A stretch of DNA of 64,000 nucleotides from Minisyncoccia bacterium (GCA_046598345.1 JBKJIT010000004.1:265226-329225); one strand, 5' to 3'. Shown: positions 1 to 64,000, numbered from the stretch's first letter. The notes: generated from the letters alone by a model not told the origin. Translations and numbers: made by a program.

Positions 1-142
1 TGCCATATTTCACCCGGATTAATCGAAAGTTGGAACAAGGGTGGTGTAACACTGAGTATCTGACTTCCCTGAGCACTTACTTGGCTCTGCACTCCAAAAA
101 AGAGACAGAGTACTGGGGCAAAAATTCTAAACCATAGGGATG

Positions 143-1186
143 TCATTTTTTTGTGAGATCAATATCGTGATGAAGTGGATCCGAGTAGGTTGGCCTATGA
201 TGCAGGGGAAGGTGCTCTGAATCATCCACCATTTCTACATCAACATCAAAATACCGCTTATGGATATAGAGGGCCGAAATGATGACAAAGACTGCAACAA
301 CACCAAAAATCAGAAGTAGTGTTTTTAACGGTAGCACATAGAAAAAAGAGGTATCTTGCACGGAAGCCTGCTGGTTGTTCCCATACTCAACGTTTAGAAA
401 TGCTTTGTATTTTCCAAATAGGCCATGTACCGGTACTTCTGCGGTGAATTGATACTCTTCGCCCGGGGGAATGGCCTTCCCTTCAGCATTTACTGGAAGA
501 TTCCCCACCTCAGCACCCTTGCTGTTATAAAAAATGATCTCGCCTGAAGGAACGAGCACTTCGTCCCCGGGATTCTTTATCGTATAGAGTGCAGCTTGAT
601 TTTCACCGCCGGTGACAAACCTATCAATGATAAATCGTGAAAGTTTAAGGATTTCAAGCTTTTTATCATCGAGTGTTACTGTGAGGATTGTTCCTGGAGC
701 ACGTCCACTTGCCACCTGTGCTTCTGCTTCATCACGATTGCGTCCGTACCCAAATCCTACAAATGCATGGTACACCCCCGGTACGGGATTTGGGTTAATA
801 CGAAGCGTGAGATCCACCGTTTTACTTCCCCCAATAGGTAGATCAATGCCCATTCGACTGATTTCAATCCAGGATGTAAGCGATACCGTACGATCACTGT
901 CGACTGGAGAAAAGAATTTCTGGATAGTACCTCCGGCGTCAATTGAAATATTGTTGACCGAGGGGTACACGGTGACTGGTTGATCGCCGTTGTTTGTGAT
1001 TGTAATTACTTTCGAAATAATGTCACGAGCCTCCACTTCCGCGTCTATGACGAGTGGTGCTACCTGGTATGAAACATTGGCAAATGAAACGCTGGGCAAA
1101 AGGCTGAGAAACACGAGTGCCGTCCCAAATATGAATCCATGTGTGACTGATGCGTATCGTGTTTTCATTTTAGAAAATTGGAACAA
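143..1186 (-). CDS. DUF916/DUF3324-like (Csc/DufA-like) cell-surface protein: signal peptide, two beta-sandwich domains, C-terminal TM anchor with basic tail
   Basis: 347-aa ORF. N-terminal signal (…FLSLLPSVSFA|NVSY). 'VITITNNGDQPVTV' resembles DUF916-type adhesin domains. C-terminal TM (LLLIFGVVAVFVIISALYI) followed by HKRYFD. Paralog of 16717-17685. Start may be the internal Met (MKTRYAS, 1168), which would abut the upstream giant gene. Confidence 0.6.
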   Translation of the reverse strand: MFQFSKMKTRYASVTHGFIFGTALVFLSLLPSVSFANVSYQVAPLVIDAEVEARDIISKVITITNNGDQPVTVYPSVNNISIDAGGTIQKFFSPVDSDRTVSLTSWIEISRMGIDLPIGGSKTVDLTLRINPNPVPGVYHAFVGFGYGRNRDEAEAQVASGRAPGTILTVTLDDKKLEILKLSRFIIDRFVTGGENQAALYTIKNPGDEVLVPSGEIIFYNSKGAEVGNLPVNAEGKAIPPGEEYQFTAEVPVHGLFGKYKAFLNVEYGNNQQASVQDTSFFYVLPLKTLLLIFGVVAVFVIISALYIHKRYFDVDVEMVDDSEHLPLHHRPTYSDPLHHDIDLTKK

Positions 1187-4100
1187 TAATATACCTGATG
1201 CTCGTGCCGTACGAACCCGCCTCTTGCATTTGTCTCGCTTTAATTTTGAATACCATGTCAGTAGTTTCGTTCGTCACTGGAGCAGAGCTGTAAATAATTT
1301 CATCAAGCGTAGTGGTGCTGAGGCGCGCGTATGTATCAATCGCTGAAAAACGAGTTGAGCCACCTAAGAGTGTATCATCTCCCGCATGGTAGCCCACACA
1401 CCCTGAAAATCCTGCCTCACAGCCTGTATTCCAAGAGACGGGTGTGCCATTGGTCCCCGTAATCGGTGCAATAGTGTCGGCCGAACCACTTATAAAATCA
1501 CTATTAGTGAGCATGAAGATTTGATATCCTTCGGTTGCATTTGTTGAAACCATAAGGCGTTGTGCAGCCTCAATATCGCTATTAACAGGAAGTGAACCGA
1601 ATGGAATGCTTGTCGTACCAGAAGTTATATCCGTGGTAATACCTTCAACTGATGAGCCTGCGGTCACCCCCTGAATCGTAAAGAACAAAGAAGCACCTTC
1701 AGTAACAAGTGACGGATAGGATTCCCCTGTATTTTTTAGAACCGGTGCATCTTCTACTACGTCATATAAACGGAAATAATAGACACGATTAACACGTGGC
1801 GCAGCAGCTTGAATCGTAAATGAATATTCTGCAGCTGCACTATTTTCATGTCGAAATCCGGTTAAGACTCTTGAGGATTCATTATGCGTCCCACACCCGT
1901 TCCCCACACTCGTGACGCAACTGTCGGCATCAGAGAGCGTTGCGGTAGTAATCTTAACGTTATCGACAGCTCCTCCGTTTGCATAGCACCAGGTCGAAGT
2001 GGCTATGCAGGTCGAGGATGCAACAAGATCAGTTGATGTTGAAAAATCAGCATACTCTGAATACTGGAGCTTAAACCTTGCATTCGCTTCTGCAATGTTC
2101 TTAGTTTCTTTCACCGTTACTCTGAGCGTCAGTGCTTGCGTAATAGTGATATCAATTGGAGAGACATTTTCAAGAGCAAGGTCATCTGTAGGTGTCTCAT
2201 TCTGTTCATCATCATACCACCTCCAATTCTGTGTCTTTGGTGAAAAGCTCGCCGTGAGAAGTTGTGGATACGGGCCATACTCATCAAGTGGTGTATTATC
2301 TGACTCAACCATGCGAAAACAGTAGTACGTTTCGGCACTCGCACCATTTTGCTCAATCATCCAATCAAACTCCATTGCTTCTCCCACAGGAAGTGCGTAT
2401 GTATTCACCGCTGTATCGTTTTCTTCTTCGAGCGTTCCTGCGACATCTGACCCTGAAGGTAAATTAAGATCCCCGGGAGTCGGCGGGTCACCCGAGAGTA
2501 ATGTTCCATCGGTGGTGCCGGTAGCATTGTAGCCTCTCCATATAGTGCTCGATGCAGCGTCCCCAAGCGTAATCCAACTGCCTTCACTGATTGCTGTACA
2601 GGTTGAAATCATCTGCCCGTACTGGAGTCTAAATGACTTCGTGCCAGCAGGAAATGTCGCATTCTGTGCTTGAATAGACATGCGAATTCGAATATGCTCG
2701 CCTTCTCCGAGCGGTTCATCAGTCGTACCCAGTACGCCATCCTCTGCAAGATCTGTCCCTCCTGGTGGCCACACATCCGTCGGATCAAGTGCATTGTTAT
2801 CAACAAAGAACTGGAAGTGATGTTGACGAAGAGCAAGTCCAGCCGTAGGCCACTCCACAATCTCTGTACGATATGTCAGGTTTGCTCCTGTGTTACTTCT
2901 CCATAATTCATAGTGTGTCGTTGAAGCGATCGTAGCTCCCGCAATCGGTCGAGGGTAGTTTGTGGCTGTTCCAGCACTTCTTGAGTTAGCAAAAATTGAT
3001 GCATTCGAAATGTCAGTGAGCGTTTTTCCAATTGACACACTGATGGTTAGCGGAGCAGTACCTGCATTTGAACTTCCTGAAGAACGAGTTACATCCATTG
3101 CACCCGACGAGGTTTGAATATTCTCAATAATCCACGCAACGGAGGTTTGACCAGAAGGGGTGGTTGCCCCCGATTCCAAAAAATAAGAAACAAAGCCGAT
3201 ACTTGAAAGCCAGACCTCATGTCCAAACTCGTCTACACCGGTGAGGCCCGTGATAATTCTTTTTTGTGTATGAATAAATGTACGTGAAAGACTGCCAACT
3301 GCAGTGATTGCTTCCGTTTCCGCTGTACCTGCTGCGGTGTACGTATGCTCACTTCGTTGAGTAATCCAATTAGGACCTGTAAATTCAACGACTGCATAAC
3401 TAACGATTGTAGCGTCACTACCCGCAACGCCACGAGTGAAAACGGGTACATTACCAACTGCTCCCCATGCTGAAGTTGACTGTCCCGAATTGTAATTGGT
3501 AGCAGCGATATCCGGGTCCATTTGACCTGTAATAAATACCACAACATCACTATCGTCGCTTACTGTTGCGGTTGTGCCTGTTGCAGTTGTGGCTGTTGTA
3601 CCATACGCAAGAGAAGTTTGACTTCGGACAATCATTTCATTATCTGACCCAACTTCTCCAATAAATTCAACTATTTCCCAAGAAACACGTGAGTTACCGG
3701 TTGCTGTTGATGCTCTGTTTAGAGTTACCGACGTCATAATATTAGAAGGGTTTGAAATATATGCTGTCACATCGTCTGCATTCTGTGTGGCCCCCGCTAA
3801 TGTGCTACCTGCCCCCGTATGATGAGTATTTGTAATGCGCATAAATGCGCTTGTGGAAGCACTTGGCGCAGTATAATCGACTCCGGCCGTGAGAGTAAGC
3901 GAAGTTCCCGTAATGGTGGCCGTTCCTCGTTGAATTTCAAAATCACGATCAGGAGAGGTGGTAAGCTCTGGATACACAGTATAGGCATTAAGTTCAACTT
4001 GAGTTGTGACGAGCCTAAAACAGTACGTGATATCAAAGCCAGCGTTCGCAGTTTGTATAATTGAATGTTCAGTTTCAATATATTGCGTAGAGGTAAGCGT

Positions 4101-7100
4101 TGTCGTCGCTACTGTTGCAGAGGTTTCCTTGACAGCACTATTGGGAGTTAGAAAAGTTACGTTTTCATCAGTGACTCCTCCTGTTGCTACAGCAATATTT
4201 GTAGTGTCATTAGCTTCAGTAAGATTTGTAGAATTAAACATATCCCAGGCACCTCCAGTATCTCCGACATTGATCCATGCACTTACGGCGCCACAGGTAG
4301 TGATTTTAGCTCCATACTCAAGTGTTAAAGCTCGTGAAGCTGAAGTGACTGATCCTTCATTTGAAACTTGCATACGAAGGCGAACTGGAGTTGTCTCTGC
4401 AACATTTAAAATTGGAGTATCCTCAAGCCCTCCAGAAAGGGATGTGGCAGCCGCCTCATTACCATTATCATTTCTCCAGTGGTAATGGGTTTGTGTAAGG
4501 ACAGCACCGGCAAAAGTTGTACTTCCAGTGATATCACGTGTAATTGCCGGACTCACAGAGCCCCCTCCCGATACAACAAGATTTGTCGAAGGGCTTTGCA
4601 TAATTATATTGACCACTTCGCCATTTTGAGCGGTCGCTGTCGAATCAAGCACAGTGTAAACGCACATGGTCGCCGTAGTCGTTATACCAACCGATCCGGT
4701 AAACGTGGACGTGCCATTTGCCCCTGAAAAGCCACCAGTAGTTGTTGCCCCGAATTGAGGTTCATTTCCACCATATGATTCGCTCGAACAATCATAGGGT
4801 AACGTTGTATCAAGGTCATACTTGAGTCTAATATTACTCAGATCATTTTGTGCATCAATAGTGCCATCTTCAGCAATAGTTATGCTTGTCACATTACGCG
4901 AACCAATGTTATTTGTAACAACAAAGGCTCCTCCAACATAGAAATTTGTTGCGGGTAAATTAGTTGTTGAAATCTGAGTACCTGTTGCAGTAACAAGAAC
5001 GTCTGCAGCGATATTCGCACGCGGGATTTGATCATAGGCAAAAAGAGGATTTCCCTTATCAGTCACTCTAAAACAGTAGGTGTTTCCCTCTGCCGCACTT
5101 GTTGAAGCCATGAGTGAATACTCGAGTTCGACGTATTGAGTAGTCGTGAGTAAGATATTTGCTGTTTGTGATGATGTGTCCTTCACGGCGCCGTTCGGAC
5201 TGAGGAAAGTGGTGTTCTCGTCAGTGACGGCGCCGTTTGCTCCGAGAGCCACGTTAGTCGTATCTGCTCCATCAGTAAGGTTTGTTGTGTTGTACATATC
5301 AAATTCTCCGTTTGCTGCGCCCACGTCTGTCCAGCCTGTTGCGGCGCTACAAGCACCTGTTGTCTGTGCATACTCAAGTCGGTACTGCATTGCAGGGGTT
5401 GAGCTTCCCCCTTCATTTGAAACTTCCATACGGAGGCGTGCGGGAACTCCCTGTTGGAGAGCGGTGAGAGATGTGTCTTCATTTCCTCCTGTTTTTGAAG
5501 TTGCAGTGGTTTCTGTACCGTCATCATTTCTCCAGTGATAATGGGCTAAAGTTGGAATGTCATTGAGTACCGTCGTCGCTCCACTAATGCTTTGTGTGGT
5601 TGCAGGTCCTGCCGTACCACCCGTCACGGTTACATCGGAGGCAGGATTAGCAATTTCAATTTCAATTGTTGCATTGTTTGCCGTCGTATCAAGAATAGTG
5701 AGAACAGGATACAGACATAACGAAGTCGTAGTACTAACATTCACAGTCGTACCCGAAAATGAAGACACTCCATTTGCTCCAGAAAACCCATTGGTGTCAG
5801 TTGAACCAAATTGGGCTTCAGAACCACCATAGGATTCACTTGCACAATTATATGGTGCTGTAACATCAGTTTCATAGAACAATTTTATATTTGAAATATT
5901 AGTTGAACCATCAATAGTTCCACTTTCACTAATAGTAACTCCCGTTACATCAAGTGGTTTGTAGGTATTGTAAAGTAAAAATTTTCCACCCACGTAGAAA
6001 TTTGATGTACTCGCATTTGCTGTTGCTATCTGGGTTCCTGCTCCAGACGCATGCACTCCAGGAAATATGTCAGCAATCGTGTCTCCATAGATATCATCAT
6101 CAGTATTATCAAAATATGACACATACATGCGTTGGTCGCTTTGCAGATTAAGGTCTACTCCGTACAGATCATCCTGGCTTGTATTGACGGGCAAGCTTTC
6201 AGTACTCCAGTTCATCATAGAGCTTGTTGCCCATTTCCAATAGACATTTGCAGAACCAACTGTTCCAGCAACCGTACGCCCTGTGTATGCCACATACACA
6301 TCATCATTGGCCGCATCAAGTCCAATCGAAACATTTGTCATACCCATTGTAGTAGAAGCAGTTACGTTTGCACCGGCCGTCCAAGCATTTCCGCTGTAGC
6401 GTGCTGTTCGAATTTGGTCGTTTGTACCAAGCGTATCGTTTGTCGCTATGTATGCAAGGTGAACAGTGCTTGTTCCCGTCGTTGAACTCACTGACGCTGC
6501 CATCCCAATATCATACGTCGTGTTATCTGCCGCTGTACCGTCAATAATAGTCCATGCGGCAGACCATGCAGTATTATCCCAAATCTTTGAGCGAATATCA
6601 TCTAATGATATATCTCGGTCAATAACCATTATGTTGCCTCCCAGAAGTGGTACGAGAATATCATAGTCGTTTGCTGCATCGAGTGGAGTTGCTCCTGTCT
6701 CAGTCCAGCTTCCTGCGAGGTTGCAATTTATCGTACATTCAACAACATATGAGTCACCAGCATCATTTGATACAGCATAAATAGTCCCATCCGTGCCCCT
6801 TGTAATAGAAATAGCATTTGTACCAACTGTTGGTGCGTCAATTGTGCCACCTTGCGCTGTATTAGAAACCATACTCACCGGTGCTGTACCCATAAGCAGC
6901 GAATCACCTGAAGTATCAAGTCTATTATAGAAAATGTCATCAGCACTCGTATCGAGTGTTGCTATATGAATGCTTGAACTGGCAGCAGCCATTCCAGGAG
7001 TCCACTTGTCATACCACACCTGGATCTGAACGCAGTCAGTCTGCGCATCAACTGTTGTGGTCGACGACCACGAGGACCCTCCATTTGTTGTCTTTCGATA

Positions 7101-7367
7101 CACACATGAGCCGTTAAAATCGCGAAAAAACTTATACCCTGTCTGGTCGTCGGTAAACACTGTTTGCGAGCCCGCCCGAAGATGAGAAGTTCCTAATGAT
7201 TGAGCATCCGCATCAATCGATACCTGGGCTGCTTCTGCAGTAGGTATGGAAAATTGTAAGGTAACGATGGATTCAAGTGGGAAGCAAAAAAAATACACAA
7301 TGAGAACCATCGCAAAAAATCTGCACCCTTTTTCGAGCCTTTTAAAACCTCCGGACATCCCCTTCAT
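1170..7367 (-). CDS. giant secreted repeat protein (~2066 aa) with tandem ~330-aa modules, RW(R)NDNG…YCFR modules and conserved C-terminal module 'A' (…RYIIVPIF)
   Basis: 6.3-kb ORF. Likely true start MKGMSGG… (7367) followed by a signal/TM (FAMVLIVYFFCFPLE…AEAA). Internal tandem duplication (TSTNFYVGG…HYHWRNDDG…YCFRV occurs twice). The C-terminal ~150 aa are homologous to the C-terminus of 13902-15047. Confidence 0.85.
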   Translation of the reverse strand: MKGMSGGFKRLEKGCRFFAMVLIVYFFCFPLESIVTLQFSIPTAEAAQVSIDADAQSLGTSHLRAGSQTVFTDDQTGYKFFRDFNGSCVYRKTTNGGSSWSSTTTVDAQTDCVQIQVWYDKWTPGMAAASSSIHIATLDTSADDIFYNRLDTSGDSLLMGTAPVSMVSNTAQGGTIDAPTVGTNAISITRGTDGTIYAVSNDAGDSYVVECTINCNLAGSWTETGATPLDAANDYDILVPLLGGNIMVIDRDISLDDIRSKIWDNTAWSAAWTIIDGTAADNTTYDIGMAASVSSTTGTSTVHLAYIATNDTLGTNDQIRTARYSGNAWTAGANVTASTTMGMTNVSIGLDAANDDVYVAYTGRTVAGTVGSANVYWKWATSSMMNWSTESLPVNTSQDDLYGVDLNLQSDQRMYVSYFDNTDDDIYGDTIADIFPGVHASGAGTQIATANASTSNFYVGGKFLLYNTYKPLDVTGVTISESGTIDGSTNISNIKLFYETDVTAPYNCASESYGGSEAQFGSTDTNGFSGANGVSSFSGTTVNVSTTTSLCLYPVLTILDTTANNATIEIEIANPASDVTVTGGTAGPATTQSISGATTVLNDIPTLAHYHWRNDDGTETTATSKTGGNEDTSLTALQQGVPARLRMEVSNEGGSSTPAMQYRLEYAQTTGACSAATGWTDVGAANGEFDMYNTTNLTDGADTTNVALGANGAVTDENTTFLSPNGAVKDTSSQTANILLTTTQYVELEYSLMASTSAAEGNTYCFRVTDKGNPLFAYDQIPRANIAADVLVTATGTQISTTNLPATNFYVGGAFVVTNNIGSRNVTSITIAEDGTIDAQNDLSNIRLKYDLDTTLPYDCSSESYGGNEPQFGATTTGGFSGANGTSTFTGSVGITTTATMCVYTVLDSTATAQNGEVVNIIMQSPSTNLVVSGGGSVSPAITRDITGSTTFAGAVLTQTHYHWRNDNGNEAAATSLSGGLEDTPILNVAETTPVRLRMQVSNEGSVTSASRALTLEYGAKITTCGAVSAWINVGDTGGAWDMFNSTNLTEANDTTNIAVATGGVTDENVTFLTPNSAVKETSATVATTTLTSTQYIETEHSIIQTANAGFDITYCFRLVTTQVELNAYTVYPELTTSPDRDFEIQRGTATITGTSLTLTAGVDYTAPSASTSAFMRITNTHHTGAGSTLAGATQNADDVTAYISNPSNIMTSVTLNRASTATGNSRVSWEIVEFIGEVGSDNEMIVRSQTSLAYGTTATTATGTTATVSDDSDVVVFITGQMDPDIAATNYNSGQSTSAWGAVGNVPVFTRGVAGSDATIVSYAVVEFTGPNWITQRSEHTYTAAGTAETEAITAVGSLSRTFIHTQKRIITGLTGVDEFGHEVWLSSIGFVSYFLESGATTPSGQTSVAWIIENIQTSSGAMDVTRSSGSSNAGTAPLTISVSIGKTLTDISNASIFANSRSAGTATNYPRPIAGATIASTTHYELWRSNTGANLTYRTEIVEWPTAGLALRQHHFQFFVDNNALDPTDVWPPGGTDLAEDGVLGTTDEPLGEGEHIRIRMSIQAQNATFPAGTKSFRLQYGQMISTCTAISEGSWITLGDAASSTIWRGYNATGTTDGTLLSGDPPTPGDLNLPSGSDVAGTLEEENDTAVNTYALPVGEAMEFDWMIEQNGASAETYYCFRMVESDNTPLDEYGPYPQLLTASFSPKTQNWRWYDDEQNETPTDDLALENVSPIDITITQALTLRVTVKETKNIAEANARFKLQYSEYADFSTSTDLVASSTCIATSTWCYANGGAVDNVKITTATLSDADSCVTSVGNGCGTHNESSRVLTGFRHENSAAAEYSFTIQAAAPRVNRVYYFRLYDVVEDAPVLKNTGESYPSLVTEGASLFFTIQGVTAGSSVEGITTDITSGTTSIPFGSLPVNSDIEAAQRLMVSTNATEGYQIFMLTNSDFISGSADTIAPITGTNGTPVSWNTGCEAGFSGCVGYHAGDDTLLGGSTRFSAIDTYARLSTTTLDEIIYSSAPVTNETTDMVFKIKARQMQEAGSYGTSIRYIIVPIF

Positions 7368-7377
7368 TATCGCGCAC

Positions 7378-9135
7378 TTATGTAGACGAAGCGACGTCTT
7401 CCTGTGAATCCAGTGTTTCTTCACCGCTAGGAATAAAGGGAGCAATTATAAGATCTGGATGTAATACTTGGATACTAGATTCTAAATCCGGAATGATTAG
7501 ATCCTGAATGAGCGATACATCAGGTTGGTCATCCAAGATAAGCTCCGGTGTGGTTGTACCTGGAGTAAAGGGTAAGATAACAACATCCTCTCCCATAGTT
7601 GCTTCTGGTGTCGTAGTTCCGACCTGTGGCTCGGGCTCCGGGCCGGTGTTTGAATCGTTATTCGAATCAGTATCACTTCGCGGCTTAGGTTGCGTAAGTT
7701 GATTTACAAGCGCACGGTCTTCTCCGGTCTGGTCGGGATCTGGAATATTGTCTGGAGTTGCTCCTGGCTTCGACGAAAGTGGTACAACTTCACCACTTTC
7801 GAGGTCATACCCCTTTGTTTCAACATCTCCATTTTGAAGTTTTGTGTCATAAATGAGCACAAATCTTGGATTATCAACTGATGCACCCTCAGAGTCAGCA
7901 ATCGTATCTACCTGTTTCGTCAGTCGATCGTACACTTTCACACGCCATGCACCATCTTCAAAAGATTGCCACATGATGTAGTTCCCGTTTATCCTAGGCG
8001 ATATATCATGAGTGTTATTATCCGTGATCATTGAAAGTTCACCATCTTCTTCGAGCATAATCTCCCAATCATTTCCAACCCATCCCTGCCAGACGATAAT
8101 GTCTCCAAAGCGAGAGGGCTGCATATTATTGTACCGATCCTGGGTTAATTGACGTTCTTCTTCTTTGTCTACATCGTAGGACATAATTTGATACCGCTCA
8201 TCAATGAGTCGGTGCCATACGATTGATTCTGACAGCTCGTCATAGACTGGTGCATCATCATCTACTTGATTTGAAGTGATTTGAGTTAACTCGCCTTTCC
8301 GCTCAACATATATTTCCCTGTCTCCTTCTACGTCAATTGCAGAAAAAACCCTTTCCGTTCCATCCACTGTCGCTAGACTTGCATCAGTTGAACAATAAAA
8401 CGAGTTGTCGCTCATGCTTACACACTCATCTTTTGAAAACATGAATTTGTTTTCATCATTAAAAAGCGTATTGACGGAGACCGTGTCTAGCGTTGAGGTA
8501 GCAATCAACTCAGTTGATGTTGCCTCGGAAGGTAAGTCTGGCAAGAAGTCTGTCTCAGTATTAGTATCAGGGTCAGGGTCTGTCTCAGGAATAATATCGG
8601 TTTCCACCTGATCAGGGAAAACATCATTAGGTGGCGCGACTTCTGGTGTAGATGAGGGTTCAACTTCAGGAATTGGCAACACCCCTGTTGGTATAGGTAG
8701 TTCTGTAGTATCAGATTCATCAGAAGTTTCTGCTGTGGTATCTACAACCACTACTCCATCACTTTCAGCTGGGATAGATACAGATTCAGGTAGATTTTCT
8801 CCCTCCGCATCAGATGACGATGTATCAGTTACATCTTCATTTTCTGGTAACGCATTTGGTACCTCATTTTCGAGTTCAATTTCCATAACTGGCTCTTCTA
8901 CAGTATCTAGAGAATTATTACCTTCATCAGTAACTGCTTCTGATTCAGCGGCAGTATCGATCATTGCTCCATCTTGCTCCTCAGAAGCAAAAACTGGGCT
9001 GAGCGGCAAAAGTGCGAGCGTCAGAAGCGCAGCAGACGCACAGAGTTTCCAAAATATATTCAAAAAACCACTGTGCACAAAAACGTGTGCATGTGCATGT
9101 GTATGTGCCGTTGTATGTTCCCTATATCTGCTCAT
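7378..9135 (-). CDS. secreted acidic protein with Glu/Asp/Pro/Thr-rich low-complexity N-half and W-rich beta-propeller-like (PD40/TolB-like) repeats
   Basis: 598-aa ORF. Probable start MSRYREH… followed by a signal peptide (…LALLPLSPVFA|SEE). Repeated 'VWQGWVGNDWEIML / IMWQSFEDGAWRVKVYD' motifs. Function unknown. Confidence 0.6.
   Translation of the reverse strand: MSRYREHTTAHTHAHAHVFVHSGFLNIFWKLCASAALLTLALLPLSPVFASEEQDGAMIDTAAESEAVTDEGNNSLDTVEEPVMEIELENEVPNALPENEDVTDTSSSDAEGENLPESVSIPAESDGVVVVDTTAETSDESDTTELPIPTGVLPIPEVEPSSTPEVAPPNDVFPDQVETDIIPETDPDPDTNTETDFLPDLPSEATSTELIATSTLDTVSVNTLFNDENKFMFSKDECVSMSDNSFYCSTDASLATVDGTERVFSAIDVEGDREIYVERKGELTQITSNQVDDDAPVYDELSESIVWHRLIDERYQIMSYDVDKEEERQLTQDRYNNMQPSRFGDIIVWQGWVGNDWEIMLEEDGELSMITDNNTHDISPRINGNYIMWQSFEDGAWRVKVYDRLTKQVDTIADSEGASVDNPRFVLIYDTKLQNGDVETKGYDLESGEVVPLSSKPGATPDNIPDPDQTGEDRALVNQLTQPKPRSDTDSNNDSNTGPEPEPQVGTTTPEATMGEDVVILPFTPGTTTPELILDDQPDVSLIQDLIIPDLESSIQVLHPDLIIAPFIPSGEETLDSQEDVASST
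9071..9120. repeat. imperfect TGTGCA/TGTGTA microsatellite-like tract, in or just upstream of the 5' end of gene 7378-9135
   Basis: ctgtgcacaaaaacgtgtgcatgtgcatgtgtatgtgccgttgtatgttc. If translated it would encode HTTAHTHAHAHVFVH, upstream of the signal peptide. Confidence 0.4.
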
Positions 9136-9360
9136 ACGTACAAGTGAATAAGGTACTTTTAACCCATTCTGCACCCATTACTCCCTTGTACCTTTATCCT
9201 ACCAATATCTACAGTGCTTTCCCCAGCCTTATCAACAGTAATTGTACGGTTATCCTCAGTATGCAGCAATGACAGTACGTCCTAAATTAAGGTGGATATG
9301 CTGATGAAATCAGACCTAAATTGGCGCACTTCCAAGTAATCCAGCAATGGAGGGTGTTTG

Positions 9361-10101
9361 CTATTTAAAGAAAGAATCTGCAAGTAAGATTGAAAAGTCT
9401 CTAAAACTCATTTTTCCATCCCCATTAAAATCAAAAGTTTTACCTTTCGTAAACCAGGCGGCCATGAACGCAGAGATGTCACGCAGATCAACCTTCCCAT
9501 CCCCATCAAGATCTGTAACGATTCCTATTCTAGCCTCTCCTTCTAGCTTACCTAGGGTACTTGGGGAAATGGACACACGAGTTTCTTGAGAACCAATATC
9601 ATTTACATCTACCAAAGTTCCTTTCCCATCTCCCGCAATAAAAGTCGCTGAATCCATTATCACGTGAGCAAGCCCTCCGGCTCGCGCCTTAGCCTGAATG
9701 CGCACAATAGGATGCTCACCCACAAAACCGCGTCTAAACGTTCCCCCGCGCAGATAAATCTTTCCATTCTTCGCATAAGGGGGTTCTGTCCAGAGTGTTA
9801 TAACTGACGTCCCTGTATCAATACTCTCAATTGTAAGCTGTGATTCTGGATACGTGATGACCAAATCCACTGCGTTCACCGGCACATGCGCTGTCGCACG
9901 GACATCAATATAAATCTGCTCACCTTCCTTCACTGTCGAAGGAGTGGTAGTAATCGAAATGTACGAACCCTGATTAACTGCAACTGATGCGACTCCAGCA
10001 AAGATGGCCGCAAACAGAACGACCGGAAACGCATATCGCACCGTCTTATTTTCATGAAGCGGGTATGCGGGAAACAAGATTTTCCACAAGCTTCGAAACA
10101 T
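9361..10101 (-). CDS. membrane-anchored cohesin-domain + dockerin-domain fusion protein
   Basis: N-terminal TM (FPVVLFAAIFAGVASVAV). Cohesin-like region (…VNAVDLVITYPESQLTIESIDTGTSVITLWTEPPY…). Two Ca-binding dockerin repeats (DLDGDGKVDLRDISAFMAAW; DFNGDGKMSFRDFSILLA). Confidence 0.75.
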   Translation of the reverse strand: MFRSLWKILFPAYPLHENKTVRYAFPVVLFAAIFAGVASVAVNQGSYISITTTPSTVKEGEQIYIDVRATAHVPVNAVDLVITYPESQLTIESIDTGTSVITLWTEPPYAKNGKIYLRGGTFRRGFVGEHPIVRIQAKARAGGLAHVIMDSATFIAGDGKGTLVDVNDIGSQETRVSISPSTLGKLEGEARIGIVTDLDGDGKVDLRDISAFMAAWFTKGKTFDFNGDGKMSFRDFSILLADSFFK

Positions 10102-10103
10102 AG

Positions 10104-10760
10104 CTAGGGTGTTAACGTGGCTCGAATACTATCAATCTGTTTGTCTTGCACACTCAAAGATTCGCCAAGCGCCTGAGCGTCCTTTGTGAGATCCGTGAGT
10201 GCCATCCCAGAGCTTTTTTCACCCTTTATAAGGGTGGTAATGATATCGCTTTGAATCTGTGTCAGGTCCCGGAGGCTTGCACTACGATCACGCTCAAGTG
10301 CAATAAGTTTCTCCCATGCATCCAAGTTGGTTCCTTCAGACTGCATTCCAAGTGTTTCAAGCAAATGTACGTTTGTTTCTAAAATCTCAAATTCTCGTTC
10401 AAGTTTCGCAACCATAAGTGCCTTACGCTCAGAATAAAAACTCCCGCAACTTTCAAAAAGCTGCTGGACGACGAGGAGATCCCTGTTTCCAAGAGTTCCA
10501 AGAGTATTAATTAATGATTCAAATTCAGTCCGTCTCTCACAATCAGCAACGATAGTTGCAGTAACAGCATCTGCTTCATTTCTATCAGTAATTTCAGCGA
10601 GTTTCGACATGTGCGTATGTTCCTTTTTTATTGTCTCCATTAGTGTGGTGGCAGCTGCGGCCTTTTCATGATGCGCAACGAGTGCACTCACTGTAAGAGC
10701 AATTGCAAAGAAAACGAGGTGAACGGCAATGAGCAAATGGTTTTTTAAGAGTGATTGCAT
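10104..10760 (-). CDS. membrane-anchored coiled-coil protein (hypothetical)
   Basis: 218-aa ORF with N-terminal TM (LLIAVHLVFFAIALTVSALVA) and the remainder predicted helical/coiled-coil. 3-nt spacing to the next gene. Confidence 0.6.
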   Translation of the reverse strand: MQSLLKNHLLIAVHLVFFAIALTVSALVAHHEKAAAATTLMETIKKEHTHMSKLAEITDRNEADAVTATIVADCERRTEFESLINTLGTLGNRDLLVVQQLFESCGSFYSERKALMVAKLEREFEILETNVHLLETLGMQSEGTNLDAWEKLIALERDRSASLRDLTQIQSDIITTLIKGEKSSGMALTDLTKDAQALGESLSVQDKQIDSIRATLTP

Positions 10761-10764
10761 ATGA

Positions 10765-12480
10765 CTATTCTACTATATGCTCAACATCAATAATTTCTTT
10801 TCTAATTTTTGCACGAGCACTTGCAACATCCTCTTCGATTTGTTCAATGAATGTGCTCTCTGCGCGTGTGAACTTCCCCTTACGCGATTCTTTAAGTTCA
10901 GCTACATTCGCATGAAGATTCGTAAGGATCGTGTCTAGCTCAGACTTTACAACGTCCTCAATCTCATGCGTCTCCGTTTGCACTTTTTTACGCCAGAGCG
11001 AAAGCCTATGGTATGAATACCAGCAACCGAATACAAGTAGAACAAGAAGAGCAAGAAGTGGCACAATGACTGAAAGGACACTTACCATAAAGGATCCAAC
11101 GCGCAGGTATCCAGGTTCCTCAACAATAATCCGAAGCGTATCCGACGGCTCACTGACTGCACCAAATGAGTCTGTGGCGACTGCAGAAATATCGTACACG
11201 CCAACCTCGAGTCTTGAATCCGGAATAAAGGTAAAGACACCGCTATCAATTGCTGTGACAATATAGGTCTCCGTTACACCGTTAGAACGAGTAAGTGATA
11301 TTTCAACTGTAGCATTTGGTCTCGTTGTACCCTTAAGTGCTGGAATAACTTCTGGACTTATTCGCTCGGGATATTCTGTAAAAAAAGGTTTCTCAAATGA
11401 CGAAACATCAAATGAGTACGTGGCAGCACGACTATTTCCAGCGCTATCAAACGCCTCCACGATTACTGTGTGTCGACCTGGAGGAAGTATGGGAAGCGTG
11501 TACTGTTTCGTACCCTTTTCATCTGCATATTCAATAAACTCACCTCCATCTATTTGAATGCGATACTTTAAGATCGGCGAGACGTCGGTAATGGTAAATA
11601 CGAGCGTTCGCGTGGGAGTATCTAGATTCTCACGTGCTATCTCAGCGATAGTGAATGCTGAGGGTGCCTCAGTATCAACCCCCAATCTTACGTGCGCGAC
11701 CTTACCCCAACCTTCAGCATTTTTAAATTGAATGTGGAAATACGAGACTCCTTGAGGAAGATCAGTGAGTGTCTTTTTTCGCAATGCCTCCTCGTACACT
11801 ATCGTCGGAATTGTTCCCGCAGTATTGTCGAGAAGCGTGCGTACCGCAGTCACATCACTCGGTACTCCCCAGGTGAGCTCTGCAGTCGTTTCCTTGTACC
11901 ATGCAGTCTGATCTGGATGCGTGGTCGATGTTACTACAGGTGCTTTCGGTGTGTTCGCTGGAGCAATATACTCTGGTTCGGGGTTTTCAGCTTGCGCTGA
12001 AATAGTGTAGGCTCCTCCATTCATTGCGGTGAGAACATTTGTGCCTAATCCATCTGCAGCAAGTACGGATCCACTTTTAAAAGTAAGTTTTGGATTTCCT
12101 GCCGCTGTTGGCCGAAGCGTAATGGAAAGAATAGTACCGCCACTGCCCGTATATCCGGTTGGAGAGCCGCCACCAAACGAGATTGTTCCCGCTGAATTGG
12201 AAAAACTCGGCTCCTCGGTCCATAGATTAAAAATTGAACCTGCGCGAGATACACTCACGACTGTTAGTTCGCGCGGATTAAAGCTAAGCTGTCCGTCAGC
12301 TGCGTTAACTGGCTTGCCTTGTGTATTAAGCACTACGTTAGCAGTAAATGTGCTGCCTGTCGTATACACGCCTGTGTCAGGACTTACGCGAAGAGTTGCT
12401 GCATATCCGATATGGATAATAGAAAAAAAGGCAACAATCGAAATTAAAGTACTTACAACTAGGGTGCGAATATTATTCAT
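10765..12480 (-). CDS. cohesin-domain surface protein with Ig-like domains, C-terminal TM and cytoplasmic coiled-coil tail
   Basis: Signal peptide, then a cohesin-like N-domain (LRVSPDTG…NAADGQLSFNPRELTVVSVSRAGSIFNLWTEEPSFSNSAGTISFGGGSPTGY). TM (VSVLSVIVPLLALLVLLVFGCW) followed by a charged helical tail. Paralog of 44243-45769 and 12473-13567. Confidence 0.75.
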   Translation of the reverse strand: MNNIRTLVVSTLISIVAFFSIIHIGYAATLRVSPDTGVYTTGSTFTANVVLNTQGKPVNAADGQLSFNPRELTVVSVSRAGSIFNLWTEEPSFSNSAGTISFGGGSPTGYTGSGGTILSITLRPTAAGNPKLTFKSGSVLAADGLGTNVLTAMNGGAYTISAQAENPEPEYIAPANTPKAPVVTSTTHPDQTAWYKETTAELTWGVPSDVTAVRTLLDNTAGTIPTIVYEEALRKKTLTDLPQGVSYFHIQFKNAEGWGKVAHVRLGVDTEAPSAFTIAEIARENLDTPTRTLVFTITDVSPILKYRIQIDGGEFIEYADEKGTKQYTLPILPPGRHTVIVEAFDSAGNSRAATYSFDVSSFEKPFFTEYPERISPEVIPALKGTTRPNATVEISLTRSNGVTETYIVTAIDSGVFTFIPDSRLEVGVYDISAVATDSFGAVSEPSDTLRIIVEEPGYLRVGSFMVSVLSVIVPLLALLVLLVFGCWYSYHRLSLWRKKVQTETHEIEDVVKSELDTILTNLHANVAELKESRKGKFTRAESTFIEQIEEDVASARAKIRKEIIDVEHIVE

Positions 12481-13567
12481 ACAGTTGCTCCTCTGGTGCT
12501 TTTTTTATGAGTGCCTTTTTCCGGCGTATGAGAATATATGCTAGTACAAGAACGACAAGAAGTGCTCCCCCAACACTAACGAAGAGCGAAGTTAAGCGCT
12601 CCCTGGAAATTGTACGGAGTGCCTCTTCAGGGACGAGAACTGCGATGGTCTCGTTACCAGCTTTGTCTATGGCCTTTACGCGAATTGTACTATTTAGAGT
12701 CTGATCTTTAAGAACATACGGACTCTCTGTTTCTACCCAAGGAGCATCCGCTCCACCCCATTTGAACGCATAGAAATCTTCGAGTGGTTCCTCGATGACT
12801 TCATAGTGATCGATTCCAGATTGCTTGTCTTGCGAGTTGAAGGAAATAAAATATCGGCCGCTAAACGCATTTTCTTCTCGAGCAAGTGAAATAACAAAAT
12901 CTGATGGACGAGCAGAATCTTGAGCAACTAGATCCTTCCAAGAGTCTTCCGTGGTTGCACCTGCATTTGGGAGCAAGACTATCGTGGCATCCTGCAAGCG
13001 TAAGTTGCTCTGGGTTCCTCTACCGTCATGGAGAAGCACTTGAGAAATACCGTCAACCCAAATTTTTCCACTCGCAGTGTTCCCTCCTGTGCCGACACTA
13101 AAACCTGGTGACCGAAACATCAGCTCGGCAATGATGTTTGTAAGGCTAGGATCTCCCGCAATCCTGCCACAGTAACCACCAGGAAGTCCTCCCGCAAAAG
13201 TAATCGTATGATTCGTCTCGTCGATCACTGGATCTTCAACCCAAATATTTAATATTGAATTTCCTCGTGAGACATCAACTGCGCGAATTGACGGATCATA
13301 CTTTATGACTATATCCACTGCATTGATGCACTCATCTTCGTCCGTATCGATGCGTAGCCCAATCGTTGCGGTATCTCCCCGACTCACCTGTAATTCTGAT
13401 GGGTCAAAATATAAAAGCGCTGCATTACTGGTGCTTACAATGCCAAAAAAAACTAATGCACTTACTATGCACGCATTCGCAAGCGAAAAAAGAGAGCGAA
13501 AAATACTCATACCGAATGCACATAGTATAGCAGTGGAGCACCTACCCTGACGCATAGCTACCCACAT
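12473..13567 (-). CDS. cohesin-domain surface protein with C-terminal TM anchor
   Basis: N-terminal signal/TM. Cohesin-like (…QVSRGDTATIGLRIDTDEDECINAVDIVIKYDPSIRAVDVSRGNSILNIWVEDP…TFAGGLPGGYCG). C-terminal TM (LFVSVGGALLVVLVLAYILI) followed by RRKKALIKK. Overlaps the downstream gene by 8 nt. Confidence 0.7.
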   Translation of the reverse strand: MWVAMRQGRCSTAILCAFGMSIFRSLFSLANACIVSALVFFGIVSTSNAALLYFDPSELQVSRGDTATIGLRIDTDEDECINAVDIVIKYDPSIRAVDVSRGNSILNIWVEDPVIDETNHTITFAGGLPGGYCGRIAGDPSLTNIIAELMFRSPGFSVGTGGNTASGKIWVDGISQVLLHDGRGTQSNLRLQDATIVLLPNAGATTEDSWKDLVAQDSARPSDFVISLAREENAFSGRYFISFNSQDKQSGIDHYEVIEEPLEDFYAFKWGGADAPWVETESPYVLKDQTLNSTIRVKAIDKAGNETIAVLVPEEALRTISRERLTSLFVSVGGALLVVLVLAYILIRRKKALIKKAPEEQLYE

Positions 13568-13598
13568 TTACGAGAACTGTGTAGGCTTTAGCATTAGG

Positions 13599-13666
13599 TG
13601 TTGGACGGTGTGCGTCCAAAATCAATTGTGAATAGGATTTTATGACGGACTTGGAAAATATAGTCA
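13599..13666. promoter_or_regulatory. ~67-bp promoter-like repeat element (copy A), 32-100 nt upstream of cohesin gene 12473-13567
   Basis: gttggacggtgtgcgtccaaaatcaattgtgaataggattttatgacggacttggaaaatatagtca. Its reverse complement reads TTGACT-N19-TAAAAT. Near-identical to 15476-15542. Confidence 0.45.
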
Positions 13667-13815
13667 AGATGCTTATAACGGTTACTAAACGTTAGAGTGC
13701 GTCGTCTTCACAAGGCATAGGGAAAGCTTGTGAAGACGGGCTCCGAAAATATAGTCACTACGCTCCTTATTTTCGGGCCACCCTTTTGTCACGAAAATTT
13801 GAGATTTTCATGATG

Positions 13816-13858
13816 GGTTTTTCTTTTATCCAGAAACCTGGATAAAAGAAAAACCCGT
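13816..13858. terminator. perfect 19-bp stem / 4-nt loop hairpin (GGGTTTTTCTTTTATCCAG aaac CTGGATAAAAGAAAAACCC) 45 nt downstream of gene 13902-15047
   Basis: Inverted repeat read directly. AU-rich stem closed by a GGG/CCC clamp; the flanking U-tract is imperfect. Confidence 0.5.
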
Positions 13859-13901
13859 CTCGTGGTGGGAGATAGGGTTTTTCTCAACTCTTATTCTGTC
13901 G

Positions 13902-15047
13902 CTAGAACATCGGTGTTGCTATGTAGCGAAGTGTCGTCGTATAGTCGTCACCCGCTTCTTGCAATGCCGAGATTTGGACCTGGTAACCAATTCGTGCCCT
14001 ACCAAAACCGTTAGTAGTGCCGTCAGCTGGCCCCGTGTGACCCATAATCACAATCGGTGTTGTACTGCCAGATGCCCACTCGTTTGCATCGAATTCATCG
14101 ATACCAGCACGTGAGGTTGTTGCATCTTCTGAGGTGATCCCCCAGTGGCCGTATGTTGCCGTATCAGTGATGACCGCGCCTGGCGCCTGCCACGCTGTTG
14201 GCGTGTAGGTGTTTGCTCCATCGATGAATCCATCAATAGTTGCTCCAGTCGTTGACTGCAATGCACCGGTTTGCTCAACAGTTACGCTGTAGCCGTTTGA
14301 GGCATTTGTCGTAACTGAAAGGTCCTGTGCAAGCGTTTTCGATACGTTAATGTTTAGCGTTCCAAATGGAAGCGAGACACTCGTACTCGTTGCAGATGTT
14401 GTTGTAGGACTGCTGTTCACACTTGAACTTGCAGCCACTCCTGATACGGTAAACGTAAGAGAAGTATCAACACTTGCTGTCATGGTCACTTGATCAATGA
14501 TTGCTACACGAATTTGTCCGTCATCCGGTGACGTACCGTCTATATCAATTGGATACGAGGTCGTTGCCGAAGGATTCACAATCTGTGTATTACCTGCACC
14601 ACCAGCTGCTGCATGACTACCAATCTCAATTGAGAATGGGGTACTCGATGCCTGGCCGACGTTACTGGGTGAAGTGAAAGTGATCGTTTGACTCGATGTA
14701 CTTACACCCCAAATTCCAGATCCGTTTGTAGGAGCAATTGTTTGCTCTGTACCAGATGCAGTGAGATCAAAATCTTCAACACCAAGTGCTGGGATTGTGA
14801 ACTGTGCTGGGAAGGTAATAGTGATTGTTTGACCTGCAGTCATACCATTTGGCGATGTAAACGCGACGGTATGATTGGATGCTACGCTAGGCGCAGAATT
14901 GGACAAGGTATCGCTTGCGCTTGTGATTGATGACGCTTCCGCAGTGCGGAAGATTGTTGGAAGTCCAGTAGTCCAAAGGAACACTGCAAGTCCAACTATC
15001 ATCGCGACAGCCTGGAGAGTTCGCACGGTCGTTGCCGTGTGAATCAT
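13902..15047 (-). CDS. surface protein carrying C-terminal module 'A' (…TLRYIATPMF), the small paralog of the 2091-aa giant's C-terminus
   Basis: 381-aa ORF with N-terminal signal-anchor (AVAMIVGLAVFLWTTGLP). C-terminal ~150 aa align with the giant 1170-7367 C-terminus (SLPFGTLNINVS ~ SIPFGSLPVNSD; QEAGDDYTTTLRYIATPMF ~ QEAGSYGTSIRYIIVPIF). Confidence 0.75.
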   Translation of the reverse strand: MIHTATTVRTLQAVAMIVGLAVFLWTTGLPTIFRTAEASSITSASDTLSNSAPSVASNHTVAFTSPNGMTAGQTITITFPAQFTIPALGVEDFDLTASGTEQTIAPTNGSGIWGVSTSSQTITFTSPSNVGQASSTPFSIEIGSHAAAGGAGNTQIVNPSATTSYPIDIDGTSPDDGQIRVAIIDQVTMTASVDTSLTFTVSGVAASSSVNSSPTTTSATSTSVSLPFGTLNINVSKTLAQDLSVTTNASNGYSVTVEQTGALQSTTGATIDGFIDGANTYTPTAWQAPGAVITDTATYGHWGITSEDATTSRAGIDEFDANEWASGSTTPIVIMGHTGPADGTTNGFGRARIGYQVQISALQEAGDDYTTTLRYIATPMF

Positions 15048-15475
15048 AGGCTTTACGTTGTATTAATCGAATATGTTGACTCTAATAATGAGCGGCATTG
15101 TGGCGTTGTGCTCTTGCAACACCCTATACCTAGTAATCAAGGGAGTCTCCACCCCTCTTTGATTCACATTCAACATATTACGGGGACCAGACAATACTCG
15201 GCTGTAAGTATTGGAAACTCATACTTGCGTATTCATTTCAGAAATACATCTCTCACATGTATGAAATGTATACCTCCAATCACCGCAACTTCATTGTAGC
15301 GTGCGCATTATTTTAATGAGTGTACTTATGCACAAAAATTAGTATAAGTATCAAGTATGAGTATGATTTTGCGCAGAGATACCTCGTCCGCTTGCGGCGA
15401 GGACCCTGCGAGCTGACGTTTTTACGGACTCAGGAATTATAGTCGCTACGCCACTCTTACATACTGGAACTCAAC

Positions 15476-15542
15476 GTTGGACGGTGTGCGTCACATAATC
15501 CATTTTGAATAGGATTTAGTAACGGACTCAGAAATTATTTTG
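15476..15542. promoter_or_regulatory. ~67-bp repeat element (copy B) in the long 15048-15585 intergenic region
   Basis: gttggacggtgtgcgtcacataatccattttgaataggatttagtaacggactcagaaattattttg. Additional copies of the 21-bp core ACGGRCTYNGRAAWTATAGTC occur at 13735-13763 and 15424-15451. Confidence 0.45.
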
Positions 15543-15585
15543 AAAAGCAAACAATTGCTTTTCAACTACGCTCTGTGATTTAGGG

Positions 15586-16713
15586 TCAACCGGTCCAGTT
15601 GAAGAGAAGGATCGAAAAGTCTTCCAGTCCTACTTTTGCATTTTGATTTATGTCCGCAGGTGGATTAGAGTTGCCGCCAGGTGTACCCCACCAAAAGATA
15701 AGGATTGAGAAGTCAATAAGATTTACCTTTCCGTCACGATTGAGATCAGAATTACTTACTGCTTTCCCTTCTACTCCCACGAAGAGTGAAATTGCAGTGC
15801 CATACGTGCTTTCTGTTTTCAACGCGCCTGTACCTGTGATGAAACGTGCCTTTGCAGTATGTGTGTCGATTGATACTTCTCCCGTATCAAAAGCAACACT
15901 CCAATTACCAGAAGTGTCGGAGGTCGCTGTAAGTATTTTACGATTATTATCAATTGAAACTTCGACTGGCACACTTGGTACCGTTTGACCCGAAAGCGTA
16001 ATGGTGTCCCCCGGGTTTGGAGAGGCATTTGAAGCGCGAATCGTTGGCGGAATTAAAATCCCATTTACACTTGTTACTGCACCCTGCGTGACATCAAATG
16101 TTGTGTTGAAGGTAGCAGAACGTGTTCCCTGCGAATCATTTGCCCAGAAACTAAACGATGCTGCACCTGGTTCTGCATCAGTATTAAATAAAAACTCTCC
16201 TTTACTATTCGTACGCACACTTCCTATTGAATCGCCGTCCATAAGTATATTCACAGTTGCATTCGGATATGCCTTTCCTTGCAGAGTGACCTGCGTGTCA
16301 CCAAGAGCCTCGTTACTTCCACCTGAAGCAGAACTACCTCCACCTCCAGAGCTTCCGCCACCAGCATCTGCACGCTCTTCAGTACAGTCAGCAGCACAAA
16401 AGTCATCATCCTCATTGTTCCCATCATCACACTCTTCAGCATAAATTGTTTGCAAAACAGCATCTCCGCAATAGGGAGCCCAACGGCACACATCCGTACA
16501 CTGTCTCCCTAAAATTGTCGTGCTGTATGCACCCGTATCAGTTGGGACGTCGCAATCTTCTCCTGAGTTAACAATAACGTCTCCACAGATACTAATGAGA
16601 AGACTCGTGGTCGCAATCAGAGTCTGCCCATGCACAACACCAGCAAAGAAAAAAGGGAGACACAGTAAAACAAAAAAGTAACTTTTCATGAGATTACGAG
16701 TATTCAAAGCCAT
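15586..16713 (-). CDS. secreted dockerin-domain protein with N-terminal Myxococcus-type cysteine-rich repeat, Gly/Ser linker and Ig-like domains
   Basis: Signal peptide. 'CGDVIVNSGEDCD…CGDAVLQTIYAEECDDGNNEDDDFCAADC' matches the CxxGxGxxxxGEECDDGN cysteine-rich repeat. C-terminal double dockerin (DLNRDGKVNLIDFSILIFWWG…DINQNAKVGLEDFSILLFNWTG). Paralogous C-terminus to 46486-48339. Confidence 0.75.
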   Translation of the reverse strand: MALNTRNLMKSYFFVLLCLPFFFAGVVHGQTLIATTSLLISICGDVIVNSGEDCDVPTDTGAYSTTILGRQCTDVCRWAPYCGDAVLQTIYAEECDDGNNEDDDFCAADCTEERADAGGGSSGGGGSSASGGSNEALGDTQVTLQGKAYPNATVNILMDGDSIGSVRTNSKGEFLFNTDAEPGAASFSFWANDSQGTRSATFNTTFDVTQGAVTSVNGILIPPTIRASNASPNPGDTITLSGQTVPSVPVEVSIDNNRKILTATSDTSGNWSVAFDTGEVSIDTHTAKARFITGTGALKTESTYGTAISLFVGVEGKAVSNSDLNRDGKVNLIDFSILIFWWGTPGGNSNPPADINQNAKVGLEDFSILLFNWTG

Positions 16714-16716
16714 ACA

Positions 16717-17685
16717 CTACGCTCGTCTCTTTCGAGAACGGACGGTGCGCACAATCACATAACCGAGAAGGCTTGCAAAGAAAAGAATTGGAATTATTAA
16801 AGAAAGCTTGTGTGGCAGAGAGAGTCCCGTGAAGCCAAAGCCTGCAGTTTGCAATGTGCCGTACGGCAAAATACTTACATTAACTTCCCCACTCAGTTTT
16901 ACTTCCTCGTCATTTTTAATTTCGAAACGTGCTAGGTAACTTCCAGATGGAAGCCTCGTTGGAAGTTCTGCAAAGACAGTTTCAGTTTTAAAGGGATTTA
17001 CAGTAGCAATCTTTCCTTTTTTGTGGGTTTCTTCGAGAAGCACTTTTCCGGATGCGTCATAAATTCTAAATACCACGTCACTTGGTGCTACGGGGATATT
17101 ACCCAAATTTTCAAGAAGCATTTCGAATCGGATCCTTCCTGGGAAATAAAGCCATCCTACTTTATGTCCTTCATTCAAATCAGAGATCCCAATTTTTCGT
17201 ACCTTGAAATCTTTAATTTCTTTATCAATAACACTAAGCTTTACATCTATCTGAGCGCCTAATGAAATATTTACTGCACCACCTGCAACCTGATCATCAG
17301 GAGTTCCTGTCTTTATACGAATGTTTCCAGTGTAGTCTCTAAAATCAGCCTTATCAGGAACCTGAACTCTCACTGTCATGGGAACTTTCTGAGCGCCCTG
17401 AGGAAGTAAAAATTCATTTCCCTCTACAATAGTAAACCAATCATTGACTTCAGGAACATCAATACTAATAGTTGCTTTGAGAGCAGTTGTCGGATCACTT
17501 CGTACTAAATAAATAATTTGCTCATACTGGGAGTTTCTAGTAAGGCTGGAATTTGTAACATAGGGAGGTGTAATACCGAAGCCAGCAAAAACTGTGTGCG
17601 CAAGGGAAAAGAGCGCTACAAATGTTAAAAAAAGAGAGCTAAGAAATCTCATTATATAAACCGACCACCAAAATAATGGCGACAA
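16717..17685 (-). CDS. DUF916/DUF3324-like (Csc/DufA-like) cell-surface protein, paralog of 143-1186
   Basis: 322-aa ORF. Signal (…LFSLAHTVFA|GFG), two beta-sandwich domains, C-terminal TM (IIPILFFASLLGYVIV) followed by RTVRSRKRRA. Same architecture as 143-1186. Lies immediately downstream of the module-B protein 17764-19590. Confidence 0.6.
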   Translation of the reverse strand: MSPLFWWSVYIMRFLSSLFLTFVALFSLAHTVFAGFGITPPYVTNSSLTRNSQYEQIIYLVRSDPTTALKATISIDVPEVNDWFTIVEGNEFLLPQGAQKVPMTVRVQVPDKADFRDYTGNIRIKTGTPDDQVAGGAVNISLGAQIDVKLSVIDKEIKDFKVRKIGISDLNEGHKVGWLYFPGRIRFEMLLENLGNIPVAPSDVVFRIYDASGKVLLEETHKKGKIATVNPFKTETVFAELPTRLPSGSYLARFEIKNDEEVKLSGEVNVSILPYGTLQTAGFGFTGLSLPHKLSLIIPILFFASLLGYVIVRTVRSRKRRA

Positions 17686-17717
17686 TTAATTATCAAACGG
17701 TTAAGCCATAAACGCAA

Positions 17718-17743
17718 GAACCACCGTAGGATAACGGTGGTTC
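17718..17743. terminator. 10-bp stem / 6-nt loop hairpin (GAACCACCGT aggata ACGGTGGTTC) 20 nt downstream of gene 17764-19590
   Basis: Perfect palindrome. On the minus-strand transcript it is followed by UUGCGUUUAUGGCUUAA. Confidence 0.45.
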
Positions 17744-17763
17744 AGAACATAGATTTTAACTAA

Positions 17764-19590
17764 CTACCAATTTGCGGATTCACCAACAATTGCTGTAAAG
17801 GTATTCTCACCTGTGTAGTCACCTGCAAAGGTAATCGTGCCTGGAACTCGGATTCCCCAATACGCATTGTTTGTTGCCTGTGAGGAAGTTGCAGTTGACT
17901 TCGGAACATTGATTTCAATTTCCTGTGGGGTGGTAGATGAAAGTGCAGTTCCCTGAGCATAGGTTACTGTACTAGTAGCAAAGACCTGTTCAGATTCTGG
18001 AATGGTGGAGGTAGACAAACTCGGACAAAGAGTAGAGCCAGTATATGTTGTACACATTGACTCACCAGTTACATCCTTATCAAGCCCGACGTTCCCAGTG
18101 GCAGCAATCGTAGTGGTTGCAGTAATTGGATCCATTTGCTGACCCGGTTCGAGTGATCCATATGGAATTGATAGTGTATTGAGCGCGAAAGCAAGGAAAC
18201 TAGTTACTTCAACTCCGATTGAGCCCTCTGCCAAGCTTCCTGTGGCAGAATTATCATCCACTGCTCGGACCTGTGCAAGCCAGTTTTGTGTTGGATACTG
18301 CGTGGTTGTTGCTGTACCGTCAGTTGGATCTGCAATGTACCAAAGCGGGAATGTACAATTCCACATTTTGTCAGTATCTGATGCACCCGTGCATGATGTT
18401 GTTGATGCTGTGCATGAAATGTTCCAAGTTGTCGTTGGTACACTACTGACATAACAATTGTTTGCATTGTACGAACTTGTAGGAGTACATGTTGAGGAGC
18501 TAACGCCGGATCGATACAAGCTGAGCTGATAACTTACTACCTCACTCGAGGATGCTGCATTGATGCAACTATTATTATCTGCGGCTGTAAACTGCAGAGT
18601 AAAGCCAGTTGTCTGCCCTGCTTCAGTCGTAAGTATGATATCAGTACCTCCATTAATTGAGATCGTTGAACTAGCAACAGATGGTGCAACGTTACTTACA
18701 GTGAGAACTGAGTCAGTGCCTTGCGATCCACCTGAAGCTTCAAATCCATGGTTGTCTATAACATAGCCGAACGCGCCGTAGTTTTGATCTTGAGTTGGAA
18801 TAACAATGGTATATGTCGCAGTTGCGTTTGCAGCAACAGTTATAGTTGTGCTTCCAAGCAGCGTACCAGTACAAGAATCAGTAGATGTACTAAATCCTGC
18901 TGTTGCACACACAATCAGTTTTACCCTATCAGCTGTACCAGAAGTGTCTGAATCTGAAGATGTGCTGTTAAAAATAACTAGCTGGCCAGGATCAGCGGGT
19001 GAATTGTCAGTGAAAATAGTAAATGTTGGTCGATGATTTACTTCAAATGGTGAGGAGTTAGTGGCGTTTGTTCCTTGCGTTGAAATAGTGTTACAACGTG
19101 GAGTTCCCGCGTTTCCGTCACAGATAAATGCAAACCAAGGGTTTGATTCAGCCCAACTGGCATTTGTAGTCGTTGCTGAAACTGCCGCTACACCGCTTGT
19201 TGTTGAAGCAGAAACTGCCCATTGCGTACCGCCACCACATGCGGGTGCAGCACCAGAGTTTGGTGTTGGAGAAGCATTTGTGCTGCAAATAAGAAGATAA
19301 TATCGCTCCCCGTTTGAATCAGTACCAATAGCCGTCCAAGAAACTACATCCCCCGCATTCGTAGGATTTGTTGCAGATGATTCAACAACTTCTGTGGTAG
19401 TGGCTGTCCATAGGGGAGGTGTGTTGAGAACTGTAACTGAAGTAGTAGCCTGACTTTGAGCGTCTACTTGAAGGAGTTCTTGGGAGCCAAGATTAAAAAC
19501 GAATGCAATCGCAAATACGAAAACCCCGATGATCGTGGTGTACACAGTGATTTTACCTGCCGTACGTAAATTATCTGTGTTATAAGACAT
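17764..19590 (-). CDS. N-terminally anchored Thr/Ser-rich surface protein carrying C-terminal module 'B' (…YWGIRVP…), the small paralog of the 5587-aa giant's C-terminus
   Basis: 608-aa ORF with TM anchor (ITVYTTIIGVFVFAIAFVF). C-terminal ~250 aa align with giant 27418-44181 (YRSGV…NNCY…ADPTD…; SIPYGSLEP ~ TIGYGALEV; YWGIRVPG ~ YWGIAIPSG). Confidence 0.75.
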   Translation of the reverse strand: MSYNTDNLRTAGKITVYTTIIGVFVFAIAFVFNLGSQELLQVDAQSQATTSVTVLNTPPLWTATTTEVVESSATNPTNAGDVVSWTAIGTDSNGERYYLLICSTNASPTPNSGAAPACGGGTQWAVSASTTSGVAAVSATTTNASWAESNPWFAFICDGNAGTPRCNTISTQGTNATNSSPFEVNHRPTFTIFTDNSPADPGQLVIFNSTSSDSDTSGTADRVKLIVCATAGFSTSTDSCTGTLLGSTTITVAANATATYTIVIPTQDQNYGAFGYVIDNHGFEASGGSQGTDSVLTVSNVAPSVASSTISINGGTDIILTTEAGQTTGFTLQFTAADNNSCINAASSSEVVSYQLSLYRSGVSSSTCTPTSSYNANNCYVSSVPTTTWNISCTASTTSCTGASDTDKMWNCTFPLWYIADPTDGTATTTQYPTQNWLAQVRAVDDNSATGSLAEGSIGVEVTSFLAFALNTLSIPYGSLEPGQQMDPITATTTIAATGNVGLDKDVTGESMCTTYTGSTLCPSLSTSTIPESEQVFATSTVTYAQGTALSSTTPQEIEINVPKSTATSSQATNNAYWGIRVPGTITFAGDYTGENTFTAIVGESANW

Positions 19591-19662
19591 GGATTACTTA
19601 TGAACTTGTTTCATTAATTGTACCTAATCCACAGCCTAATATCAGTGAGTTATACACAGGCG

Positions 19663-20877
19663 TTATTCATAGCGAATTGCATCGAGTGGGTTGAGTAACG
19701 AAGCACGACGTGCAGGAAATATTCCCGTCAGATACCCAACTCCACCTGAGAAGAGAGCGATAAATGTGAGGAATCCAAGTGGGAACGCGAAGAGGCCTAC
19801 AGACTGCCCTCCGAATTGACTTGCCGCAAGATTGAGGAGTAAATTCACAACCCATCCCAAGGTTACCCCCATGACTATCCCACTCACTCCCCCCAGGAAA
19901 CCCACAATGATAGATTCTGAAACAAATAAGAACTTAATGTCTCGAGGAGAGGCTCCAATAGTGCGCATAATCCCAATTTCCTTCGTTCGCTCAAGAAGAG
20001 TCACCGTCATCGTATTAAACATACCGATCGCAGACACAAGGAGCGCAATACCACCAAATGTTGCCAGCACTGCCTGAACTCCCTCGAAAATCTTAGAGGC
20101 CTGCTCCACCGTCTTGGAAAGTGCAGTCACACGGTATCCCGCCTTAATAAGGCTTTCTTCAATGAGTGGAAGAAACTCACTGGACACCACTTTAACCTGA
20201 GCGCGATCATAGACTTCAATTCCCACATAGTTTTTAAGCTCAGGGAGCATCATGAGCGCATTAAGAACCCCCTCCTCCTTGGTTACTCCTTTTACCTTGT
20301 ATTGCTTTGCAATATTAATTTCAGTAATTGCATCGGTACCATCATTTGCCGGAATAAGGAGACGGAACGAAACCTCCTGTCCGATGAAATTGTTGATTTG
20401 ATCATCCGCGATACCGAAAAGCTTGAGTACCGCGGGTGAAATCATCACTTCGTTCGTATTGCCAATATCTTCATCCTTAAATACATCTCCCGCTGAGGTG
20501 GTAATACCTGCATACCGAAGGTATGCAGGTTCAGCGCCTTGAAGAAAGATGTTTCCTGTAAGCCCTTTATAAGTAATGAGCGCAGGAAAACGTGCGAGGG
20601 GCGCTGCATCCTCAATATTGGGATCTTTTTCAAACTCCCCGATTATGTCGTCATCAATAACAATGTTCTTCCCTCCAGTAGCGGAAACACCCAAGGAAAG
20701 GAGGCTGTCCCCGAAAACGATCTGTTCGAGAATAATCTGCTGTAGTCCAAAGCCAAGTCCCACAAGGACCACAACCGCACCCGTACCAACACCCATACCC
20801 AAAATTGTAAGCCACGTACGAAGTGGATTTGTCTTAAACATACGCGTCGAAAGACGCGCAAGATCAACTACTTGCAT
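19663..20877 (-). CDS. ABC transporter permease, FtsX/MacB family
   Basis: 404-aa ORF with TM1, a large extracytoplasmic domain, and three C-terminal TMs of FtsX type (…GASPRDIKFLFVSESIIVGFLGG…). Its start codon lies inside the repeated 'ACTTGCAT…CTATATAGTAAA' cassette. Confidence 0.8.
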   Translation of the reverse strand: MQVVDLARLSTRMFKTNPLRTWLTILGMGVGTGAVVVLVGLGFGLQQIILEQIVFGDSLLSLGVSATGGKNIVIDDDIIGEFEKDPNIEDAAPLARFPALITYKGLTGNIFLQGAEPAYLRYAGITTSAGDVFKDEDIGNTNEVMISPAVLKLFGIADDQINNFIGQEVSFRLLIPANDGTDAITEINIAKQYKVKGVTKEEGVLNALMMLPELKNYVGIEVYDRAQVKVVSSEFLPLIEESLIKAGYRVTALSKTVEQASKIFEGVQAVLATFGGIALLVSAIGMFNTMTVTLLERTKEIGIMRTIGASPRDIKFLFVSESIIVGFLGGVSGIVMGVTLGWVVNLLLNLAASQFGGQSVGLFAFPLGFLTFIALFSGGVGYLTGIFPARRASLLNPLDAIRYE

Positions 20878-20932
20878 ACTCTATATAGTAAACTACCCTC
20901 TCCTCATAACCCATACGTTCTCCACTGATTCC
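20867..20932. promoter_or_regulatory. copy 1 of a repeated start-site cassette (gatcaaCTACTTGCATACTCTATATAGTAAACTACC…TTCTCCACTGATTCC) containing the ATG of the ABC permease
   Basis: Direct repeat of 21702-21735 and 22641-22715. Includes the 8-bp palindrome CTATATAG. The ATG of gene 19663-20877 and its first codons (MQVVD) lie inside the element. Confidence 0.6.
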
Positions 20933-21059
20933 TAGATTCACTACCTAAGTAGATCCGGTTCATTAGCAAGCTCGGCATGCACATGTGTGTGCATAGAGTT
21001 GTATCCGAAGGACTTACTATTGATTATTTAGTCGTATAGAGTTACATTCGGTCTACCCT

Positions 21060-21689
21060 ATGGAAAAGATTCCTCTTTATAAGGCAAAGCGTATATTCGA
21101 TATAGTTTTTTCCCTTTCAATACTCATCATCCTTTCCCCTGTCATCCTATTTTTCTTATTTGGAATTATTCTCGAGCACATCATACGATTGCGGCCTTTC
21201 GATCCACTCTTCTATAGTGAAATCCGCTATTCCCAAGGGGAACCGTTTACACTCTATAAATTCAATATCTTTAAGCAAGAGGTAATAGAGGAAATGCGTT
21301 CACAAGGAGCATTTATTCATACAAAACAACTTGAACGAGAAGGTTCAACTCTGTGTATAGGCTGGATTCTCAAGCAGATATACCTTGATGAACTTCCACA
21401 ATTTTTTAATATTCTGAGAGGTGATATGACTGTAGTCGGTCCAAGACCAGTAAACTACGAGGTCTATCAGAAACTTCTTGGACTGGGAATTACGGACAAA
21501 GCAAAAGTGAAGTCTGGTCTCACGGGAAACTACCAGTCCTATAAAAATACAGCAGGTAAAAAATCTGAAGACATGGATAGAGAGTATGTCGAATACTATC
21601 GTACACACCCGTGGCCTAAGGTGCTTCTCTTTGATTTAAAAATAATTTTACGCACGCTTAAAGTCTTATTCCTTGCACGAGGGATTTAG
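21060..21689 (+). CDS. bacterial sugar transferase (small phosphoglycosyltransferase, PglC/WbaP C-terminal-domain type)
   Basis: 209-aa ORF with N-terminal TM (IVFSLSILIILSPVILFFLFGIIL). 'DELPQFFNILRGDMTVVGPRP' matches the PF02397 signature (DELPQLxNVLxGDMSLVGPRP). Confidence 0.85.
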   Translation: MEKIPLYKAKRIFDIVFSLSILIILSPVILFFLFGIILEHIIRLRPFDPLFYSEIRYSQGEPFTLYKFNIFKQEVIEEMRSQGAFIHTKQLEREGSTLCIGWILKQIYLDELPQFFNILRGDMTVVGPRPVNYEVYQKLLGLGITDKAKVKSGLTGNYQSYKNTAGKKSEDMDREYVEYYRTHPWPKVLLFDLKIILRTLKVLFLARGI

Positions 21690-21701
21690 TTACACTTGGA
21701 T

Positions 21702-21735
21702 CAACGACTTGCATCCTCTATATAGTAAAAATAAG
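21702..21735. repeat. copy 2 (shortest) of the start-site cassette, in the convergent 3' intergenic space between the sugar transferase and protease genes
   Basis: 'caacgACTTGCATCCTCTATATAGTAAAAATAAG'. It would encode MQVVDPSVTKSLVQGIRL* on the minus strand but has no downstream gene, so it is probably a remnant. Confidence 0.5.
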
Positions 21736-21745
21736 TAGCGAGTGA

Positions 21746-22615
21746 TTACATCGATTGATCAATCCCCCAGTTTGCTTGATCTCCTTCGAGTAACTTAAGC
21801 GCTGCGTTAATAGGTACCGCAAAATTCAAGTTCTGAACTCCTATAGCATTATCTTCATACTCAAACGTCCATGCAGGTATTCCGATGAGTTCACCTCGAT
21901 CGTTTAATAGTGCTCCACCACTATTCCCTGAAGAAATAGGATTGGTGATTTGTAATTCTTGACGCGACTCAAATGTGCGAATTCCACTAATATTACCCAG
22001 AGATAGAGTGTGCAGGTAGCCCTCAGGATGACCGATGACGAGTACTTTGTCCCCAATCTGGATCGAATCTGAATTTCCTATTGGTATAGGTTGGAGCTTC
22101 GTCGCATCAATCTTAATAAAGGCAACATCCATACCCTCATCAGCAGCAAGAACTGCGGTAACGGGATAGTGAGTGCCATCAGATGTTGTTACGACCGCTT
22201 TCACTTTGTCATGTGCAACATGATCGTTCGTAAGAATAACCCCATCCTCAGTTAAGATCGAGCCGCTCGCGATATAGACGAAACCCAATTCATCTTCTGT
22301 CGTTATGTACACGACGCTTTTTGAATTCTTATTGTAATTAGCAATATCAGCCATTGCTTCTGGCTCGTCTGCACGAACAAGTGATGGACGTTTCGTTACT
22401 CGCCTGTTTTCATATAGCGACAAAAGGTCGGGATTGAGTGTTTCAAGTATCTCGCTTATTTCCGTGTCCAAGGTAATGACAGTATCCGGACGGAGTTCCT
22501 CATACGTTCCAAAAGGAAGATAATACTGCACCCAGGGCCAGGCAAGCCAAACAAACATGAGTACAACAAGCCCATCAATTATTCTCCTCCACCACGTAGT
22601 ACACTTTGCACTCAT
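21746..22615 (-). CDS. membrane-anchored trypsin-like serine protease (S1/HtrA-like catalytic domain, no obvious PDZ)
   Basis: 289-aa ORF with N-terminal TM (LVVLMFVWLAWPWV). Catalytic His (…LTNDHVAHD), Asp (…AADEGMDVAFIKID) and Ser in GNSGGAL. Confidence 0.8.
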   Translation of the reverse strand: MSAKCTTWWRRIIDGLVVLMFVWLAWPWVQYYLPFGTYEELRPDTVITLDTEISEILETLNPDLLSLYENRRVTKRPSLVRADEPEAMADIANYNKNSKSVVYITTEDELGFVYIASGSILTEDGVILTNDHVAHDKVKAVVTTSDGTHYPVTAVLAADEGMDVAFIKIDATKLQPIPIGNSDSIQIGDKVLVIGHPEGYLHTLSLGNISGIRTFESRQELQITNPISSGNSGGALLNDRGELIGIPAWTFEYEDNAIGVQNLNFAVPINAALKLLEGDQANWGIDQSM

Positions 22616-22656
22616 ACAGACAGAATTGGTGTGTGCCCAAGATCAGCGACTTGCAT
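22612..22656 (-). CDS. putative 14-codon leader ORF (MQVADLGHTPILSV) translationally coupled (ATGA overlap) to the S1 protease
   Basis: Lies within copy 3 of the cassette. Reading the minus strand: ATG CAA GTC GCT GAT CTT GGG CAC ACA CCA ATT CTG TCT GTA TGA, where the TGA overlaps the protease ATG (GTATGAGTG). Confidence 0.35.
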   Translation of the reverse strand: MQVADLGHTPILSV

Positions 22657-22715
22657 ATTCTATATAGTAAACTACCGAGTTCAACAAACTCTTACTTTCT
22701 CCACTGGTTCAATCT
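22641..22715. promoter_or_regulatory. copy 3 of the start-site cassette, upstream of the S1 protease
   Basis: 'gatcagCGACTTGCATATTCTATATAGTAAACTACCgagttcaacaaactcTTACTTTCTCCACTGGTTCaatc'. About 80% identical to copy 1 over ~75 bp. Confidence 0.6.
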
Positions 22716-22726
22716 GTTAAATGCAA

Positions 22727-23875
22727 TTAAATAAACCGGAAACTTGAGATAACTCTGTTAAGTATGGCGTCCTCAGTCACGTCAACACCTTTAGAAGGAA
22801 CGATAGATATGAGATACATGACTCCATTATTGATAGTGCAAAAATTAGTAAAACGAGTAGTGTTGTTCGTGGCATCGTATTTTGTGAAGCTTATGCCATT
22901 CAATAATATCTGAGTAAATGGGGTAGACCGTCCTGCAATTTCACGAGAACAATTTAGTGTCCCCTCTGTCAGTGCGTTAATCACAAATGAACCAGGTGCG
23001 TATTGCTTCCCATCCATTGGTCTGAAGCGTATGGCAGTATCGTTAGGCCCATTCTCATAATCACCTAAATTCGTTACACCTGGAGGATACTCCACGTGAA
23101 ATCCATACTGAGTATTAGTATAAGTATTCCAACCATCATCAGTTTTTTCAATAACAGCAGATGGCGTTGGGACAGTAATTTTTGTTGGCCAAACGATATT
23201 TGTCTCACTTGCGCCTACAACCTTCTCGTCAAAGGTGATGTTTGTTATCGAATCCAGGCGAAATATGTAATTCTCGGTCACTACATACCCACTACACCTC
23301 TCCCCTTCGGCACTACATATCCAAAAGGCAGGCCTCCCATCAATTTCGGTTGTTCTAATTTCACTAGTATATTCGTAAATTAACTTCTGTAACAATTCCA
23401 ATATTTTTATTTTTTGAGTATTGGTATATACAAAAATACTTGGCTTCCATTTCTCTTCAAGTGAAAAAACAGCTACGTCTTGTGTTTTATCAACCCACCC
23501 ACGTGATGCAAAATCATCTTGAGTTAATTGCTTCACTTGCAAACTGGGCGAATGTTGGAATGCAAACCCATATTCCTTATTTTCGTACAAAACCCAGTCA
23601 GTCTTATCTTTATCTAAATCATATGTATACGAACCATGAGCCGGGAGACCTTCTTGAATTTGAATATATTTTATTTCTGTTAACTGAGGTGGCTTTTTAA
23701 CCTCAATTATTCTTTGAACCGCAACAACCTTTTCGGGTGCATGGTTGTAACCTATAAGCCCACCAATAAATGGCATAAGAATAAATAATACCAGTGCCAG
23801 ATATTTTGAAAGCGGAGTAATAACAAATAAAGGGCTTTTTGGCTTTGCCTCTAATATTAGATTTTCTTGTTCCAT
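22727..23875 (-). CDS. hypothetical membrane-anchored extracytoplasmic protein
   Basis: ORF 22727-24013. The internal Met (MEQENL…, 23875) precedes the single TM (YLALVLFILMPFIGGLIGY). The remaining ~330 aa have no recognisable family. Confidence 0.5.
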   Translation of the reverse strand: MEQENLILEAKPKSPLFVITPLSKYLALVLFILMPFIGGLIGYNHAPEKVVAVQRIIEVKKPPQLTEIKYIQIQEGLPAHGSYTYDLDKDKTDWVLYENKEYGFAFQHSPSLQVKQLTQDDFASRGWVDKTQDVAVFSLEEKWKPSIFVYTNTQKIKILELLQKLIYEYTSEIRTTEIDGRPAFWICSAEGERCSGYVVTENYIFRLDSITNITFDEKVVGASETNIVWPTKITVPTPSAVIEKTDDGWNTYTNTQYGFHVEYPPGVTNLGDYENGPNDTAIRFRPMDGKQYAPGSFVINALTEGTLNCSREIAGRSTPFTQILLNGISFTKYDATNNTTRFTNFCTINNGVMYLISIVPSKGVDVTEDAILNRVISSFRFI

Positions 23876-24053
23876 GACTAAATCATAGCATGCGAGTTTA
23901 GAACCATCTGCAGTTGCGCGCACGTAGAAGTCACTAAACATGCAAATCTTGAGAAAAGTTCGAGGCGCAAGTTCTTTTGTGCATGAGCCGTACCCATGTA
24001 CGGTGAAAAGCAAAAGGACGCAGCGACAAAGAAATTTTCCAAGATTTCAAGGT

Positions 24054-25376
24054 TTAGGCTTTGTAGCTGACGTCAACGCCAAGTGCAATCAACTTCTCCA
24101 TATACCTCGCCACCTCATCGGCAATCTTTTCCTTAAGTGATAGTCCTCCCTCTTTAATATCTTCCTGAAGTCGCGCGTGGAAATCTACTTCTCCATTTAT
24201 CCCTGAGAGTCTGTCAGCAATTATCCCGGTGAGATTCTCACGCGTAAGTTTTGTAAGTTTTATATCATGAGTAAGTAGAAGGTACTCCCGAACACGCTCT
24301 GCAAACTTATGCTGTTCAAAAAATGCAGCGTCTGAATCATTATCACTTCGGAAGCGTCGCACGTCATCTGCCTGCTTCACGATCTGGACTGAAACATCAG
24401 CCATTTTTAGCGCAGTTTCCTTATCGATGCCTGCTCCCCCCTCATCATACCTTTTAACGAGCGCATCAATAAATAGTTTCTTATGAATTTTTCCCTGAAT
24501 GAGAAGATTGACCGCCTTTTCAAGACGACTGAGTTGGCTATACGAGTATTTCTGGGTTAGAAAATTGGTGAGACTACGGACCCGCAGCATATCAACAGAG
24601 TCGTATGGAAAAAGGCGAGCAAGCTGCTCAAGCTCCGTCACGATAGTTTCCCCTTCCATAACAGGCTTAATTTGTTTTCTCTGGGGATTTACCACCTCGC
24701 GAACAATAAATCCGTCTTTCAAATAATACACGCGATGTGCGTAAGAAAGGTGTGCGGCATTATGGGACACCATAATAATAGTGCGTTGATCAAACGTATT
24801 AATCTCGTCAATTTTGTCCATCACTTGCTGTGTAGAGACGGAGTCGAGGTTCCCTGTTGGTTCATCAGCCAATAGAATCTGTGGGTCATTCACCATAGAA
24901 CGTGCAACGGATACACGTTGCTGTTGACCTCCCGAGAGCATCGAGGGAATCTTATGAGAAACATGACCTACCCCGAACCGTTCAAGAAGCATTTGCGCAC
25001 GGCGTTCACGCGTTGCCTTATTCGCGTCACAAAAGATCATAGGAAGTGCTACATTATCGAGAACAGAAAGCGAGCCAATTAGGTTGAATGACTGGAAGAT
25101 AATTCCCATGATGTACCGTTGGAAATAGACACGCTCCTGGGGTGGATATGAGTAAATATCGTCACCACGAATAAGGAGAGTGCCGCCGCCAGGAGGTAGG
25201 GAGCCTTGGATTGCATACATCAGAGTCGATTTTCCTGAACCAGAACTGCCGAAGAGAATGATGTACTCCCCTTCGTAGATGTCCGTGTTTACATTCTGAA
25301 GTGCCTTGTACTCATTTGACTTCCCTTTGTTGTAGGTGATATCCAAATTTCTGCAAACTATCAAAGGCTTAGCCAT
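24054..25376 (-). CDS. ABC transporter ATP-binding protein (MacB/LolD-like NBD) with an unusual ~220-aa C-terminal extension
   Basis: Walker A GSSGSGKST, signature LSGGQQQRVSVAR, Walker B ILLADEPTGNLD, H-loop VSHN. Probable start MAKPLIV… (25376); the ORF is open to 25457. The C-terminal extension (VVNPQRKQ…VSYKA) is predicted helical and of unknown function. Confidence 0.8.
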   Translation of the reverse strand: MAKPLIVCRNLDITYNKGKSNEYKALQNVNTDIYEGEYIILFGSSGSGKSTLMYAIQGSLPPGGGTLLIRGDDIYSYPPQERVYFQRYIMGIIFQSFNLIGSLSVLDNVALPMIFCDANKATRERRAQMLLERFGVGHVSHKIPSMLSGGQQQRVSVARSMVNDPQILLADEPTGNLDSVSTQQVMDKIDEINTFDQRTIIMVSHNAAHLSYAHRVYYLKDGFIVREVVNPQRKQIKPVMEGETIVTELEQLARLFPYDSVDMLRVRSLTNFLTQKYSYSQLSRLEKAVNLLIQGKIHKKLFIDALVKRYDEGGAGIDKETALKMADVSVQIVKQADDVRRFRSDNDSDAAFFEQHKFAERVREYLLLTHDIKLTKLTRENLTGIIADRLSGINGEVDFHARLQEDIKEGGLSLKEKIADEVARYMEKLIALGVDVSYKA

Positions 25377-25589
25377 GGTACAAACATCTTTGGCGTATTT
25401 TTTCGTTGCTCGCTCGTTTGCTCCACGCACTGTAGGTTGACTACAGCTTGGTCGCAAGCCTCACGAGCGCCTTAAAATACACTCAAAGACTGATTGTCCT
25501 ATTGTATACTAATGATTCTCTATTTTTCATAATTCTCCACGTTGTTCAAGTAGATGTACACAATATCGTAAGCGTGTGGCGAGGAGCCG

Positions 25590-25672
25590 TCAGATACAAG
25601 GCGCTGAGCCGCGATGACACGAGGCGTACAGGGCGTACGGTGAGTGTCATCGCGGTGAGAGCAACGCCGTAG
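25590..25672. ncRNA. structured intergenic element D1 (nested hairpins), a repeat of 27319-27394
   Basis: ccGCGATGACAC-[gagg CGTAC aggg c GTACG gtga]-GTGTCATCGCgg. 12-bp outer stem and 5-bp inner stem. Conserved flanks gatacaaggcRctgagcc … agYaacgccgtagat. Confidence 0.4.
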
Positions 25673-25693
25673 ATGGCGGCTCCCCGCTGCACG

Positions 25694-27241
25694 TTAACCG
25701 CTGATGTTCTTAACCCATCCGAACGTCGACTCAAAGTTCTCAATAATGATATCAATAATGTTCTTTTCCTGAATAGGAGTAAAGAGCACAAAGTTTTCTG
25801 AATCGGCTTTATTCCCCGACTCGTCCTTACACGAAAGCCAGAATTGATACACAGTTGCTGGCGCAAACTCGACAATTACCTCCACGTGCTGTTCGCTGTA
25901 ACTTATATCTTTTGACTCTACTATTGTTGGATCAACTCCACCTACGATACCTTCACGGTACATCATGGTACAGAATGATGGCTCATCGGTGCTCCACTCC
26001 ACAATCGTCTGAATACGCGATTCGCCACCTGGGAAGAGCGTTGATTCGTTCGTGACATTTGAAATGATTGGCGGTTCGGTGTCTTTAACGGTAATAAAGG
26101 TAACCGGACTCGACTTTACTCGATCTCCACCGGCATTTTCCGCAATGACAAAGGCGACGTACCGAGTACCCAACGTAAGATCAGCAATACGCATTTGATG
26201 GGTAGATGCCAAAGTAGGACGACCTACAGAGTTCTGGATACCTGTTGTGAGATCCTGATATTCAATCGTTGCTTTTGCGGGTACTGTGGTATCCCATGCC
26301 AAGGTGGCAGAGTTCTCTTCTACTTTCACAATGCGCAGATTTCGAATCTCAGGAAGTGATGCTTTCGTGCGGAATGTATAGTCGAAGCTTTCTCCCAAAA
26401 TACCGATGGAATCCTTCGATCGAACCTTAAAGTGGTACTCAGTATATGGCTCTAGACCAATGAGACGAATTGAATGACTCTTCGTGTCACCATCAGTACT
26501 TGCCTGGGAGAACTCATACTGCCCTTCGACGTACGAATCTGCAGGACTAAACACCACTTCAGAGCTTGACTCACGATTGGTAGTCCAGCTTACGATTGCG
26601 CTTGTCGTTTCAACTTCAACAGTAGGAGGACCCACGATCGTAAGGTCTTCAGTAATACCCTGAATGGCTTTCACTGTTTCATTTAAAATCTCCTGCAGAG
26701 TTTCTGGAGACTGTATCTGCTTAATTTGCTCTATTACTTCTTCGGCACTCTGAGCTTCGGTTTGTGACTGTGATTCTGACTCTGATTCTGACTGTGACTC
26801 TGAGCCTTCCTGGAGCGTTTGATTTTCCTGTGTTTGTGTTTCCTTTCCTTCACCTGCCTCCGCGCCCACTTCGGGAGTTCCCTCGGTCAGCACTTTGTAG
26901 TTTGCAGAAATTCCCTGGTTGCCATCAAGGTCTGAAGACACTACGCGGAAGTAGTACGTGCGACCAGGTTCAAGGCCGTCGAGCGTAATTGAGTGTTCAG
27001 TTTTGTCGACTGCTGGTACACGCACAATGCCGTAGTCTTCCTGAAGACCGTAGTTAACTAAGGAATCAGCATCCTCGTCAGTCTCCCACGTCACCGTGAC
27101 ACTACTCTCATCGACAGTCGTAATCTGAACATTTGTAATATCTGGTGGTTCAGTGTCGGCCCCATGCACACTAGGAAGCTCCTGCACATATGAAACAAGT
27201 ACAAAAAGCGTCAGCGCTGTCGTTGCTAGCGAACGTAACAT
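25694..27241 (-). CDS. secreted protein with four fibronectin type III domains and an acidic SESE/SQSQ linker
   Basis: Signal peptide (…LPSVHG|ADTEPP). FN3 signatures (…TWETDE…YYFRVVSSDLDGN…; …VSWTTNRES…YHFKVRSKD…). Confidence 0.75.
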   Translation of the reverse strand: MLRSLATTALTLFVLVSYVQELPSVHGADTEPPDITNVQITTVDESSVTVTWETDEDADSLVNYGLQEDYGIVRVPAVDKTEHSITLDGLEPGRTYYFRVVSSDLDGNQGISANYKVLTEGTPEVGAEAGEGKETQTQENQTLQEGSESQSESESESQSQTEAQSAEEVIEQIKQIQSPETLQEILNETVKAIQGITEDLTIVGPPTVEVETTSAIVSWTTNRESSSEVVFSPADSYVEGQYEFSQASTDGDTKSHSIRLIGLEPYTEYHFKVRSKDSIGILGESFDYTFRTKASLPEIRNLRIVKVEENSATLAWDTTVPAKATIEYQDLTTGIQNSVGRPTLASTHQMRIADLTLGTRYVAFVIAENAGGDRVKSSPVTFITVKDTEPPIISNVTNESTLFPGGESRIQTIVEWSTDEPSFCTMMYREGIVGGVDPTIVESKDISYSEQHVEVIVEFAPATVYQFWLSCKDESGNKADSENFVLFTPIQEKNIIDIIIENFESTFGWVKNISG

Positions 27242-27318
27242 GTAATTAGTGTATCACCTACATGTTTCCCTCCTTTCTTCCGTTATTAACATCAACTTGA
27301 TTGAGAATGAGAATGCCT

Positions 27319-27394
27319 GAGATACAAGGCACTGAGCCACGATGATATGAGGCGTACTCTTTGTACGATGAATGTCATCGTGGCGAAAGTAACG
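27319..27394. ncRNA. structured intergenic element D2, a repeat of D1 with compensatory substitutions
   Basis: ccACGATGATAT-[gagg CGTAC tcttt GTACG atga]-ATGTCATCGTgg. Relative to D1 the outer stem shows two compensatory double changes (g→a with c→t; c→t with g→a) and one G·U wobble. The inner stem is conserved. Confidence 0.4.
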
Positions 27395-27417
27395 CCGTAG
27401 ATTAGGCATTATCACTC

Positions 27418-30400
27418 TCAATCACCGATGGCGTAGAAGATGTTCGTTCCGGTGTGTGCAACTCCAGCCACCCCCGACGGAATTGCAATACCCCAGTAGA
27501 GACGATCAGTAATGAGTGGAGTGGTGGACGTCGGTTTTGGTAGATTCAGTTCGTAGTTAACCGCTGATGTTGTGAGTTGCGTACAGTACACACAGGCACT
27601 GTATGTGAAGGTAGAGGTAGCATACTTTTCCTGTGTCGCAGGAATAACCGACGAAGCACCATCCGTGAGATCGGTACCTTGAATGGATACGTCAAGTGCA
27701 TCATTTCCAATATTTTCTACTGTCGTCGACGCATTGGTTGCACCTGTGTCACTATTCACCTCAAGAGCACCATATCCGATTGTACTATTAACGCTGATTG
27801 CGCGGAGCGTGAGGAGATCAATCGATGGTGCAGTTCCTGATGCTGTGGAGCCGCCGTCGTCACTCACACTCAGAGTTGCACGCCATGTTTCTCCCGCATA
27901 GGTACCAATGTCAGTTGGATCAGTATGATAGTAGAAATCAGCTGAGCAACTAACGTCACAAGAATTACCTGCACAATTACTAAACGTGCACTGCGCAGGT
28001 GCTGCGATATAGCAGTTGTTTGTGTTTGCGCTACATGAAGCCCCAACCCCGGAACGGTAGAACGTTGTTGTTGCAACATTAAGATCAGCATATCCGTTTT
28101 GATCAGTAACGGTACCGGTAGCAGTAATGGTTGAGGTTGCTCCGGGACTAAGGCTGATATCCATTCCAGCGTTCAATGAAAGTGACGTCACTGTTGGTAC
28201 AAAGACGAGTTCAAGCTCCGCAACACGTACGTACGAATCAATGGGACTACCACCGTCGCTTACACGGAGGCAGTAGTTTGAATCAGTTACATCAGTAGTC
28301 GAGGTGATTGCATACTCAACTTCTGTGTACTGGTTGGCGCCAACTCCAAAGCTTTGCGTGGAATTTGATGGATCCTCAATAATTTGTCCGGTAGTGAATG
28401 TTCCTGTGCCACCCAACACGTCCGTTGTCGAGGCCTGGTTCGCAAATTGGGAAGAGGAGACCATGCAGATTGGAGATCCGGTACAACTTGCCTGCACAGG
28501 TACGCTCGCATATGACGCAGAGGAAACAGATTCGCAACTTGGTGCATTACCTTTTGCTGCATACTCAAGCCGATACTGATCAGTGATAGCGAGTCCAGTG
28601 TTTTCAATGAGGAAACGCGGGCGCACGGTAGTATTTGCACTTATCCCAGAGGCCTTGGTGTTCAGCGCCGCAAACCAAGATGCACCTCCTGAGACTTGCT
28701 CGTATCCAAGTGTAGTTGTTGGTTCCGTTCCAAGAAGTGTTCTAGCAGAGTACACATCCCACGCACCGTGCTGCTCCCAGAAGGTAAAGCCGGTACCTCC
28801 AGTTGTGTAGGTGCCGTCTGTCACTGAAGTGGTAGCAACGAGTGCTCCATCTTTATAAAGGAACACTGCGATAGTGTCGTCAGTATCCCATTCAACCTCT
28901 ACCTCATACCATCCCGTTGCATACGTGAGTGTTGAGGATGCGAGCTGTGTTGTACCGGTATCACTATCGTTGTCGTACACGTCACGAGAGATCGAGATTC
29001 TATCAACACCGAACTGCTCGAGACATATACCATAGTTATCATGGAGCGTACCAGGAGACTGTACCCCAAAGAGCGTACACGTTTCGTCTCCGCTTGCTGG
29101 TGCAGATGTGTCTACGTACTTCATGAAGCGAAGCTTACTTCCCTGTGCGACCGAAGCATCAAAACGATGGATACCATGAGTGGTACGATCTCCCACCGTT
29201 ACTGCCTTTAGTCCATATGATCCCTGGTACGCAAGTGCAACACTAGTCGTGAACTTACTTGTATCATTCGCATACTCCGTGATGTTGTTATCTTCAAAAT
29301 CATCGTATGCAACAAACGTTGTGGTACCAACACCCCCGTCCGAGACTCCTCCATTTCCGTAGTACATGTAGAGTGTTGTGTTCGCGGAAGCAGTAAGTGA
29401 TGGAATTTTTACCCAGACAGTCGCTTCTGTGCTTGCGGTGTACGCGTCACGCACATAACTGAGCGTTGTTGTACCACTCGAATCCGTAAATCGAAGGTCG
29501 TCAAAGTCTGTCTGCATATCACCGTCGTATGGGATATCTACTTTCACCACCGCATTGGTATACGTCGTCGCATCCGCATTCACAACCGTGACACGCTTAC
29601 GTTTTGACCAGTTTTGGTCATACCACTCACTATTTGGTACACTCTCCCCCCCGTTATCATTTCGCCAGCGATACCCGGCCTGCTGGGTCAGGAGACACGT
29701 ACTGTCAGACCAGCGAATGGATCCGCATGCTGTAGCACCATCCACGTCGTACGCCTCACCTGCGAGATTGCCGCGGTGCGTCGTAAACGTCCACGCTGAA
29801 GGTGTGGTGCCCGTAAGTGTGATGTTTGTTCCGGAAATAGCAGTTGTGGTTGCAAAGCGCACACCAGTTATGACTTGGGATGCATTGTAGTTTACGGTCG
29901 TAGAGCTTACCGTAAGAAGTGTTCCGCCGTTTTGATCAAGTTCAAAATCTCCGTTCGACAATGAGGTAATTGTGGTATTTCCGGTGAGTGTTAGCCCATT
30001 CGGATTGAGATTCCTAAAGGCATAATTAAGTGCATTGAGCGTTCCACTATCCATTCGAATACTGTACGTACCACTTCCTTGGTTACGAACAGTCGTTGTA
30101 GCACCTGACCCTCCAAGCATATGAAGCGTGCTGCCGGTAAAGGTGGTCGTCGCGCCATTTGCAATTCGCACGGTGACTACACGTTCTGTACCTCCAAGTG
30201 CAGTCCCGTCGAAATCAGTTGCGTAGCTCCAATAATCGGTTCCCGTCGTGCGCTCATACTGACCATAGATGTTGAGCTCTCCGTTAACGGCAGCATGATC
30301 CTGTGAATACAGTGAGCTTAGGCTATCTTCCACTGTGGTGGTTGCCTGGCTATTCCATGTGCGAAGATCAGTATTATTTCCAATAAGGAGAATATTGTAA

Positions 30401-33400
30401 GATGTTCCTCCTGCAATACTCGTATTAATGGTATACGGCAGACCAGTTGTGATGCGGAGTGTGCTTCCCGTCCACGTACCTCCAACAAGGTTCGTAAACA
30501 CACCCTGCACGGTAAGCCGGACGCCGGAGCCAAGAGTAAAGGTACTTGCGCTCGTCAGTGAGAAGTTCGACGTGGTTGTTGCGTTATTCGTAATCGTATA
30601 GCCTCCACTTGGAGCTGCAATTGAAACAACGTTGAACGTCGAGCTTCCTGGATTAATGGTTTCACCCACATCGCTGGAGTTGAAAAGGATCGTGCCACTT
30701 GCGCTATTAAATGCTCCACCGAGATTGAGGAACGAACCACCAATAGCCATGGTCCCGGTCGCCAATGTTGCAGTTCCCTGTTCAATGCGTAGTGTTCCAA
30801 GGAGGTCCACATTTGTGTCAGTGAAAAGGTATTTTCCAAGTCCTGCAAAGGTTACTGAATATAGATCAGAGGTTGACGCCGTTACGCTTGTCGTCCCCGT
30901 ACCGGAAGCATTGAGGCGCAATGTTCCACTATTGTGCGTAAAGGTACCTGCAGTAATGAAGTCACCGCCAATCGCGAGGGTTCCACTTGGTGCGGTTACA
31001 GTACCTGAGAGAATGGTGTAATGCTGTGTTGAGGTTGCGTTCAAATCCTGGTACGTCCAACTACCACTTCCTGCAAAGGTCGTTGTACCAAAATTCGAAC
31101 CATTAGTCCTAATAGTTTCTGCGGCAGCACTCGTGAAGCGCATATGTCCACCATTTTGGATAAATGTCCCGCCTGTATTACTGAGTGAACCTAAAATTGT
31201 TGTCGTACCTGTAGGTAAAGTGAGTGTTCCCTGTGTAATGGTGAGATCATTCGCAAGATCGAGCGCCGCATTTGTAACGGTCCAACTTCCAGAGCCATTT
31301 AGAGTAAGGTTGTAGAGTGCATACTCATTGGTATCGATCGTGCGCGCTGCCCCATTCGTCGTAAACGTAAATGTAGAAGTCTCGTCATCAATAGATGCCC
31401 CACTACCACTTATGAGGCTTCCTCCAATTGAGTGGATCTCGCTTAGGGTTGCGTCAAACACCGCATTCGTGAAAAGTTCAAGCGTACCATCATAAGGAGC
31501 TCCCGCACCTCCACCCGAAAGGGTGACGTTTCCATCGGGTCTAAACGTCTTTCCATTCCAAACAATAAGTTTTCGATCTGCAGGGAGCGTGAGTGTATCT
31601 GACCCAGCATCCACCGCAGTGAACGGTATGTCAGCGTCATCAGACGAATCCCAGACCGCCATATCAGCAATGGAAAGTGGGTCGGTATCCTCGTGACGCA
31701 CGATAATCCTATTTTCATAGAGATCCATATTGGCAACACTTGAAATCAAATCCTCCGAAACTACTGCTGCCTTTTCCGATTCTCCATCAATATAGACAAT
31801 GAGCGAATCACCAGGGCTGTACGTTACACCAGGGATTGAATACAGCCCACTGCCTCCATTGCAGCTCGTCGTGAAGCTCGTGAGCCCCGCCACACGTAGG
31901 TGAATATTTGCCGTGCTGCCATCACATACCGTTGACACCGTAGAACCTTCGTCGCTGTACACGCGACCTGAAATGGTGACTGCGGCAGCACTATCGTCCC
32001 ACACCACATATCCCGGGTCACCATCAGGGTCAACGTCGTATGATTCTCCGTCAATCGATCCACTATGGTTCGTGAAGCGCCATGAGGAAACTGATGTTCC
32101 TGTTGCAGTGACGTTGAATGCTGAAATGCCCGTTGAGGTACCAAACGTATTATTCGTAAATGTCTTCGCAGGATTTTGATTAATGACATTTCCACCCACG
32201 GTAATCGCACTACCTCCACTTTGCGAAACTACAAAGTCTCCGTAGGAGAGACTTACGATGTTTGGTGTTCCGGAGAAGACAAGGCCAGACGCATTAAGAT
32301 TTCGCGTCTCGTAATAGGACATGGTGGTCGATGCGCTGCCCCCGACGCGGAATCCATATGTGCCAGCACCCTGGTTTTGAAGTGTGGTTGAAGCACCGGA
32401 AATTCCCAGTACGCTCAATCCTCCACCCGTATACAGTGCGCTTGAACTGGACGCGAAGTACACATCCACCTTTCGGCTACTGCCTCCAAGTACTGTTCCA
32501 TCAAAGTCAGTTGCGTAGCTCCAATAATCGGTTCCCGAAGTCTTTGCGTAGCTTCCATATATATAGAGTGCGCCATTCACGTTTGCGTGATCCTGTGAAT
32601 ACAGAGACCCAGTGCTTGCTACGGTGGTAGTACCGGCACTCGAGTTCCACATTCGAATTTGTGTAGTTCCACTTATGGTAAGGGTACCGTACGTATCAAT
32701 CACCGACGAAGTGTTAATTTGGTAGTTCCCTCCGCCGTAGAGATGTAATGCAGAATTTGTCCATGTTGTAGCAGCACCACCCAGGCTGTTAGTGAATGTT
32801 CCCCCGACCGCGAGTGTGGCGGCGGGATCAACTGTAAAGCTTGTTGCATTCGTCAGTGTAAACGCTGTTGTTGCGGTCGCGTGTTCAGAAATACTCCAAG
32901 TGCCAGCAGCGTTTATTGTTACGTTACTGAACGAGGAATTTCCTGCTGCGATAGTTTTCGTGCCGACTGAGTCAAAGGTTACGGTACCGCCACTTCCCGT
33001 GAAGGTGCCATTATTGTCCCAACTTCCTCCCACCATAAAGGATGCGCTGTCACTTCCAATAAGCGTACCAAACGATCCGATTGTTACATTTCCGTTTACG
33101 TCGAGAGCGGTGTCATTCGTCGTAACTGTAAGTGTTGACGTTGCTCCCGCGCCCACTGTGAGATTATTCAAAACCACAATTCCGAGACCCGTAGTGGTAA
33201 AGGTTGGCGAACTACCCTGTGCATTCACATCTACATTGTAGTAATTGGTGGAGAGTACGTTTGAACCTGCAGTCCCGCTGTAGCGCACCGTGCTTGTACC
33301 TTCAACAAAACTTCCAGTTTCTACAAACACCGTACCTGCTCCCTGAAGATTCAAAACTCCACCCCCGGGTACAAAGAAGTGCGCATTTCCGATCGTCAGT

Positions 33401-36400
33401 TTGCCTAATATGGTAGTCGTCGCTGTGGTTGCAGAGGTCGTCGTGCCTACTGATGTCCCATTCCCGAGGACCAAGTTTCCAAAAGTCCATGCCTGTGATC
33501 CTCCGAGCGTATTCGTACTCGCGATTGTAGTCGTACCACTACCGAGCGAGAGGAGTCCATTGCCGTAGAGTGATCCATTCGCAAGCGAAATATTTCCTGT
33601 GCCGGTGACCGTTCCTGTTGATACATATATATTCGCCGTTGCAGATGCATTACCGTTTATGTTCCAGGCGCCTCCAACGCCAGTAAAGTCGAGTTCATTA
33701 AATCGTACCGTCTCACTATTTTCTGTCGAAATCGTTTTACCGCTCGTCGTTGCTGTCATTATGATCGTCGTCGACGCAGGCACGTAGGTAGCATTAATGT
33801 CCTGGAATATTGAACCGCCGATACTGTACGTAGTTGTACCTGCTCCCGTGAAGATTGACGCATTGTCCAAATGGAGTGAACCGTCATAACTTGTTCCTGT
33901 ACCTCCACTTGTAAGTGTTACGGTTCCTCCTGGTGTAAAGGTGGTTGTCGCCCACACATGAAGCTCAGTATTGGCCTGAACGAGGAGTGAGTTCGGTGAG
34001 CCGGTCGCTGCAGTGAACGGAACGTCACTGTCGTCCGTACTGTCATAGAGCGCCATGTCAGCGATGGTCATCGCATCGACATCTTCATGGCGGACAATGA
34101 CTCTATTAACCATGAGGTTGAGATCACTGATGTCTGCAGTAGGAGTCTTCGTAACGGCAACGGCACGCTCGCCGTTACTTGCGCCATTTAGGAAAACGGT
34201 AAGTGTAGGATTTCCAATGACAACCACTCCAGGAATACTGTAGACTCCACTTCCGTTACATGCACCGTCATACGTGCCGCCGTTTGAAACGACCACGCGC
34301 ACTGGAGTACCCACCCCACACGTCGGTGCACCGAGTGGAGTTGTTTCATCAGCACCATACACCGTACCCGAAACGGTGATCGTGAGGGAACTGTCGTCCC
34401 ATCGAATTGAGCCAGGATCACCCGTGTCATTATCAAACGCTTCCCCATCAATATTCCCGGATGACTCTCTGAACCACCAATATGTTGTCGGCGTGCCATC
34501 TGTTTGCGTAATGTTTGTAGCAGCAATTGCTGTTGTCGTAGAAAAGTTCACACGATAGATTTGGAGTTCCGCATTTGCGTTTACGGTAGTAGATGACACG
34601 GTGATGCCCGTGCCCGCAGCAATGCCCGGAATAATCTCCCCATCTGATAACGCACTTACATGCGTCGTACCACTGAGTGAAATGCCACTCGCTCCTAAAT
34701 TACTGAAGCTATAGAATGCAGCGGAGGTAGTGCCGTTTGCCACACCGATCGTGTAGGTGCCACTTCCTTGGTTTGCAATACTTGTCGTCGCAGTCGATGT
34801 CCCCGTTATCGACAGTGTGCTTCCAGTGAAAAGTGCTGAAGAGCTACTTGCAAATCGAACGCGCGCTATTCGGGTAGAACCCAGAAGTGAGGTGCCATCG
34901 AAATCAGTTGGTGCACTCCAATACTCTGTGCCACTTGTACGTTCATATCCGCCAAAGATGTATAGATCTCCATCAATGCCATTATGATCTTGCGAATAGA
35001 GCGAACCTGTACTGTCGACGGTATAGGTAGAGGAAGTGGAATTCCACATACGTATATCGGTATTTGCACGAAGGCGGAGTGTGCCGTAGGCATCTCCTAA
35101 GGTATTCTTCGTATTCAAGCTGTACGCTCCCGCCTCAAGTGAGAGTGTTGAACCACTCCAGGTGGTGGAAGCTCCCCCCACGCTATTCGTAAACGTACCA
35201 AAAACAGCAAGTGTTGCTCCGGACGACAGCGTGAACGCTGATGAGGTTGCAAGCGTGAAATTATTTGAGGTCGTTGCGTGCGAAGCTACGGTGAAGCCGC
35301 CGCCCACACCATTAATTGTGACGTTGTAGAGATTTGAATTACCGGTGGTTAAGGTCTTCCCGAGACTCGTTGCGTTAAAGAGCACCGTTCCACTGTTGTG
35401 GGTGGTCGTCGCAGCATTTGTAAATGATCCTCCAAGGGTGAGTGTTCCCCCAGGGAGCGTTACTGTTCCTCCGGAAACAGTAAGATCTCCAACTGCAGTA
35501 ACGTTCGTGTCTACAAATGACCAACCGCCAGAACCAGTGAATAGCAGTGAACTAAACGAAGAATTTGTATCAATGGTTTTTGTGGTCGCACTGGTAAATC
35601 TAACCGTACCACTGTTGTGAGTAAACGTACCCGCAGAGTTCGTGAAATGACCACCAATAGAGAGCTGAGCTGAAGGGAGTGTGACACTCCCCTGCGTAAG
35701 AACAAAATCATTTGAAGTTGTTGCGCTTGTATCAAGGAAGGACCAACTGCCACTTCCCGTGAAACGAAGATTGTAGAAAGCGTTCGTGAATACAGTTCCG
35801 CTCGCAGCAATAGTTTCTGCAGTTCCTGCCGTCATGTACACGAGCGCGTTATTGTGTGCAAATGTGCCCCCAACACTATTCCAAGAACCAGCAAGCGTTG
35901 TAGTGCCAGTTGGCATGGTGACCGTTCCTGTTGCAATCGTAAGGTCATTCGAAATCGTGAGATCTGCTTCAGTAAACGCCCACGCACCGCCTTGACCGAT
36001 GAAGTTCAGATTGTAGAAGGCATCTCCACCTGCCGTAATAACTCGATTTGTCGTCGTGGCATCAAAATATACCGTACCACTTCTGGCGACAAACGTGTTG
36101 TGATTAACCCAGTCACTCATCACTGTTGTGTTGTAATTGCCCGTTGTTACATCAAAAATGTCGTCTACTCCAATCGTAATGGATTGTGCTTTCACATTGG
36201 TGAGTAGTGCCAGAGTTTTTGATGTTCCGTCAATTACTACCCTACCGATATTCTGCAGTGTGGCATTTGCGTCGCTCCAATTTGATGTGCCACTACCGTC
36301 AAAAGTGGTGGTTCCTAATCCCGTCCAGATACCATTGATTGCATTTGAAAGTGAACCGCCAACAGTGATTCCTACTGTACCTCGCGCGAGTGTTCCCCTC

Positions 36401-39400
36401 GTGACCGTAAGCGCATTATTTACATCAAGAGGTGTAATCAGATTCCATGTTGCAGCACCAGTAGTTGTCCCAAAGGTAAGATTATAAAAGGATGGAGAAA
36501 GTGCCCCAGTCTCATCAATTGATTCTGTTGTTGAAGTCGCCGTAAAGATGACAGTGGAGGTACCTGCAGTTAATGTGGCGTTGTTGTCCCATGAACGTGT
36601 AACGTACATCGTATTTCCATCAAGTGTTGTAGTGCCGTTGTTTTCAAAGTAGTTAACATCAACTGTGCCCCCTGGCCGATATGTAGAACTTGCCATAACA
36701 TACAATTCCGCAGTACCGCACGTAGTCTCCACACACATGTCTAGAATTGTACCGGTTCCATCAAAGAAGAGATCTTCGTCATTCGTAGCATCATACAAAG
36801 CGATCTGCGCATTAGTAAATGCAGTTGTCGTCGCGTCATTTGAGCCAAGGGTGAGATGTTGCTCATAGAGACGCATACCTGACATATCTCCAACGCCATC
36901 ATAATGTGCAACAGAAACCGCTTCATTCACTTCATTTGCACCATTTACGAATACAGTGACCACATCTCCAGGAGACGCATTTACATTAGGAATTGACCAA
37001 GCTCCAGCTGCAATTGTGCCGGTCTTGCCAATTTGCAATGACCCGTTTAGTGCCACCGCTACTGATCCTGCGGTTACATTTGTTGACTGATCGTACGCCT
37101 GAGCAGTCCCAGAGAGAGCAATCCCAGCAGACCAGGTAATAGTCCAATCAGAAAGTGTAGGACATGTGCCACCACTACAACTCATATTTGCTAAGGGTCG
37201 TATGAGACTGTATGTGGAAACCGGAAGCACGTTGGTTAGATTGATAGGACTTATCGTTGTGCCTACTGAATTTCCTGGAATGAGTGAGTCTGGTATAAGC
37301 TTCCAGCTGCTTGACGCTGTGTCGTAGTATTCCACCTGGTGCAAAATGCTCGAACCGCCGGGCTCACTATCAATCCATGACATTTGTTGGAAATACGGAC
37401 CAGAGCCATCATAGAAATTGATCTCTGTTCCCACAACAGTTCCACTCGTCACGGGATTTTTCGCCGTAATCATAAACGGCTCCTTAAAAGGAACTGCGCC
37501 CGCGGCACCGTTTGTCTCAAGCGTTTGCGCTGGAGCCCACCAGTCGCTACTCGTTGAATAGGTAAAATCATAGCGATCAGTTGAGGTCGCATACGACATC
37601 ACCTGGATAGTGTTGTCTCCTGTACGTCTTGCTTGTACGCGAGGACCTTTTCCTGTTGTGGTTGCCGTTACTTCCCCGAGCCACGCTACGCCATCCCACG
37701 TACGCGACTGAATGTTTGTTGTGTCACTATATACCGCCCGTATGTATCCATCTCGCGAACCTCCTACTTCAAAAATACAATCAATAGGACGATCTTCATA
37801 GATATTACCAGCAGTAAGGCCGGCTGTTTCAAGTTCAATCTGACCGGTAAATGCAGCGCCTGTCCAGCGAACTGCTCCTATGTCTCCATCTTGGTCGACG
37901 TAACATAATGCCATGTTGTCACTGCCATCATCAGCAGCCATGGAGCCGGCTTCAAAATCATCTCCCAACGCAACGGTTGCTGTGGCCGTCCACGCAGAGC
38001 CATTCCACGCACTCCAGGCAAAGCTTGCAGCTGTACCATTTGATACTGCGATGACTGCCTGTCCCCCGCTCTCCTCATATTCTGCAGCAATACCTTCATG
38101 GTTGGCCTGATTCATAGACCCCAGTCGAGCAGAGTTTCCCCATGCAGAGCCAGTCCACACGCGGGCCTCATACCCAGCACCACTCGTGTCCCTGGTTACT
38201 GCAATAATTTCATCCGAGGTTGGATCAGAAATAAGCTTTATCCATCCGCAGGTGTTACCGTTCACAAGTCCAATGGTTGCACCTCCCAGTGTCCAACTCG
38301 CGCCATCCCATATCCAATAACTTGGGTTGCTATCCCCATCGCAGGTAACAACGAGCGCATCTCCCGATGTTTGTTCATACGCAATATCAAACCCACGCAT
38401 GTTCGTGTTTGATAATGCATTTGTAACTTCCTGAAGATCTCCCCAACTACCATTCTGATACACCTGTATATTCACATCCCCATCAGTGCCTACCGTTCCC
38501 AAGAGATACTCGTTTTCACTTGGTGCTGAACGTGTAACGACCCAGGTGATAGCAGCACCAACATCAAGCGCGCTGGCCTCTGCCGACCAGGAAGACCCAC
38601 TCCAGACACGGTACTGCGGAGTTGTCAGTAATCCTTCTGCGTATGCAATGAGCGATTCAGTTGATGTCGTTGCTACAGTTACCGTGTTTCCTGCTTGCGT
38701 AATTGCACCAGAAAGTACATCCGTATCAAACTGTGATTGGGTAGTTTGGAACCAAGTTGAAACGGTCACGCTCGTATCAACGGTAATACTTTGTGGATCG
38801 GTATAAAAGGAATACTCATTACTACTGAGCGGATCTTTCGCTCGGATACGCCACCAATACGTAGAACCGTTCGTGAGTGCATCTCCAGATTGCAACGTGA
38901 ATTGGATAGTGTTTCCAGAGGTAAATGGATTTAGATCAGCTCCATTCGTGATATTCACAAATCCGAGACTGGAAGACGAGTTACGTGTGGTAGATGCAGT
39001 AAAGGTGTACGTGGTTGACCACTGAATCTCGTATTCAAGATCATCGCTTTGCGGGTCAGTGGTTACGAATTCAAACGTTGGCGTAGTGGTACTAACTTTT
39101 TCATTATCAAAAGGAGCATTGATGGTCGGTGTCTCAATGCGATAGCCCCATGAAAGTGTCCAATCGGAAAGCGTTGGAGACCCACCGGAATTCGTAAACA
39201 CAGCAACAATTCGGATAATTCGGTATGTCGAGACATCCATCGAAAGAAGGCTCACACCCGACGTGTCGAAGCCAGTGCTATTCCCCGTGAGCGCAGTGTC
39301 TGGCACATTAATCCACGTCGCTGATGCATCACTATAGTACTGGATGCGGTATTTGATATCTCCAACTGTTTCGTTATCGACGAAGGAAAGTGACCCCCAC

Positions 39401-42400
39401 GCGTTTCCCTGCGATCCATCGAGAAAATCAATTGCTGAAGATGTTGTCGTGCCAGTTGTTGAGCCAGTCGCAAGCTGCACTAAGTCGGTGACCAGAGCAT
39501 CCGTATCAGAGAGTGTGTCCGTATCAAACTGCTCCTCGGTTGTTTGGAACCATGTTGAAACTGTCGCGCTGGTATCGATAGTGAAACTGTATATCGTTGA
39601 CCATTCTCCCCACGTATTTGATCCAACAGTATCCTGTGCACGTACACGCCAATAGTATGTTGTGTTGTTGGTGAGTGCGGTTGTTGGTGAGTATCGTATT
39701 GTTTCACCGTTAGTGTATGGGTCCTTATCAGCGGGGGTATTAATATTCTCAAACAGTGTTGAGTTTGAAATCGTATTATGATCAATATTAGCCGAAGAAA
39801 AAGTGCGATCGTCATCCACCTGGATTTGATAAGAAAGGTCGTCAGCCTCCTCATCCGTTCCCGCAAATTCAAATCGAGGGAGCGTTGTTGACGATTTTTC
39901 ATTATCAAAAAGTTTTGAGAGAATGGGCGCTTCTGGTGCACTATTCGTGAGAAGCATTGGATACTGGCTGTACGCAAAGAGCGTCGTGTCATCAGACTTA
40001 ACCATTCGAAAACAATAGAGCGTCTCTGCGAGTGCGCCATTATGTTTAAGCACAAAATCCCACTCTCCCTCCTGTCCGATCCCGATCGAAGTAGGAAGAA
40101 CCACCGTCGGGTTTTGCTCTTCATATGTTTCGAGTATGTCAGTGCCCGTTAAGGTTGAGGTGGAAAGTGTAGCGCCATCACTCGGACTCGCATTGTTGTA
40201 ACCAGTCCATACAGCAGAGGAGGTAGCGGAACCCACATCGGTCCACGTACCCACTGTAGTACACACCGAGGTTGTCGTTCCAAATTGAAGCTTGAAATCC
40301 TCGCCGGTCGTGGTTGAGTTGCGTACATTAAGCTGCAATCGTAACCGAACGACGTCATTGTATCTAAGGGGAGTAAATGATGAATCAATAGCTTCGTTTT
40401 CTGCTACGTCTTCAGTACTTGTGGGCCAAGCATCACTCACGGTCGCTGAGTTCACATTTGTATACCAGCGATACGCAGACTGTGTATAGATTGGAACCAA
40501 TCCATATCGTTTTGCAAAAATAACCGTTTGGTATGGGGGAGTGTTTGATGCAATGGTGAAACCACTAACATCGATGGCATGGGTATGCGATCCACTCGAT
40601 CCCGTTGCACCCGAGCGGGCATTATCAGTCGATGCTGTTACCGCTGAAACAACTCCTGGCATATCAGCATGTGTGTGTGTATCGCTTCCACCGGTTGTCC
40701 CGTACGTCGATGCTCCCTTGATGTACCGATTATAAAAGGGATCTCCTGCTTGCCCTGAACGATTGAGCCAGCCTGCAGGAGGTGTATCGCTCCACATCGA
40801 GATAGACGTGAGAGGCGTGGCCGTAGCAGAGGAGGAAGTTGCAAAAATAACTTCGATATAGGGCGGTTCTTGACTTAAAGCAGGAGTAGAGCTGCTCACC
40901 GTATGTGTATGAGATGCCGCCGCCGCAGTGACCTGAGTACCTCCTGTCCTTGAGTTAACGGTCGCTCCACTTGCAGCATCTGTTGTTCCACTCACACTAT
41001 GGGTGTGAGTGTTGGTTCCCGCGCTCGTGATGGTATTTTCTCCATATGGATAGCGACTATCGAGAGGGGTGTATTGTGCCCACCCGGAAGGCAGTACACC
41101 ATCGAATATTAAGACTGCCCCCGCAGGAATTGTTCCTGGATCTCCTGCGCTATTATTTTGAATGAAACGAAGCTGACGATAGGCAGGGAGTGTACTTGTG
41201 CTCCCAATTGTTGGCGTAACTGTGTGGGAGTGAGCGGTAATACTCACGAAAGCACCGGCATTATTTTCCGCATTCGTGGCGGTACTTGCATTCACAACAG
41301 CACTGGCTGTGTGACCCGATGTAGCCGTTCCTCCAGTGGTGCCATACGATGCATCTCCTTTAGGGAACCGCTGATAAAAAGTGCTTGTTGAGGCACATGA
41401 AATACATGTCCAGCCTGAGGGAATAGTAGAAGTGCCGGTCCAGAAGAGAATCATGCTTCCCGTTGCATCAGAAGCAATCTGCCATGCACGATGTTCGACA
41501 AAGTCTGGCACGGGAAGTGAAGCCTCCCCACTCGTGTCAACGATTTCTTCCGGTTCATTTGTAACAGTTTCGTTTGAAACACTCGGTGTTACATCTTCTA
41601 CAGTACTAGTCGCTTCATCTGGAGTAATTGTTTGAGTTGAGACATTCTCTTCTTCTATCAGTACTTCTTCTGTAGGTTCGATGGGTTCAGTGTCAGTTTC
41701 TAAGGAGGCAGAAATATCAGTAGGTGAGGAAACGATTTCAGGTTCGGTACCTTCCTCTTCCACTGCCTGATTACCATCTTCTATGGCATCCGTTTCATCA
41801 ATGGGTGTGAAGATGGTTTCAGATAAGAGCGGTTCACCGTTTGTAGGAAGCGTTTCCTCGATAATAACCCCTCTGTCAACTCCCCGCACTTCTGCCGGCC
41901 CGAGAGTATACAGATACGGAGAAATGTCTGGAGCATCAAATGTGTAGCTAAACGTTTGTGACTCGTTGGCACCTAGGTTCACATTAAAAGTAAGAATGTG
42001 TTCGCTCTCGTTTGTTGTTATCTCCGCGTCAGTACCGCTTACTACAAAATCTCCCGGCACGTGTTCAATGAGTGTGCCCGTAAATGCATTCACTGAAGTG
42101 AGGGTTATCTCCATCGGATATTCCGAAAGTGGATAAATACGTGTTGGGCCTTCACGCATGAGTGTTATTTCATGCGCTGTGACAACCTCCACAGTATCGC
42201 TCGTGTGAGAAAGAACATTTCCTTCATAGTCGACACGCTCTACATACAGCTCGTAGGTACCTGGCACGTTCGGCACAAAGGACGCGGTGTAGTCAGGTAC
42301 GTCAATCACATTATTTCCATTACAGAATCCAGACGGGGTGATAGGTGCACGTGAAATGAAATCAGTTGGATCAATAATGTATAGCTCAAGATTTGCGTCA

Positions 42401-44181
42401 CAAAGCGTATTCCCGCCCTGAGAGAGCGCTCCGAAAGAGAGCGTCGCGGTATCTCCTACGGTATATTTACTTTGACTTGGATTCACCGCGAGCATACCCC
42501 ACTGGAAATCAAACGAATCGGTAAAAATCTTTCCACCTTCATTGATGGTAAGTTCGATCGAGTACGTGCCTGGCTGCAGATTTGTAAGATCGGCAGGATC
42601 AATTTGAATAGTCCATAACCCGTCAACGGTAGTATCAATATCGGCATCTATAGGCACAATACCTTCATCTTTTCGAATTATTGTTACCCCCTCAACCGTC
42701 GCAAGCCTGTCAGAGAAGATGCTTCGGAACAAACGGACCGCAGCATTTCGCTGGGATTCGTATCGGAGGACAAACGTAGGCTCTTCCGTTCGGGTGAAGT
42801 CCAACGAAGTGCTGATGAGTTCATGTTTTTCTGGGAGTGTTAGATATTCAAGGAGGGACGGGAGTAATCGCGCTCGTAATAGTTCCTGATCAAAAATCTC
42901 AGTACTAATTTCGAGCCATGCCGCATCTAAGTACAGTGCTTTTAATCCTCCGGCATCACCACGGTATACCGCACGCACTTCAAGATCTTCGAGTTCGTGT
43001 ACATCCTCGAGTGTTGGGAGTGCAAAGAGGAAATATCCACCATTTAGTGCATTCGAAACCTCTGAATCCATGAGAATTGCGCCCGCATTCACCCACTCAT
43101 CCTTAGTACGATATTCAATATCGAGCATCGGGACAGAGAGCTCGGGGACACTCTCGTATTGCGCTCCAAAAGAAATTCTCAGTTGCACGTTCGTAATGAA
43201 TTGCCCTGACCCAAGTGAAGGAAGAGCAAAATCACTCATGAGTACTACAGGTTCAGGTGCGGTAGTCAAAGGCACCGGAAGAACGTTGCTTGTTTCAGTA
43301 CCAACTGACTCCTGAACCACCTCTTCATTTTCTGTACCACTAAGAACTTCTTCAGATATTGTTTCACTCACCTCACTATCAGCTCCATCCAGTACCACAC
43401 TGACTTCAGATAATCCTGTGGATTCCGTCGCTTCAGTATTTGATTCAAGTGGCGTAACAATGTGCTCACTTGCAAACGGGAGAAGAGCAGTAAATTTGTT
43501 AAAGAACGCGAAGATAGGAGAGCGCACACCAATAAAACTTGTTGGCACTGACTCCGTTGCCTCTACCTCCCCGTTCTCTACCTCCACACTCTCCGACTCT
43601 ACGGTTTGCTCTGGTTCATTTTGACTTTCTGTTGTTATTTCAGGTGCAATATTAATAACTTCTTCAGAGGAGTTTGTGTTTTCAATAATTGAATCAGTAT
43701 CACTGCTCTCCAATTCTTCAGAATAATTTGTTTCAGATTCTTCATCAATAAAAGATGCGGAATTGGATTTCTTAAATGCTTGAAATATTCCGTCTTCTTT
43801 AACATCTCGAGACCCAATCGTATCTGTACGTAGCCAGTCACCTCCCTCTACCTTGCCAGGGAATACATGCAACGTGTCTCCTTTTTTTGTAAGTACTGTT
43901 CCTGAATCAACGTGAGAATATGAAAAGAAAACACATATAAGTAAAAGTCCATAGAGTACTTTGTGTGTTTTTCGAATTTGTCGAAGAGAAACATTTTTTG
44001 CATGTACTAACAGATGTAATCCACAGCGAACTGGATGGACACTCTCACCATAGGAAAAAGCAGACGATGTAGCATGTATCGCTGTAAATAAGGCTTTTAT
44101 GATACTTTTTCTTGTTTTATCTGAGAAAAATCTCATTACCCGAACAAGCAAGTCCAACCACTGAGTTAGAGTGGGTGGCAA
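27418..44181 (-). CDS. giant (~5570-5587 aa) secreted multi-domain adhesin-like protein: beta-helix-type repeats, FN3/Ig domains, LamG-like domain, three phage-tail-collar-like (SHTH/PPY) repeats, RW(R)NDNG…YCFR modules, C-terminal module 'B' (…YWGIAIP…)
   Basis: Uninterrupted 16.7-kb ORF with an N-terminal hydrophobic signal (VLYGLLLICVFFSYSHV); the exact start is uncertain (44181 or 44136). A ~330-aa block containing 'SLYSQDHxxxxGxLxIxGxYxxTSGTxYWSxxTDFDGT' repeats three times. 'PSGWxC…FYxRxxKGxxxYGTTGG…HTHxV…PPYxxVIFA' occurs three times. The C-terminus is homologous to 17764-19590. Confidence 0.85.
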   Translation of the reverse strand: MPPTLTQWLDLLVRVMRFFSDKTRKSIIKALFTAIHATSSAFSYGESVHPVRCGLHLLVHAKNVSLRQIRKTHKVLYGLLLICVFFSYSHVDSGTVLTKKGDTLHVFPGKVEGGDWLRTDTIGSRDVKEDGIFQAFKKSNSASFIDEESETNYSEELESSDTDSIIENTNSSEEVINIAPEITTESQNEPEQTVESESVEVENGEVEATESVPTSFIGVRSPIFAFFNKFTALLPFASEHIVTPLESNTEATESTGLSEVSVVLDGADSEVSETISEEVLSGTENEEVVQESVGTETSNVLPVPLTTAPEPVVLMSDFALPSLGSGQFITNVQLRISFGAQYESVPELSVPMLDIEYRTKDEWVNAGAILMDSEVSNALNGGYFLFALPTLEDVHELEDLEVRAVYRGDAGGLKALYLDAAWLEISTEIFDQELLRARLLPSLLEYLTLPEKHELISTSLDFTRTEEPTFVLRYESQRNAAVRLFRSIFSDRLATVEGVTIIRKDEGIVPIDADIDTTVDGLWTIQIDPADLTNLQPGTYSIELTINEGGKIFTDSFDFQWGMLAVNPSQSKYTVGDTATLSFGALSQGGNTLCDANLELYIIDPTDFISRAPITPSGFCNGNNVIDVPDYTASFVPNVPGTYELYVERVDYEGNVLSHTSDTVEVVTAHEITLMREGPTRIYPLSEYPMEITLTSVNAFTGTLIEHVPGDFVVSGTDAEITTNESEHILTFNVNLGANESQTFSYTFDAPDISPYLYTLGPAEVRGVDRGVIIEETLPTNGEPLLSETIFTPIDETDAIEDGNQAVEEEGTEPEIVSSPTDISASLETDTEPIEPTEEVLIEEENVSTQTITPDEATSTVEDVTPSVSNETVTNEPEEIVDTSGEASLPVPDFVEHRAWQIASDATGSMILFWTGTSTIPSGWTCISCASTSTFYQRFPKGDASYGTTGGTATSGHTASAVVNASTATNAENNAGAFVSITAHSHTVTPTIGSTSTLPAYRQLRFIQNNSAGDPGTIPAGAVLIFDGVLPSGWAQYTPLDSRYPYGENTITSAGTNTHTHSVSGTTDAASGATVNSRTGGTQVTAAAASHTHTVSSSTPALSQEPPYIEVIFATSSSATATPLTSISMWSDTPPAGWLNRSGQAGDPFYNRYIKGASTYGTTGGSDTHTHADMPGVVSAVTASTDNARSGATGSSGSHTHAIDVSGFTIASNTPPYQTVIFAKRYGLVPIYTQSAYRWYTNVNSATVSDAWPTSTEDVAENEAIDSSFTPLRYNDVVRLRLQLNVRNSTTTGEDFKLQFGTTTSVCTTVGTWTDVGSATSSAVWTGYNNASPSDGATLSTSTLTGTDILETYEEQNPTVVLPTSIGIGQEGEWDFVLKHNGALAETLYCFRMVKSDDTTLFAYSQYPMLLTNSAPEAPILSKLFDNEKSSTTLPRFEFAGTDEEADDLSYQIQVDDDRTFSSANIDHNTISNSTLFENINTPADKDPYTNGETIRYSPTTALTNNTTYYWRVRAQDTVGSNTWGEWSTIYSFTIDTSATVSTWFQTTEEQFDTDTLSDTDALVTDLVQLATGSTTGTTTSSAIDFLDGSQGNAWGSLSFVDNETVGDIKYRIQYYSDASATWINVPDTALTGNSTGFDTSGVSLLSMDVSTYRIIRIVAVFTNSGGSPTLSDWTLSWGYRIETPTINAPFDNEKVSTTTPTFEFVTTDPQSDDLEYEIQWSTTYTFTASTTRNSSSSLGFVNITNGADLNPFTSGNTIQFTLQSGDALTNGSTYWWRIRAKDPLSSNEYSFYTDPQSITVDTSVTVSTWFQTTQSQFDTDVLSGAITQAGNTVTVATTSTESLIAYAEGLLTTPQYRVWSGSSWSAEASALDVGAAITWVVTRSAPSENEYLLGTVGTDGDVNIQVYQNGSWGDLQEVTNALSNTNMRGFDIAYEQTSGDALVVTCDGDSNPSYWIWDGASWTLGGATIGLVNGNTCGWIKLISDPTSDEIIAVTRDTSGAGYEARVWTGSAWGNSARLGSMNQANHEGIAAEYEESGGQAVIAVSNGTAASFAWSAWNGSAWTATATVALGDDFEAGSMAADDGSDNMALCYVDQDGDIGAVRWTGAAFTGQIELETAGLTAGNIYEDRPIDCIFEVGGSRDGYIRAVYSDTTNIQSRTWDGVAWLGEVTATTTGKGPRVQARRTGDNTIQVMSYATSTDRYDFTYSTSSDWWAPAQTLETNGAAGAVPFKEPFMITAKNPVTSGTVVGTEINFYDGSGPYFQQMSWIDSEPGGSSILHQVEYYDTASSSWKLIPDSLIPGNSVGTTISPINLTNVLPVSTYSLIRPLANMSCSGGTCPTLSDWTITWSAGIALSGTAQAYDQSTNVTAGSVAVALNGSLQIGKTGTIAAGAWSIPNVNASPGDVVTVFVNGANEVNEAVSVAHYDGVGDMSGMRLYEQHLTLGSNDATTTAFTNAQIALYDATNDEDLFFDGTGTILDMCVETTCGTAELYVMASSTYRPGGTVDVNYFENNGTTTLDGNTMYVTRSWDNNATLTAGTSTVIFTATSTTESIDETGALSPSFYNLTFGTTTGAATWNLITPLDVNNALTVTRGTLARGTVGITVGGSLSNAINGIWTGLGTTTFDGSGTSNWSDANATLQNIGRVVIDGTSKTLALLTNVKAQSITIGVDDIFDVTTGNYNTTVMSDWVNHNTFVARSGTVYFDATTTNRVITAGGDAFYNLNFIGQGGAWAFTEADLTISNDLTIATGTVTMPTGTTTLAGSWNSVGGTFAHNNALVYMTAGTAETIAASGTVFTNAFYNLRFTGSGSWSFLDTSATTSNDFVLTQGSVTLPSAQLSIGGHFTNSAGTFTHNSGTVRFTSATTKTIDTNSSFSSLLFTGSGGWSFVDTNVTAVGDLTVSGGTVTLPGGTLTLGGSFTNAATTTHNSGTVLFNATSLGKTLTTGNSNLYNVTINGVGGGFTVASHATTSNNFTLATSSAFTLSSGATLAVFGTFTNSVGGASTTWSGSTLSLEAGAYSLNTKNTLGDAYGTLRLRANTDIRMWNSTSSTYTVDSTGSLYSQDHNGIDGDLYIFGGYERTSGTEYWSAPTDFDGTSLLGSTRIARVRFASSSSALFTGSTLSITGTSTATTSIANQGSGTYTIGVANGTTSAAFYSFSNLGASGISLSGTTHVSALSDGEIIPGIAAGTGITVSSTTVNANAELQIYRVNFSTTTAIAATNITQTDGTPTTYWWFRESSGNIDGEAFDNDTGDPGSIRWDDSSLTITVSGTVYGADETTPLGAPTCGVGTPVRVVVSNGGTYDGACNGSGVYSIPGVVVIGNPTLTVFLNGASNGERAVAVTKTPTADISDLNLMVNRVIVRHEDVDAMTIADMALYDSTDDSDVPFTAATGSPNSLLVQANTELHVWATTTFTPGGTVTLTSGGTGTSYDGSLHLDNASIFTGAGTTTYSIGGSIFQDINATYVPASTTIIMTATTSGKTISTENSETVRFNELDFTGVGGAWNINGNASATANIYVSTGTVTGTGNISLANGSLYGNGLLSLGSGTTTIASTNTLGGSQAWTFGNLVLGNGTSVGTTTSATTATTTILGKLTIGNAHFFVPGGGVLNLQGAGTVFVETGSFVEGTSTVRYSGTAGSNVLSTNYYNVDVNAQGSSPTFTTTGLGIVVLNNLTVGAGATSTLTVTTNDTALDVNGNVTIGSFGTLIGSDSASFMVGGSWDNNGTFTGSGGTVTFDSVGTKTIAAGNSSFSNVTINAAGTWSISEHATATTAFTLTNATSFTVDPAATLAVGGTFTNSLGGAATTWTNSALHLYGGGNYQINTSSVIDTYGTLTISGTTQIRMWNSSAGTTTVASTGSLYSQDHANVNGALYIYGSYAKTSGTDYWSYATDFDGTVLGGSSRKVDVYFASSSSALYTGGGLSVLGISGASTTLQNQGAGTYGFRVGGSASTTMSYYETRNLNASGLVFSGTPNIVSLSYGDFVVSQSGGSAITVGGNVINQNPAKTFTNNTFGTSTGISAFNVTATGTSVSSWRFTNHSGSIDGESYDVDPDGDPGYVVWDDSAAAVTISGRVYSDEGSTVSTVCDGSTANIHLRVAGLTSFTTSCNGGSGLYSIPGVTYSPGDSLIVYIDGESEKAAVVSEDLISSVANMDLYENRIIVRHEDTDPLSIADMAVWDSSDDADIPFTAVDAGSDTLTLPADRKLIVWNGKTFRPDGNVTLSGGGAGAPYDGTLELFTNAVFDATLSEIHSIGGSLISGSGASIDDETSTFTFTTNGAARTIDTNEYALYNLTLNGSGSWTVTNAALDLANDLTITQGTLTLPTGTTTILGSLSNTGGTFIQNGGHMRFTSAAAETIRTNGSNFGTTTFAGSGSWTYQDLNATSTQHYTILSGTVTAPSGTLAIGGDFITAGTFTHNSGTLRLNASGTGTTSVTASTSDLYSVTFAGLGKYLFTDTNVDLLGTLRIEQGTATLATGTMAIGGSFLNLGGAFNSASGTILFNSSDVGETINPGSSTFNVVSIAAPSGGYTITNNATTTSNFSLTSASTFTLGSGVRLTVQGVFTNLVGGTWTGSTLRITTGLPYTINTSIAGGTSYNILLIGNNTDLRTWNSQATTTVEDSLSSLYSQDHAAVNGELNIYGQYERTTGTDYWSYATDFDGTALGGTERVVTVRIANGATTTFTGSTLHMLGGSGATTTVRNQGSGTYSIRMDSGTLNALNYAFRNLNPNGLTLTGNTTITSLSNGDFELDQNGGTLLTVSSTTVNYNASQVITGVRFATTTAISGTNITLTGTTPSAWTFTTHRGNLAGEAYDVDGATACGSIRWSDSTCLLTQQAGYRWRNDNGGESVPNSEWYDQNWSKRKRVTVVNADATTYTNAVVKVDIPYDGDMQTDFDDLRFTDSSGTTTLSYVRDAYTASTEATVWVKIPSLTASANTTLYMYYGNGGVSDGGVGTTTFVAYDDFEDNNITEYANDTSKFTTSVALAYQGSYGLKAVTVGDRTTHGIHRFDASVAQGSKLRFMKYVDTSAPASGDETCTLFGVQSPGTLHDNYGICLEQFGVDRISISRDVYDNDSDTGTTQLASSTLTYATGWYEVEVEWDTDDTIAVFLYKDGALVATTSVTDGTYTTGGTGFTFWEQHGAWDVYSARTLLGTEPTTTLGYEQVSGGASWFAALNTKASGISANTTVRPRFLIENTGLAITDQYRLEYAAKGNAPSCESVSSASYASVPVQASCTGSPICMVSSSQFANQASTTDVLGGTGTFTTGQIIEDPSNSTQSFGVGANQYTEVEYAITSTTDVTDSNYCLRVSDGGSPIDSYVRVAELELVFVPTVTSLSLNAGMDISLSPGATSTITATGTVTDQNGYADLNVATTTFYRSGVGASCSANTNNCYIAAPAQCTFSNCAGNSCDVSCSADFYYHTDPTDIGTYAGETWRATLSVSDDGGSTASGTAPSIDLLTLRAISVNSTIGYGALEVNSDTGATNASTTVENIGNDALDVSIQGTDLTDGASSVIPATQEKYATSTFTYSACVYCTQLTTSAVNYELNLPKPTSTTPLITDRLYWGIAIPSGVAGVAHTGTNIFYAIGD

Positions 44182-44188
44182 TTATAAG

Positions 44189-44222
44189 TATAGCCCGCTA
44201 AACGTTGATTTAGCGGGCTATA
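44189..44222. terminator. perfect 14-bp stem / 6-nt loop hairpin (TATAGCCCGCTAAA cgttga TTTAGCGGGCTATA) between the cohesin gene stop and the giant gene start
   Basis: Inverted repeat read directly from the sequence. Lies 21 nt downstream of the 44243 stop on the minus strand, followed by an A/U-rich tract. Confidence 0.5.
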
Positions 44223-44242
44223 CTGTGGATTCGAAAGTGATT

Positions 44243-45769
44243 TTACTTCAATATTTTGTTTACATCACTGATTTCCTTTTCAATCAATGTTTCTGATACT
44301 TCAAGTGCTTGATTAAGTCCTTCAACTGCCTCTCGTTCCTTCTTCGAAAGACGTTGCTTCTTAGTGATCATATTGATCTGATCATAAATCTCATCACGGA
44401 GGGCTGAGAATATCTTTTCCATCTGGTCTTGAATCTCTTTGGTCTCCTTACGAAGTTTTTGTTCCTTTTGTTCATGGAGTTTCCTCTGATAGAAGAAATA
44501 CATAATCTGCCCAATGATAAGGAGGAGAAGCAGCATGATGACTAGATTCTTTCCCTTAAAAAAATCCCAAATCGAGGTCTGCACTATTTCAGCAACCGGG
44601 GGTTTCCATCCAGCGGTAATAAGAACGGGGACTGCTGACTCGGTCTTATTCCCCGCATAGTCAAACGCAACAACTTTTACAGTGTATGTTCCATCTTCAA
44701 GATTTTTCAATAGATATCCAAGTTCAGCTTCACCTGGAGTCACCTCAATAGTCTCGCCCCCAGCAATGGTCATTTCATACTTCTCAATACCTGACGTAGA
44801 ATCGTTTGCCTTAAAGGTAAGGAGGGGGAATGAAGTCGGCGAATTACCTGAGCGTACGTTCACCGTAAATGCTTCAGGGGGTACGGAGTCGATCTTGATC
44901 ATACGGTGCAAGATTCCTCCCCAGCCAACCTGATTTTCAAATTGAACTGTAAGATACTGCACACCCTCAATAAGCATCTTGTCGTTCAGCGCAATGTCTT
45001 CAATCGGTGGATCGTACTCAGTAACGGGATCAAATTCTGATGATGTTGAAATATCAAGCGCTACCGTAGTAATGTCAAACGGTAGGGTCCAAGTGAAGAT
45101 ACCGGTTTTCGTCGAATACCATAGTTCCGGATCGAGGAATGTCGTCGAACCAGCTTCAGGGGCTCTCGGTGGATCTCCAAACGTAATGGTAGCATCAGGT
45201 GACTCTTCACCTTCTGGTTCTTCCTCTGGAGTAGGCTTAGGAGTTGGAGTGGTAGGCGGTGGGGTTGTAGCCGCTGTGACCGTGTACGAACCAGTACCAC
45301 CCTTTGAATACACATCCGTTCCTTGCCCGTCAGCTGCAAGCACTGATGCGGAAGCAACTGAAACTGCCCCAGTACCTTCACTTAACGCTTTAAAAGTAAT
45401 CACGAGTAACGTCGAAGCCGAAGTAAAGGGTGTTGGACTCCCCCCTCCAAAGTCTATGGTCCCTGCGCTATTTGAAAATGCTGGCTCTGTTGTCCATAGG
45501 GAAAATACTGAACCTGTTTTGGAAACACTCACTACTGAAAGTTTACTTGTATCAAAAGAAAGTTTTGCCTCAACTGCATTCACGCTTTTGCCTTTTGGAT
45601 CAACCTTTGTTGTAACTGTAAAAGATTGTCCTTTTGCGTAGGAACCACTACTCGGTGTAAAGGTGAGTTCAGCAGCGATAGCAGAATGAGCGGTCAGAAA
45701 AAACCCTAACACGAGAAGTGTAGAGAGGGAGAGAATTTTTATGTAATGTAAATGTGCGTAAAGAACCAT
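44243..45769 (-). CDS. cohesin-domain surface protein with Pro/Thr linker, Ig-like domains, C-terminal TM and cytoplasmic coiled-coil tail
   Basis: Signal peptide (…FLTAHSAIA|AELTF). Cohesin-like (…NAVEAKLSFDTSKLSVVSVSKTGSVFSLWTTEPAFSNSAGTIDFGGGSPTPF). TM (LVIMLLLLLIIGQIMYFFY) followed by a K/E-rich helix. Paralog of 10765-12480. Confidence 0.75.
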   Translation of the reverse strand: MVLYAHLHYIKILSLSTLLVLGFFLTAHSAIAAELTFTPSSGSYAKGQSFTVTTKVDPKGKSVNAVEAKLSFDTSKLSVVSVSKTGSVFSLWTTEPAFSNSAGTIDFGGGSPTPFTSASTLLVITFKALSEGTGAVSVASASVLAADGQGTDVYSKGGTGSYTVTAATTPPPTTPTPKPTPEEEPEGEESPDATITFGDPPRAPEAGSTTFLDPELWYSTKTGIFTWTLPFDITTVALDISTSSEFDPVTEYDPPIEDIALNDKMLIEGVQYLTVQFENQVGWGGILHRMIKIDSVPPEAFTVNVRSGNSPTSFPLLTFKANDSTSGIEKYEMTIAGGETIEVTPGEAELGYLLKNLEDGTYTVKVVAFDYAGNKTESAVPVLITAGWKPPVAEIVQTSIWDFFKGKNLVIMLLLLLIIGQIMYFFYQRKLHEQKEQKLRKETKEIQDQMEKIFSALRDEIYDQINMITKKQRLSKKEREAVEGLNQALEVSETLIEKEISDVNKILK

Positions 45770-45785
45770 AACTCACTGTGCGTAC

Positions 45786-46247
45786 TCAACGCTCCTTAGT
45801 ACGTGCCCGACTAATCTTAAGGTGTACTTTTTCTTTTTCTTCCGGCCTTAAAAGCGGCAAGACGAGAACGAGTACACCGTTCTTGATTTTTGCTTCAGCA
45901 TGGGAAATATCCACGCTTTCAGGAAGAATGATGCGGCGATAAAAATCACCCCATACACATTCCTCTGTAAAGTACGCTCCATCTGGCTTCTTTTTCGGAA
46001 ATGCCAAGTGCTCAGGTCTTAGTCGCTTACCTTGAATCAGCACTACGTCCGCATCGCCTTCAATAGATACGTGAATATCGGAAAGCTCTGCGCCTGCCGC
46101 TTGTGCATATACAATAATAAGATCAGTCGTCTGAAACACGTCCACATCAAGTTGCACAATTTTATCGAGTGCAGTTTCTTCTTCACTTGATTGCAAGCGT
46201 TGTTCAGTACGAATCCCCCTTCCTTTGAGTCTTTGCAAAAAGGACAT
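45786..46247 (-). CDS. Hsp20/alpha-crystallin family small heat-shock protein
   Basis: 153-aa ORF. The ACD pattern (…DVFQTTDLIIVYAQAAGAELSDIHVSIEGDADVVLIQGKR…AKIKNGVLVLVLP) resembles the IbpA/Hsp20 fold. Confidence 0.75.
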   Translation of the reverse strand: MSFLQRLKGRGIRTEQRLQSSEEETALDKIVQLDVDVFQTTDLIIVYAQAAGAELSDIHVSIEGDADVVLIQGKRLRPEHLAFPKKKPDGAYFTEECVWGDFYRRIILPESVDISHAEAKIKNGVLVLVLPLLRPEEKEKVHLKISRARTKER

Positions 46248-46485
46248 ACAGCTTCATTTTACGGCAAAGATGCAAAATACTCGCAAGACTTATACACAAA
46301 GTGCTTTCCTCTCGGATTTAATGAGACGAAGTTAGAACTTAGAAATACATGCGGGGGTTAGAATTTTGTGCAGAGATGCCCCAGATACGAGACGAACAAA
46401 GAAAACAATATGAAGCGTATACTCATACGATGAATATTATTTTCTGCAGTGGGGCGAAGTAGATGGGGTATATTCTGCGCAAAAA

Positions 46486-48339
46486 TTAGCCGGTCCAATT
46501 GAAGATGAGGATGGAAAAGTCAGTCAAACTCACCTTCCCATCCTGATTAATATCTGCTGGAGGATTTGAGTTCCCTCCAGCAGAATTCCACCAGAAGAGA
46601 AGGATAGAGAAGTCGATAAGATTCACTTTTCCGTCACGATTTAAGTCAGAGGTTTGAGGACCTGCAGCTTTCTCCCCTACACCGTAGTACGTAAAATCTG
46701 AGAAGTTGGTCGAAACACCAAGATCCTGCTTGGCTTTTGCGCGCACCTTATATGTGCCCGTTTTAAAACCTGCTGTGCTCAACTCATACGACCAAGCACC
46801 ATTTCCATCTGATGTTGTGGTAAACGTCTTTAAGCCTGCACTTGATTTATCACTTTGATTTTCAATAGTAATAGTTGCATCGGGGATCGCGAATCCTGAG
46901 AAAGTTACTGTGGATTCAGGATCGACTGGATCAGGAGTTACTTTAATTGAAGGCATCACATTAATGTTCGAAAGTGTGGATCCACGAGCTCCAGTAATCG
47001 TAAATGTAGTTGAAAATGTGCTCGATTTCGTTTTATTTTGGTCAATAGCATACACACCGAAGGTGTAGACCCCTCGAGCTATAGCATCAAGTGTTACAGA
47101 GAATTCACCCTCAGAATCAGCAGTCACACGCTCAGCAACTTCCCCATCAACGAGTACGTACACCTCGCTCCGCGGGAAGGCGTACCCGTTAATTATCACG
47201 AGTCCATCGCCACTCTGGTATGGATTAGTACTCCCTTCGAACCCTCCACTGTCTGAACCTGAAGTTCCTGAGGTCCCTCCACCTGAACCGCTTCCACCAC
47301 CACCTCCACCCGATCCGGAAGAGCCTCCGGAGGAACTACCTCCCGTGGAGCCAGAATTATCTCCACTTCCACTTCCTGTACCTCCCCCGGATCCAACATC
47401 CTCACCATCCCCCTCGTCACCTGGCTCTCCAGGTGGATATACCGGGATTGCAAAGGCAATCGTGTAATCATCCAAGTTTGCATTTCCTTCATCGTCAATA
47501 CACCGGATAAAGAAGGTGTATGACGTGCTCGTAGCAACACTTATATTTTTAAGGTGAATCGTAGCAAATGCAGAAGAGAATTCACTGGTCATGGAAAAAT
47601 ATGGAGTCCCTGACGCAGTGCTATAGCGACAGCGAGCAAACTCGTCTGTTTCAAGTGACATCTGCACCGTAAGCGTGGTTCCCGAAAGGGTCCCTGAAGG
47701 AGCACCATTAAATCGTACTGGTGCTGCAGTTTCTCTAGTATCCACGTCGGGAACAGAAACTGCCTCAACAATAGCCACAAGACCCCGCACCCTTGATGTC
47801 GTGGTTCCCACTGTTTCAATATAAAAGTTATTCGTTCCAGTTGCTGAGGGATTTATGATACCGACGTCTGTGCCAGTCGCATTTCTCGTATGTTCACCAA
47901 TAAGCAAGCGTACATATGCTCCCGCTGGGATACCTACTGTTGAGTTAAGCGTCAATTCAATGCTTCCAGAAGCACCTGGGGTGACTGCTATCCCATCTTG
48001 AGTGGCGCTTGGTGTTCCTGTCGCTGATCTTTGAACGTACGTAGAGGTAGTTGAGACATACAACTCGATGTTGTCGATATCAAAATTACTCGCAGGTATG
48101 GTAAATTCTCCCGGCTCAGGTTCAAAGCGAATAGATCCTGAAGGGGGTATGCCCCCCGTCGTTTTAAATTGGATTGTATGGTTCGAAGAAGTGGCGGGGC
48201 GTGAATCAGAAAGTGTATCGCGATACTCATGAATGGTAGCTCCCTCTACAATCCCAATTTGGCTACAGAAAAAAAGTGTAAACGCACTCGCGCACAGATA
48301 TAGCACATTCTTACACAAAAACTGGCCCACAGTATGCAT
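46486..48339 (-). CDS. secreted dockerin-domain protein with Ig-like domains and a long Gly/Ser linker
   Basis: Probable start MHTVGQF… followed by a signal peptide. Linker GGGTGSGSGDNSGSTGGSSSGGSSGSGGGGGGSGSGGG. C-terminal double dockerin (DLNRDGKVNLIDFSILLFWWN…DINQDGKVSLTDFSILIFNWTG), near-identical to 15586-16713. Confidence 0.75.
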   Translation of the reverse strand: MHTVGQFLCKNVLYLCASAFTLFFCSQIGIVEGATIHEYRDTLSDSRPATSSNHTIQFKTTGGIPPSGSIRFEPEPGEFTIPASNFDIDNIELYVSTTSTYVQRSATGTPSATQDGIAVTPGASGSIELTLNSTVGIPAGAYVRLLIGEHTRNATGTDVGIINPSATGTNNFYIETVGTTTSRVRGLVAIVEAVSVPDVDTRETAAPVRFNGAPSGTLSGTTLTVQMSLETDEFARCRYSTASGTPYFSMTSEFSSAFATIHLKNISVATSTSYTFFIRCIDDEGNANLDDYTIAFAIPVYPPGEPGDEGDGEDVGSGGGTGSGSGDNSGSTGGSSSGGSSGSGGGGGGSGSGGGTSGTSGSDSGGFEGSTNPYQSGDGLVIINGYAFPRSEVYVLVDGEVAERVTADSEGEFSVTLDAIARGVYTFGVYAIDQNKTKSSTFSTTFTITGARGSTLSNINVMPSIKVTPDPVDPESTVTFSGFAIPDATITIENQSDKSSAGLKTFTTTSDGNGAWSYELSTAGFKTGTYKVRAKAKQDLGVSTNFSDFTYYGVGEKAAGPQTSDLNRDGKVNLIDFSILLFWWNSAGGNSNPPADINQDGKVSLTDFSILIFNWTG

Positions 48340-48506
48340 GGTTAATTCTATTGTACCGCACTGTGACTCTAGAGATGTACAGGACTGAGTATAATCGTGA
48401 GTGTATCCATCTCTTCGCCGTTTCATCATATAGACACGACATGCATGTGCATATGCACACGCAAAACAAGTAAAGCAATTGAGTAGAGAGTACTATTACT
48501 CATAAT

Positions 48507-49685
48507 ATGAATACATATTTAGTAGGGCTTATTGGTGCAGTCGTTCTTTCTCTTGTTGGTGCATATTTTTATTTTTCGGTAGCAAAATCAGAAGAGCCTT
48601 TGCGCGCAACGTACTTCACATACGCCGAAGAAGAGCTCCAGCCGATTCGTGCACTAAAGTCCAGTCAGATGATTACTACTGACGATGTGTACTTTTGGGA
48701 TCAAATTGCCTTTATCTTAATGTCAAAAAATACCCTCAAGGAAACATTCACAGAGGAGCCATCAAAAGTCTATGCATATCTCGCTGTAGCACAACGCGAT
48801 TTTTATGATCTTTCCATTCGGATGGGAAGGAAGAACACCGGTTCGTTTGAATATCTCTCAAAAGACGTATTGTGCCTCTTTTTTATGGATGATTGTGTAA
48901 GCATAGTGGTACGTGGTGAGAATGATGCTTACGGAGAGGCTGTCTCAGAACTTATCATGACTAAAATACGTGCCCGCATGGAAGAAGAAAAAGCAAAACT
49001 AACCCCTTACCCCATGATGGAGGGAGAGCAATACTGGAATGGTGGAACTGCTCCTTTAATTGGGCCCACGAACGGTCACAGCTTGGGTTGGTTTATTAAA
49101 TCAGGTGCGGAGTTTAGAGCCCCACAACCGATAGCATATGATTCCGAAGCATTTAAAGCAGAACTTCAAGGCACGCTGAAAGCACTAAGTAATGCTAATC
49201 AAGAACAGCGTGAGGCCGTTGTCTACTGGGCAGGAGTTCCTGGTACTAAAACTCCTCCAGGCCAGCTCCTAGAACTCGCGGATTCGTATATGGAAGAACA
49301 TGAGATCCCTCTAGGAAAGATGTTACTCGTCAGGTCTGTTGTCGCGCTCGCTGTCGCAGATGCCGTTACCTCAGTCTTTGATTCTAAATATACATATCTT
49401 GTGAAGCGGCCTTTTATGATGGATCCTACCCTCTTTACCATCATGCCAACACCTAATCACCCGAGTTACCCATCTGGACATTCAACACTTTCAAAAGCAG
49501 CGACAACCGTACTGAAACATTATTTTCCTGAAGACACAGAGTTTTGGGATGCAAAAGCAGTCGAAGCTGGAATGTCACGTGTTTGGGGAGGTATTCACTA
49601 CATGATGGACCATGATTCTGGAGTAGAAATGGGTAAACGTGTTGGGGAAATAGCTATAGAGAAATCTACAGTCAACAACCAGTAA
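48507..49685 (+). CDS. PAP2-superfamily enzyme (acid phosphatase / vanadium-haloperoxidase-like), membrane-anchored or secreted
   Basis: N-terminal TM (LVGLIGAVVLSLVGAYFYF). PAP2 motifs KRPFMMDP (KxxxxxxRP), PSYPSGHS (PSGH), SRVWGGIHYMMDHD (SRxxxxxHxxxD). Confidence 0.8.
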   Translation: MNTYLVGLIGAVVLSLVGAYFYFSVAKSEEPLRATYFTYAEEELQPIRALKSSQMITTDDVYFWDQIAFILMSKNTLKETFTEEPSKVYAYLAVAQRDFYDLSIRMGRKNTGSFEYLSKDVLCLFFMDDCVSIVVRGENDAYGEAVSELIMTKIRARMEEEKAKLTPYPMMEGEQYWNGGTAPLIGPTNGHSLGWFIKSGAEFRAPQPIAYDSEAFKAELQGTLKALSNANQEQREAVVYWAGVPGTKTPPGQLLELADSYMEEHEIPLGKMLLVRSVVALAVADAVTSVFDSKYTYLVKRPFMMDPTLFTIMPTPNHPSYPSGHSTLSKAATTVLKHYFPEDTEFWDAKAVEAGMSRVWGGIHYMMDHDSGVEMGKRVGEIAIEKSTVNNQ

Positions 49686-49697
49686 TTCATTAGGAAT

Positions 49698-50702
49698 ATG
49701 TTTAGCAATTCTAGCATCGGTAAAAAGTTACTATATGCATTTTTTGTACTCACAATCATTTCTATAGGCATAGGCTACGTTAGCTTTCGTAATATGGAGC
49801 ACAATAGCGAGGTTTTCACTGAAATAATTTCTGGAACATCACCACGCGTCCAAGCATTACTTGAAATGAAAAATATTTCAAATGAAATAGCGAACACCGC
49901 TTTCCAGATACAGACGCTACATCATACAAACGAAGACGAGCAACACCCTGAAAATGCTACTCAAAATATGACGGGTGTATCTGACTCAAAATCCGTCATT
50001 CTTGTAAATCTAGAACAACTCTTGCGGTGGATTGAGGTATATCGTAAAGCATCAACTGACACAGATACACGGGTAGCTGCTTTTCTCTTTGAAATAAATC
50101 AAAGCAAATCTGCGATCATAGCATCGACACTCGAATATGTTGACGCCAGGGAACAGCAAGTTGATCCAAAAATACTCATTGCAAAGCAAGAAACACTAAA
50201 CAGACAAATTGCCACATTACAGAATTTGATCGAGATTTCGATTGCAGAAGAAACCGCAAGCCTTCGAGTTCAAAAACAGAATGCTGACCGTGAAATGAAG
50301 GATACATTACTCTTAACAGGACTAATGACTGGAATAAGTGTATGTGTAGCTCTTTTTGCATGGATCCTTCTTAGCCGCCTTATTGTGCGACCGCTTCAGG
50401 CACTACGGGATGCTTCTCGTGCGATTGCAGGTGGAAACATGGAAATCGAAATCCCAATCACCTCGAAGGACGAGATTGCTGACCTGGCAATGGCATTTAA
50501 CAATATGGCACGGCGTCTCCGAGAAACACACAGCGTGTTAATCTCGAACAATGTGGAGTTAGAAAAAGTAAAAAAGGAAATCGAAACGAAATTCATTGAC
50601 ACAGATAGAATGAATAAACAGATGATTAATCGCGAACTTAAAATGGTGGAGCTTAAGAAAGAAATTACTCTTCTTAAAGAAAAAATCGGACCTGTGAGCT
50701 AA
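49698..50702 (+). CDS. HAMP-domain signalling protein without output domain: 2 TM + periplasmic helical sensor + HAMP + C-terminal coiled coil ending in the NKQMINRELKMVELKKEI motif
   Basis: TM1 (LLYAFFVLTIISIGIGYV), TM2 (LLLTGLMTGISVCVALFAWILL), HAMP (RLIVRPLQALRDASRAIAGGNMEIEIPITSKDEIADLAMAFNNMARRLRE). No kinase or MCP domain follows. Confidence 0.75.
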   Translation: MFSNSSIGKKLLYAFFVLTIISIGIGYVSFRNMEHNSEVFTEIISGTSPRVQALLEMKNISNEIANTAFQIQTLHHTNEDEQHPENATQNMTGVSDSKSVILVNLEQLLRWIEVYRKASTDTDTRVAAFLFEINQSKSAIIASTLEYVDAREQQVDPKILIAKQETLNRQIATLQNLIEISIAEETASLRVQKQNADREMKDTLLLTGLMTGISVCVALFAWILLSRLIVRPLQALRDASRAIAGGNMEIEIPITSKDEIADLAMAFNNMARRLRETHSVLISNNVELEKVKKEIETKFIDTDRMNKQMINRELKMVELKKEITLLKEKIGPVS

Positions 50703-50788
50703 AACAATATAGCGTAGCCAAAGCCAAACTTTCGAACAAAAAACAACACTCCTAAACGGAGTGTTGTTTTTTGTTCGAAAGGACAGAG

Positions 50789-51247
50789 CTACCGAATCAC
50801 GGAGATATCTACGCCACCATATGCTGCTGGTGCACATACACCAATTCGGCCATTTGCATTCTTAAAAATGGCGTACCCGGTTATTTGATCATCCGCAACA
50901 GTAGGGTCACTTGGGATGTCGGTGAGATATTTATCATCTGTAAGCAGCTCATCGAGATTCACTCCATCACATGAAATTCCTGATTGACAGATGTCATCGC
51001 CATTACCTGCACACGTAGTACCCGTTGGAATAAGTTCAGAAGGTAACGACCCATAATTATCGATGGAGTACTGCTGGACCGCATCAAGAATTGCACGGAC
51101 ATCGCTTCTACGTTGAGCGTTTTGCGATTCGCCAAATTGCTTCGCAGGATTTAAAGCGACAATAACTACTGCCGCAAGGATGGCAAGGATGGCAATCACC
51201 AAAAGAACTTCGATCAGTGTAAATCCACGTGCTGTATCTTTTTTCAC
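50789..51247 (-). CDS. pilA: type IV pilin (major pilin candidate 1), prepilin-type N-terminal cleavage/methylation domain
   Basis: MKKDTARG|FTLIEVLLVIAILAILAAVVIVALNP… is a class III signal with Glu+5. Four Cys in the C-terminal half. Confidence 0.85.
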   Translation of the reverse strand: MKKDTARGFTLIEVLLVIAILAILAAVVIVALNPAKQFGESQNAQRRSDVRAILDAVQQYSIDNYGSLPSELIPTGTTCAGNGDDICQSGISCDGVNLDELLTDDKYLTDIPSDPTVADDQITGYAIFKNANGRIGVCAPAAYGGVDISVIR

Positions 51248-51377
51248 GATTTTATTTTATATGCGTATAAATACATGAGATATGTCGCTACTCAAAATGA
51301 TTTTGTATTGATTCAAGTATATAAACACTTGGCTCAATCAACAAAGGACAACTCAGGGTTACCCAATACCCCCAATG

Positions 51378-51839
51378 CTACCGGGTGACGACCATGTCAT
51401 CTGCAAGCTCAACACTGGGTGCAGAAACCCGCACCCTCCCATTTTCAGTTTTGGCAACGAAATACCCTGTTCCATCTTCAGAACAATATGCACTATCCCT
51501 CGGGCAGAGGGGATCTTCTGGCATTGAAACGAGGTATCTTTCTTCAGTTGTCAGCATGGATAGGTCGTAGAGACCAACACATGAAACGCTTTGAGTTTTG
51601 CAGATTTCCTTGTTTTCAGTGGTAATTTCTGAGGGAAAGGACCCGTCATTATTTGCAGCATATTGATGTAGGGCACCAAGAATTGCGTAGACATCACTCA
51701 AACGCTGTGCGTCCCTGGCAGTCCCTAGTTGTCTAGAGGGATTAATAGCAATGATTACCACCGATGCCAAAATCGCAAGTATTGCAATAACAAGCAATAC
51801 TTCTATAAGTGTGAAGCCATTTCGGAAAATCTTTTGCAT
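51378..51839 (-). CDS. pilA: type IV pilin (major pilin candidate 2), tandem paralog
   Basis: MQKIFRNG|FTLIEVLLVIAILAILASVVIIAINPSRQLGTARDAQRLSDV…. About 45% identical to 50789-51247 in the N-terminal 70 aa. Confidence 0.85.
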   Translation of the reverse strand: MQKIFRNGFTLIEVLLVIAILAILASVVIIAINPSRQLGTARDAQRLSDVYAILGALHQYAANNDGSFPSEITTENKEICKTQSVSCVGLYDLSMLTTEERYLVSMPEDPLCPRDSAYCSEDGTGYFVAKTENGRVRVSAPSVELADDMVVTR

Positions 51840-51873
51840 ATTGCTTATACTATATCAGTGCGACACCGTGTAT

Positions 51874-53178
51874 TTAATTGATATAGGTTCTTACTACCCA
51901 GACTAGAAATACAAATGCCGCAATGAAAATGCATACTGTGCCAATTAAACGAAAGTTAATAGTACCTGTACGCTTTCGTTTCAAATATGCCTTAGGTGAA
52001 GCAAGCAGAGTACTCATTTGAGACAGTAGGCCCGAAAGTACATACTGCAAATCCTCAAGGGAACGTATGTCACTTATTTTTAGAAATTTTTCTGAATCGC
52101 TTTCCTCGTATTGGTATTGACGAAGTAGATTAATGCGATCTGCATCGTGACTTACTCCATGCAAGGCTAGACCGACTACTGTTGAAAAATGGACCCCAGG
52201 CATATCTCGTTGAAGCACGTCAGCATTTTTGATTCTAGAGAGTGGATCAGCCATCTCTGTCGGAATTCCAGTCTGCTCTTGTATCCACACATCTAACTTT
52301 TTGAGTGATGCTGATCCCCCAGTCAAAATAATGTGTGCAATCTTGGCTCCCGTTTTTTCTTCAAAATAGGTCTTCGCTTCAGCTATTTTATCAGTAATTT
52401 CTTTGATGCATTCTAAAAGAACACCCCTAACTCCGGTGTTCTCGTATTCCGGGTCGAGGCCCTGCTCGCACTTCAGCACTTCTGCTTCTTCCTCTTTCAT
52501 GGCGAGTTTTTCTGCTATCCTCTTAGTAAAATATTCACCTCCCTTAGGAATAGTCACTGAAACGTTTGCAACTGCATCCTCACCAAAGATTCCGATTGTT
52601 GTTGTGTGTGCACCCATGTCAACAATTATGTAGTCCTCGTCACCTAGAGAAGTAGGTAGTAATGCACGGCCCAAGGAAAAAAGTTCACCGCCAACGAACG
52701 CAGGTTTCACATTGGCATGGACAAGGGCTGCAACATACCTATTTAAATCGGACTTTGACACACCGACGAACGTTGCATTCCGCTTTCCATTTTTTTCGGC
52801 TATATGGTAATCCCAATAGAGGTCACGAAGTTCAAAGGGAATGATTTTTTCGGCATCAGCACGTACAAATTCGGCAACTTCTCCTTCTTTCGTATCCTGA
52901 GGAATAGTAAGGTAATGCGTGAAGAGTTTGGATTCAGGGAGACACACAATTGCCCGCAAGGTTGCATTTTCTGACGAAAGCACAAGCGGGCTCGTATTTG
53001 TAAGTATTGTACGTAGGGTTTCTGAAAAAACTTCTGTATTAACAATATTTCCTCCTTCTACAGTTCCTTTTGGAAGCTCTGCACTTCCATAGGCGACAAT
53101 AGTGTTCTCCGCATCAAGCTGTAAAACCTTTATTGAAACGTCGCTTATGTCTATGCCAATTACACTTGAATGTTTCAT
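51874..53178 (-). CDS. pilM: type IV pilus assembly protein PilM (actin-like ATPase fold) with C-terminal PilN-like TM segment (PilM-N fusion)
   Basis: 'VIGIDISDVSIKVLQL…' and 'IILTGGSASL' are FtsA/PilM-like phosphate-binding motifs. C-terminal TM (LIGTVCIFIAAFVFLVWVV). Confidence 0.75.
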   Translation of the reverse strand: MKHSSVIGIDISDVSIKVLQLDAENTIVAYGSAELPKGTVEGGNIVNTEVFSETLRTILTNTSPLVLSSENATLRAIVCLPESKLFTHYLTIPQDTKEGEVAEFVRADAEKIIPFELRDLYWDYHIAEKNGKRNATFVGVSKSDLNRYVAALVHANVKPAFVGGELFSLGRALLPTSLGDEDYIIVDMGAHTTTIGIFGEDAVANVSVTIPKGGEYFTKRIAEKLAMKEEEAEVLKCEQGLDPEYENTGVRGVLLECIKEITDKIAEAKTYFEEKTGAKIAHIILTGGSASLKKLDVWIQEQTGIPTEMADPLSRIKNADVLQRDMPGVHFSTVVGLALHGVSHDADRINLLRQYQYEESDSEKFLKISDIRSLEDLQYVLSGLLSQMSTLLASPKAYLKRKRTGTINFRLIGTVCIFIAAFVFLVWVVRTYIN

Positions 53179-53179
53179 A

Positions 53180-53575
53180 CTAAAAACTTGCTACTCGTTC
53201 ATATGACGTTATGGATAAATGAGGACTAACGACTGCAACGTCTACAACTACACGATACACAACCGAACCCACCTGACTTTCCGCATGAATCGTTCGGTTA
53301 GTATTACCATCCCCTCCAATACTTTCGATCTCACAGGGTGTATCCCCCACCAGTATACTCTCTTCCCCATCATAATTGAGGGTTCGTTGTAGTTCTACAA
53401 GTGCGTGCTCTACACACGCCATTACGATAAAGCGAGCCACTTCGCGTTCGTGCATGCCTATACTCGTATCCGAGCCCGAAATAGCGCGGGAAGCAATACT
53501 GATACTTATAGACAAGAAAATGGCTGAAAGTACTAAGACCGAAGCAAGTGCAATGAAACCTTGAGTATATTTCAT
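53180..53575 (-). CDS. minor pilin-like protein (divergent N-terminal hydrophobic helix)
   Basis: 131-aa ORF. N-terminus MKYTQGFIALASVLVLSAIFLSI. Sits within the pseudopilin block with a 4-nt overlap. No canonical Glu+5. Confidence 0.5.
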   Translation of the reverse strand: MKYTQGFIALASVLVLSAIFLSISISIASRAISGSDTSIGMHEREVARFIVMACVEHALVELQRTLNYDGEESILVGDTPCEIESIGGDGNTNRTIHAESQVGSVVYRVVVDVAVVSPHLSITSYERVASF

Positions 53576-54093
53576 GGTGATTGTTGAATACCAACTGTTG
53601 TGTAGTACGTACCGCTCGCGTGATATGCCTGTATCTCTTCTGGATTGTACGTCTCAATCTGAAGTTCAATTCTGAGTGTGCCCGCACCATGTTCACCCGT
53701 AACATTACTCACACTGAATACAGGGACACGTACCCCTGCCCCAGAAATGGGCTGTGGTTCTCCCTCGCCTTCTGTCATGCGCATAATTCCATCAAGAACT
53801 TCAAACACTGTTGGATCATTGGAAGCATCTTCCATGTGAAGCGTAAGGGAAGAAGATGTTGTTCCCATTTCGGGAGTATGAATGGAAACTGCACGATCTA
53901 CTGCTCTCTGCACCTTCTCCATAACAAATGCAGCAGTATAGTGCATCTCTTCTTCAGCATGTGCCTTGGCCTTGCTTTCCAACACGGTGATCCCGATGCT
54001 TGCAAGAACTGCAAGCATCGTGACTGAGATACCCATATAGAGCAAAAGCTCGAGCAATGTGAATCCTTTAGCTTTTCTGCGAAGAGTCCCCAT
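53572..54093 (-). CDS. prepilin-type pseudopilin / minor pilin
   Basis: MGTLRRKAKG|FTLLELLLYMGISVTMLAVLASI. Confidence 0.8.
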   Translation of the reverse strand: MGTLRRKAKGFTLLELLLYMGISVTMLAVLASIGITVLESKAKAHAEEEMHYTAAFVMEKVQRAVDRAVSIHTPEMGTTSSSLTLHMEDASNDPTVFEVLDGIMRMTEGEGEPQPISGAGVRVPVFSVSNVTGEHGAGTLRIELQIETYNPEEIQAYHASGTYYTTVGIQQSP

Positions 54094-54094
54094 A

Positions 54095-54892
54095 TTACAG
54101 TGAAATTAAGACATTATTCTTGGTCCCATCAACGAGGATGAAGGTGAGAATAAAATCAGTCCCCGCAACACTCGCATCAAATTGAAGGGAATCTATCGAA
54201 TAGACCGTGTTTGGGTTGAGTACGTAATCTGCGAGATCAATGAAAGTTTCTGACGGGACAGAAGGCGTGCCACCACCGAAGATTTCAGTGCCCTGTAACA
54301 TAATACGTGTAAGGAGTGCTCCGGTATCCCACTGCACAATTATTCCCGTAAGTGTAATTGGGCTCTCTCCTGTGTTACTAAGTGCAAGACCAGTGAGACT
54401 AGTACTCGAAGCGGAGAGTGTGGGGGTATCCATATCGACCTCGAGAAACCCTGCTTCCCCATCCGTTTGTCTCCAGTTTGTAAGTCTCGTCGTTACTACG
54501 ATATCTTTTTCAGCATCACCAATCGTATTCCATGCGACCTCTGCTGTGACTTCCTTTGTATGATCATCAATATCGGTGATCATAATCGTACGGGTAAATT
54601 TACCAACTACGTCGGGAGAAGGCGAGAGTGCCCAGTGTATGTCGTCAAATACAAGGCCGTGGACTCCTGCTTCAAGATTTGTAAAACTATCGTCGCGGAT
54701 CGAACGTAGCGCTTCAATACCTTCACTGGCTAAGAATCGCGCCTGCGTCGATTCATTTTTGTAACGCAACGATGCAAATGAATCCAAGATAAGATATCCG
54801 ATCGTTACAACGCCAATAGTGAAAACAGCAATTGCAAATACTATTTCAATGAGTGACTGACCTTTCTTGTAATGGAATGGATACATACGCAT
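54095..54892 (-). CDS. prepilin-type pseudopilin / minor pilin (large)
   Basis: MRMYPFHYKKG|QSLIEIVFAIAVFTIGVVTIGYLI. Confidence 0.7.
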   Translation of the reverse strand: MRMYPFHYKKGQSLIEIVFAIAVFTIGVVTIGYLILDSFASLRYKNESTQARFLASEGIEALRSIRDDSFTNLEAGVHGLVFDDIHWALSPSPDVVGKFTRTIMITDIDDHTKEVTAEVAWNTIGDAEKDIVVTTRLTNWRQTDGEAGFLEVDMDTPTLSASSTSLTGLALSNTGESPITLTGIIVQWDTGALLTRIMLQGTEIFGGGTPSVPSETFIDLADYVLNPNTVYSIDSLQFDASVAGTDFILTFILVDGTKNNVLISL

Positions 54893-55344
54893 TATTCAAT
54901 AAGTCCCGATGGAAACACCAAAATGGAACTTGTCTTATTTTCTAGTGTGAGAATGAGTGCCCCGTCTGTGCCTGGCAGCCCTTCATGCTGAGAAAAAACT
55001 ACTTCTTCAAAACCTGAAATGAGTAGGTTAGAAGGAATAGAAAATGATTCATCCTCAGAAATTAGACGCGACGCATACGACTCACCCTCAAAGAGGATAT
55101 ATGCATCTTCTTCTATACGAACTCCAAAAGCACTTCCATGTTTACCTGCGATTGAAAAGCTCTGCGCTCGTCGTAAAGCGTTCGTCAGCCCCTCATCTGC
55201 TCCATTCAAAATCTCTGACCGGTAAAAGGAAAGTTCAACAGGAAACATGAATACACCAACCATGAGCATGAGCGACATGACAAGAAGAAGCTCAATGAGC
55301 GTAAAACCCCGTCTACTATTTGGTAATACTCCCCGTAAGTTCAT
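54892..55344 (-). CDS. prepilin-type pseudopilin / minor pilin
   Basis: Probable start MNLRGVLPNSRRG|FTLIELLLVMSLMLMVGVFMF. The ORF is open to 55365. Confidence 0.75.
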   Translation of the reverse strand: MNLRGVLPNSRRGFTLIELLLVMSLMLMVGVFMFPVELSFYRSEILNGADEGLTNALRRAQSFSIAGKHGSAFGVRIEEDAYILFEGESYASRLISEDESFSIPSNLLISGFEEVVFSQHEGLPGTDGALILTLENKTSSILVFPSGLIE

Positions 55345-56371
55345 ATATAGGCATAATAATTGCAAGTGCTATGAAACCAACCATGATCGCGATAAATACC
55401 AAGAGGAGCGGCTCTATGATCGTGGGTAATTTTTTTGTCTGTACATTAACTTCTTTTGTATAGAACTCAGAAAGATATTCAAAAGAATTAACGAGCGATC
55501 CACTTTTTTCACCGACCGTAATAATACTTATCGCAATTTTAGGAAACAACTTAGGAAAAGCATTCATTGATTGTGAAAGCGTTATACCTTTTTCAGTCCC
55601 TTGCTTCACTTTTAGTAAGGCATCCTGGTACGGAATATTTGTTGCAGCCTGTGAAGCTATGTCAACAGACTCGTTCAGCGTAAGACCGCTTTTTAAAAGT
55701 GTCCCAAACAGTTGGGTAATGAGTGCGAGCTGGTAATTTCGGAGGAGTGATCCGAGGAATGGCATATGAATATAGAATATATGGAATGCCCTCCGTACAC
55801 GTGGTATTCGGTTGCTGTACACCAAACACACACTGAAAAAAATAGTGGCGAGCACCGTGAGCAGCCAATACTGTTTTATATATAACGAAATCGCGAGCAA
55901 AATTCTCGTAATGAGAGGCAGCTCAACATGGAGTCCGGTAAAAAGTGGAACAAGAAGTGGAAGAATAAACACTGCGAGACCCCCTCCGAGGAGGGCTGCG
56001 GCGCCAAAAACCATTTTTGGGTAGAGCATTGCTGCATTTACTTCTCGTTTTAAATCAGCGCTCCGAGAAAGCCAATCAGCAAGGAATTGCAGGTTGCCTT
56101 GTAGTGTCCCACTTTGTTCGCCCGCTTTAATGAGGCTTACAAAAATTTTACCAAATATCTGTACTTCCCTTTCAAATGCGACGGAGAGCGGCGTGCCATT
56201 TTCAATATCCGTTCGTACTTGGTACACAATTTTTTTAAAATGAATTGACTCGCTCTGGTCCGCCAAGGAGGTAAGGGCTTCATTTATCGGAATGCCACTC
56301 CTAAGCATTATCGAAAGATTTTTTGCGAAATCAACCCGATCTTGTATTGAAATACGTGAAAAAAAATACAT
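55316..56371 (-). CDS. pilC: type IV pilus inner-membrane platform protein PilC (GspF family, two T2SSF domains)
   Basis: 351-aa ORF, three TMs. Two repeats of the T2SSF pattern (…AKNLSIMLRSGIPINEAL…; …LFGTLLKSGLTLNESVDIA…). Confidence 0.85.
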   Translation of the reverse strand: MYFFSRISIQDRVDFAKNLSIMLRSGIPINEALTSLADQSESIHFKKIVYQVRTDIENGTPLSVAFEREVQIFGKIFVSLIKAGEQSGTLQGNLQFLADWLSRSADLKREVNAAMLYPKMVFGAAALLGGGLAVFILPLLVPLFTGLHVELPLITRILLAISLYIKQYWLLTVLATIFFSVCLVYSNRIPRVRRAFHIFYIHMPFLGSLLRNYQLALITQLFGTLLKSGLTLNESVDIASQAATNIPYQDALLKVKQGTEKGITLSQSMNAFPKLFPKIAISIITVGEKSGSLVNSFEYLSEFYTKEVNVQTKKLPTIIEPLLLVFIAIMVGFIALAIIMPIYELTGSITK

Positions 56372-56372
56372 A

Positions 56373-58052
56373 TTATATTCGCGCGACTTTCATCACTTCT
56401 TCGAGTGTCGTAACTCCAGTGAGTGCTTTTCCAATACCATCATAGAGCAGTGAGGTCATACCGAGTTCAAGTGCTTTCTGATTAATGACTTCTGCAGAAG
56501 ATTTTTTGGTAATAAGGAGACGTATGTCTTCGTTTATTTCGAGCACCTCAAAAATACCTACGCGCTCCGCAAAGCCAGAATTTCTACATATCTTACAGCC
56601 AGTCCCCCGGTACCACCTGAGTGCGGCCAAGTCCGCGTTTCCACTAATCTTTGTTATAAAGTCTTTTACTTCAGCATCCAGTTGAAGTAGTTCGAGTTCT
56701 CCAGGCTCTGGGATATAACTTTCCTTGCAGTGTTCACAAATTTTTCGCACAAGACGCAGTGCGATAATGATATTAAGGGAAGACGCAATGAGGAATGGCT
56801 CAACATTCATTTCAATAAGACGTGGAAATGTTGTTGCAGCATCATTCGTGTGTAAGGTAGAAATCACTAAATGCCCTGTAAGCGCTGAATTCACTGCTAT
56901 GTCTGCTGTTTCCTCATCGCGGATCTCTCCCACCATGATAATATCGGGATCCTGACGCACAATAGAGCGAAGGCCAGTTGCAAACGTAAGATTCTTCTTT
57001 GGATTAACCTGTGTTTGCTGCACTCCCTCAATATCATATTCCACAGGGTCCTCAATTGTCATGATGTTAACCTCGCTGCTGTTTAGTTTTTCGAGAACGG
57101 TATACAGTATAGTTGTCTTCCCCGACCCAGTAGGCCCAACAGCCAGAATCATGCCATGCGGTTTTTCAATTGCGTGCAGAATTTTATGATAATCAAGGTC
57201 GCTGAGGCCTAGATTCTCAAGTGAGTACCTGTGTGTTCGTGAATCTAAGAGACGCATCACGACATTTTCTCCATCCGTAATAGGAAGAATGGAAACGCGA
57301 ACATCAAAAACATTGTCATGTCCACGATATTCAAACCTCCCATCTTGGGCAGCAGCACGCTCGTCTGTTTGCATATGCGCCATGATCTTGATACGAAAAA
57401 TAATTTTTTCATGAAGAGCATGCGGGTAGCTCAAGGCCTTGTGGAGTATCCCATCCACTCGAAAGCGAATGAGGATTTCCTTTTCGAGCGGTTCGATGTG
57501 TATATCTGAAGCACGGTTGTCATTTGCGTACTCCAAAAAAAGGTCAACGAGTCGCACAATATCTCCCTCTTCATGTCCTTGTGTACATGCTTCAACTAAT
57601 GTGTGAATCTTGGACTTAAGATCACCCTTGTAGTGTTTTAGGGCGGCGTTAATATGAGTCGCAGTAGCATAAAAAATTGAAAGCTTTTTTCCTGTTTTCT
57701 TTTCAAGCAAACGAAAAAATTCATAGTTTTCAGGATTTTCGGTTGCAAGTTTAAGTTCAGTATCATTCATTTCGAATATTACTGCACGCTGAGCTCTCGC
57801 AACAACCTCTGGAATACAGGTTAAAAATTCGTCTCTCTGGTTTAATTCATGCAAATCAACGAAATGGTAATCAAAAAAATCGGCTATAGTTCTGCCAAGA
57901 TTTTCGTCAGTGACAAGCCCGTCTTCGATTAATTGTAGGGCAAGTGGAGTATTTTTTTGTTCAGCGTGGAGAAGAGAAGCGGAAAACTGTTCCAAAGTTA
58001 TGTGCCCGGGAGGAACGAGCATTTCTTTCAAGTTTTCGTGTGAAATTTCCAT
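56373..58052 (-). CDS. pilB: type IV pilus assembly ATPase PilB (GspE family)
   Basis: Walker A 'LAVGPTGSGKTT'. Asp/His boxes. Tetracysteine motif 'CEHC…CKIC'. N-terminal GspE_N-like region. Confidence 0.9.
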   Translation of the reverse strand: MEISHENLKEMLVPPGHITLEQFSASLLHAEQKNTPLALQLIEDGLVTDENLGRTIADFFDYHFVDLHELNQRDEFLTCIPEVVARAQRAVIFEMNDTELKLATENPENYEFFRLLEKKTGKKLSIFYATATHINAALKHYKGDLKSKIHTLVEACTQGHEEGDIVRLVDLFLEYANDNRASDIHIEPLEKEILIRFRVDGILHKALSYPHALHEKIIFRIKIMAHMQTDERAAAQDGRFEYRGHDNVFDVRVSILPITDGENVVMRLLDSRTHRYSLENLGLSDLDYHKILHAIEKPHGMILAVGPTGSGKTTILYTVLEKLNSSEVNIMTIEDPVEYDIEGVQQTQVNPKKNLTFATGLRSIVRQDPDIIMVGEIRDEETADIAVNSALTGHLVISTLHTNDAATTFPRLIEMNVEPFLIASSLNIIIALRLVRKICEHCKESYIPEPGELELLQLDAEVKDFITKISGNADLAALRWYRGTGCKICRNSGFAERVGIFEVLEINEDIRLLITKKSSAEVINQKALELGMTSLLYDGIGKALTGVTTLEEVMKVARI

Positions 58053-58074
58053 AGATCAAATAAAGAGACCAGCT

Positions 58075-58461
58075 TTATGGGAGAGGTAGGTGTTCTCGTA
58101 CTTTTGCTACAAGGTCTTTAAGTGAGATGTTTGACTTCACTACAAAATCTTTAGCTCCCAGGGAAAGTGCTGTGTCAATGTCGCTCTGTTGTCCAAGATT
58201 CGAAGCAACAATAATTGGTATTTTCTGCACTAGTGGATCCCCATTCGTTTTTATTTCTTGAAGCACCTCAAATCCTGTTTTGAGTGGCATCATGAGATCC
58301 ATAATAATCAGGTCAGGTCTCTCAGTTTTTAGAATCTCTAACGCTTCGCTCCCGTTATGTGCATGGATCACTTCATAGCCTTCAATCTGTAGTTTTCGAA
58401 TATATGAACGCGCAACAAACTCTTCGTCTTCCCCCAGTAGTATTTTTTGTGGTGTACTCAT
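58075..58461 (-). CDS. single-domain response regulator (CheY-like receiver)
   Basis: 128-aa ORF. 'ILLGEDEEF…', phospho-acceptor 'IIMDLMMP', 'VASNLG…AKDFVVK'. Confidence 0.85.
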   Translation of the reverse strand: MSTPQKILLGEDEEFVARSYIRKLQIEGYEVIHAHNGSEALEILKTERPDLIIMDLMMPLKTGFEVLQEIKTNGDPLVQKIPIIVASNLGQQSDIDTALSLGAKDFVVKSNISLKDLVAKVREHLPLP

Positions 58462-58477
58462 AGTATTTAGATGTATT

Positions 58478-58906
58478 TTACGCGTGTGTGGTCTCCTCTT
58501 TGAAATATGCGTTAATAGCAGTAACGATTTCAGTGAGCGATGTCTTGTATTTTTGAAGGATGTCTTTTACTCCTGCAGCCTCAAAATGTGCATATTCCTG
58601 CCCTTTCTCATCTACAGTCGTGTTCGTCAATATAATAACAGGTAAATCCTTTAAAGGTGGCTTTTCCCGTATTTTAAGGAGTGTTTCGTAGCCGTTAAGG
58701 CCTGGCATCCCCAAATCGAGAAGCACGAGGTCAATCTTCTTCTCTTCAAGGGCAAGGAGACCCTGAGTACCGTCATGCGCTCCGGTGACTTCTGCCCCTG
58801 CAGCGGTAAGCCATTTCGAATAGAGTCGCAAGATGAATTGATCATCTTCAACGATAAGGATACGTAGGGTTCGTAACGGTTTTAATTCTGAGATTTTTGA
58901 TTGCAT
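58478..58906 (-). CDS. single-domain response regulator (CheY-like receiver)
   Basis: 142-aa ORF. 'ILIVEDDQF…', 'LVLLDLGMPGLNG', 'IILTNTT…GVKDILQK'. Confidence 0.85.
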   Translation of the reverse strand: MQSKISELKPLRTLRILIVEDDQFILRLYSKWLTAAGAEVTGAHDGTQGLLALEEKKIDLVLLDLGMPGLNGYETLLKIREKPPLKDLPVIILTNTTVDEKGQEYAHFEAAGVKDILQKYKTSLTEIVTAINAYFKEETTHA

Positions 58907-58911
58907 ATTAA

Positions 58912-61380
58912 TTACTTTGTATCCATTTTTTCTAAGGGAAGTGTGACAAAAAAAGTAGTACCGATTTCTTCTTCAGATTCAAATCGTATATCACCCCCAA
59001 GCTGCTGTGCTAATGATTTTACTATGTAGAGACCTAAACCCGAACCGCTACTCGCTGTTTTTGATGTGTTGGTTGCTCTGTAAAATCGACCGAATAACTT
59101 CGACTGTTCATTTTTTGGAACACCAATACCATTATCCTTAAAGGCAATCTCTATCATATCTCTCGGAGCAAGCTTAGTTGTAATATCAAGCGTCCCTGGA
59201 TGACTACTGTATTTAATTGCATTATCAATAAGATTTTGAAATATTTGTCTGATGCGTATTTTATCACCTTTAACAAACAGATCGGAGGCAATTTCATCCT
59301 TGCGAATCTTGAACTCATGGCGATCTGAATACGTACCCAGATCTAGAACAACAGAATCGATGATTTCTTTGACATTCAATTTTTCAATGTGCATTTCAAT
59401 ATTACCCTGTTCAATTTTGGTTATATCGAGCATGTCGTTCACCATCGATATGAGGCGTATCGTTGAAACATCGACGTCATCGAGGAGCTCATGCTGCTCT
59501 TTATTCAATGGGCCAAAACTTTCATCAATGAGCATCTCGACATTTCCCCGCATGGCGGTAAGCGGTGTCCGGAGCTGGTGTGAAGCTACTGCAACAAGCT
59601 CGCTTTTAGAGCGCTCAAGGAATTTTGCCTCTGAAATATCAAAGAAGAGAATGAAATATCCTACTGATCTTATAACATCTTCAGTATCGGTTTTAAGATG
59701 GTGAAAAAATATTTCATACACCTTCCCATTTCCATCAATTTCAGGAACATGAAATGTGTTGCCACTGATGCAGTTCGTGTAATACTCTTTGATTTTTGTA
59801 TTTTCGAAGTACGCAAAAAAATGTTCAAGTACTTCACTACTCTCTACGCTTCGATCAAGATTGAGGAGTGCATACGTTGCGTCATTGGTAAAAGTAACAG
59901 TCTGGTCAGTATCTAAAAGTATACCTCCTCCTTTCATGTTACTCGTCACTTGGAGGAGCTTGTTCTTTTCTTGCAGAAGTTCTTCGGTACGATCTTTAAT
60001 TTTCCTTTCGACGGCTTGCTTTTCCTCCTCAAGATCCTCAAGAAGATTGATCGTCGCAATCTGTGATCTTTCAAGATCTTTATTTTTCTCTTCAACTTGT
60101 GCAAACATCGTCGATGCGACATTTGTTTTTTCTGTAACTTTTCCTTCCATTCGTTCGTATGAGACTTTGAGCCTATCGATCATGGTGTTAAACGCACGAG
60201 CGAGCTTGCCGATTTCATCCTTTGATGGAATACGTATTTGTGTGCGTAAATCTCCATCAGTGACTCGCGTAACTGCATTCGTTAATGCAATGATGGGCTT
60301 CGTGATGCGTGAAAGTATGATGTAAAACATAACCAGCAGAGTGACCCCAAAAATCGCAATGGCAAGTAAGTTCAAATCAAATAGTGTTTTGAGTGGAGCT
60401 GCTATGACTGTATACGGCACGAGCATGCCGTATACCATTCCGACTTCTGTACGGGTGTAAAACACTCGATACTCCACACCCTGAATCGTACGGTCAGCAA
60501 TTTGTATTTTTCCTTTCTCTGGTTGTGTCAAACCCGTCATCCAAGGGACGGTCGCTGCTCCCTTCAAAATCGTGAGTGGATCAAGGGTATTTGCCATTAT
60601 TATTTTGGAATTCCCATCGACAAGGAATAGATGACTATCAAAAGAAAGTTTATGGCTTTCAAGGAATAGAAGCATCTCCGCAATTGCCCAATCAGCAGTT
60701 GAAATACCAATGATTCGATCGGTATCATCGAACATAAACGCATCGACCGTAACCATGAGGGACTCACTTCCCGCCTCATCAATGTATGGTGCTGTCCAAT
60801 AAAATTCCTCAGCTCGTTTTTCTGCTCTGTTCCAGGTCGTTGGAAGGGCACGGGTGTACCAAGTTTGCGTATGATAGTCGTACTCAGGCGTATTTAGATC
60901 CCACGTAAAGTCGACCTCATTCTGGGTCCAGTAGGCATATGGACCGAAATACTTTTGGTCAGCTTTGAATGTGTACGGTTCAAACCATAACCCTCCACCG
61001 AGCGCTTCAGGAAATGACTGAATACTGTCAGTTATGTATCTGCTAATCTTCTCGTCGAGAGTTGAGGAACTAGTGACTTCCCTCATGCGATAAAACGCCT
61101 CCCCTCCGCGGGCAAGATCAGATACCTTTTCCTCCATGGATGCGGTGTACCGGTCAACTTTGGCAACATTGTATTCAACGGACACAAGGATTTTTTGGTT
61201 TAATTCCTTGATATAGAGCGAAGAGTTTATTTTTTCACTGATAAAAAGAAACGTAGTGAAACTAATACCCAAGAGCAGCATAATGGCAATGGTTATTTTT
61301 GCCCGGAGTGAATGTTGAAATACGTTTTTCACAATAGATACATTATACCGTGGATGATGTAGTAGTCGGGCCCGACTCAA
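58912..61380 (-). CDS. sensor histidine kinase: periplasmic Cache-like domain between 2 TMs, HAMP, signalling helix, PAS, HisKA, HATPase_c
   Basis: TM1 ITIAIMLLLGISFTTFLFI. TM2 LLAIAIFGVTLLVMFYIIL. HAMP (…KLARAFNTMIDRLK). H-box 'VASHQLRTPLTAMRG'. N/G boxes (QNLIDNAIKYS; GSGLGLYIV). The start likely uses GTG at ~61332, because ORF 61343-62017 overlaps the annotated ATG. Confidence 0.85.
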   Translation of the reverse strand: MSRARLLHHPRYNVSIVKNVFQHSLRAKITIAIMLLLGISFTTFLFISEKINSSLYIKELNQKILVSVEYNVAKVDRYTASMEEKVSDLARGGEAFYRMREVTSSSTLDEKISRYITDSIQSFPEALGGGLWFEPYTFKADQKYFGPYAYWTQNEVDFTWDLNTPEYDYHTQTWYTRALPTTWNRAEKRAEEFYWTAPYIDEAGSESLMVTVDAFMFDDTDRIIGISTADWAIAEMLLFLESHKLSFDSHLFLVDGNSKIIMANTLDPLTILKGAATVPWMTGLTQPEKGKIQIADRTIQGVEYRVFYTRTEVGMVYGMLVPYTVIAAPLKTLFDLNLLAIAIFGVTLLVMFYIILSRITKPIIALTNAVTRVTDGDLRTQIRIPSKDEIGKLARAFNTMIDRLKVSYERMEGKVTEKTNVASTMFAQVEEKNKDLERSQIATINLLEDLEEEKQAVERKIKDRTEELLQEKNKLLQVTSNMKGGGILLDTDQTVTFTNDATYALLNLDRSVESSEVLEHFFAYFENTKIKEYYTNCISGNTFHVPEIDGNGKVYEIFFHHLKTDTEDVIRSVGYFILFFDISEAKFLERSKSELVAVASHQLRTPLTAMRGNVEMLIDESFGPLNKEQHELLDDVDVSTIRLISMVNDMLDITKIEQGNIEMHIEKLNVKEIIDSVVLDLGTYSDRHEFKIRKDEIASDLFVKGDKIRIRQIFQNLIDNAIKYSSHPGTLDITTKLAPRDMIEIAFKDNGIGVPKNEQSKLFGRFYRATNTSKTASSGSGLGLYIVKSLAQQLGGDIRFESEEEIGTTFFVTLPLEKMDTK

Positions 61381-62017
61381 GCGTTTTAATTTTTTCTTTC
61401 AGTTCAACCATTTTTAGTTCTCGATCCACCATAGCTTTATTTAAATGTTCTAGTGCCTCGAGTCGTGCTTTGAACTCATCTTGATTTTTAAGATGCATGG
61501 TTATATCCTTTGAGCTCCAGACCGTTCCAACGCTCTTACCGTCAAGCATCTGTGGTTTTGATTGAAATTCAATTGTCCTACCGTCAGTGAACTCTACCGT
61601 ATGAGTGGCATTTTTTTGGGGGTTAACAAACCCTTCTTCGATTCTATCTTTAAACGTTTTAGGATCAGAGACCTTGTCAAGAACCACACGCAGTATCTGT
61701 TCTGGATCATGTGTCACCATGATGTTTTCAGGCACTTGCCATATTTCAATAAACCGTTTATTCCAAACTGTAACCATCCGCTTCTCATCGAGCGCAATAA
61801 TCCCCTCACTAATTGAATCAATTGATGTTTGAAGAATCACCACAAGATTCTTGAGTTCTGCTGAGCTAATTTCAAGAGAACGTTCTATGAGTACATGGTC
61901 TCTATCGAAATCAGAATAGGTTTCACTTATTACATCCAGTAACTTTTTCCATTCCGGAGTAAGCGAATCTGGTTCTAAGCCTAGATGATCAATTTGTCTC
62001 AGTAACGTTTTATGCAT
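61343..62017 (-). CDS. PAS-domain protein without output domain, C-terminal coiled coil ending in NKAMVDRELKMVELKEKI motif
   Basis: 224-aa ORF. PAS core (…SISEGIIALDEKRMVTVWNKRFIEIWQ…TVEFTDGRTIEFQSKPQMLDGKSVGTVWSSKDIT). Confidence 0.75.
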   Translation of the reverse strand: MHKTLLRQIDHLGLEPDSLTPEWKKLLDVISETYSDFDRDHVLIERSLEISSAELKNLVVILQTSIDSISEGIIALDEKRMVTVWNKRFIEIWQVPENIMVTHDPEQILRVVLDKVSDPKTFKDRIEEGFVNPQKNATHTVEFTDGRTIEFQSKPQMLDGKSVGTVWSSKDITMHLKNQDEFKARLEALEHLNKAMVDRELKMVELKEKIKTLESGPTTTSSTV

Positions 62018-62023
62018 GGTGAA

Positions 62024-63166
62024 CTACACTTCACTAAAAGTGGTGATGGTCATCGTCTGATTATGAAGCCTACACTGCTTTTCGGTGGGAGACACAGGAC
62101 AGATCTCACCATATGAATAGAAACCAGTCAGTATGGTTTCCTTACCTAACACTGACTGTACCGCTTCGGTTTCTTCTTCTATTCTGCTCTTTAGAACCAG
62201 TTTTCTTCCCACACAACTTATAAGAATGGCAAGTTCAGGCACCTTCGCCACATCGTCATTGCTCATCTTTGCTGCACCAAGTGCACCATCGACCAATCGC
62301 TCAAAATTTGCCTTCATAAGTGTTGCTGTTGTGCCTTCGGGCATATCCCCTGCAAACGTCATACTCTGTTCTTTTTCGTCAACAGCAAGAAGTGTACGCA
62401 CTACTTCTGCATCTCCCTCTTCGTGGCCAAGATTGAGACGCATCGGAAACAGGAGGCCCGATGCGGGTAGTTCAGAAGCAAGTTCTCCTAAGTATTCTTT
62501 GTAGAGTCCTAGGGCCGGCCTTCCATCTAATTCATACAACACATTCCCGTTGGAACGAGTGATCGTCCGATCGGGACCAAACGTATCCCATCCTCCAAGC
62601 GAACCATAGCCCACTTTGAGCGCTGTCCCATAAAATCCAAGGAGAACAATATTATTTTCTTTTGGAACTTCATCGAGACCAATGACTGTCTTTATAAAAT
62701 TCGCTCCGTCGCCCGCGAGTCCTCCTGTAACCGAGACAGTGCTGGGTAATATTTGAGTTAACCCGCTCACCAGTGCCGTTCCATTCACTCTAAGTCCATC
62801 ACAAAAAACCATTACATGGGAAAGATTCTCTGGGTTGAGCATACCCGCTAGAGCTTTTCCCTTTTCCTCACTCTCTTCAACACTCGAAATAGTAATTTGC
62901 GCAAAGGCCAATTGCGTTTTTGTAAAATGTATTGCAGTGACCGCGATAGAATCGTCATACACATGAGTACCAAGAATTTCCCCTGCTGTCGAACAAGTCA
63001 AAATTCGTGCGTCAGGGTACGCGGCGCGGAGGGAATTAAAATGTTCAGGATTCTCTATCTGTGTCCGGCCGCCAAATACAAATATTACGTGGGCTTTTTC
63101 AGTGAGTGAATTACCTTTCAAAACCCATCCATCTTTTTCAGTCCAAAGCTTTTGTTCTATATACAT
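62024..63166 (-). CDS. FIST-domain (FIST_N + FIST_C) sensory protein, stand-alone
   Basis: 380-aa ORF. '…ILTCSTAGEILG…' and 'VMVFCDGLRVNG' FIST_N motifs. C-terminal half 'LLFPMRLNLG…ISCVGR' is FIST_C-like. Confidence 0.7.
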   Translation of the reverse strand: MYIEQKLWTEKDGWVLKGNSLTEKAHVIFVFGGRTQIENPEHFNSLRAAYPDARILTCSTAGEILGTHVYDDSIAVTAIHFTKTQLAFAQITISSVEESEEKGKALAGMLNPENLSHVMVFCDGLRVNGTALVSGLTQILPSTVSVTGGLAGDGANFIKTVIGLDEVPKENNIVLLGFYGTALKVGYGSLGGWDTFGPDRTITRSNGNVLYELDGRPALGLYKEYLGELASELPASGLLFPMRLNLGHEEGDAEVVRTLLAVDEKEQSMTFAGDMPEGTTATLMKANFERLVDGALGAAKMSNDDVAKVPELAILISCVGRKLVLKSRIEEETEAVQSVLGKETILTGFYSYGEICPVSPTEKQCRLHNQTMTITTFSEV

Positions 63167-63268
63167 GTAAGTGCATTAATGGTTGGAGCGTGAAGGAATT
63201 TTAATATACTCCATCAGTATACAGTTAAAGCTCTACCTCATGTGATTTAGTGTATGAACAGTGGGTAC

Positions 63269-64000
63269 CTATTTCACACAGCGAAAACCAATACCTGCAC
63301 TTCCAGAACTCGGTGCTGTGTCTGCGTGAACGGTGTATATTCCCGCGTCTACACCACTATCGTAGTAGCCTCCACGAATGATGCCAAAACTCCCGGCTTC
63401 CTGTGACCAGAAATAATCACCCCCAAAAAGAGCCTGCGAAGATGTTTCCACCACAGTCGCCATACCACTTTGGTCTACCTGAGCAACATACCCATCAACG
63501 GGAAGAGTTCGTTCCTCGTATTTTCCATCTATTACGTCATCACTTACCCACTCCCAGAGATTCCCGACTAGGTCAAAGACTCCGTGCGGGGACACACATG
63601 CTGTTTTTGAACCCGATTGAAGCACTGACTTACTTTGCACATTGCACGAGGACTCAGTGTCACTCATTCCAAGGCTAAGGGTATACCACTCGCGACTTGT
63701 AGGAAGACGTTTCCCGGCGCGCGCGCAGAGTTGCATTGCCTGATCACGAGTCACAAACCGCCACGGCATAACGTCATTTTTAGACTCGGGGAGACACGTT
63801 CCAGTTCCTACATTTGTATTTGATTGGATAGTGTTCCCGGGATCAAGAATGGGACAGTCCTCTCCTACTGATGCTTCAAAAATGTCGACACACCGCATTG
63901 ATACTCCATTTTCAATAACAGCCATGCCCACGGGGCATGCGCTATTTTCACTGGATATAAGTTGTGACAGAAGTGTCCCACGTGAACCGGTAATGGTGTC
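63269..64000 (-). CDS. formylglycine-generating-enzyme (FGE-sulfatase/C-type-lectin-like fold) domain protein, N-terminally truncated by window edge
   Basis: 'GNLWEWVSD', 'RGGYY', 'GFRCVK*' are FGE-sulfatase signatures. The reading frame stays open upstream of 63931 to the window end (…ACPVGMAVIENG…). Confidence 0.75.
   Translation of the reverse strand, partial: DTITGSRGTLLSQLISSENSACPVGMAVIENGVSMRCVDIFEASVGEDCPILDPGNTIQSNTNVGTGTCLPESKNDVMPWRFVTRDQAMQLCARAGKRLPTSREWYTLSLGMSDTESSCNVQSKSVLQSGSKTACVSPHGVFDLVGNLWEWVSDDVIDGKYEERTLPVDGYVAQVDQSGMATVVETSSQALFGGDYFWSQEAGSFGIIRGGYYDSGVDAGIYTVHADTAPSSGSAGIGFRCVK

Follow-up and report, generated by a model that had tools for sequence, protein, structure and literature searches.

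A giant mosaic protein of a Patescibacteria bacterium with the look of a surface fibre and a module related to phage tail proteins

Gene Structure and Integrity

The window analyzed here, a 64,000-nucleotide stretch of DNA from a Minisyncoccia bacterium, carries on its minus strand a giant gene, to which all protein features below refer. The whole open reading frame (ORF), including a stop-to-stop leader, occupies 27418..44181 and comprises 5587 codons. Translation of the window gives zero internal stops across this interval, in keeping with the original prediction of one uninterrupted frame, and the intact ORF with its several distinct modules also bears out the idea of a single giant mosaic gene; the size of "5.6-kDa-residue" in the title of that prediction is a slip for ~5.6 thousand residues, or ~585 kDa. 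The probable coding sequence (27418..44136) specifies a protein of 5572 aa and 585 kDa with a pI of 4.2. Amino acid positions are given as ORF codon numbers, in which the probable start codon, ATG at 44134..44136, is codon 16. This is the sole ATG, GTG, or TTG between codons 12 and 103, and the similarity to the N-terminus of the orthologue P0194 starts exactly at it ('RFFSDKTRKSII' vs 'RFYSQKTRRKNI'); the ATG at 44136 is likely to be the start of the coding sequence. The first TTG of the ORF, at 44181, which overlaps a TATAAT hexamer, was rejected as a start codon. The TATAAT and a hairpin upstream of the giant gene are direct observations from the sequence, and neither was called in a scan for consensus promoters and terminators. 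The neighboring genes include a type IV pilus cluster and genes for proteins that combine a signal peptide with cohesin, dockerin, FN3, or Ig domains.

The giant gene is real and intact, and misassembly does not account for it. A Logan contig, assembled independently, matches the window with 100% identity over 21.5 kb, including the first ~9.9 kb of the gene, and its reading frame is open through aa 3891. The contig ends at window position 32508, exactly at a 31-mer exact repeat with copies at 32507..32537 and 30215-30245, as in a k=31-type assembly; this 31-mer is the only exact DNA repeat of at least 20 nt in the gene.

N-Terminal Region and Extracellular Character

The protein begins with a basic segment of ~58 residues (aa 17-74; 43960..44133), conserved in P0194, for which a cytoplasmic location or the role of a long signal n-region is predicted; the first 100 residues hold 14 Lys and Arg vs 4 Asp and Glu. 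The only hydrophobic segment revealed by a hydropathy scan, 'VLYGLLLICVFFSYS' (aa 75-93; 43903..43959), is short and weakly hydrophobic with a mean hydropathy of 1.5, and could be the H-region of a signal peptide or a signal anchor. It lies ~59 residues from the ATG at 44136, matching the ~60 residues expected to precede it. A conserved 'HVFPGKVEGGDW' motif follows, and in all orthologues an equivalent hydrophobic segment, which looks like a cleavable signal peptide, is followed by the pattern 'h-h-F/L-P-x-x-V/E-x-x-x-W'.

The N-terminal extracellular region (aa 120-900; 41482..43824) consists of two acidic Ser/Thr-rich spacers, located by charge counts at aa ~120-330 and ~800-900, which flank uncharacterized beta-rich domains. 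Here Pfam gives only sub-threshold Ig-type matches, to Y_Y_Y and Filamin. In the giant as a whole, Thr, Ser, and Gly make up 36% of the residues, whereas Lys, Arg, Met, and Cys are few, and most of the 36 Cys occur as close pairs inside domains. The C-terminus ('...HTGTNIFYAIGD') has neither LPXTG nor a hydrophobic tail, and zero cohesin or dockerin matches are found in the giant by Pfam, while the neighboring proteins have them. Judged by its single N-terminal hydrophobic segment, its acidic Thr/Ser/Gly-rich composition, its paired Cys, and its signal-peptide neighbors, the giant looks like a secreted or cell-surface protein.

Triple HxH Module

Near residue 900 begins a module of three tandem units of ~107 aa (aa 908-1015, 1016-1122, and 1123-1235; 40477..41460), recognized by motifs, BLASTP, AF2, PHROG, and Foldseek. 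Each unit follows the order PxGW ... G-T-T-G-G ... HxH ... HxH ... P-P/A-Y, with PxGW at aa 921, 1031, and 1135 and PPY at aa 1106 and 1215, its place being taken by LPAY in unit 1. Identity between units is 30-39% (BLASTP E 7e-14 and 2e-08), and an AF2 model of the three together reaches a pLDDT of 86.7 and a pTM of 0.83 with equivalent strands in each unit. The HxH motifs stand at equivalent positions of units 1-3, and across 44 homologues each of their His columns is either invariant or conserved to 90% or more. All three units have the second HxH in full; in unit 1 the first HxH is degenerate (GHTA), so that one putative metal site would be left with just five His.

The triplicate had been expected to match the phage tail-collar family PF07484 (gathering score 24 bits), and this part of the expectation fails on the protein itself. 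PF07484 gives zero matches at E<=10 on any of the three units or on the 370-aa region, none in 2000-aa pieces, and none at E<=1 in the 44 family units (0/44), the phage proteins Pas28 and Pas29 being likewise unmatched. With respect to the collar motif P-x-G-W-x-x-C-D-G, the units retain PSGW, PSGW, and PAGW, and CDG is absent from all three. Only the distant homologues P0043, P0045, and P0051, which match the triplicate with E 2e-12 to 2e-5, reach the gathering score. Their 25.2-26.5 bits come solely from profile positions 1-22, which align with the 'IxxWxG...IPxGW' start of each unit.

The relationship to phage tails holds by other routes. PHROG 5795, a 'tail protein', matches the isolated 340-aa segment in two stretches (E 1.6e-11, 44.2 bits), spanning just profile positions 396-479 of 968, and the PHROGs find nothing in 2000-aa pieces. 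A Foldseek search against BFVD retrieves Pas28/Pas29 of phage phiAsp2 (E 2e-14, probability 1.0, TM 0.58) and, more weakly, a 'Phage tail collar domain containing protein' (probability 0.99) and a tail fibre. In addition, the triplicate matches Pas28 by tblastn (E 7e-4), and the family profile, searched against Pas28 and Pas29 alone, matches them with E 2e-35 and 3e-31. In phiAsp2, Pas28 and Pas29 come after pas27, which is annotated 'tail protein', and Pas29 is annotated as a possible receptor-recognizing protein with HXHY motifs. Collectively, the profile comparisons and the predicted fold show homology of the triple HxH module to phage tail receptor-recognition proteins.

The family is large, as 6,854 clusters (50% identity) match it at E<=1e-3, and it is without a Pfam model or a solved structure; neither the triplicate nor a single-unit profile matches the PDB by sequence, and Foldseek gives no significant PDB match. 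The search for related loci used an alignment of 13 closer sequences. Exactly three units per chain, each with HxH motifs, are found in every complete homologue checked, including the PF07484-positive distant ones and Pas28/Pas29. In trimeric fibres, HxH motifs serve as iron or zinc ligands, and those of T4 gp37 coordinate iron octahedrally, as summarized in PMC11705849. We infer that the triplicate is a single-chain pseudo-trimer, in which the three tandem units would be arranged around a pseudo-threefold axis as are the three chains of a phage fibre. The paired HxH motifs would then converge on one or two His-lined metal sites, thereby clamping the structure.

Central Domains

Between the triple module and the super-repeats lie several domains whose internal repeats were found by BLASTP among overlapping fragments of the giant. 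A 'YRWY' beta-sandwich-like module (aa 1236-1435; 39877..40476) has a relative in the ORF at 1170..7445 (BLASTP, 33% identity, E 2e-30) and a second, weak copy at aa ~5174-5325; Pfam finds nothing in aa 1236-1435. It is followed by a duplicated FN3/Ig-like unit with an accessory beta module (aa 1436-1682, with the duplicate from aa 1683; 38782..39876). Pfam Ig_Rha78A_N is matched at aa 1436-1534 with 30.2 bits against a cut-off of 27.4 (E 5.7e-07), and the second Ig-like copy is known solely from the internal duplication of aa 1417-1589 and 1683-1850 (45% identity, E 9e-35). Both agree with the FN3-like units proposed for this protein. The next part, a propeller-like region (aa 1850-2245; 37447..38634), was read from the sequence as about eight ~50-aa 'W-x-G-x-x-W' repeats; its internal repeat is weak in the fragment BLASTP, and it gives zero Pfam or PDB matches.

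Super-Repeats

Three super-repeats of ~780 aa (aa 2614-3391, 3396-4189, and 4189-4874; 29560..36342) were identified by HMM and BLASTP. Each is made up of a short-strand beta-solenoid-like stretch with ~75-aa sub-repeats, a 'SLYSQDH' block, and a Cys-paired Ig-like end. The three 'GSLYSQDH' blocks already described are confirmed (aa 2916-3279, 3717-4078, and 4477-4832; 48-55% identical, BLASTP E 1e-59 to 1e-75) and turn out to be C-terminal parts of these larger units. They share the near-invariant motif 'SLYSQDH..(D/N)G.LYI.G.Y..(S/T)G.(D/E)YWS.(A/P)TDFDGT', with 'GSLYSQDH' at aa 3059, 3858, and 4622, and conservation among paralogues and homologues reaches 90% or more in the columns W, Y, S, D, H, G, W, D, F, and G. 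The strong conservation of 'SLYSQDH...DFDGT' in all three super-repeats could mean catalysis rather than binding.

The beta-helix character proposed for these repeats is a plausible candidate fold. The AF2 model of a super-repeat is all-beta with short regular strands, and its top Foldseek matches in the PDB are all beta-helix or beta-solenoid proteins, among them tailspikes, PL6 alginate lyases, chondroitinase B, tapirin, Ag43, and HMW1, but the best E is 0.068 and TM does not exceed 0.2. By sequence, the super-repeat matches neither Pfam nor the PDB.

C-Terminal Domains

The super-repeats are followed by a DUF2341 domain (aa 4892-4968; 29278..29508), which matches Pfam PF10102 over profile positions 1-77 of 84 with 69.9 bits against a cut-off of 23.4 (E 2.6e-19). 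Next comes a ~210-aa domain (aa ~4969-5175; 28657..29277) that is 44-57% identical in seven orthologues. The strings 'KLRFMKYVD' (aa 5016) and 'WYEVEVEWDTDD' (aa 5091), on which a concanavalin/LamG-like region had been proposed, fall within it. That assignment was not recovered: Pfam gives zero LamG or ConA matches at E<=1, and phmmer and an 8-orthologue profile find nothing relevant in the PDB, DUF2341 being the only domain detected. A remote ConA-like fold of the ~210-aa domain is possible.

The C-terminal end of the giant is formed by module B (aa ~5235-5586; 27424..28479), which is Cys-rich and beta-rich and has neither a TM segment nor LPXTG. The module stands at the C-terminus, as foreseen, and is common to the giant (HMM E 2e-149) and the ORF at 17764..19590 (E 4e-63). 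It is also C-terminal in seven orthologues and forms stand-alone secreted proteins of ~300 aa; its 88 homologues are all from CPR or metagenomic sources, none with a Pfam domain, and a search of the PDB finds nothing. The wall-docking role once assigned to it is not borne out, as no known wall-binding or sortase signal was found.

Orthologue Family

The best orthologue, P0194 (5625 aa), is 60% identical and collinear over 5364 residues (aa 224-5587) in one HSP, and at least six further proteins of 5.5-6.5 kaa have the same module order. In seven orthologues, this order runs from the N-terminal hydrophobic segment through the triple HxH module at ~900-1500 and three super-repeat units to the C-terminal module B, and the giant shares its layout with the genome loci L004, L011, and L034. 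NCBIfam matched nothing in the whole protein, and a search of the open-access literature gave no description of the giant family or of a single-chain triple HxH module. From these comparisons, the giant is a member of a conserved, unnamed family of orthologous Patescibacteria proteins of 5,500-6,500 aa. The gene stands for a conserved family of ~570-660-kDa putative surface proteins, and nearly all of its sequence is outside curated domain families.

Possible Function

The giant can be described as a putative extracellular fibre of ~585 kDa, acidic, rich in Thr, Ser, and Gly and with disulfides, that is made by a Patescibacteria (CPR, Parcubacteria/Paceibacteria-type) bacterium. We consider it somewhat more probable than not, at roughly 55%, that it is a host- or substrate-binding surface fibre of a CPR episymbiont. 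CPR cells live attached to hosts (PMC7906910), and giant surface proteins have been proposed as CPR attachment devices (PMC8080830). The protein would be exported by the Sec pathway via its lone N-terminal hydrophobic segment and would stay attached to the cell, forming a long rod of many domains at its surface. The acidic spacers of this rod would be followed by Ig/FN3-like and beta-sandwich domains, then by the propeller-like domain, the three super-repeats, DUF2341, the conserved domain, and the Cys-rich end. The fibre would most likely recognize and bind a surface polysaccharide or protein of the host cell or substrate, and its partners in this would be the products of the neighboring genes, a type IV pilus and surface proteins with cohesin or dockerin domains. 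Apart from DUF2341 and one Ig-like match, Pfam, NCBIfam, and PDB sequence searches identify no adhesin, lectin, or carbohydrate-binding family in it.

The triple HxH module might, more tentatively, be a previously undescribed single-chain version of the trimeric receptor-binding fibre tip of phages, threefold and metal-clamped, which ultra-small episymbionts (CPR bacteria and some DPANN archaea) would mount on giant surface fibres to find and hold hosts. Doubtful as this proposal is, if true it would point to a host-recognition toolkit common to phages and cellular parasites. Of the devices by which CPR and DPANN might recognize and hold hosts, only type IV pili have, to our knowledge, been discussed widely. 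The confidently modelled, phage-tail-related module offers a concrete, testable candidate for host recognition. Moreover, the triple HxH module, the 'SLYSQDH' super-repeat, and module B are three uncurated domain families for which models would be worth building.

The protein might instead be a structural protein of the envelope or matrix, acting as scaffold or spacer in a fibrous coat of the CPR cell surface, in which module B would tie a lattice together with stand-alone module-B proteins and the neighboring cohesin/dockerin proteins. On another CPR contig, the stand-alone ~300-aa module-B proteins occur in tandem arrays that adjoin cohesin/dockerin genes, the same pairing is seen within the window, and the cleavable look of the hydrophobic segment in the orthologues would call for a second attachment point. 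In addition, the fibrous coat of Vampirococcus has been attributed to giant proteins (PMC8080830). However, the giant itself is without a cohesin or dockerin domain, any self-assembly of module B is putative, and one of the giant's modules has tail or receptor-recognition proteins for its viral relatives; we regard a purely structural role as rather unlikely. Should a structural coat be its only role, the finding would come down to an ordinary, if well-documented, giant surface protein.

A still less probable reading is that of a giant surface-bound enzyme degrading polysaccharides. Its super-repeats would resemble lyases or hydrolases, after the manner of tailspikes and PL6 lyases, and the invariant 'SQDH...DFDG' residues would make up active or Ca2+ sites with which the host envelope is opened. 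The high conservation of the motif columns and the uniformly beta-helical top Foldseek matches, with tailspikes, PL6 alginate lyases, and chondroitinase B among them, are consistent with this reading. However, those matches are non-significant (E>=0.07, TM<=0.2), the adhesins tapirin, Ag43, and HMW1 rank equally with the enzymes, and Pfam, NCBIfam, and PDB sequence searches give zero glycoside hydrolase or polysaccharide lyase matches.

The homology of the triplicate to phage tail proteins might also suggest that the gene is not a cellular one but codes for the tail fibre of a prophage or tailocin, or that it stems from a recent phage insertion. This origin is very improbable and was rejected. 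Among the ORFs scanned there are zero phage structural, integrase, or lysis genes; those present are for pilus, ABC transporter, sugar transferase, protease, and surface proteins. The GC content of the giant gene is close to that of its flanks, and the module accounts for just ~6% of the 5.6-kaa protein, the architecture of which is kept as a whole in many CPR genomes. Furthermore, a scan of IMG/VR found a close relative on one contig only, at a weak locus. Least credible, and already largely refuted, is an assembly chimera or a super-repeat number created or collapsed by misassembly: although the super-repeats share one exact 31-mer at which the k=31-type Logan assembly breaks, there is no second such repeat, the copies are divergent in protein sequence (48-55% identity), each distinct segment is used once in the window path, the Logan contig is identical to the window as far as the break, and orthologues of other species keep the same three units in the same order.

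Comparison with Known Systems

The nearest known counterparts of the triple HxH module are tail receptor-recognition proteins with HxH motifs, namely Pas28 and Pas29 of the Actinoplanes phage phiAsp2, together with PHROG 5795. They share the unit layout of the giant, (I/L)xxW/F..P.GW - G.TGG - HxH ... HxH - PPY, and three such units likewise make up each of Pas28 and Pas29. However, these are phage proteins, whereas the module of the giant is part of a 5.6-kaa cellular protein and not of a virion protein. Moreover, each unit of the giant has two HxH motifs, compared to 4-7 in the phage and PF07484-positive relatives. The likeness to fibres of the T4 gp37/gp12 type and to PF07484 proteins is more distant: the T4-type fibre is built from three separate chains and the giant from one, and the PF07484 collar proteins have the 'CDG' that the unmatched units of the giant do not.

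For the super-repeats, tapirin, Ag43, HMW1, and the P22/HK620 tailspikes stand at the top of the Foldseek list, and the super-repeat model is likewise all-beta with short regular strands; none of these beta-solenoid adhesins and tailspikes is a significant match. Also, the giant shows no autotransporter or two-partner-secretion (TPS) signature.

Two groups of giant proteins from ultra-small cells resemble the protein as a whole. The SPEARE proteins of Nanohaloarchaeota (DPANN), of up to 8,553 aa (PMC6642349), likewise run to several thousand residues, most of them extracytoplasmic, come from an ultra-small episymbiont, and have one TM segment together with domains of adhesion type; their authors note parts similar to CPR adhesion proteins. 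However, the defining features of SPEARE proteins are a cytoplasmic tail and domains of the serine protease and restriction-endonuclease kinds, none of which was detected in the giant by Pfam or NCBIfam. Their anchor is mostly C-terminal (PMC6642349), whereas the hydrophobic segment of the giant is N-terminal. The giants of Vampirococcus lugosii (1392-4163 aa; PMC8080830) are likewise mosaic, membrane- or surface-located proteins of an episymbiotic or predatory CPR bacterium that are proposed to act in host recognition and are encoded beside type IV pili. They carry WD40, PKD, DUF11, integrin, and fibronectin domains (PMC8080830), in contrast to the DUF2341, triple HxH module, and CPR-specific super-repeats found here. 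The giant described here is larger, and its likeness to the Vampirococcus lugosii proteins is one of description.

Integrity and Conservation of the Giant Gene

The giant gene (window positions 27418 to 44181, minus strand) was predicted to be one uninterrupted ORF, and it comprises 5587 codons with zero internal stops; residues are numbered here by codons of this full ORF, including the stop-to-stop leader. Its GC content is 0.47–0.50 compared to 0.42–0.47 in the flanks, so that the base composition is similar. An independent assembly, Logan contig SRR31159418_676983, matches window positions 34243–55769 at 100% identity with no mismatches or gaps, and this identical stretch covers the first ~9.9 kb of the gene. 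The gene is present on the contig as an open 3891-aa fragment that runs off the contig end, which corresponds to window position 32508. The contig stops there because the sole exact repeat of at least 20 nt in the 16.8-kb gene, a 31-mer found at 30215–30245 and 32507–32537 in the conserved '...YWSYATDFDG...' coding stretch, begins at 32507. The short-read graph broke at this one k-mer, which is common to the second and third of the three ~780-aa super-repeats. The contig, which comes from the same sample, thus represents a clean case of a k=31 graph break within the giant gene.

Collapse or expansion of the assembly across the repeat blocks, which the original prediction had raised, is not indicated: there is no sign of repeat collapse, the super-repeat copies are too divergent to merge, and each distinct segment occurs once in the window path. 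A full-length orthologue of 5625 aa (P0194) aligns with giant in a single HSP over aa 224–5587 at 60% identity. Further orthologues of 5515–6510 aa (P0219, P0186, P0226, P0204, P0215, and P0245) show the same module order, with a triple HxH module at ~900–1500, three super-repeats, and the Cys-rich module B at the extreme C-terminus. Across 48 genome loci, most triple modules lie within an ORF extending beyond the 10-kb flank, typically 830–1500 codons from the ORF start. Collectively, the independent contig, its explained break, the full-length orthologues, and the layout of the 48 loci show that the gene is real and that its mosaic is an inherited architecture rather than a chimera. An assembly artefact as the source of the ORF is the least probable of the explanations considered here, in view of the identity up to the break, the divergent repeat copies, and the orthologues of the same order.

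In a MAG labelled Acidimicrobiales (L006, 3–12349), the orthologue is interrupted within a super-repeat, leaving two ORFs (2874 and 1238 aa); a pseudogene, an error in sequencing, or a programmed event could account for this.

The Triple HxH Module and Its Phage Relatives

A triplicate carrying P[SA]GW and PPY motifs had been proposed to match the phage tail-collar fold. As a repeat it is fully supported: three tandem units of ~107 aa at aa 908–1235, with P[SA]GW at aa 921, 1031, and 1135 and PPY at aa 1106 and 1215, share 30–39% identity (E 7e-14 and 2e-08 in fragment-versus-whole BLASTP), far beyond chance. The tail-collar reading holds in part. The Pfam Phage Tail Collar model, PF07484, gives no match at E ≤ 10 to each unit or to the whole region, is not found in 2000-aa pieces of giant, and is absent at E ≤ 1 among 44 units of the family, for which only weak matches to YmaF, 'Phage tail repeat like', and Gp10_D3 were obtained. 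The kinship with phage tails is nevertheless evident from other comparisons. PHROG 5795, annotated 'tail protein', matches the triplicate at E 1.6e-11. A confident AF2 model of aa 901–1240 built with 44 homologues (pLDDT 86.7, pTM 0.83) predicts a strand pattern alike in each unit, and Foldseek against BFVD retrieves with it Pas28 (E 2e-14) and Pas29 (E 7e-14) of Actinoplanes phage phiAsp2, with a probability of 1.0 and a query TM of 0.58. Next in the BFVD ranking, a 'Phage tail collar domain containing protein' has a probability of 0.99, and a tail fibre of an Aeromonas phage one of 0.93. Pas28 is also detected by tblastn at E 7e-4, and the family profile matches Pas28 at E 2e-35 and Pas29 at E 3e-31, values from a two-sequence search that overstate significance relative to a database search.

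The genes pas28 and pas29 (L052, 6850–13568) directly follow pas27, which is annotated 'tail protein', and the Pas29 record reads 'possible receptor recognizing protein; contains HXHY motifs; similar to phage TuIa tail fiber'. Each of the two proteins has exactly three units in tandem, every unit with four HxH in strict periodicity, and neither matches Pfam. For the distant homologues P0043, P0045, and P0051, the PF07484 score does rise to the gathering cut-off, owing to the first ~20 positions of the profile, which align with the 'IxxWxGxxxxIPxGW' opening of each unit. Taken together, the profile and model comparisons indicate that the triplicate is akin to phage tail proteins of the collar/HxH type but has diverged from them, and that it falls outside PF07484 as defined; sequence profile and Foldseek searches found no related solved structure.

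Every complete homologue checked has exactly three units per polypeptide, with two HxH per unit in the close CPR proteins and six to seven in the PF07484-positive distant ones, and conservation of the His columns is 90% or higher, up to full invariance. In trimeric phage fibres such as T4 gp37, HxH motifs of three chains coordinate iron octahedrally (summarised in PMC11705849). By this analogy, we infer that the units, fused as they are, build within one chain a pseudo-threefold counterpart of a segment of a trimeric fibre. Six His for one putative site would then come from the second HxH motifs of the units (AHSHTV, SHTHTV, and SHTHAI), and five for another from the first motifs (GHTA, THTH, and THTH). 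The Ser/Thr/Ala/Gly-rich loops between the two HxH of each unit are poorly predicted in the AF2 model; these variable parts are candidates for exposed surfaces.

The family is large: of clusters formed at 50% identity, 6,854 match it at E ≤ 1e-3, and 914 still do so with a cut-off of E ≤ 1e-30. Many members are proteins of 3,000–6,800 aa. The module also occurs in small secreted proteins of ~500–590 aa, some with DUF2341. Four stand-alone proteins of ~510 aa in the family alignment (A3: P0008, P0009, P0014, and P0017) begin with 'WFSKWFILP...A(A/L)FTDTETS', a start that resembles SipW/TasA-type signal peptides, and end in a ~110-aa domain with a pattern similar to giant aa 1590–1682. Two MAGs with archaeal labels also encode the module, one labelled Woesearchaeota (GC 34%) in an ORF of more than 4845 aa (L040, 6434–20968) and one labelled Aenigmatarchaeota in an ORF of 743 aa (L047, 1823–4051). 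By these MAG labels, for which binning errors are possible, it appears in DPANN archaea as well as in CPR bacteria.

Super-Repeats and Other Modules

The three ~330-aa 'GSLYSQDH' blocks are likewise genuine repeats. The motifs lie at aa 3059, 3858, and 4622, and the blocks at aa 2916–3279, 3717–4078, and 4477–4832 share 48–55% identity, far beyond chance (E 1e-59 to 1e-75, fragment-versus-whole BLASTP). An HMM from one block and its homologues shows them to be parts of the larger super-repeats at aa 2614–3391, 3396–4189, and 4189–4874. The proposed beta-helix is plausible from an all-beta AF2 model of aa 3600–4110 (pLDDT 81.9, pTM 0.79), in which a run of 3–5-residue strands at short regular spacing gives way to longer ones around the conserved motif. 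Beta-solenoid proteins dominate the Foldseek PDB list for this model (tapirin, Ag43, HMW1, tailspikes, PL6 lyases, and RsaA), but none is significant (best E 0.068, TM ≤ 0.2). A word-indexed search found 22 super-repeat homologues, all of metagenomic or CPR origin and all lacking a Pfam domain. In the motif SLYSQDH..G.LYI.G.Y..SG.DYWS.ATDFDGT, ten columns show conservation of 90% or more among paralogues and homologues, which suggests that each protein has three copies of a functional site, be it for a ligand, for Ca2+, or for catalysis.

Among the remaining modules, DUF2341 is recognised at E 2.6e-19 and is followed by a ~210-aa domain conserved in seven orthologues. Two strings cited in the original prediction were located, 'KLRFMKYVD' at aa 5016 and 'WYEVEVEWDTDD' at aa 5091; its LamG/ConA-like region finds no signal at the sequence level in the post-DUF2341 domain by Pfam or PDB profile search. 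FN3-like units are present as predicted, with one FN3/Ig-like unit above the Pfam threshold and an internal duplicate, seen in BLASTP as aa 1417–1589 against 1683–1850. BLASTP also reveals a ~110-aa module repeated at aa 1575–1682 and 2245–2354. Residues 1850–2245 (window 37447–38634, minus strand) contain about eight ~50-aa repeats with 'W-x-G-x-x-W', which look like a propeller by sequence pattern and are reminiscent of PLL/tachylectin-type lectin repeats; Pfam and PDB sequence searches gave no match.

Module B (aa ~5235–5586) is rich in Cys, and all of its 88 homologues lack a Pfam domain. Its C-terminal position is confirmed in giant and in seven orthologues, and it also ends the secreted 608-aa product of the ORF at window 17764–19590 (minus strand; HMM E 4e-63, 30% identity), whose N-terminal ~220 residues have no match. 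It also occurs alone, in tandem ~300-aa signal-peptide proteins beside cohesin and dockerin genes in another CPR contig. There (L002, 1536–8939), a 1454-aa protein ending in module B precedes three tandem stand-alone module-B genes (309–312 aa, signal peptides), which are followed by three more ~300-aa genes, one with a dockerin, and then by a cohesin gene.

N-Terminus and Export

Start candidates are found at codons 1, 9, 11, and 16, and the next only at codon 104. The first TTG of the ORF (44181) overlaps a TATAAT hexamer (44186–44181), which is preceded by a perfect 14-bp inverted repeat (44222–44209/44202–44189, 6-nt loop) just past the stop of the upstream cohesin gene; both elements come from direct sequence reading, and a consensus promoter/terminator scan called neither. 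N-terminal similarity to P0194 starts exactly at codons 15–16 (giant 'RFFSDKTRKSII' versus P0194 'RFYSQKTRRKNI'), and the ATG at 44136 (codon 16) is the probable start. The resulting product has 5572 aa, 585 kDa, and a pI of 4.2. Counted from this ATG, ~59 basic residues precede the sole hydrophobic stretch (aa 75–93), in agreement with the ~60 residues originally noted. The stretch is short and of moderate hydrophobicity, and the motif 'HVFPGKVEGGDW' that follows it recurs at the equivalent place in every orthologue. In several orthologues the hydrophobic segment looks like a cleavable Sec signal peptide, and in giant it may be either a cleaved signal or a signal anchor.

Organism and Genomic Neighbourhood

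The giant gene belongs to a bacterium of the Patescibacteria (CPR). Homologues with a named source are from the Parcubacteria group, Candidatus Paceibacterota/Pacebacteria, Lloydbacteria, and Giovannonibacteria, and several are from MAGs that carry the label 'uncultured Candidatus Saccharibacteria'. Encoded in the flanks are signal-peptide proteins that carry cohesin, dockerin, FN3, and bacterial Ig domains, together with HSP20, an ABC ATPase, a MacB/FtsX permease, a sugar transferase, and a trypsin-like protease. Secreted proteins combining bacterial Ig domains with cohesin (window 44243–45769 and 10765–12480) or dockerin (46486–48429, 15586–16713, and 9361–10101) look like a non-cellulosomal surface system, and the same pairing adjoins the module-B genes of L002. 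A type IV pilus cluster (50789–58052, minus strand) with three prepilins bearing N_methyl motifs, PilM, PilC (T2SSF), and PilB (T2SSE and MshEN) lies ~6.6 kb upstream of the giant gene. A second large ORF of 2091 aa (1170–7445, minus strand) has no Pfam match and contains two copies of the ~200-aa beta-sandwich-like module of giant aa 1231–1439, the better at 33% identity and E 2e-30.

Proposed Function

We favour, with a probability of roughly 0.55, a giant surface fibre of an episymbiotic CPR bacterium. It would be exported through the Sec pathway to the cell surface, where it would present the phage-type recognition module, three solenoid-like repeats with their conserved site, DUF2341, the following conserved domain, and the Cys-rich terminal module, and would bind host or substrate surfaces beside type IV pili.

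An appreciably weaker alternative is a structural protein of the coat or of a scaffold, with module B as its docking part. In view of the recurring cohesin/dockerin neighbourhood, module B may have a role in docking or co-assembly; the wall docking originally proposed finds no counterpart in SLH, LysM, choline-binding, or LPXTG signals in giant or module B. A surface polysaccharide-degrading enzyme, for which the conserved super-repeat motif might be catalytic, is more doubtful still. A prophage tail fibre, which the kinship of the triplicate might suggest, is highly improbable, since the scanned ORFs, which cover most of the flanking ones, include no match to a phage structural, integrase, or lysis family.

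A surface fibre would fit the lifestyle of CPR cells, which live attached to hosts (PMC7906910). What looks new is a single-chain three-unit HxH module common to phage tail proteins and giant CPR/DPANN proteins, for which no Pfam model, solved structure, or description was found in the searchable literature. A role in attachment has been proposed for giant surface proteins of Vampirococcus (PMC8080830) and, under the name SPEARE, for those of DPANN Nanohaloarchaeota (PMC6642349). Giant mosaic surface proteins of episymbionts are already known as a kind, and since the giant gene has many unannotated orthologues in public data, it is a member of an existing, though undescribed, family.
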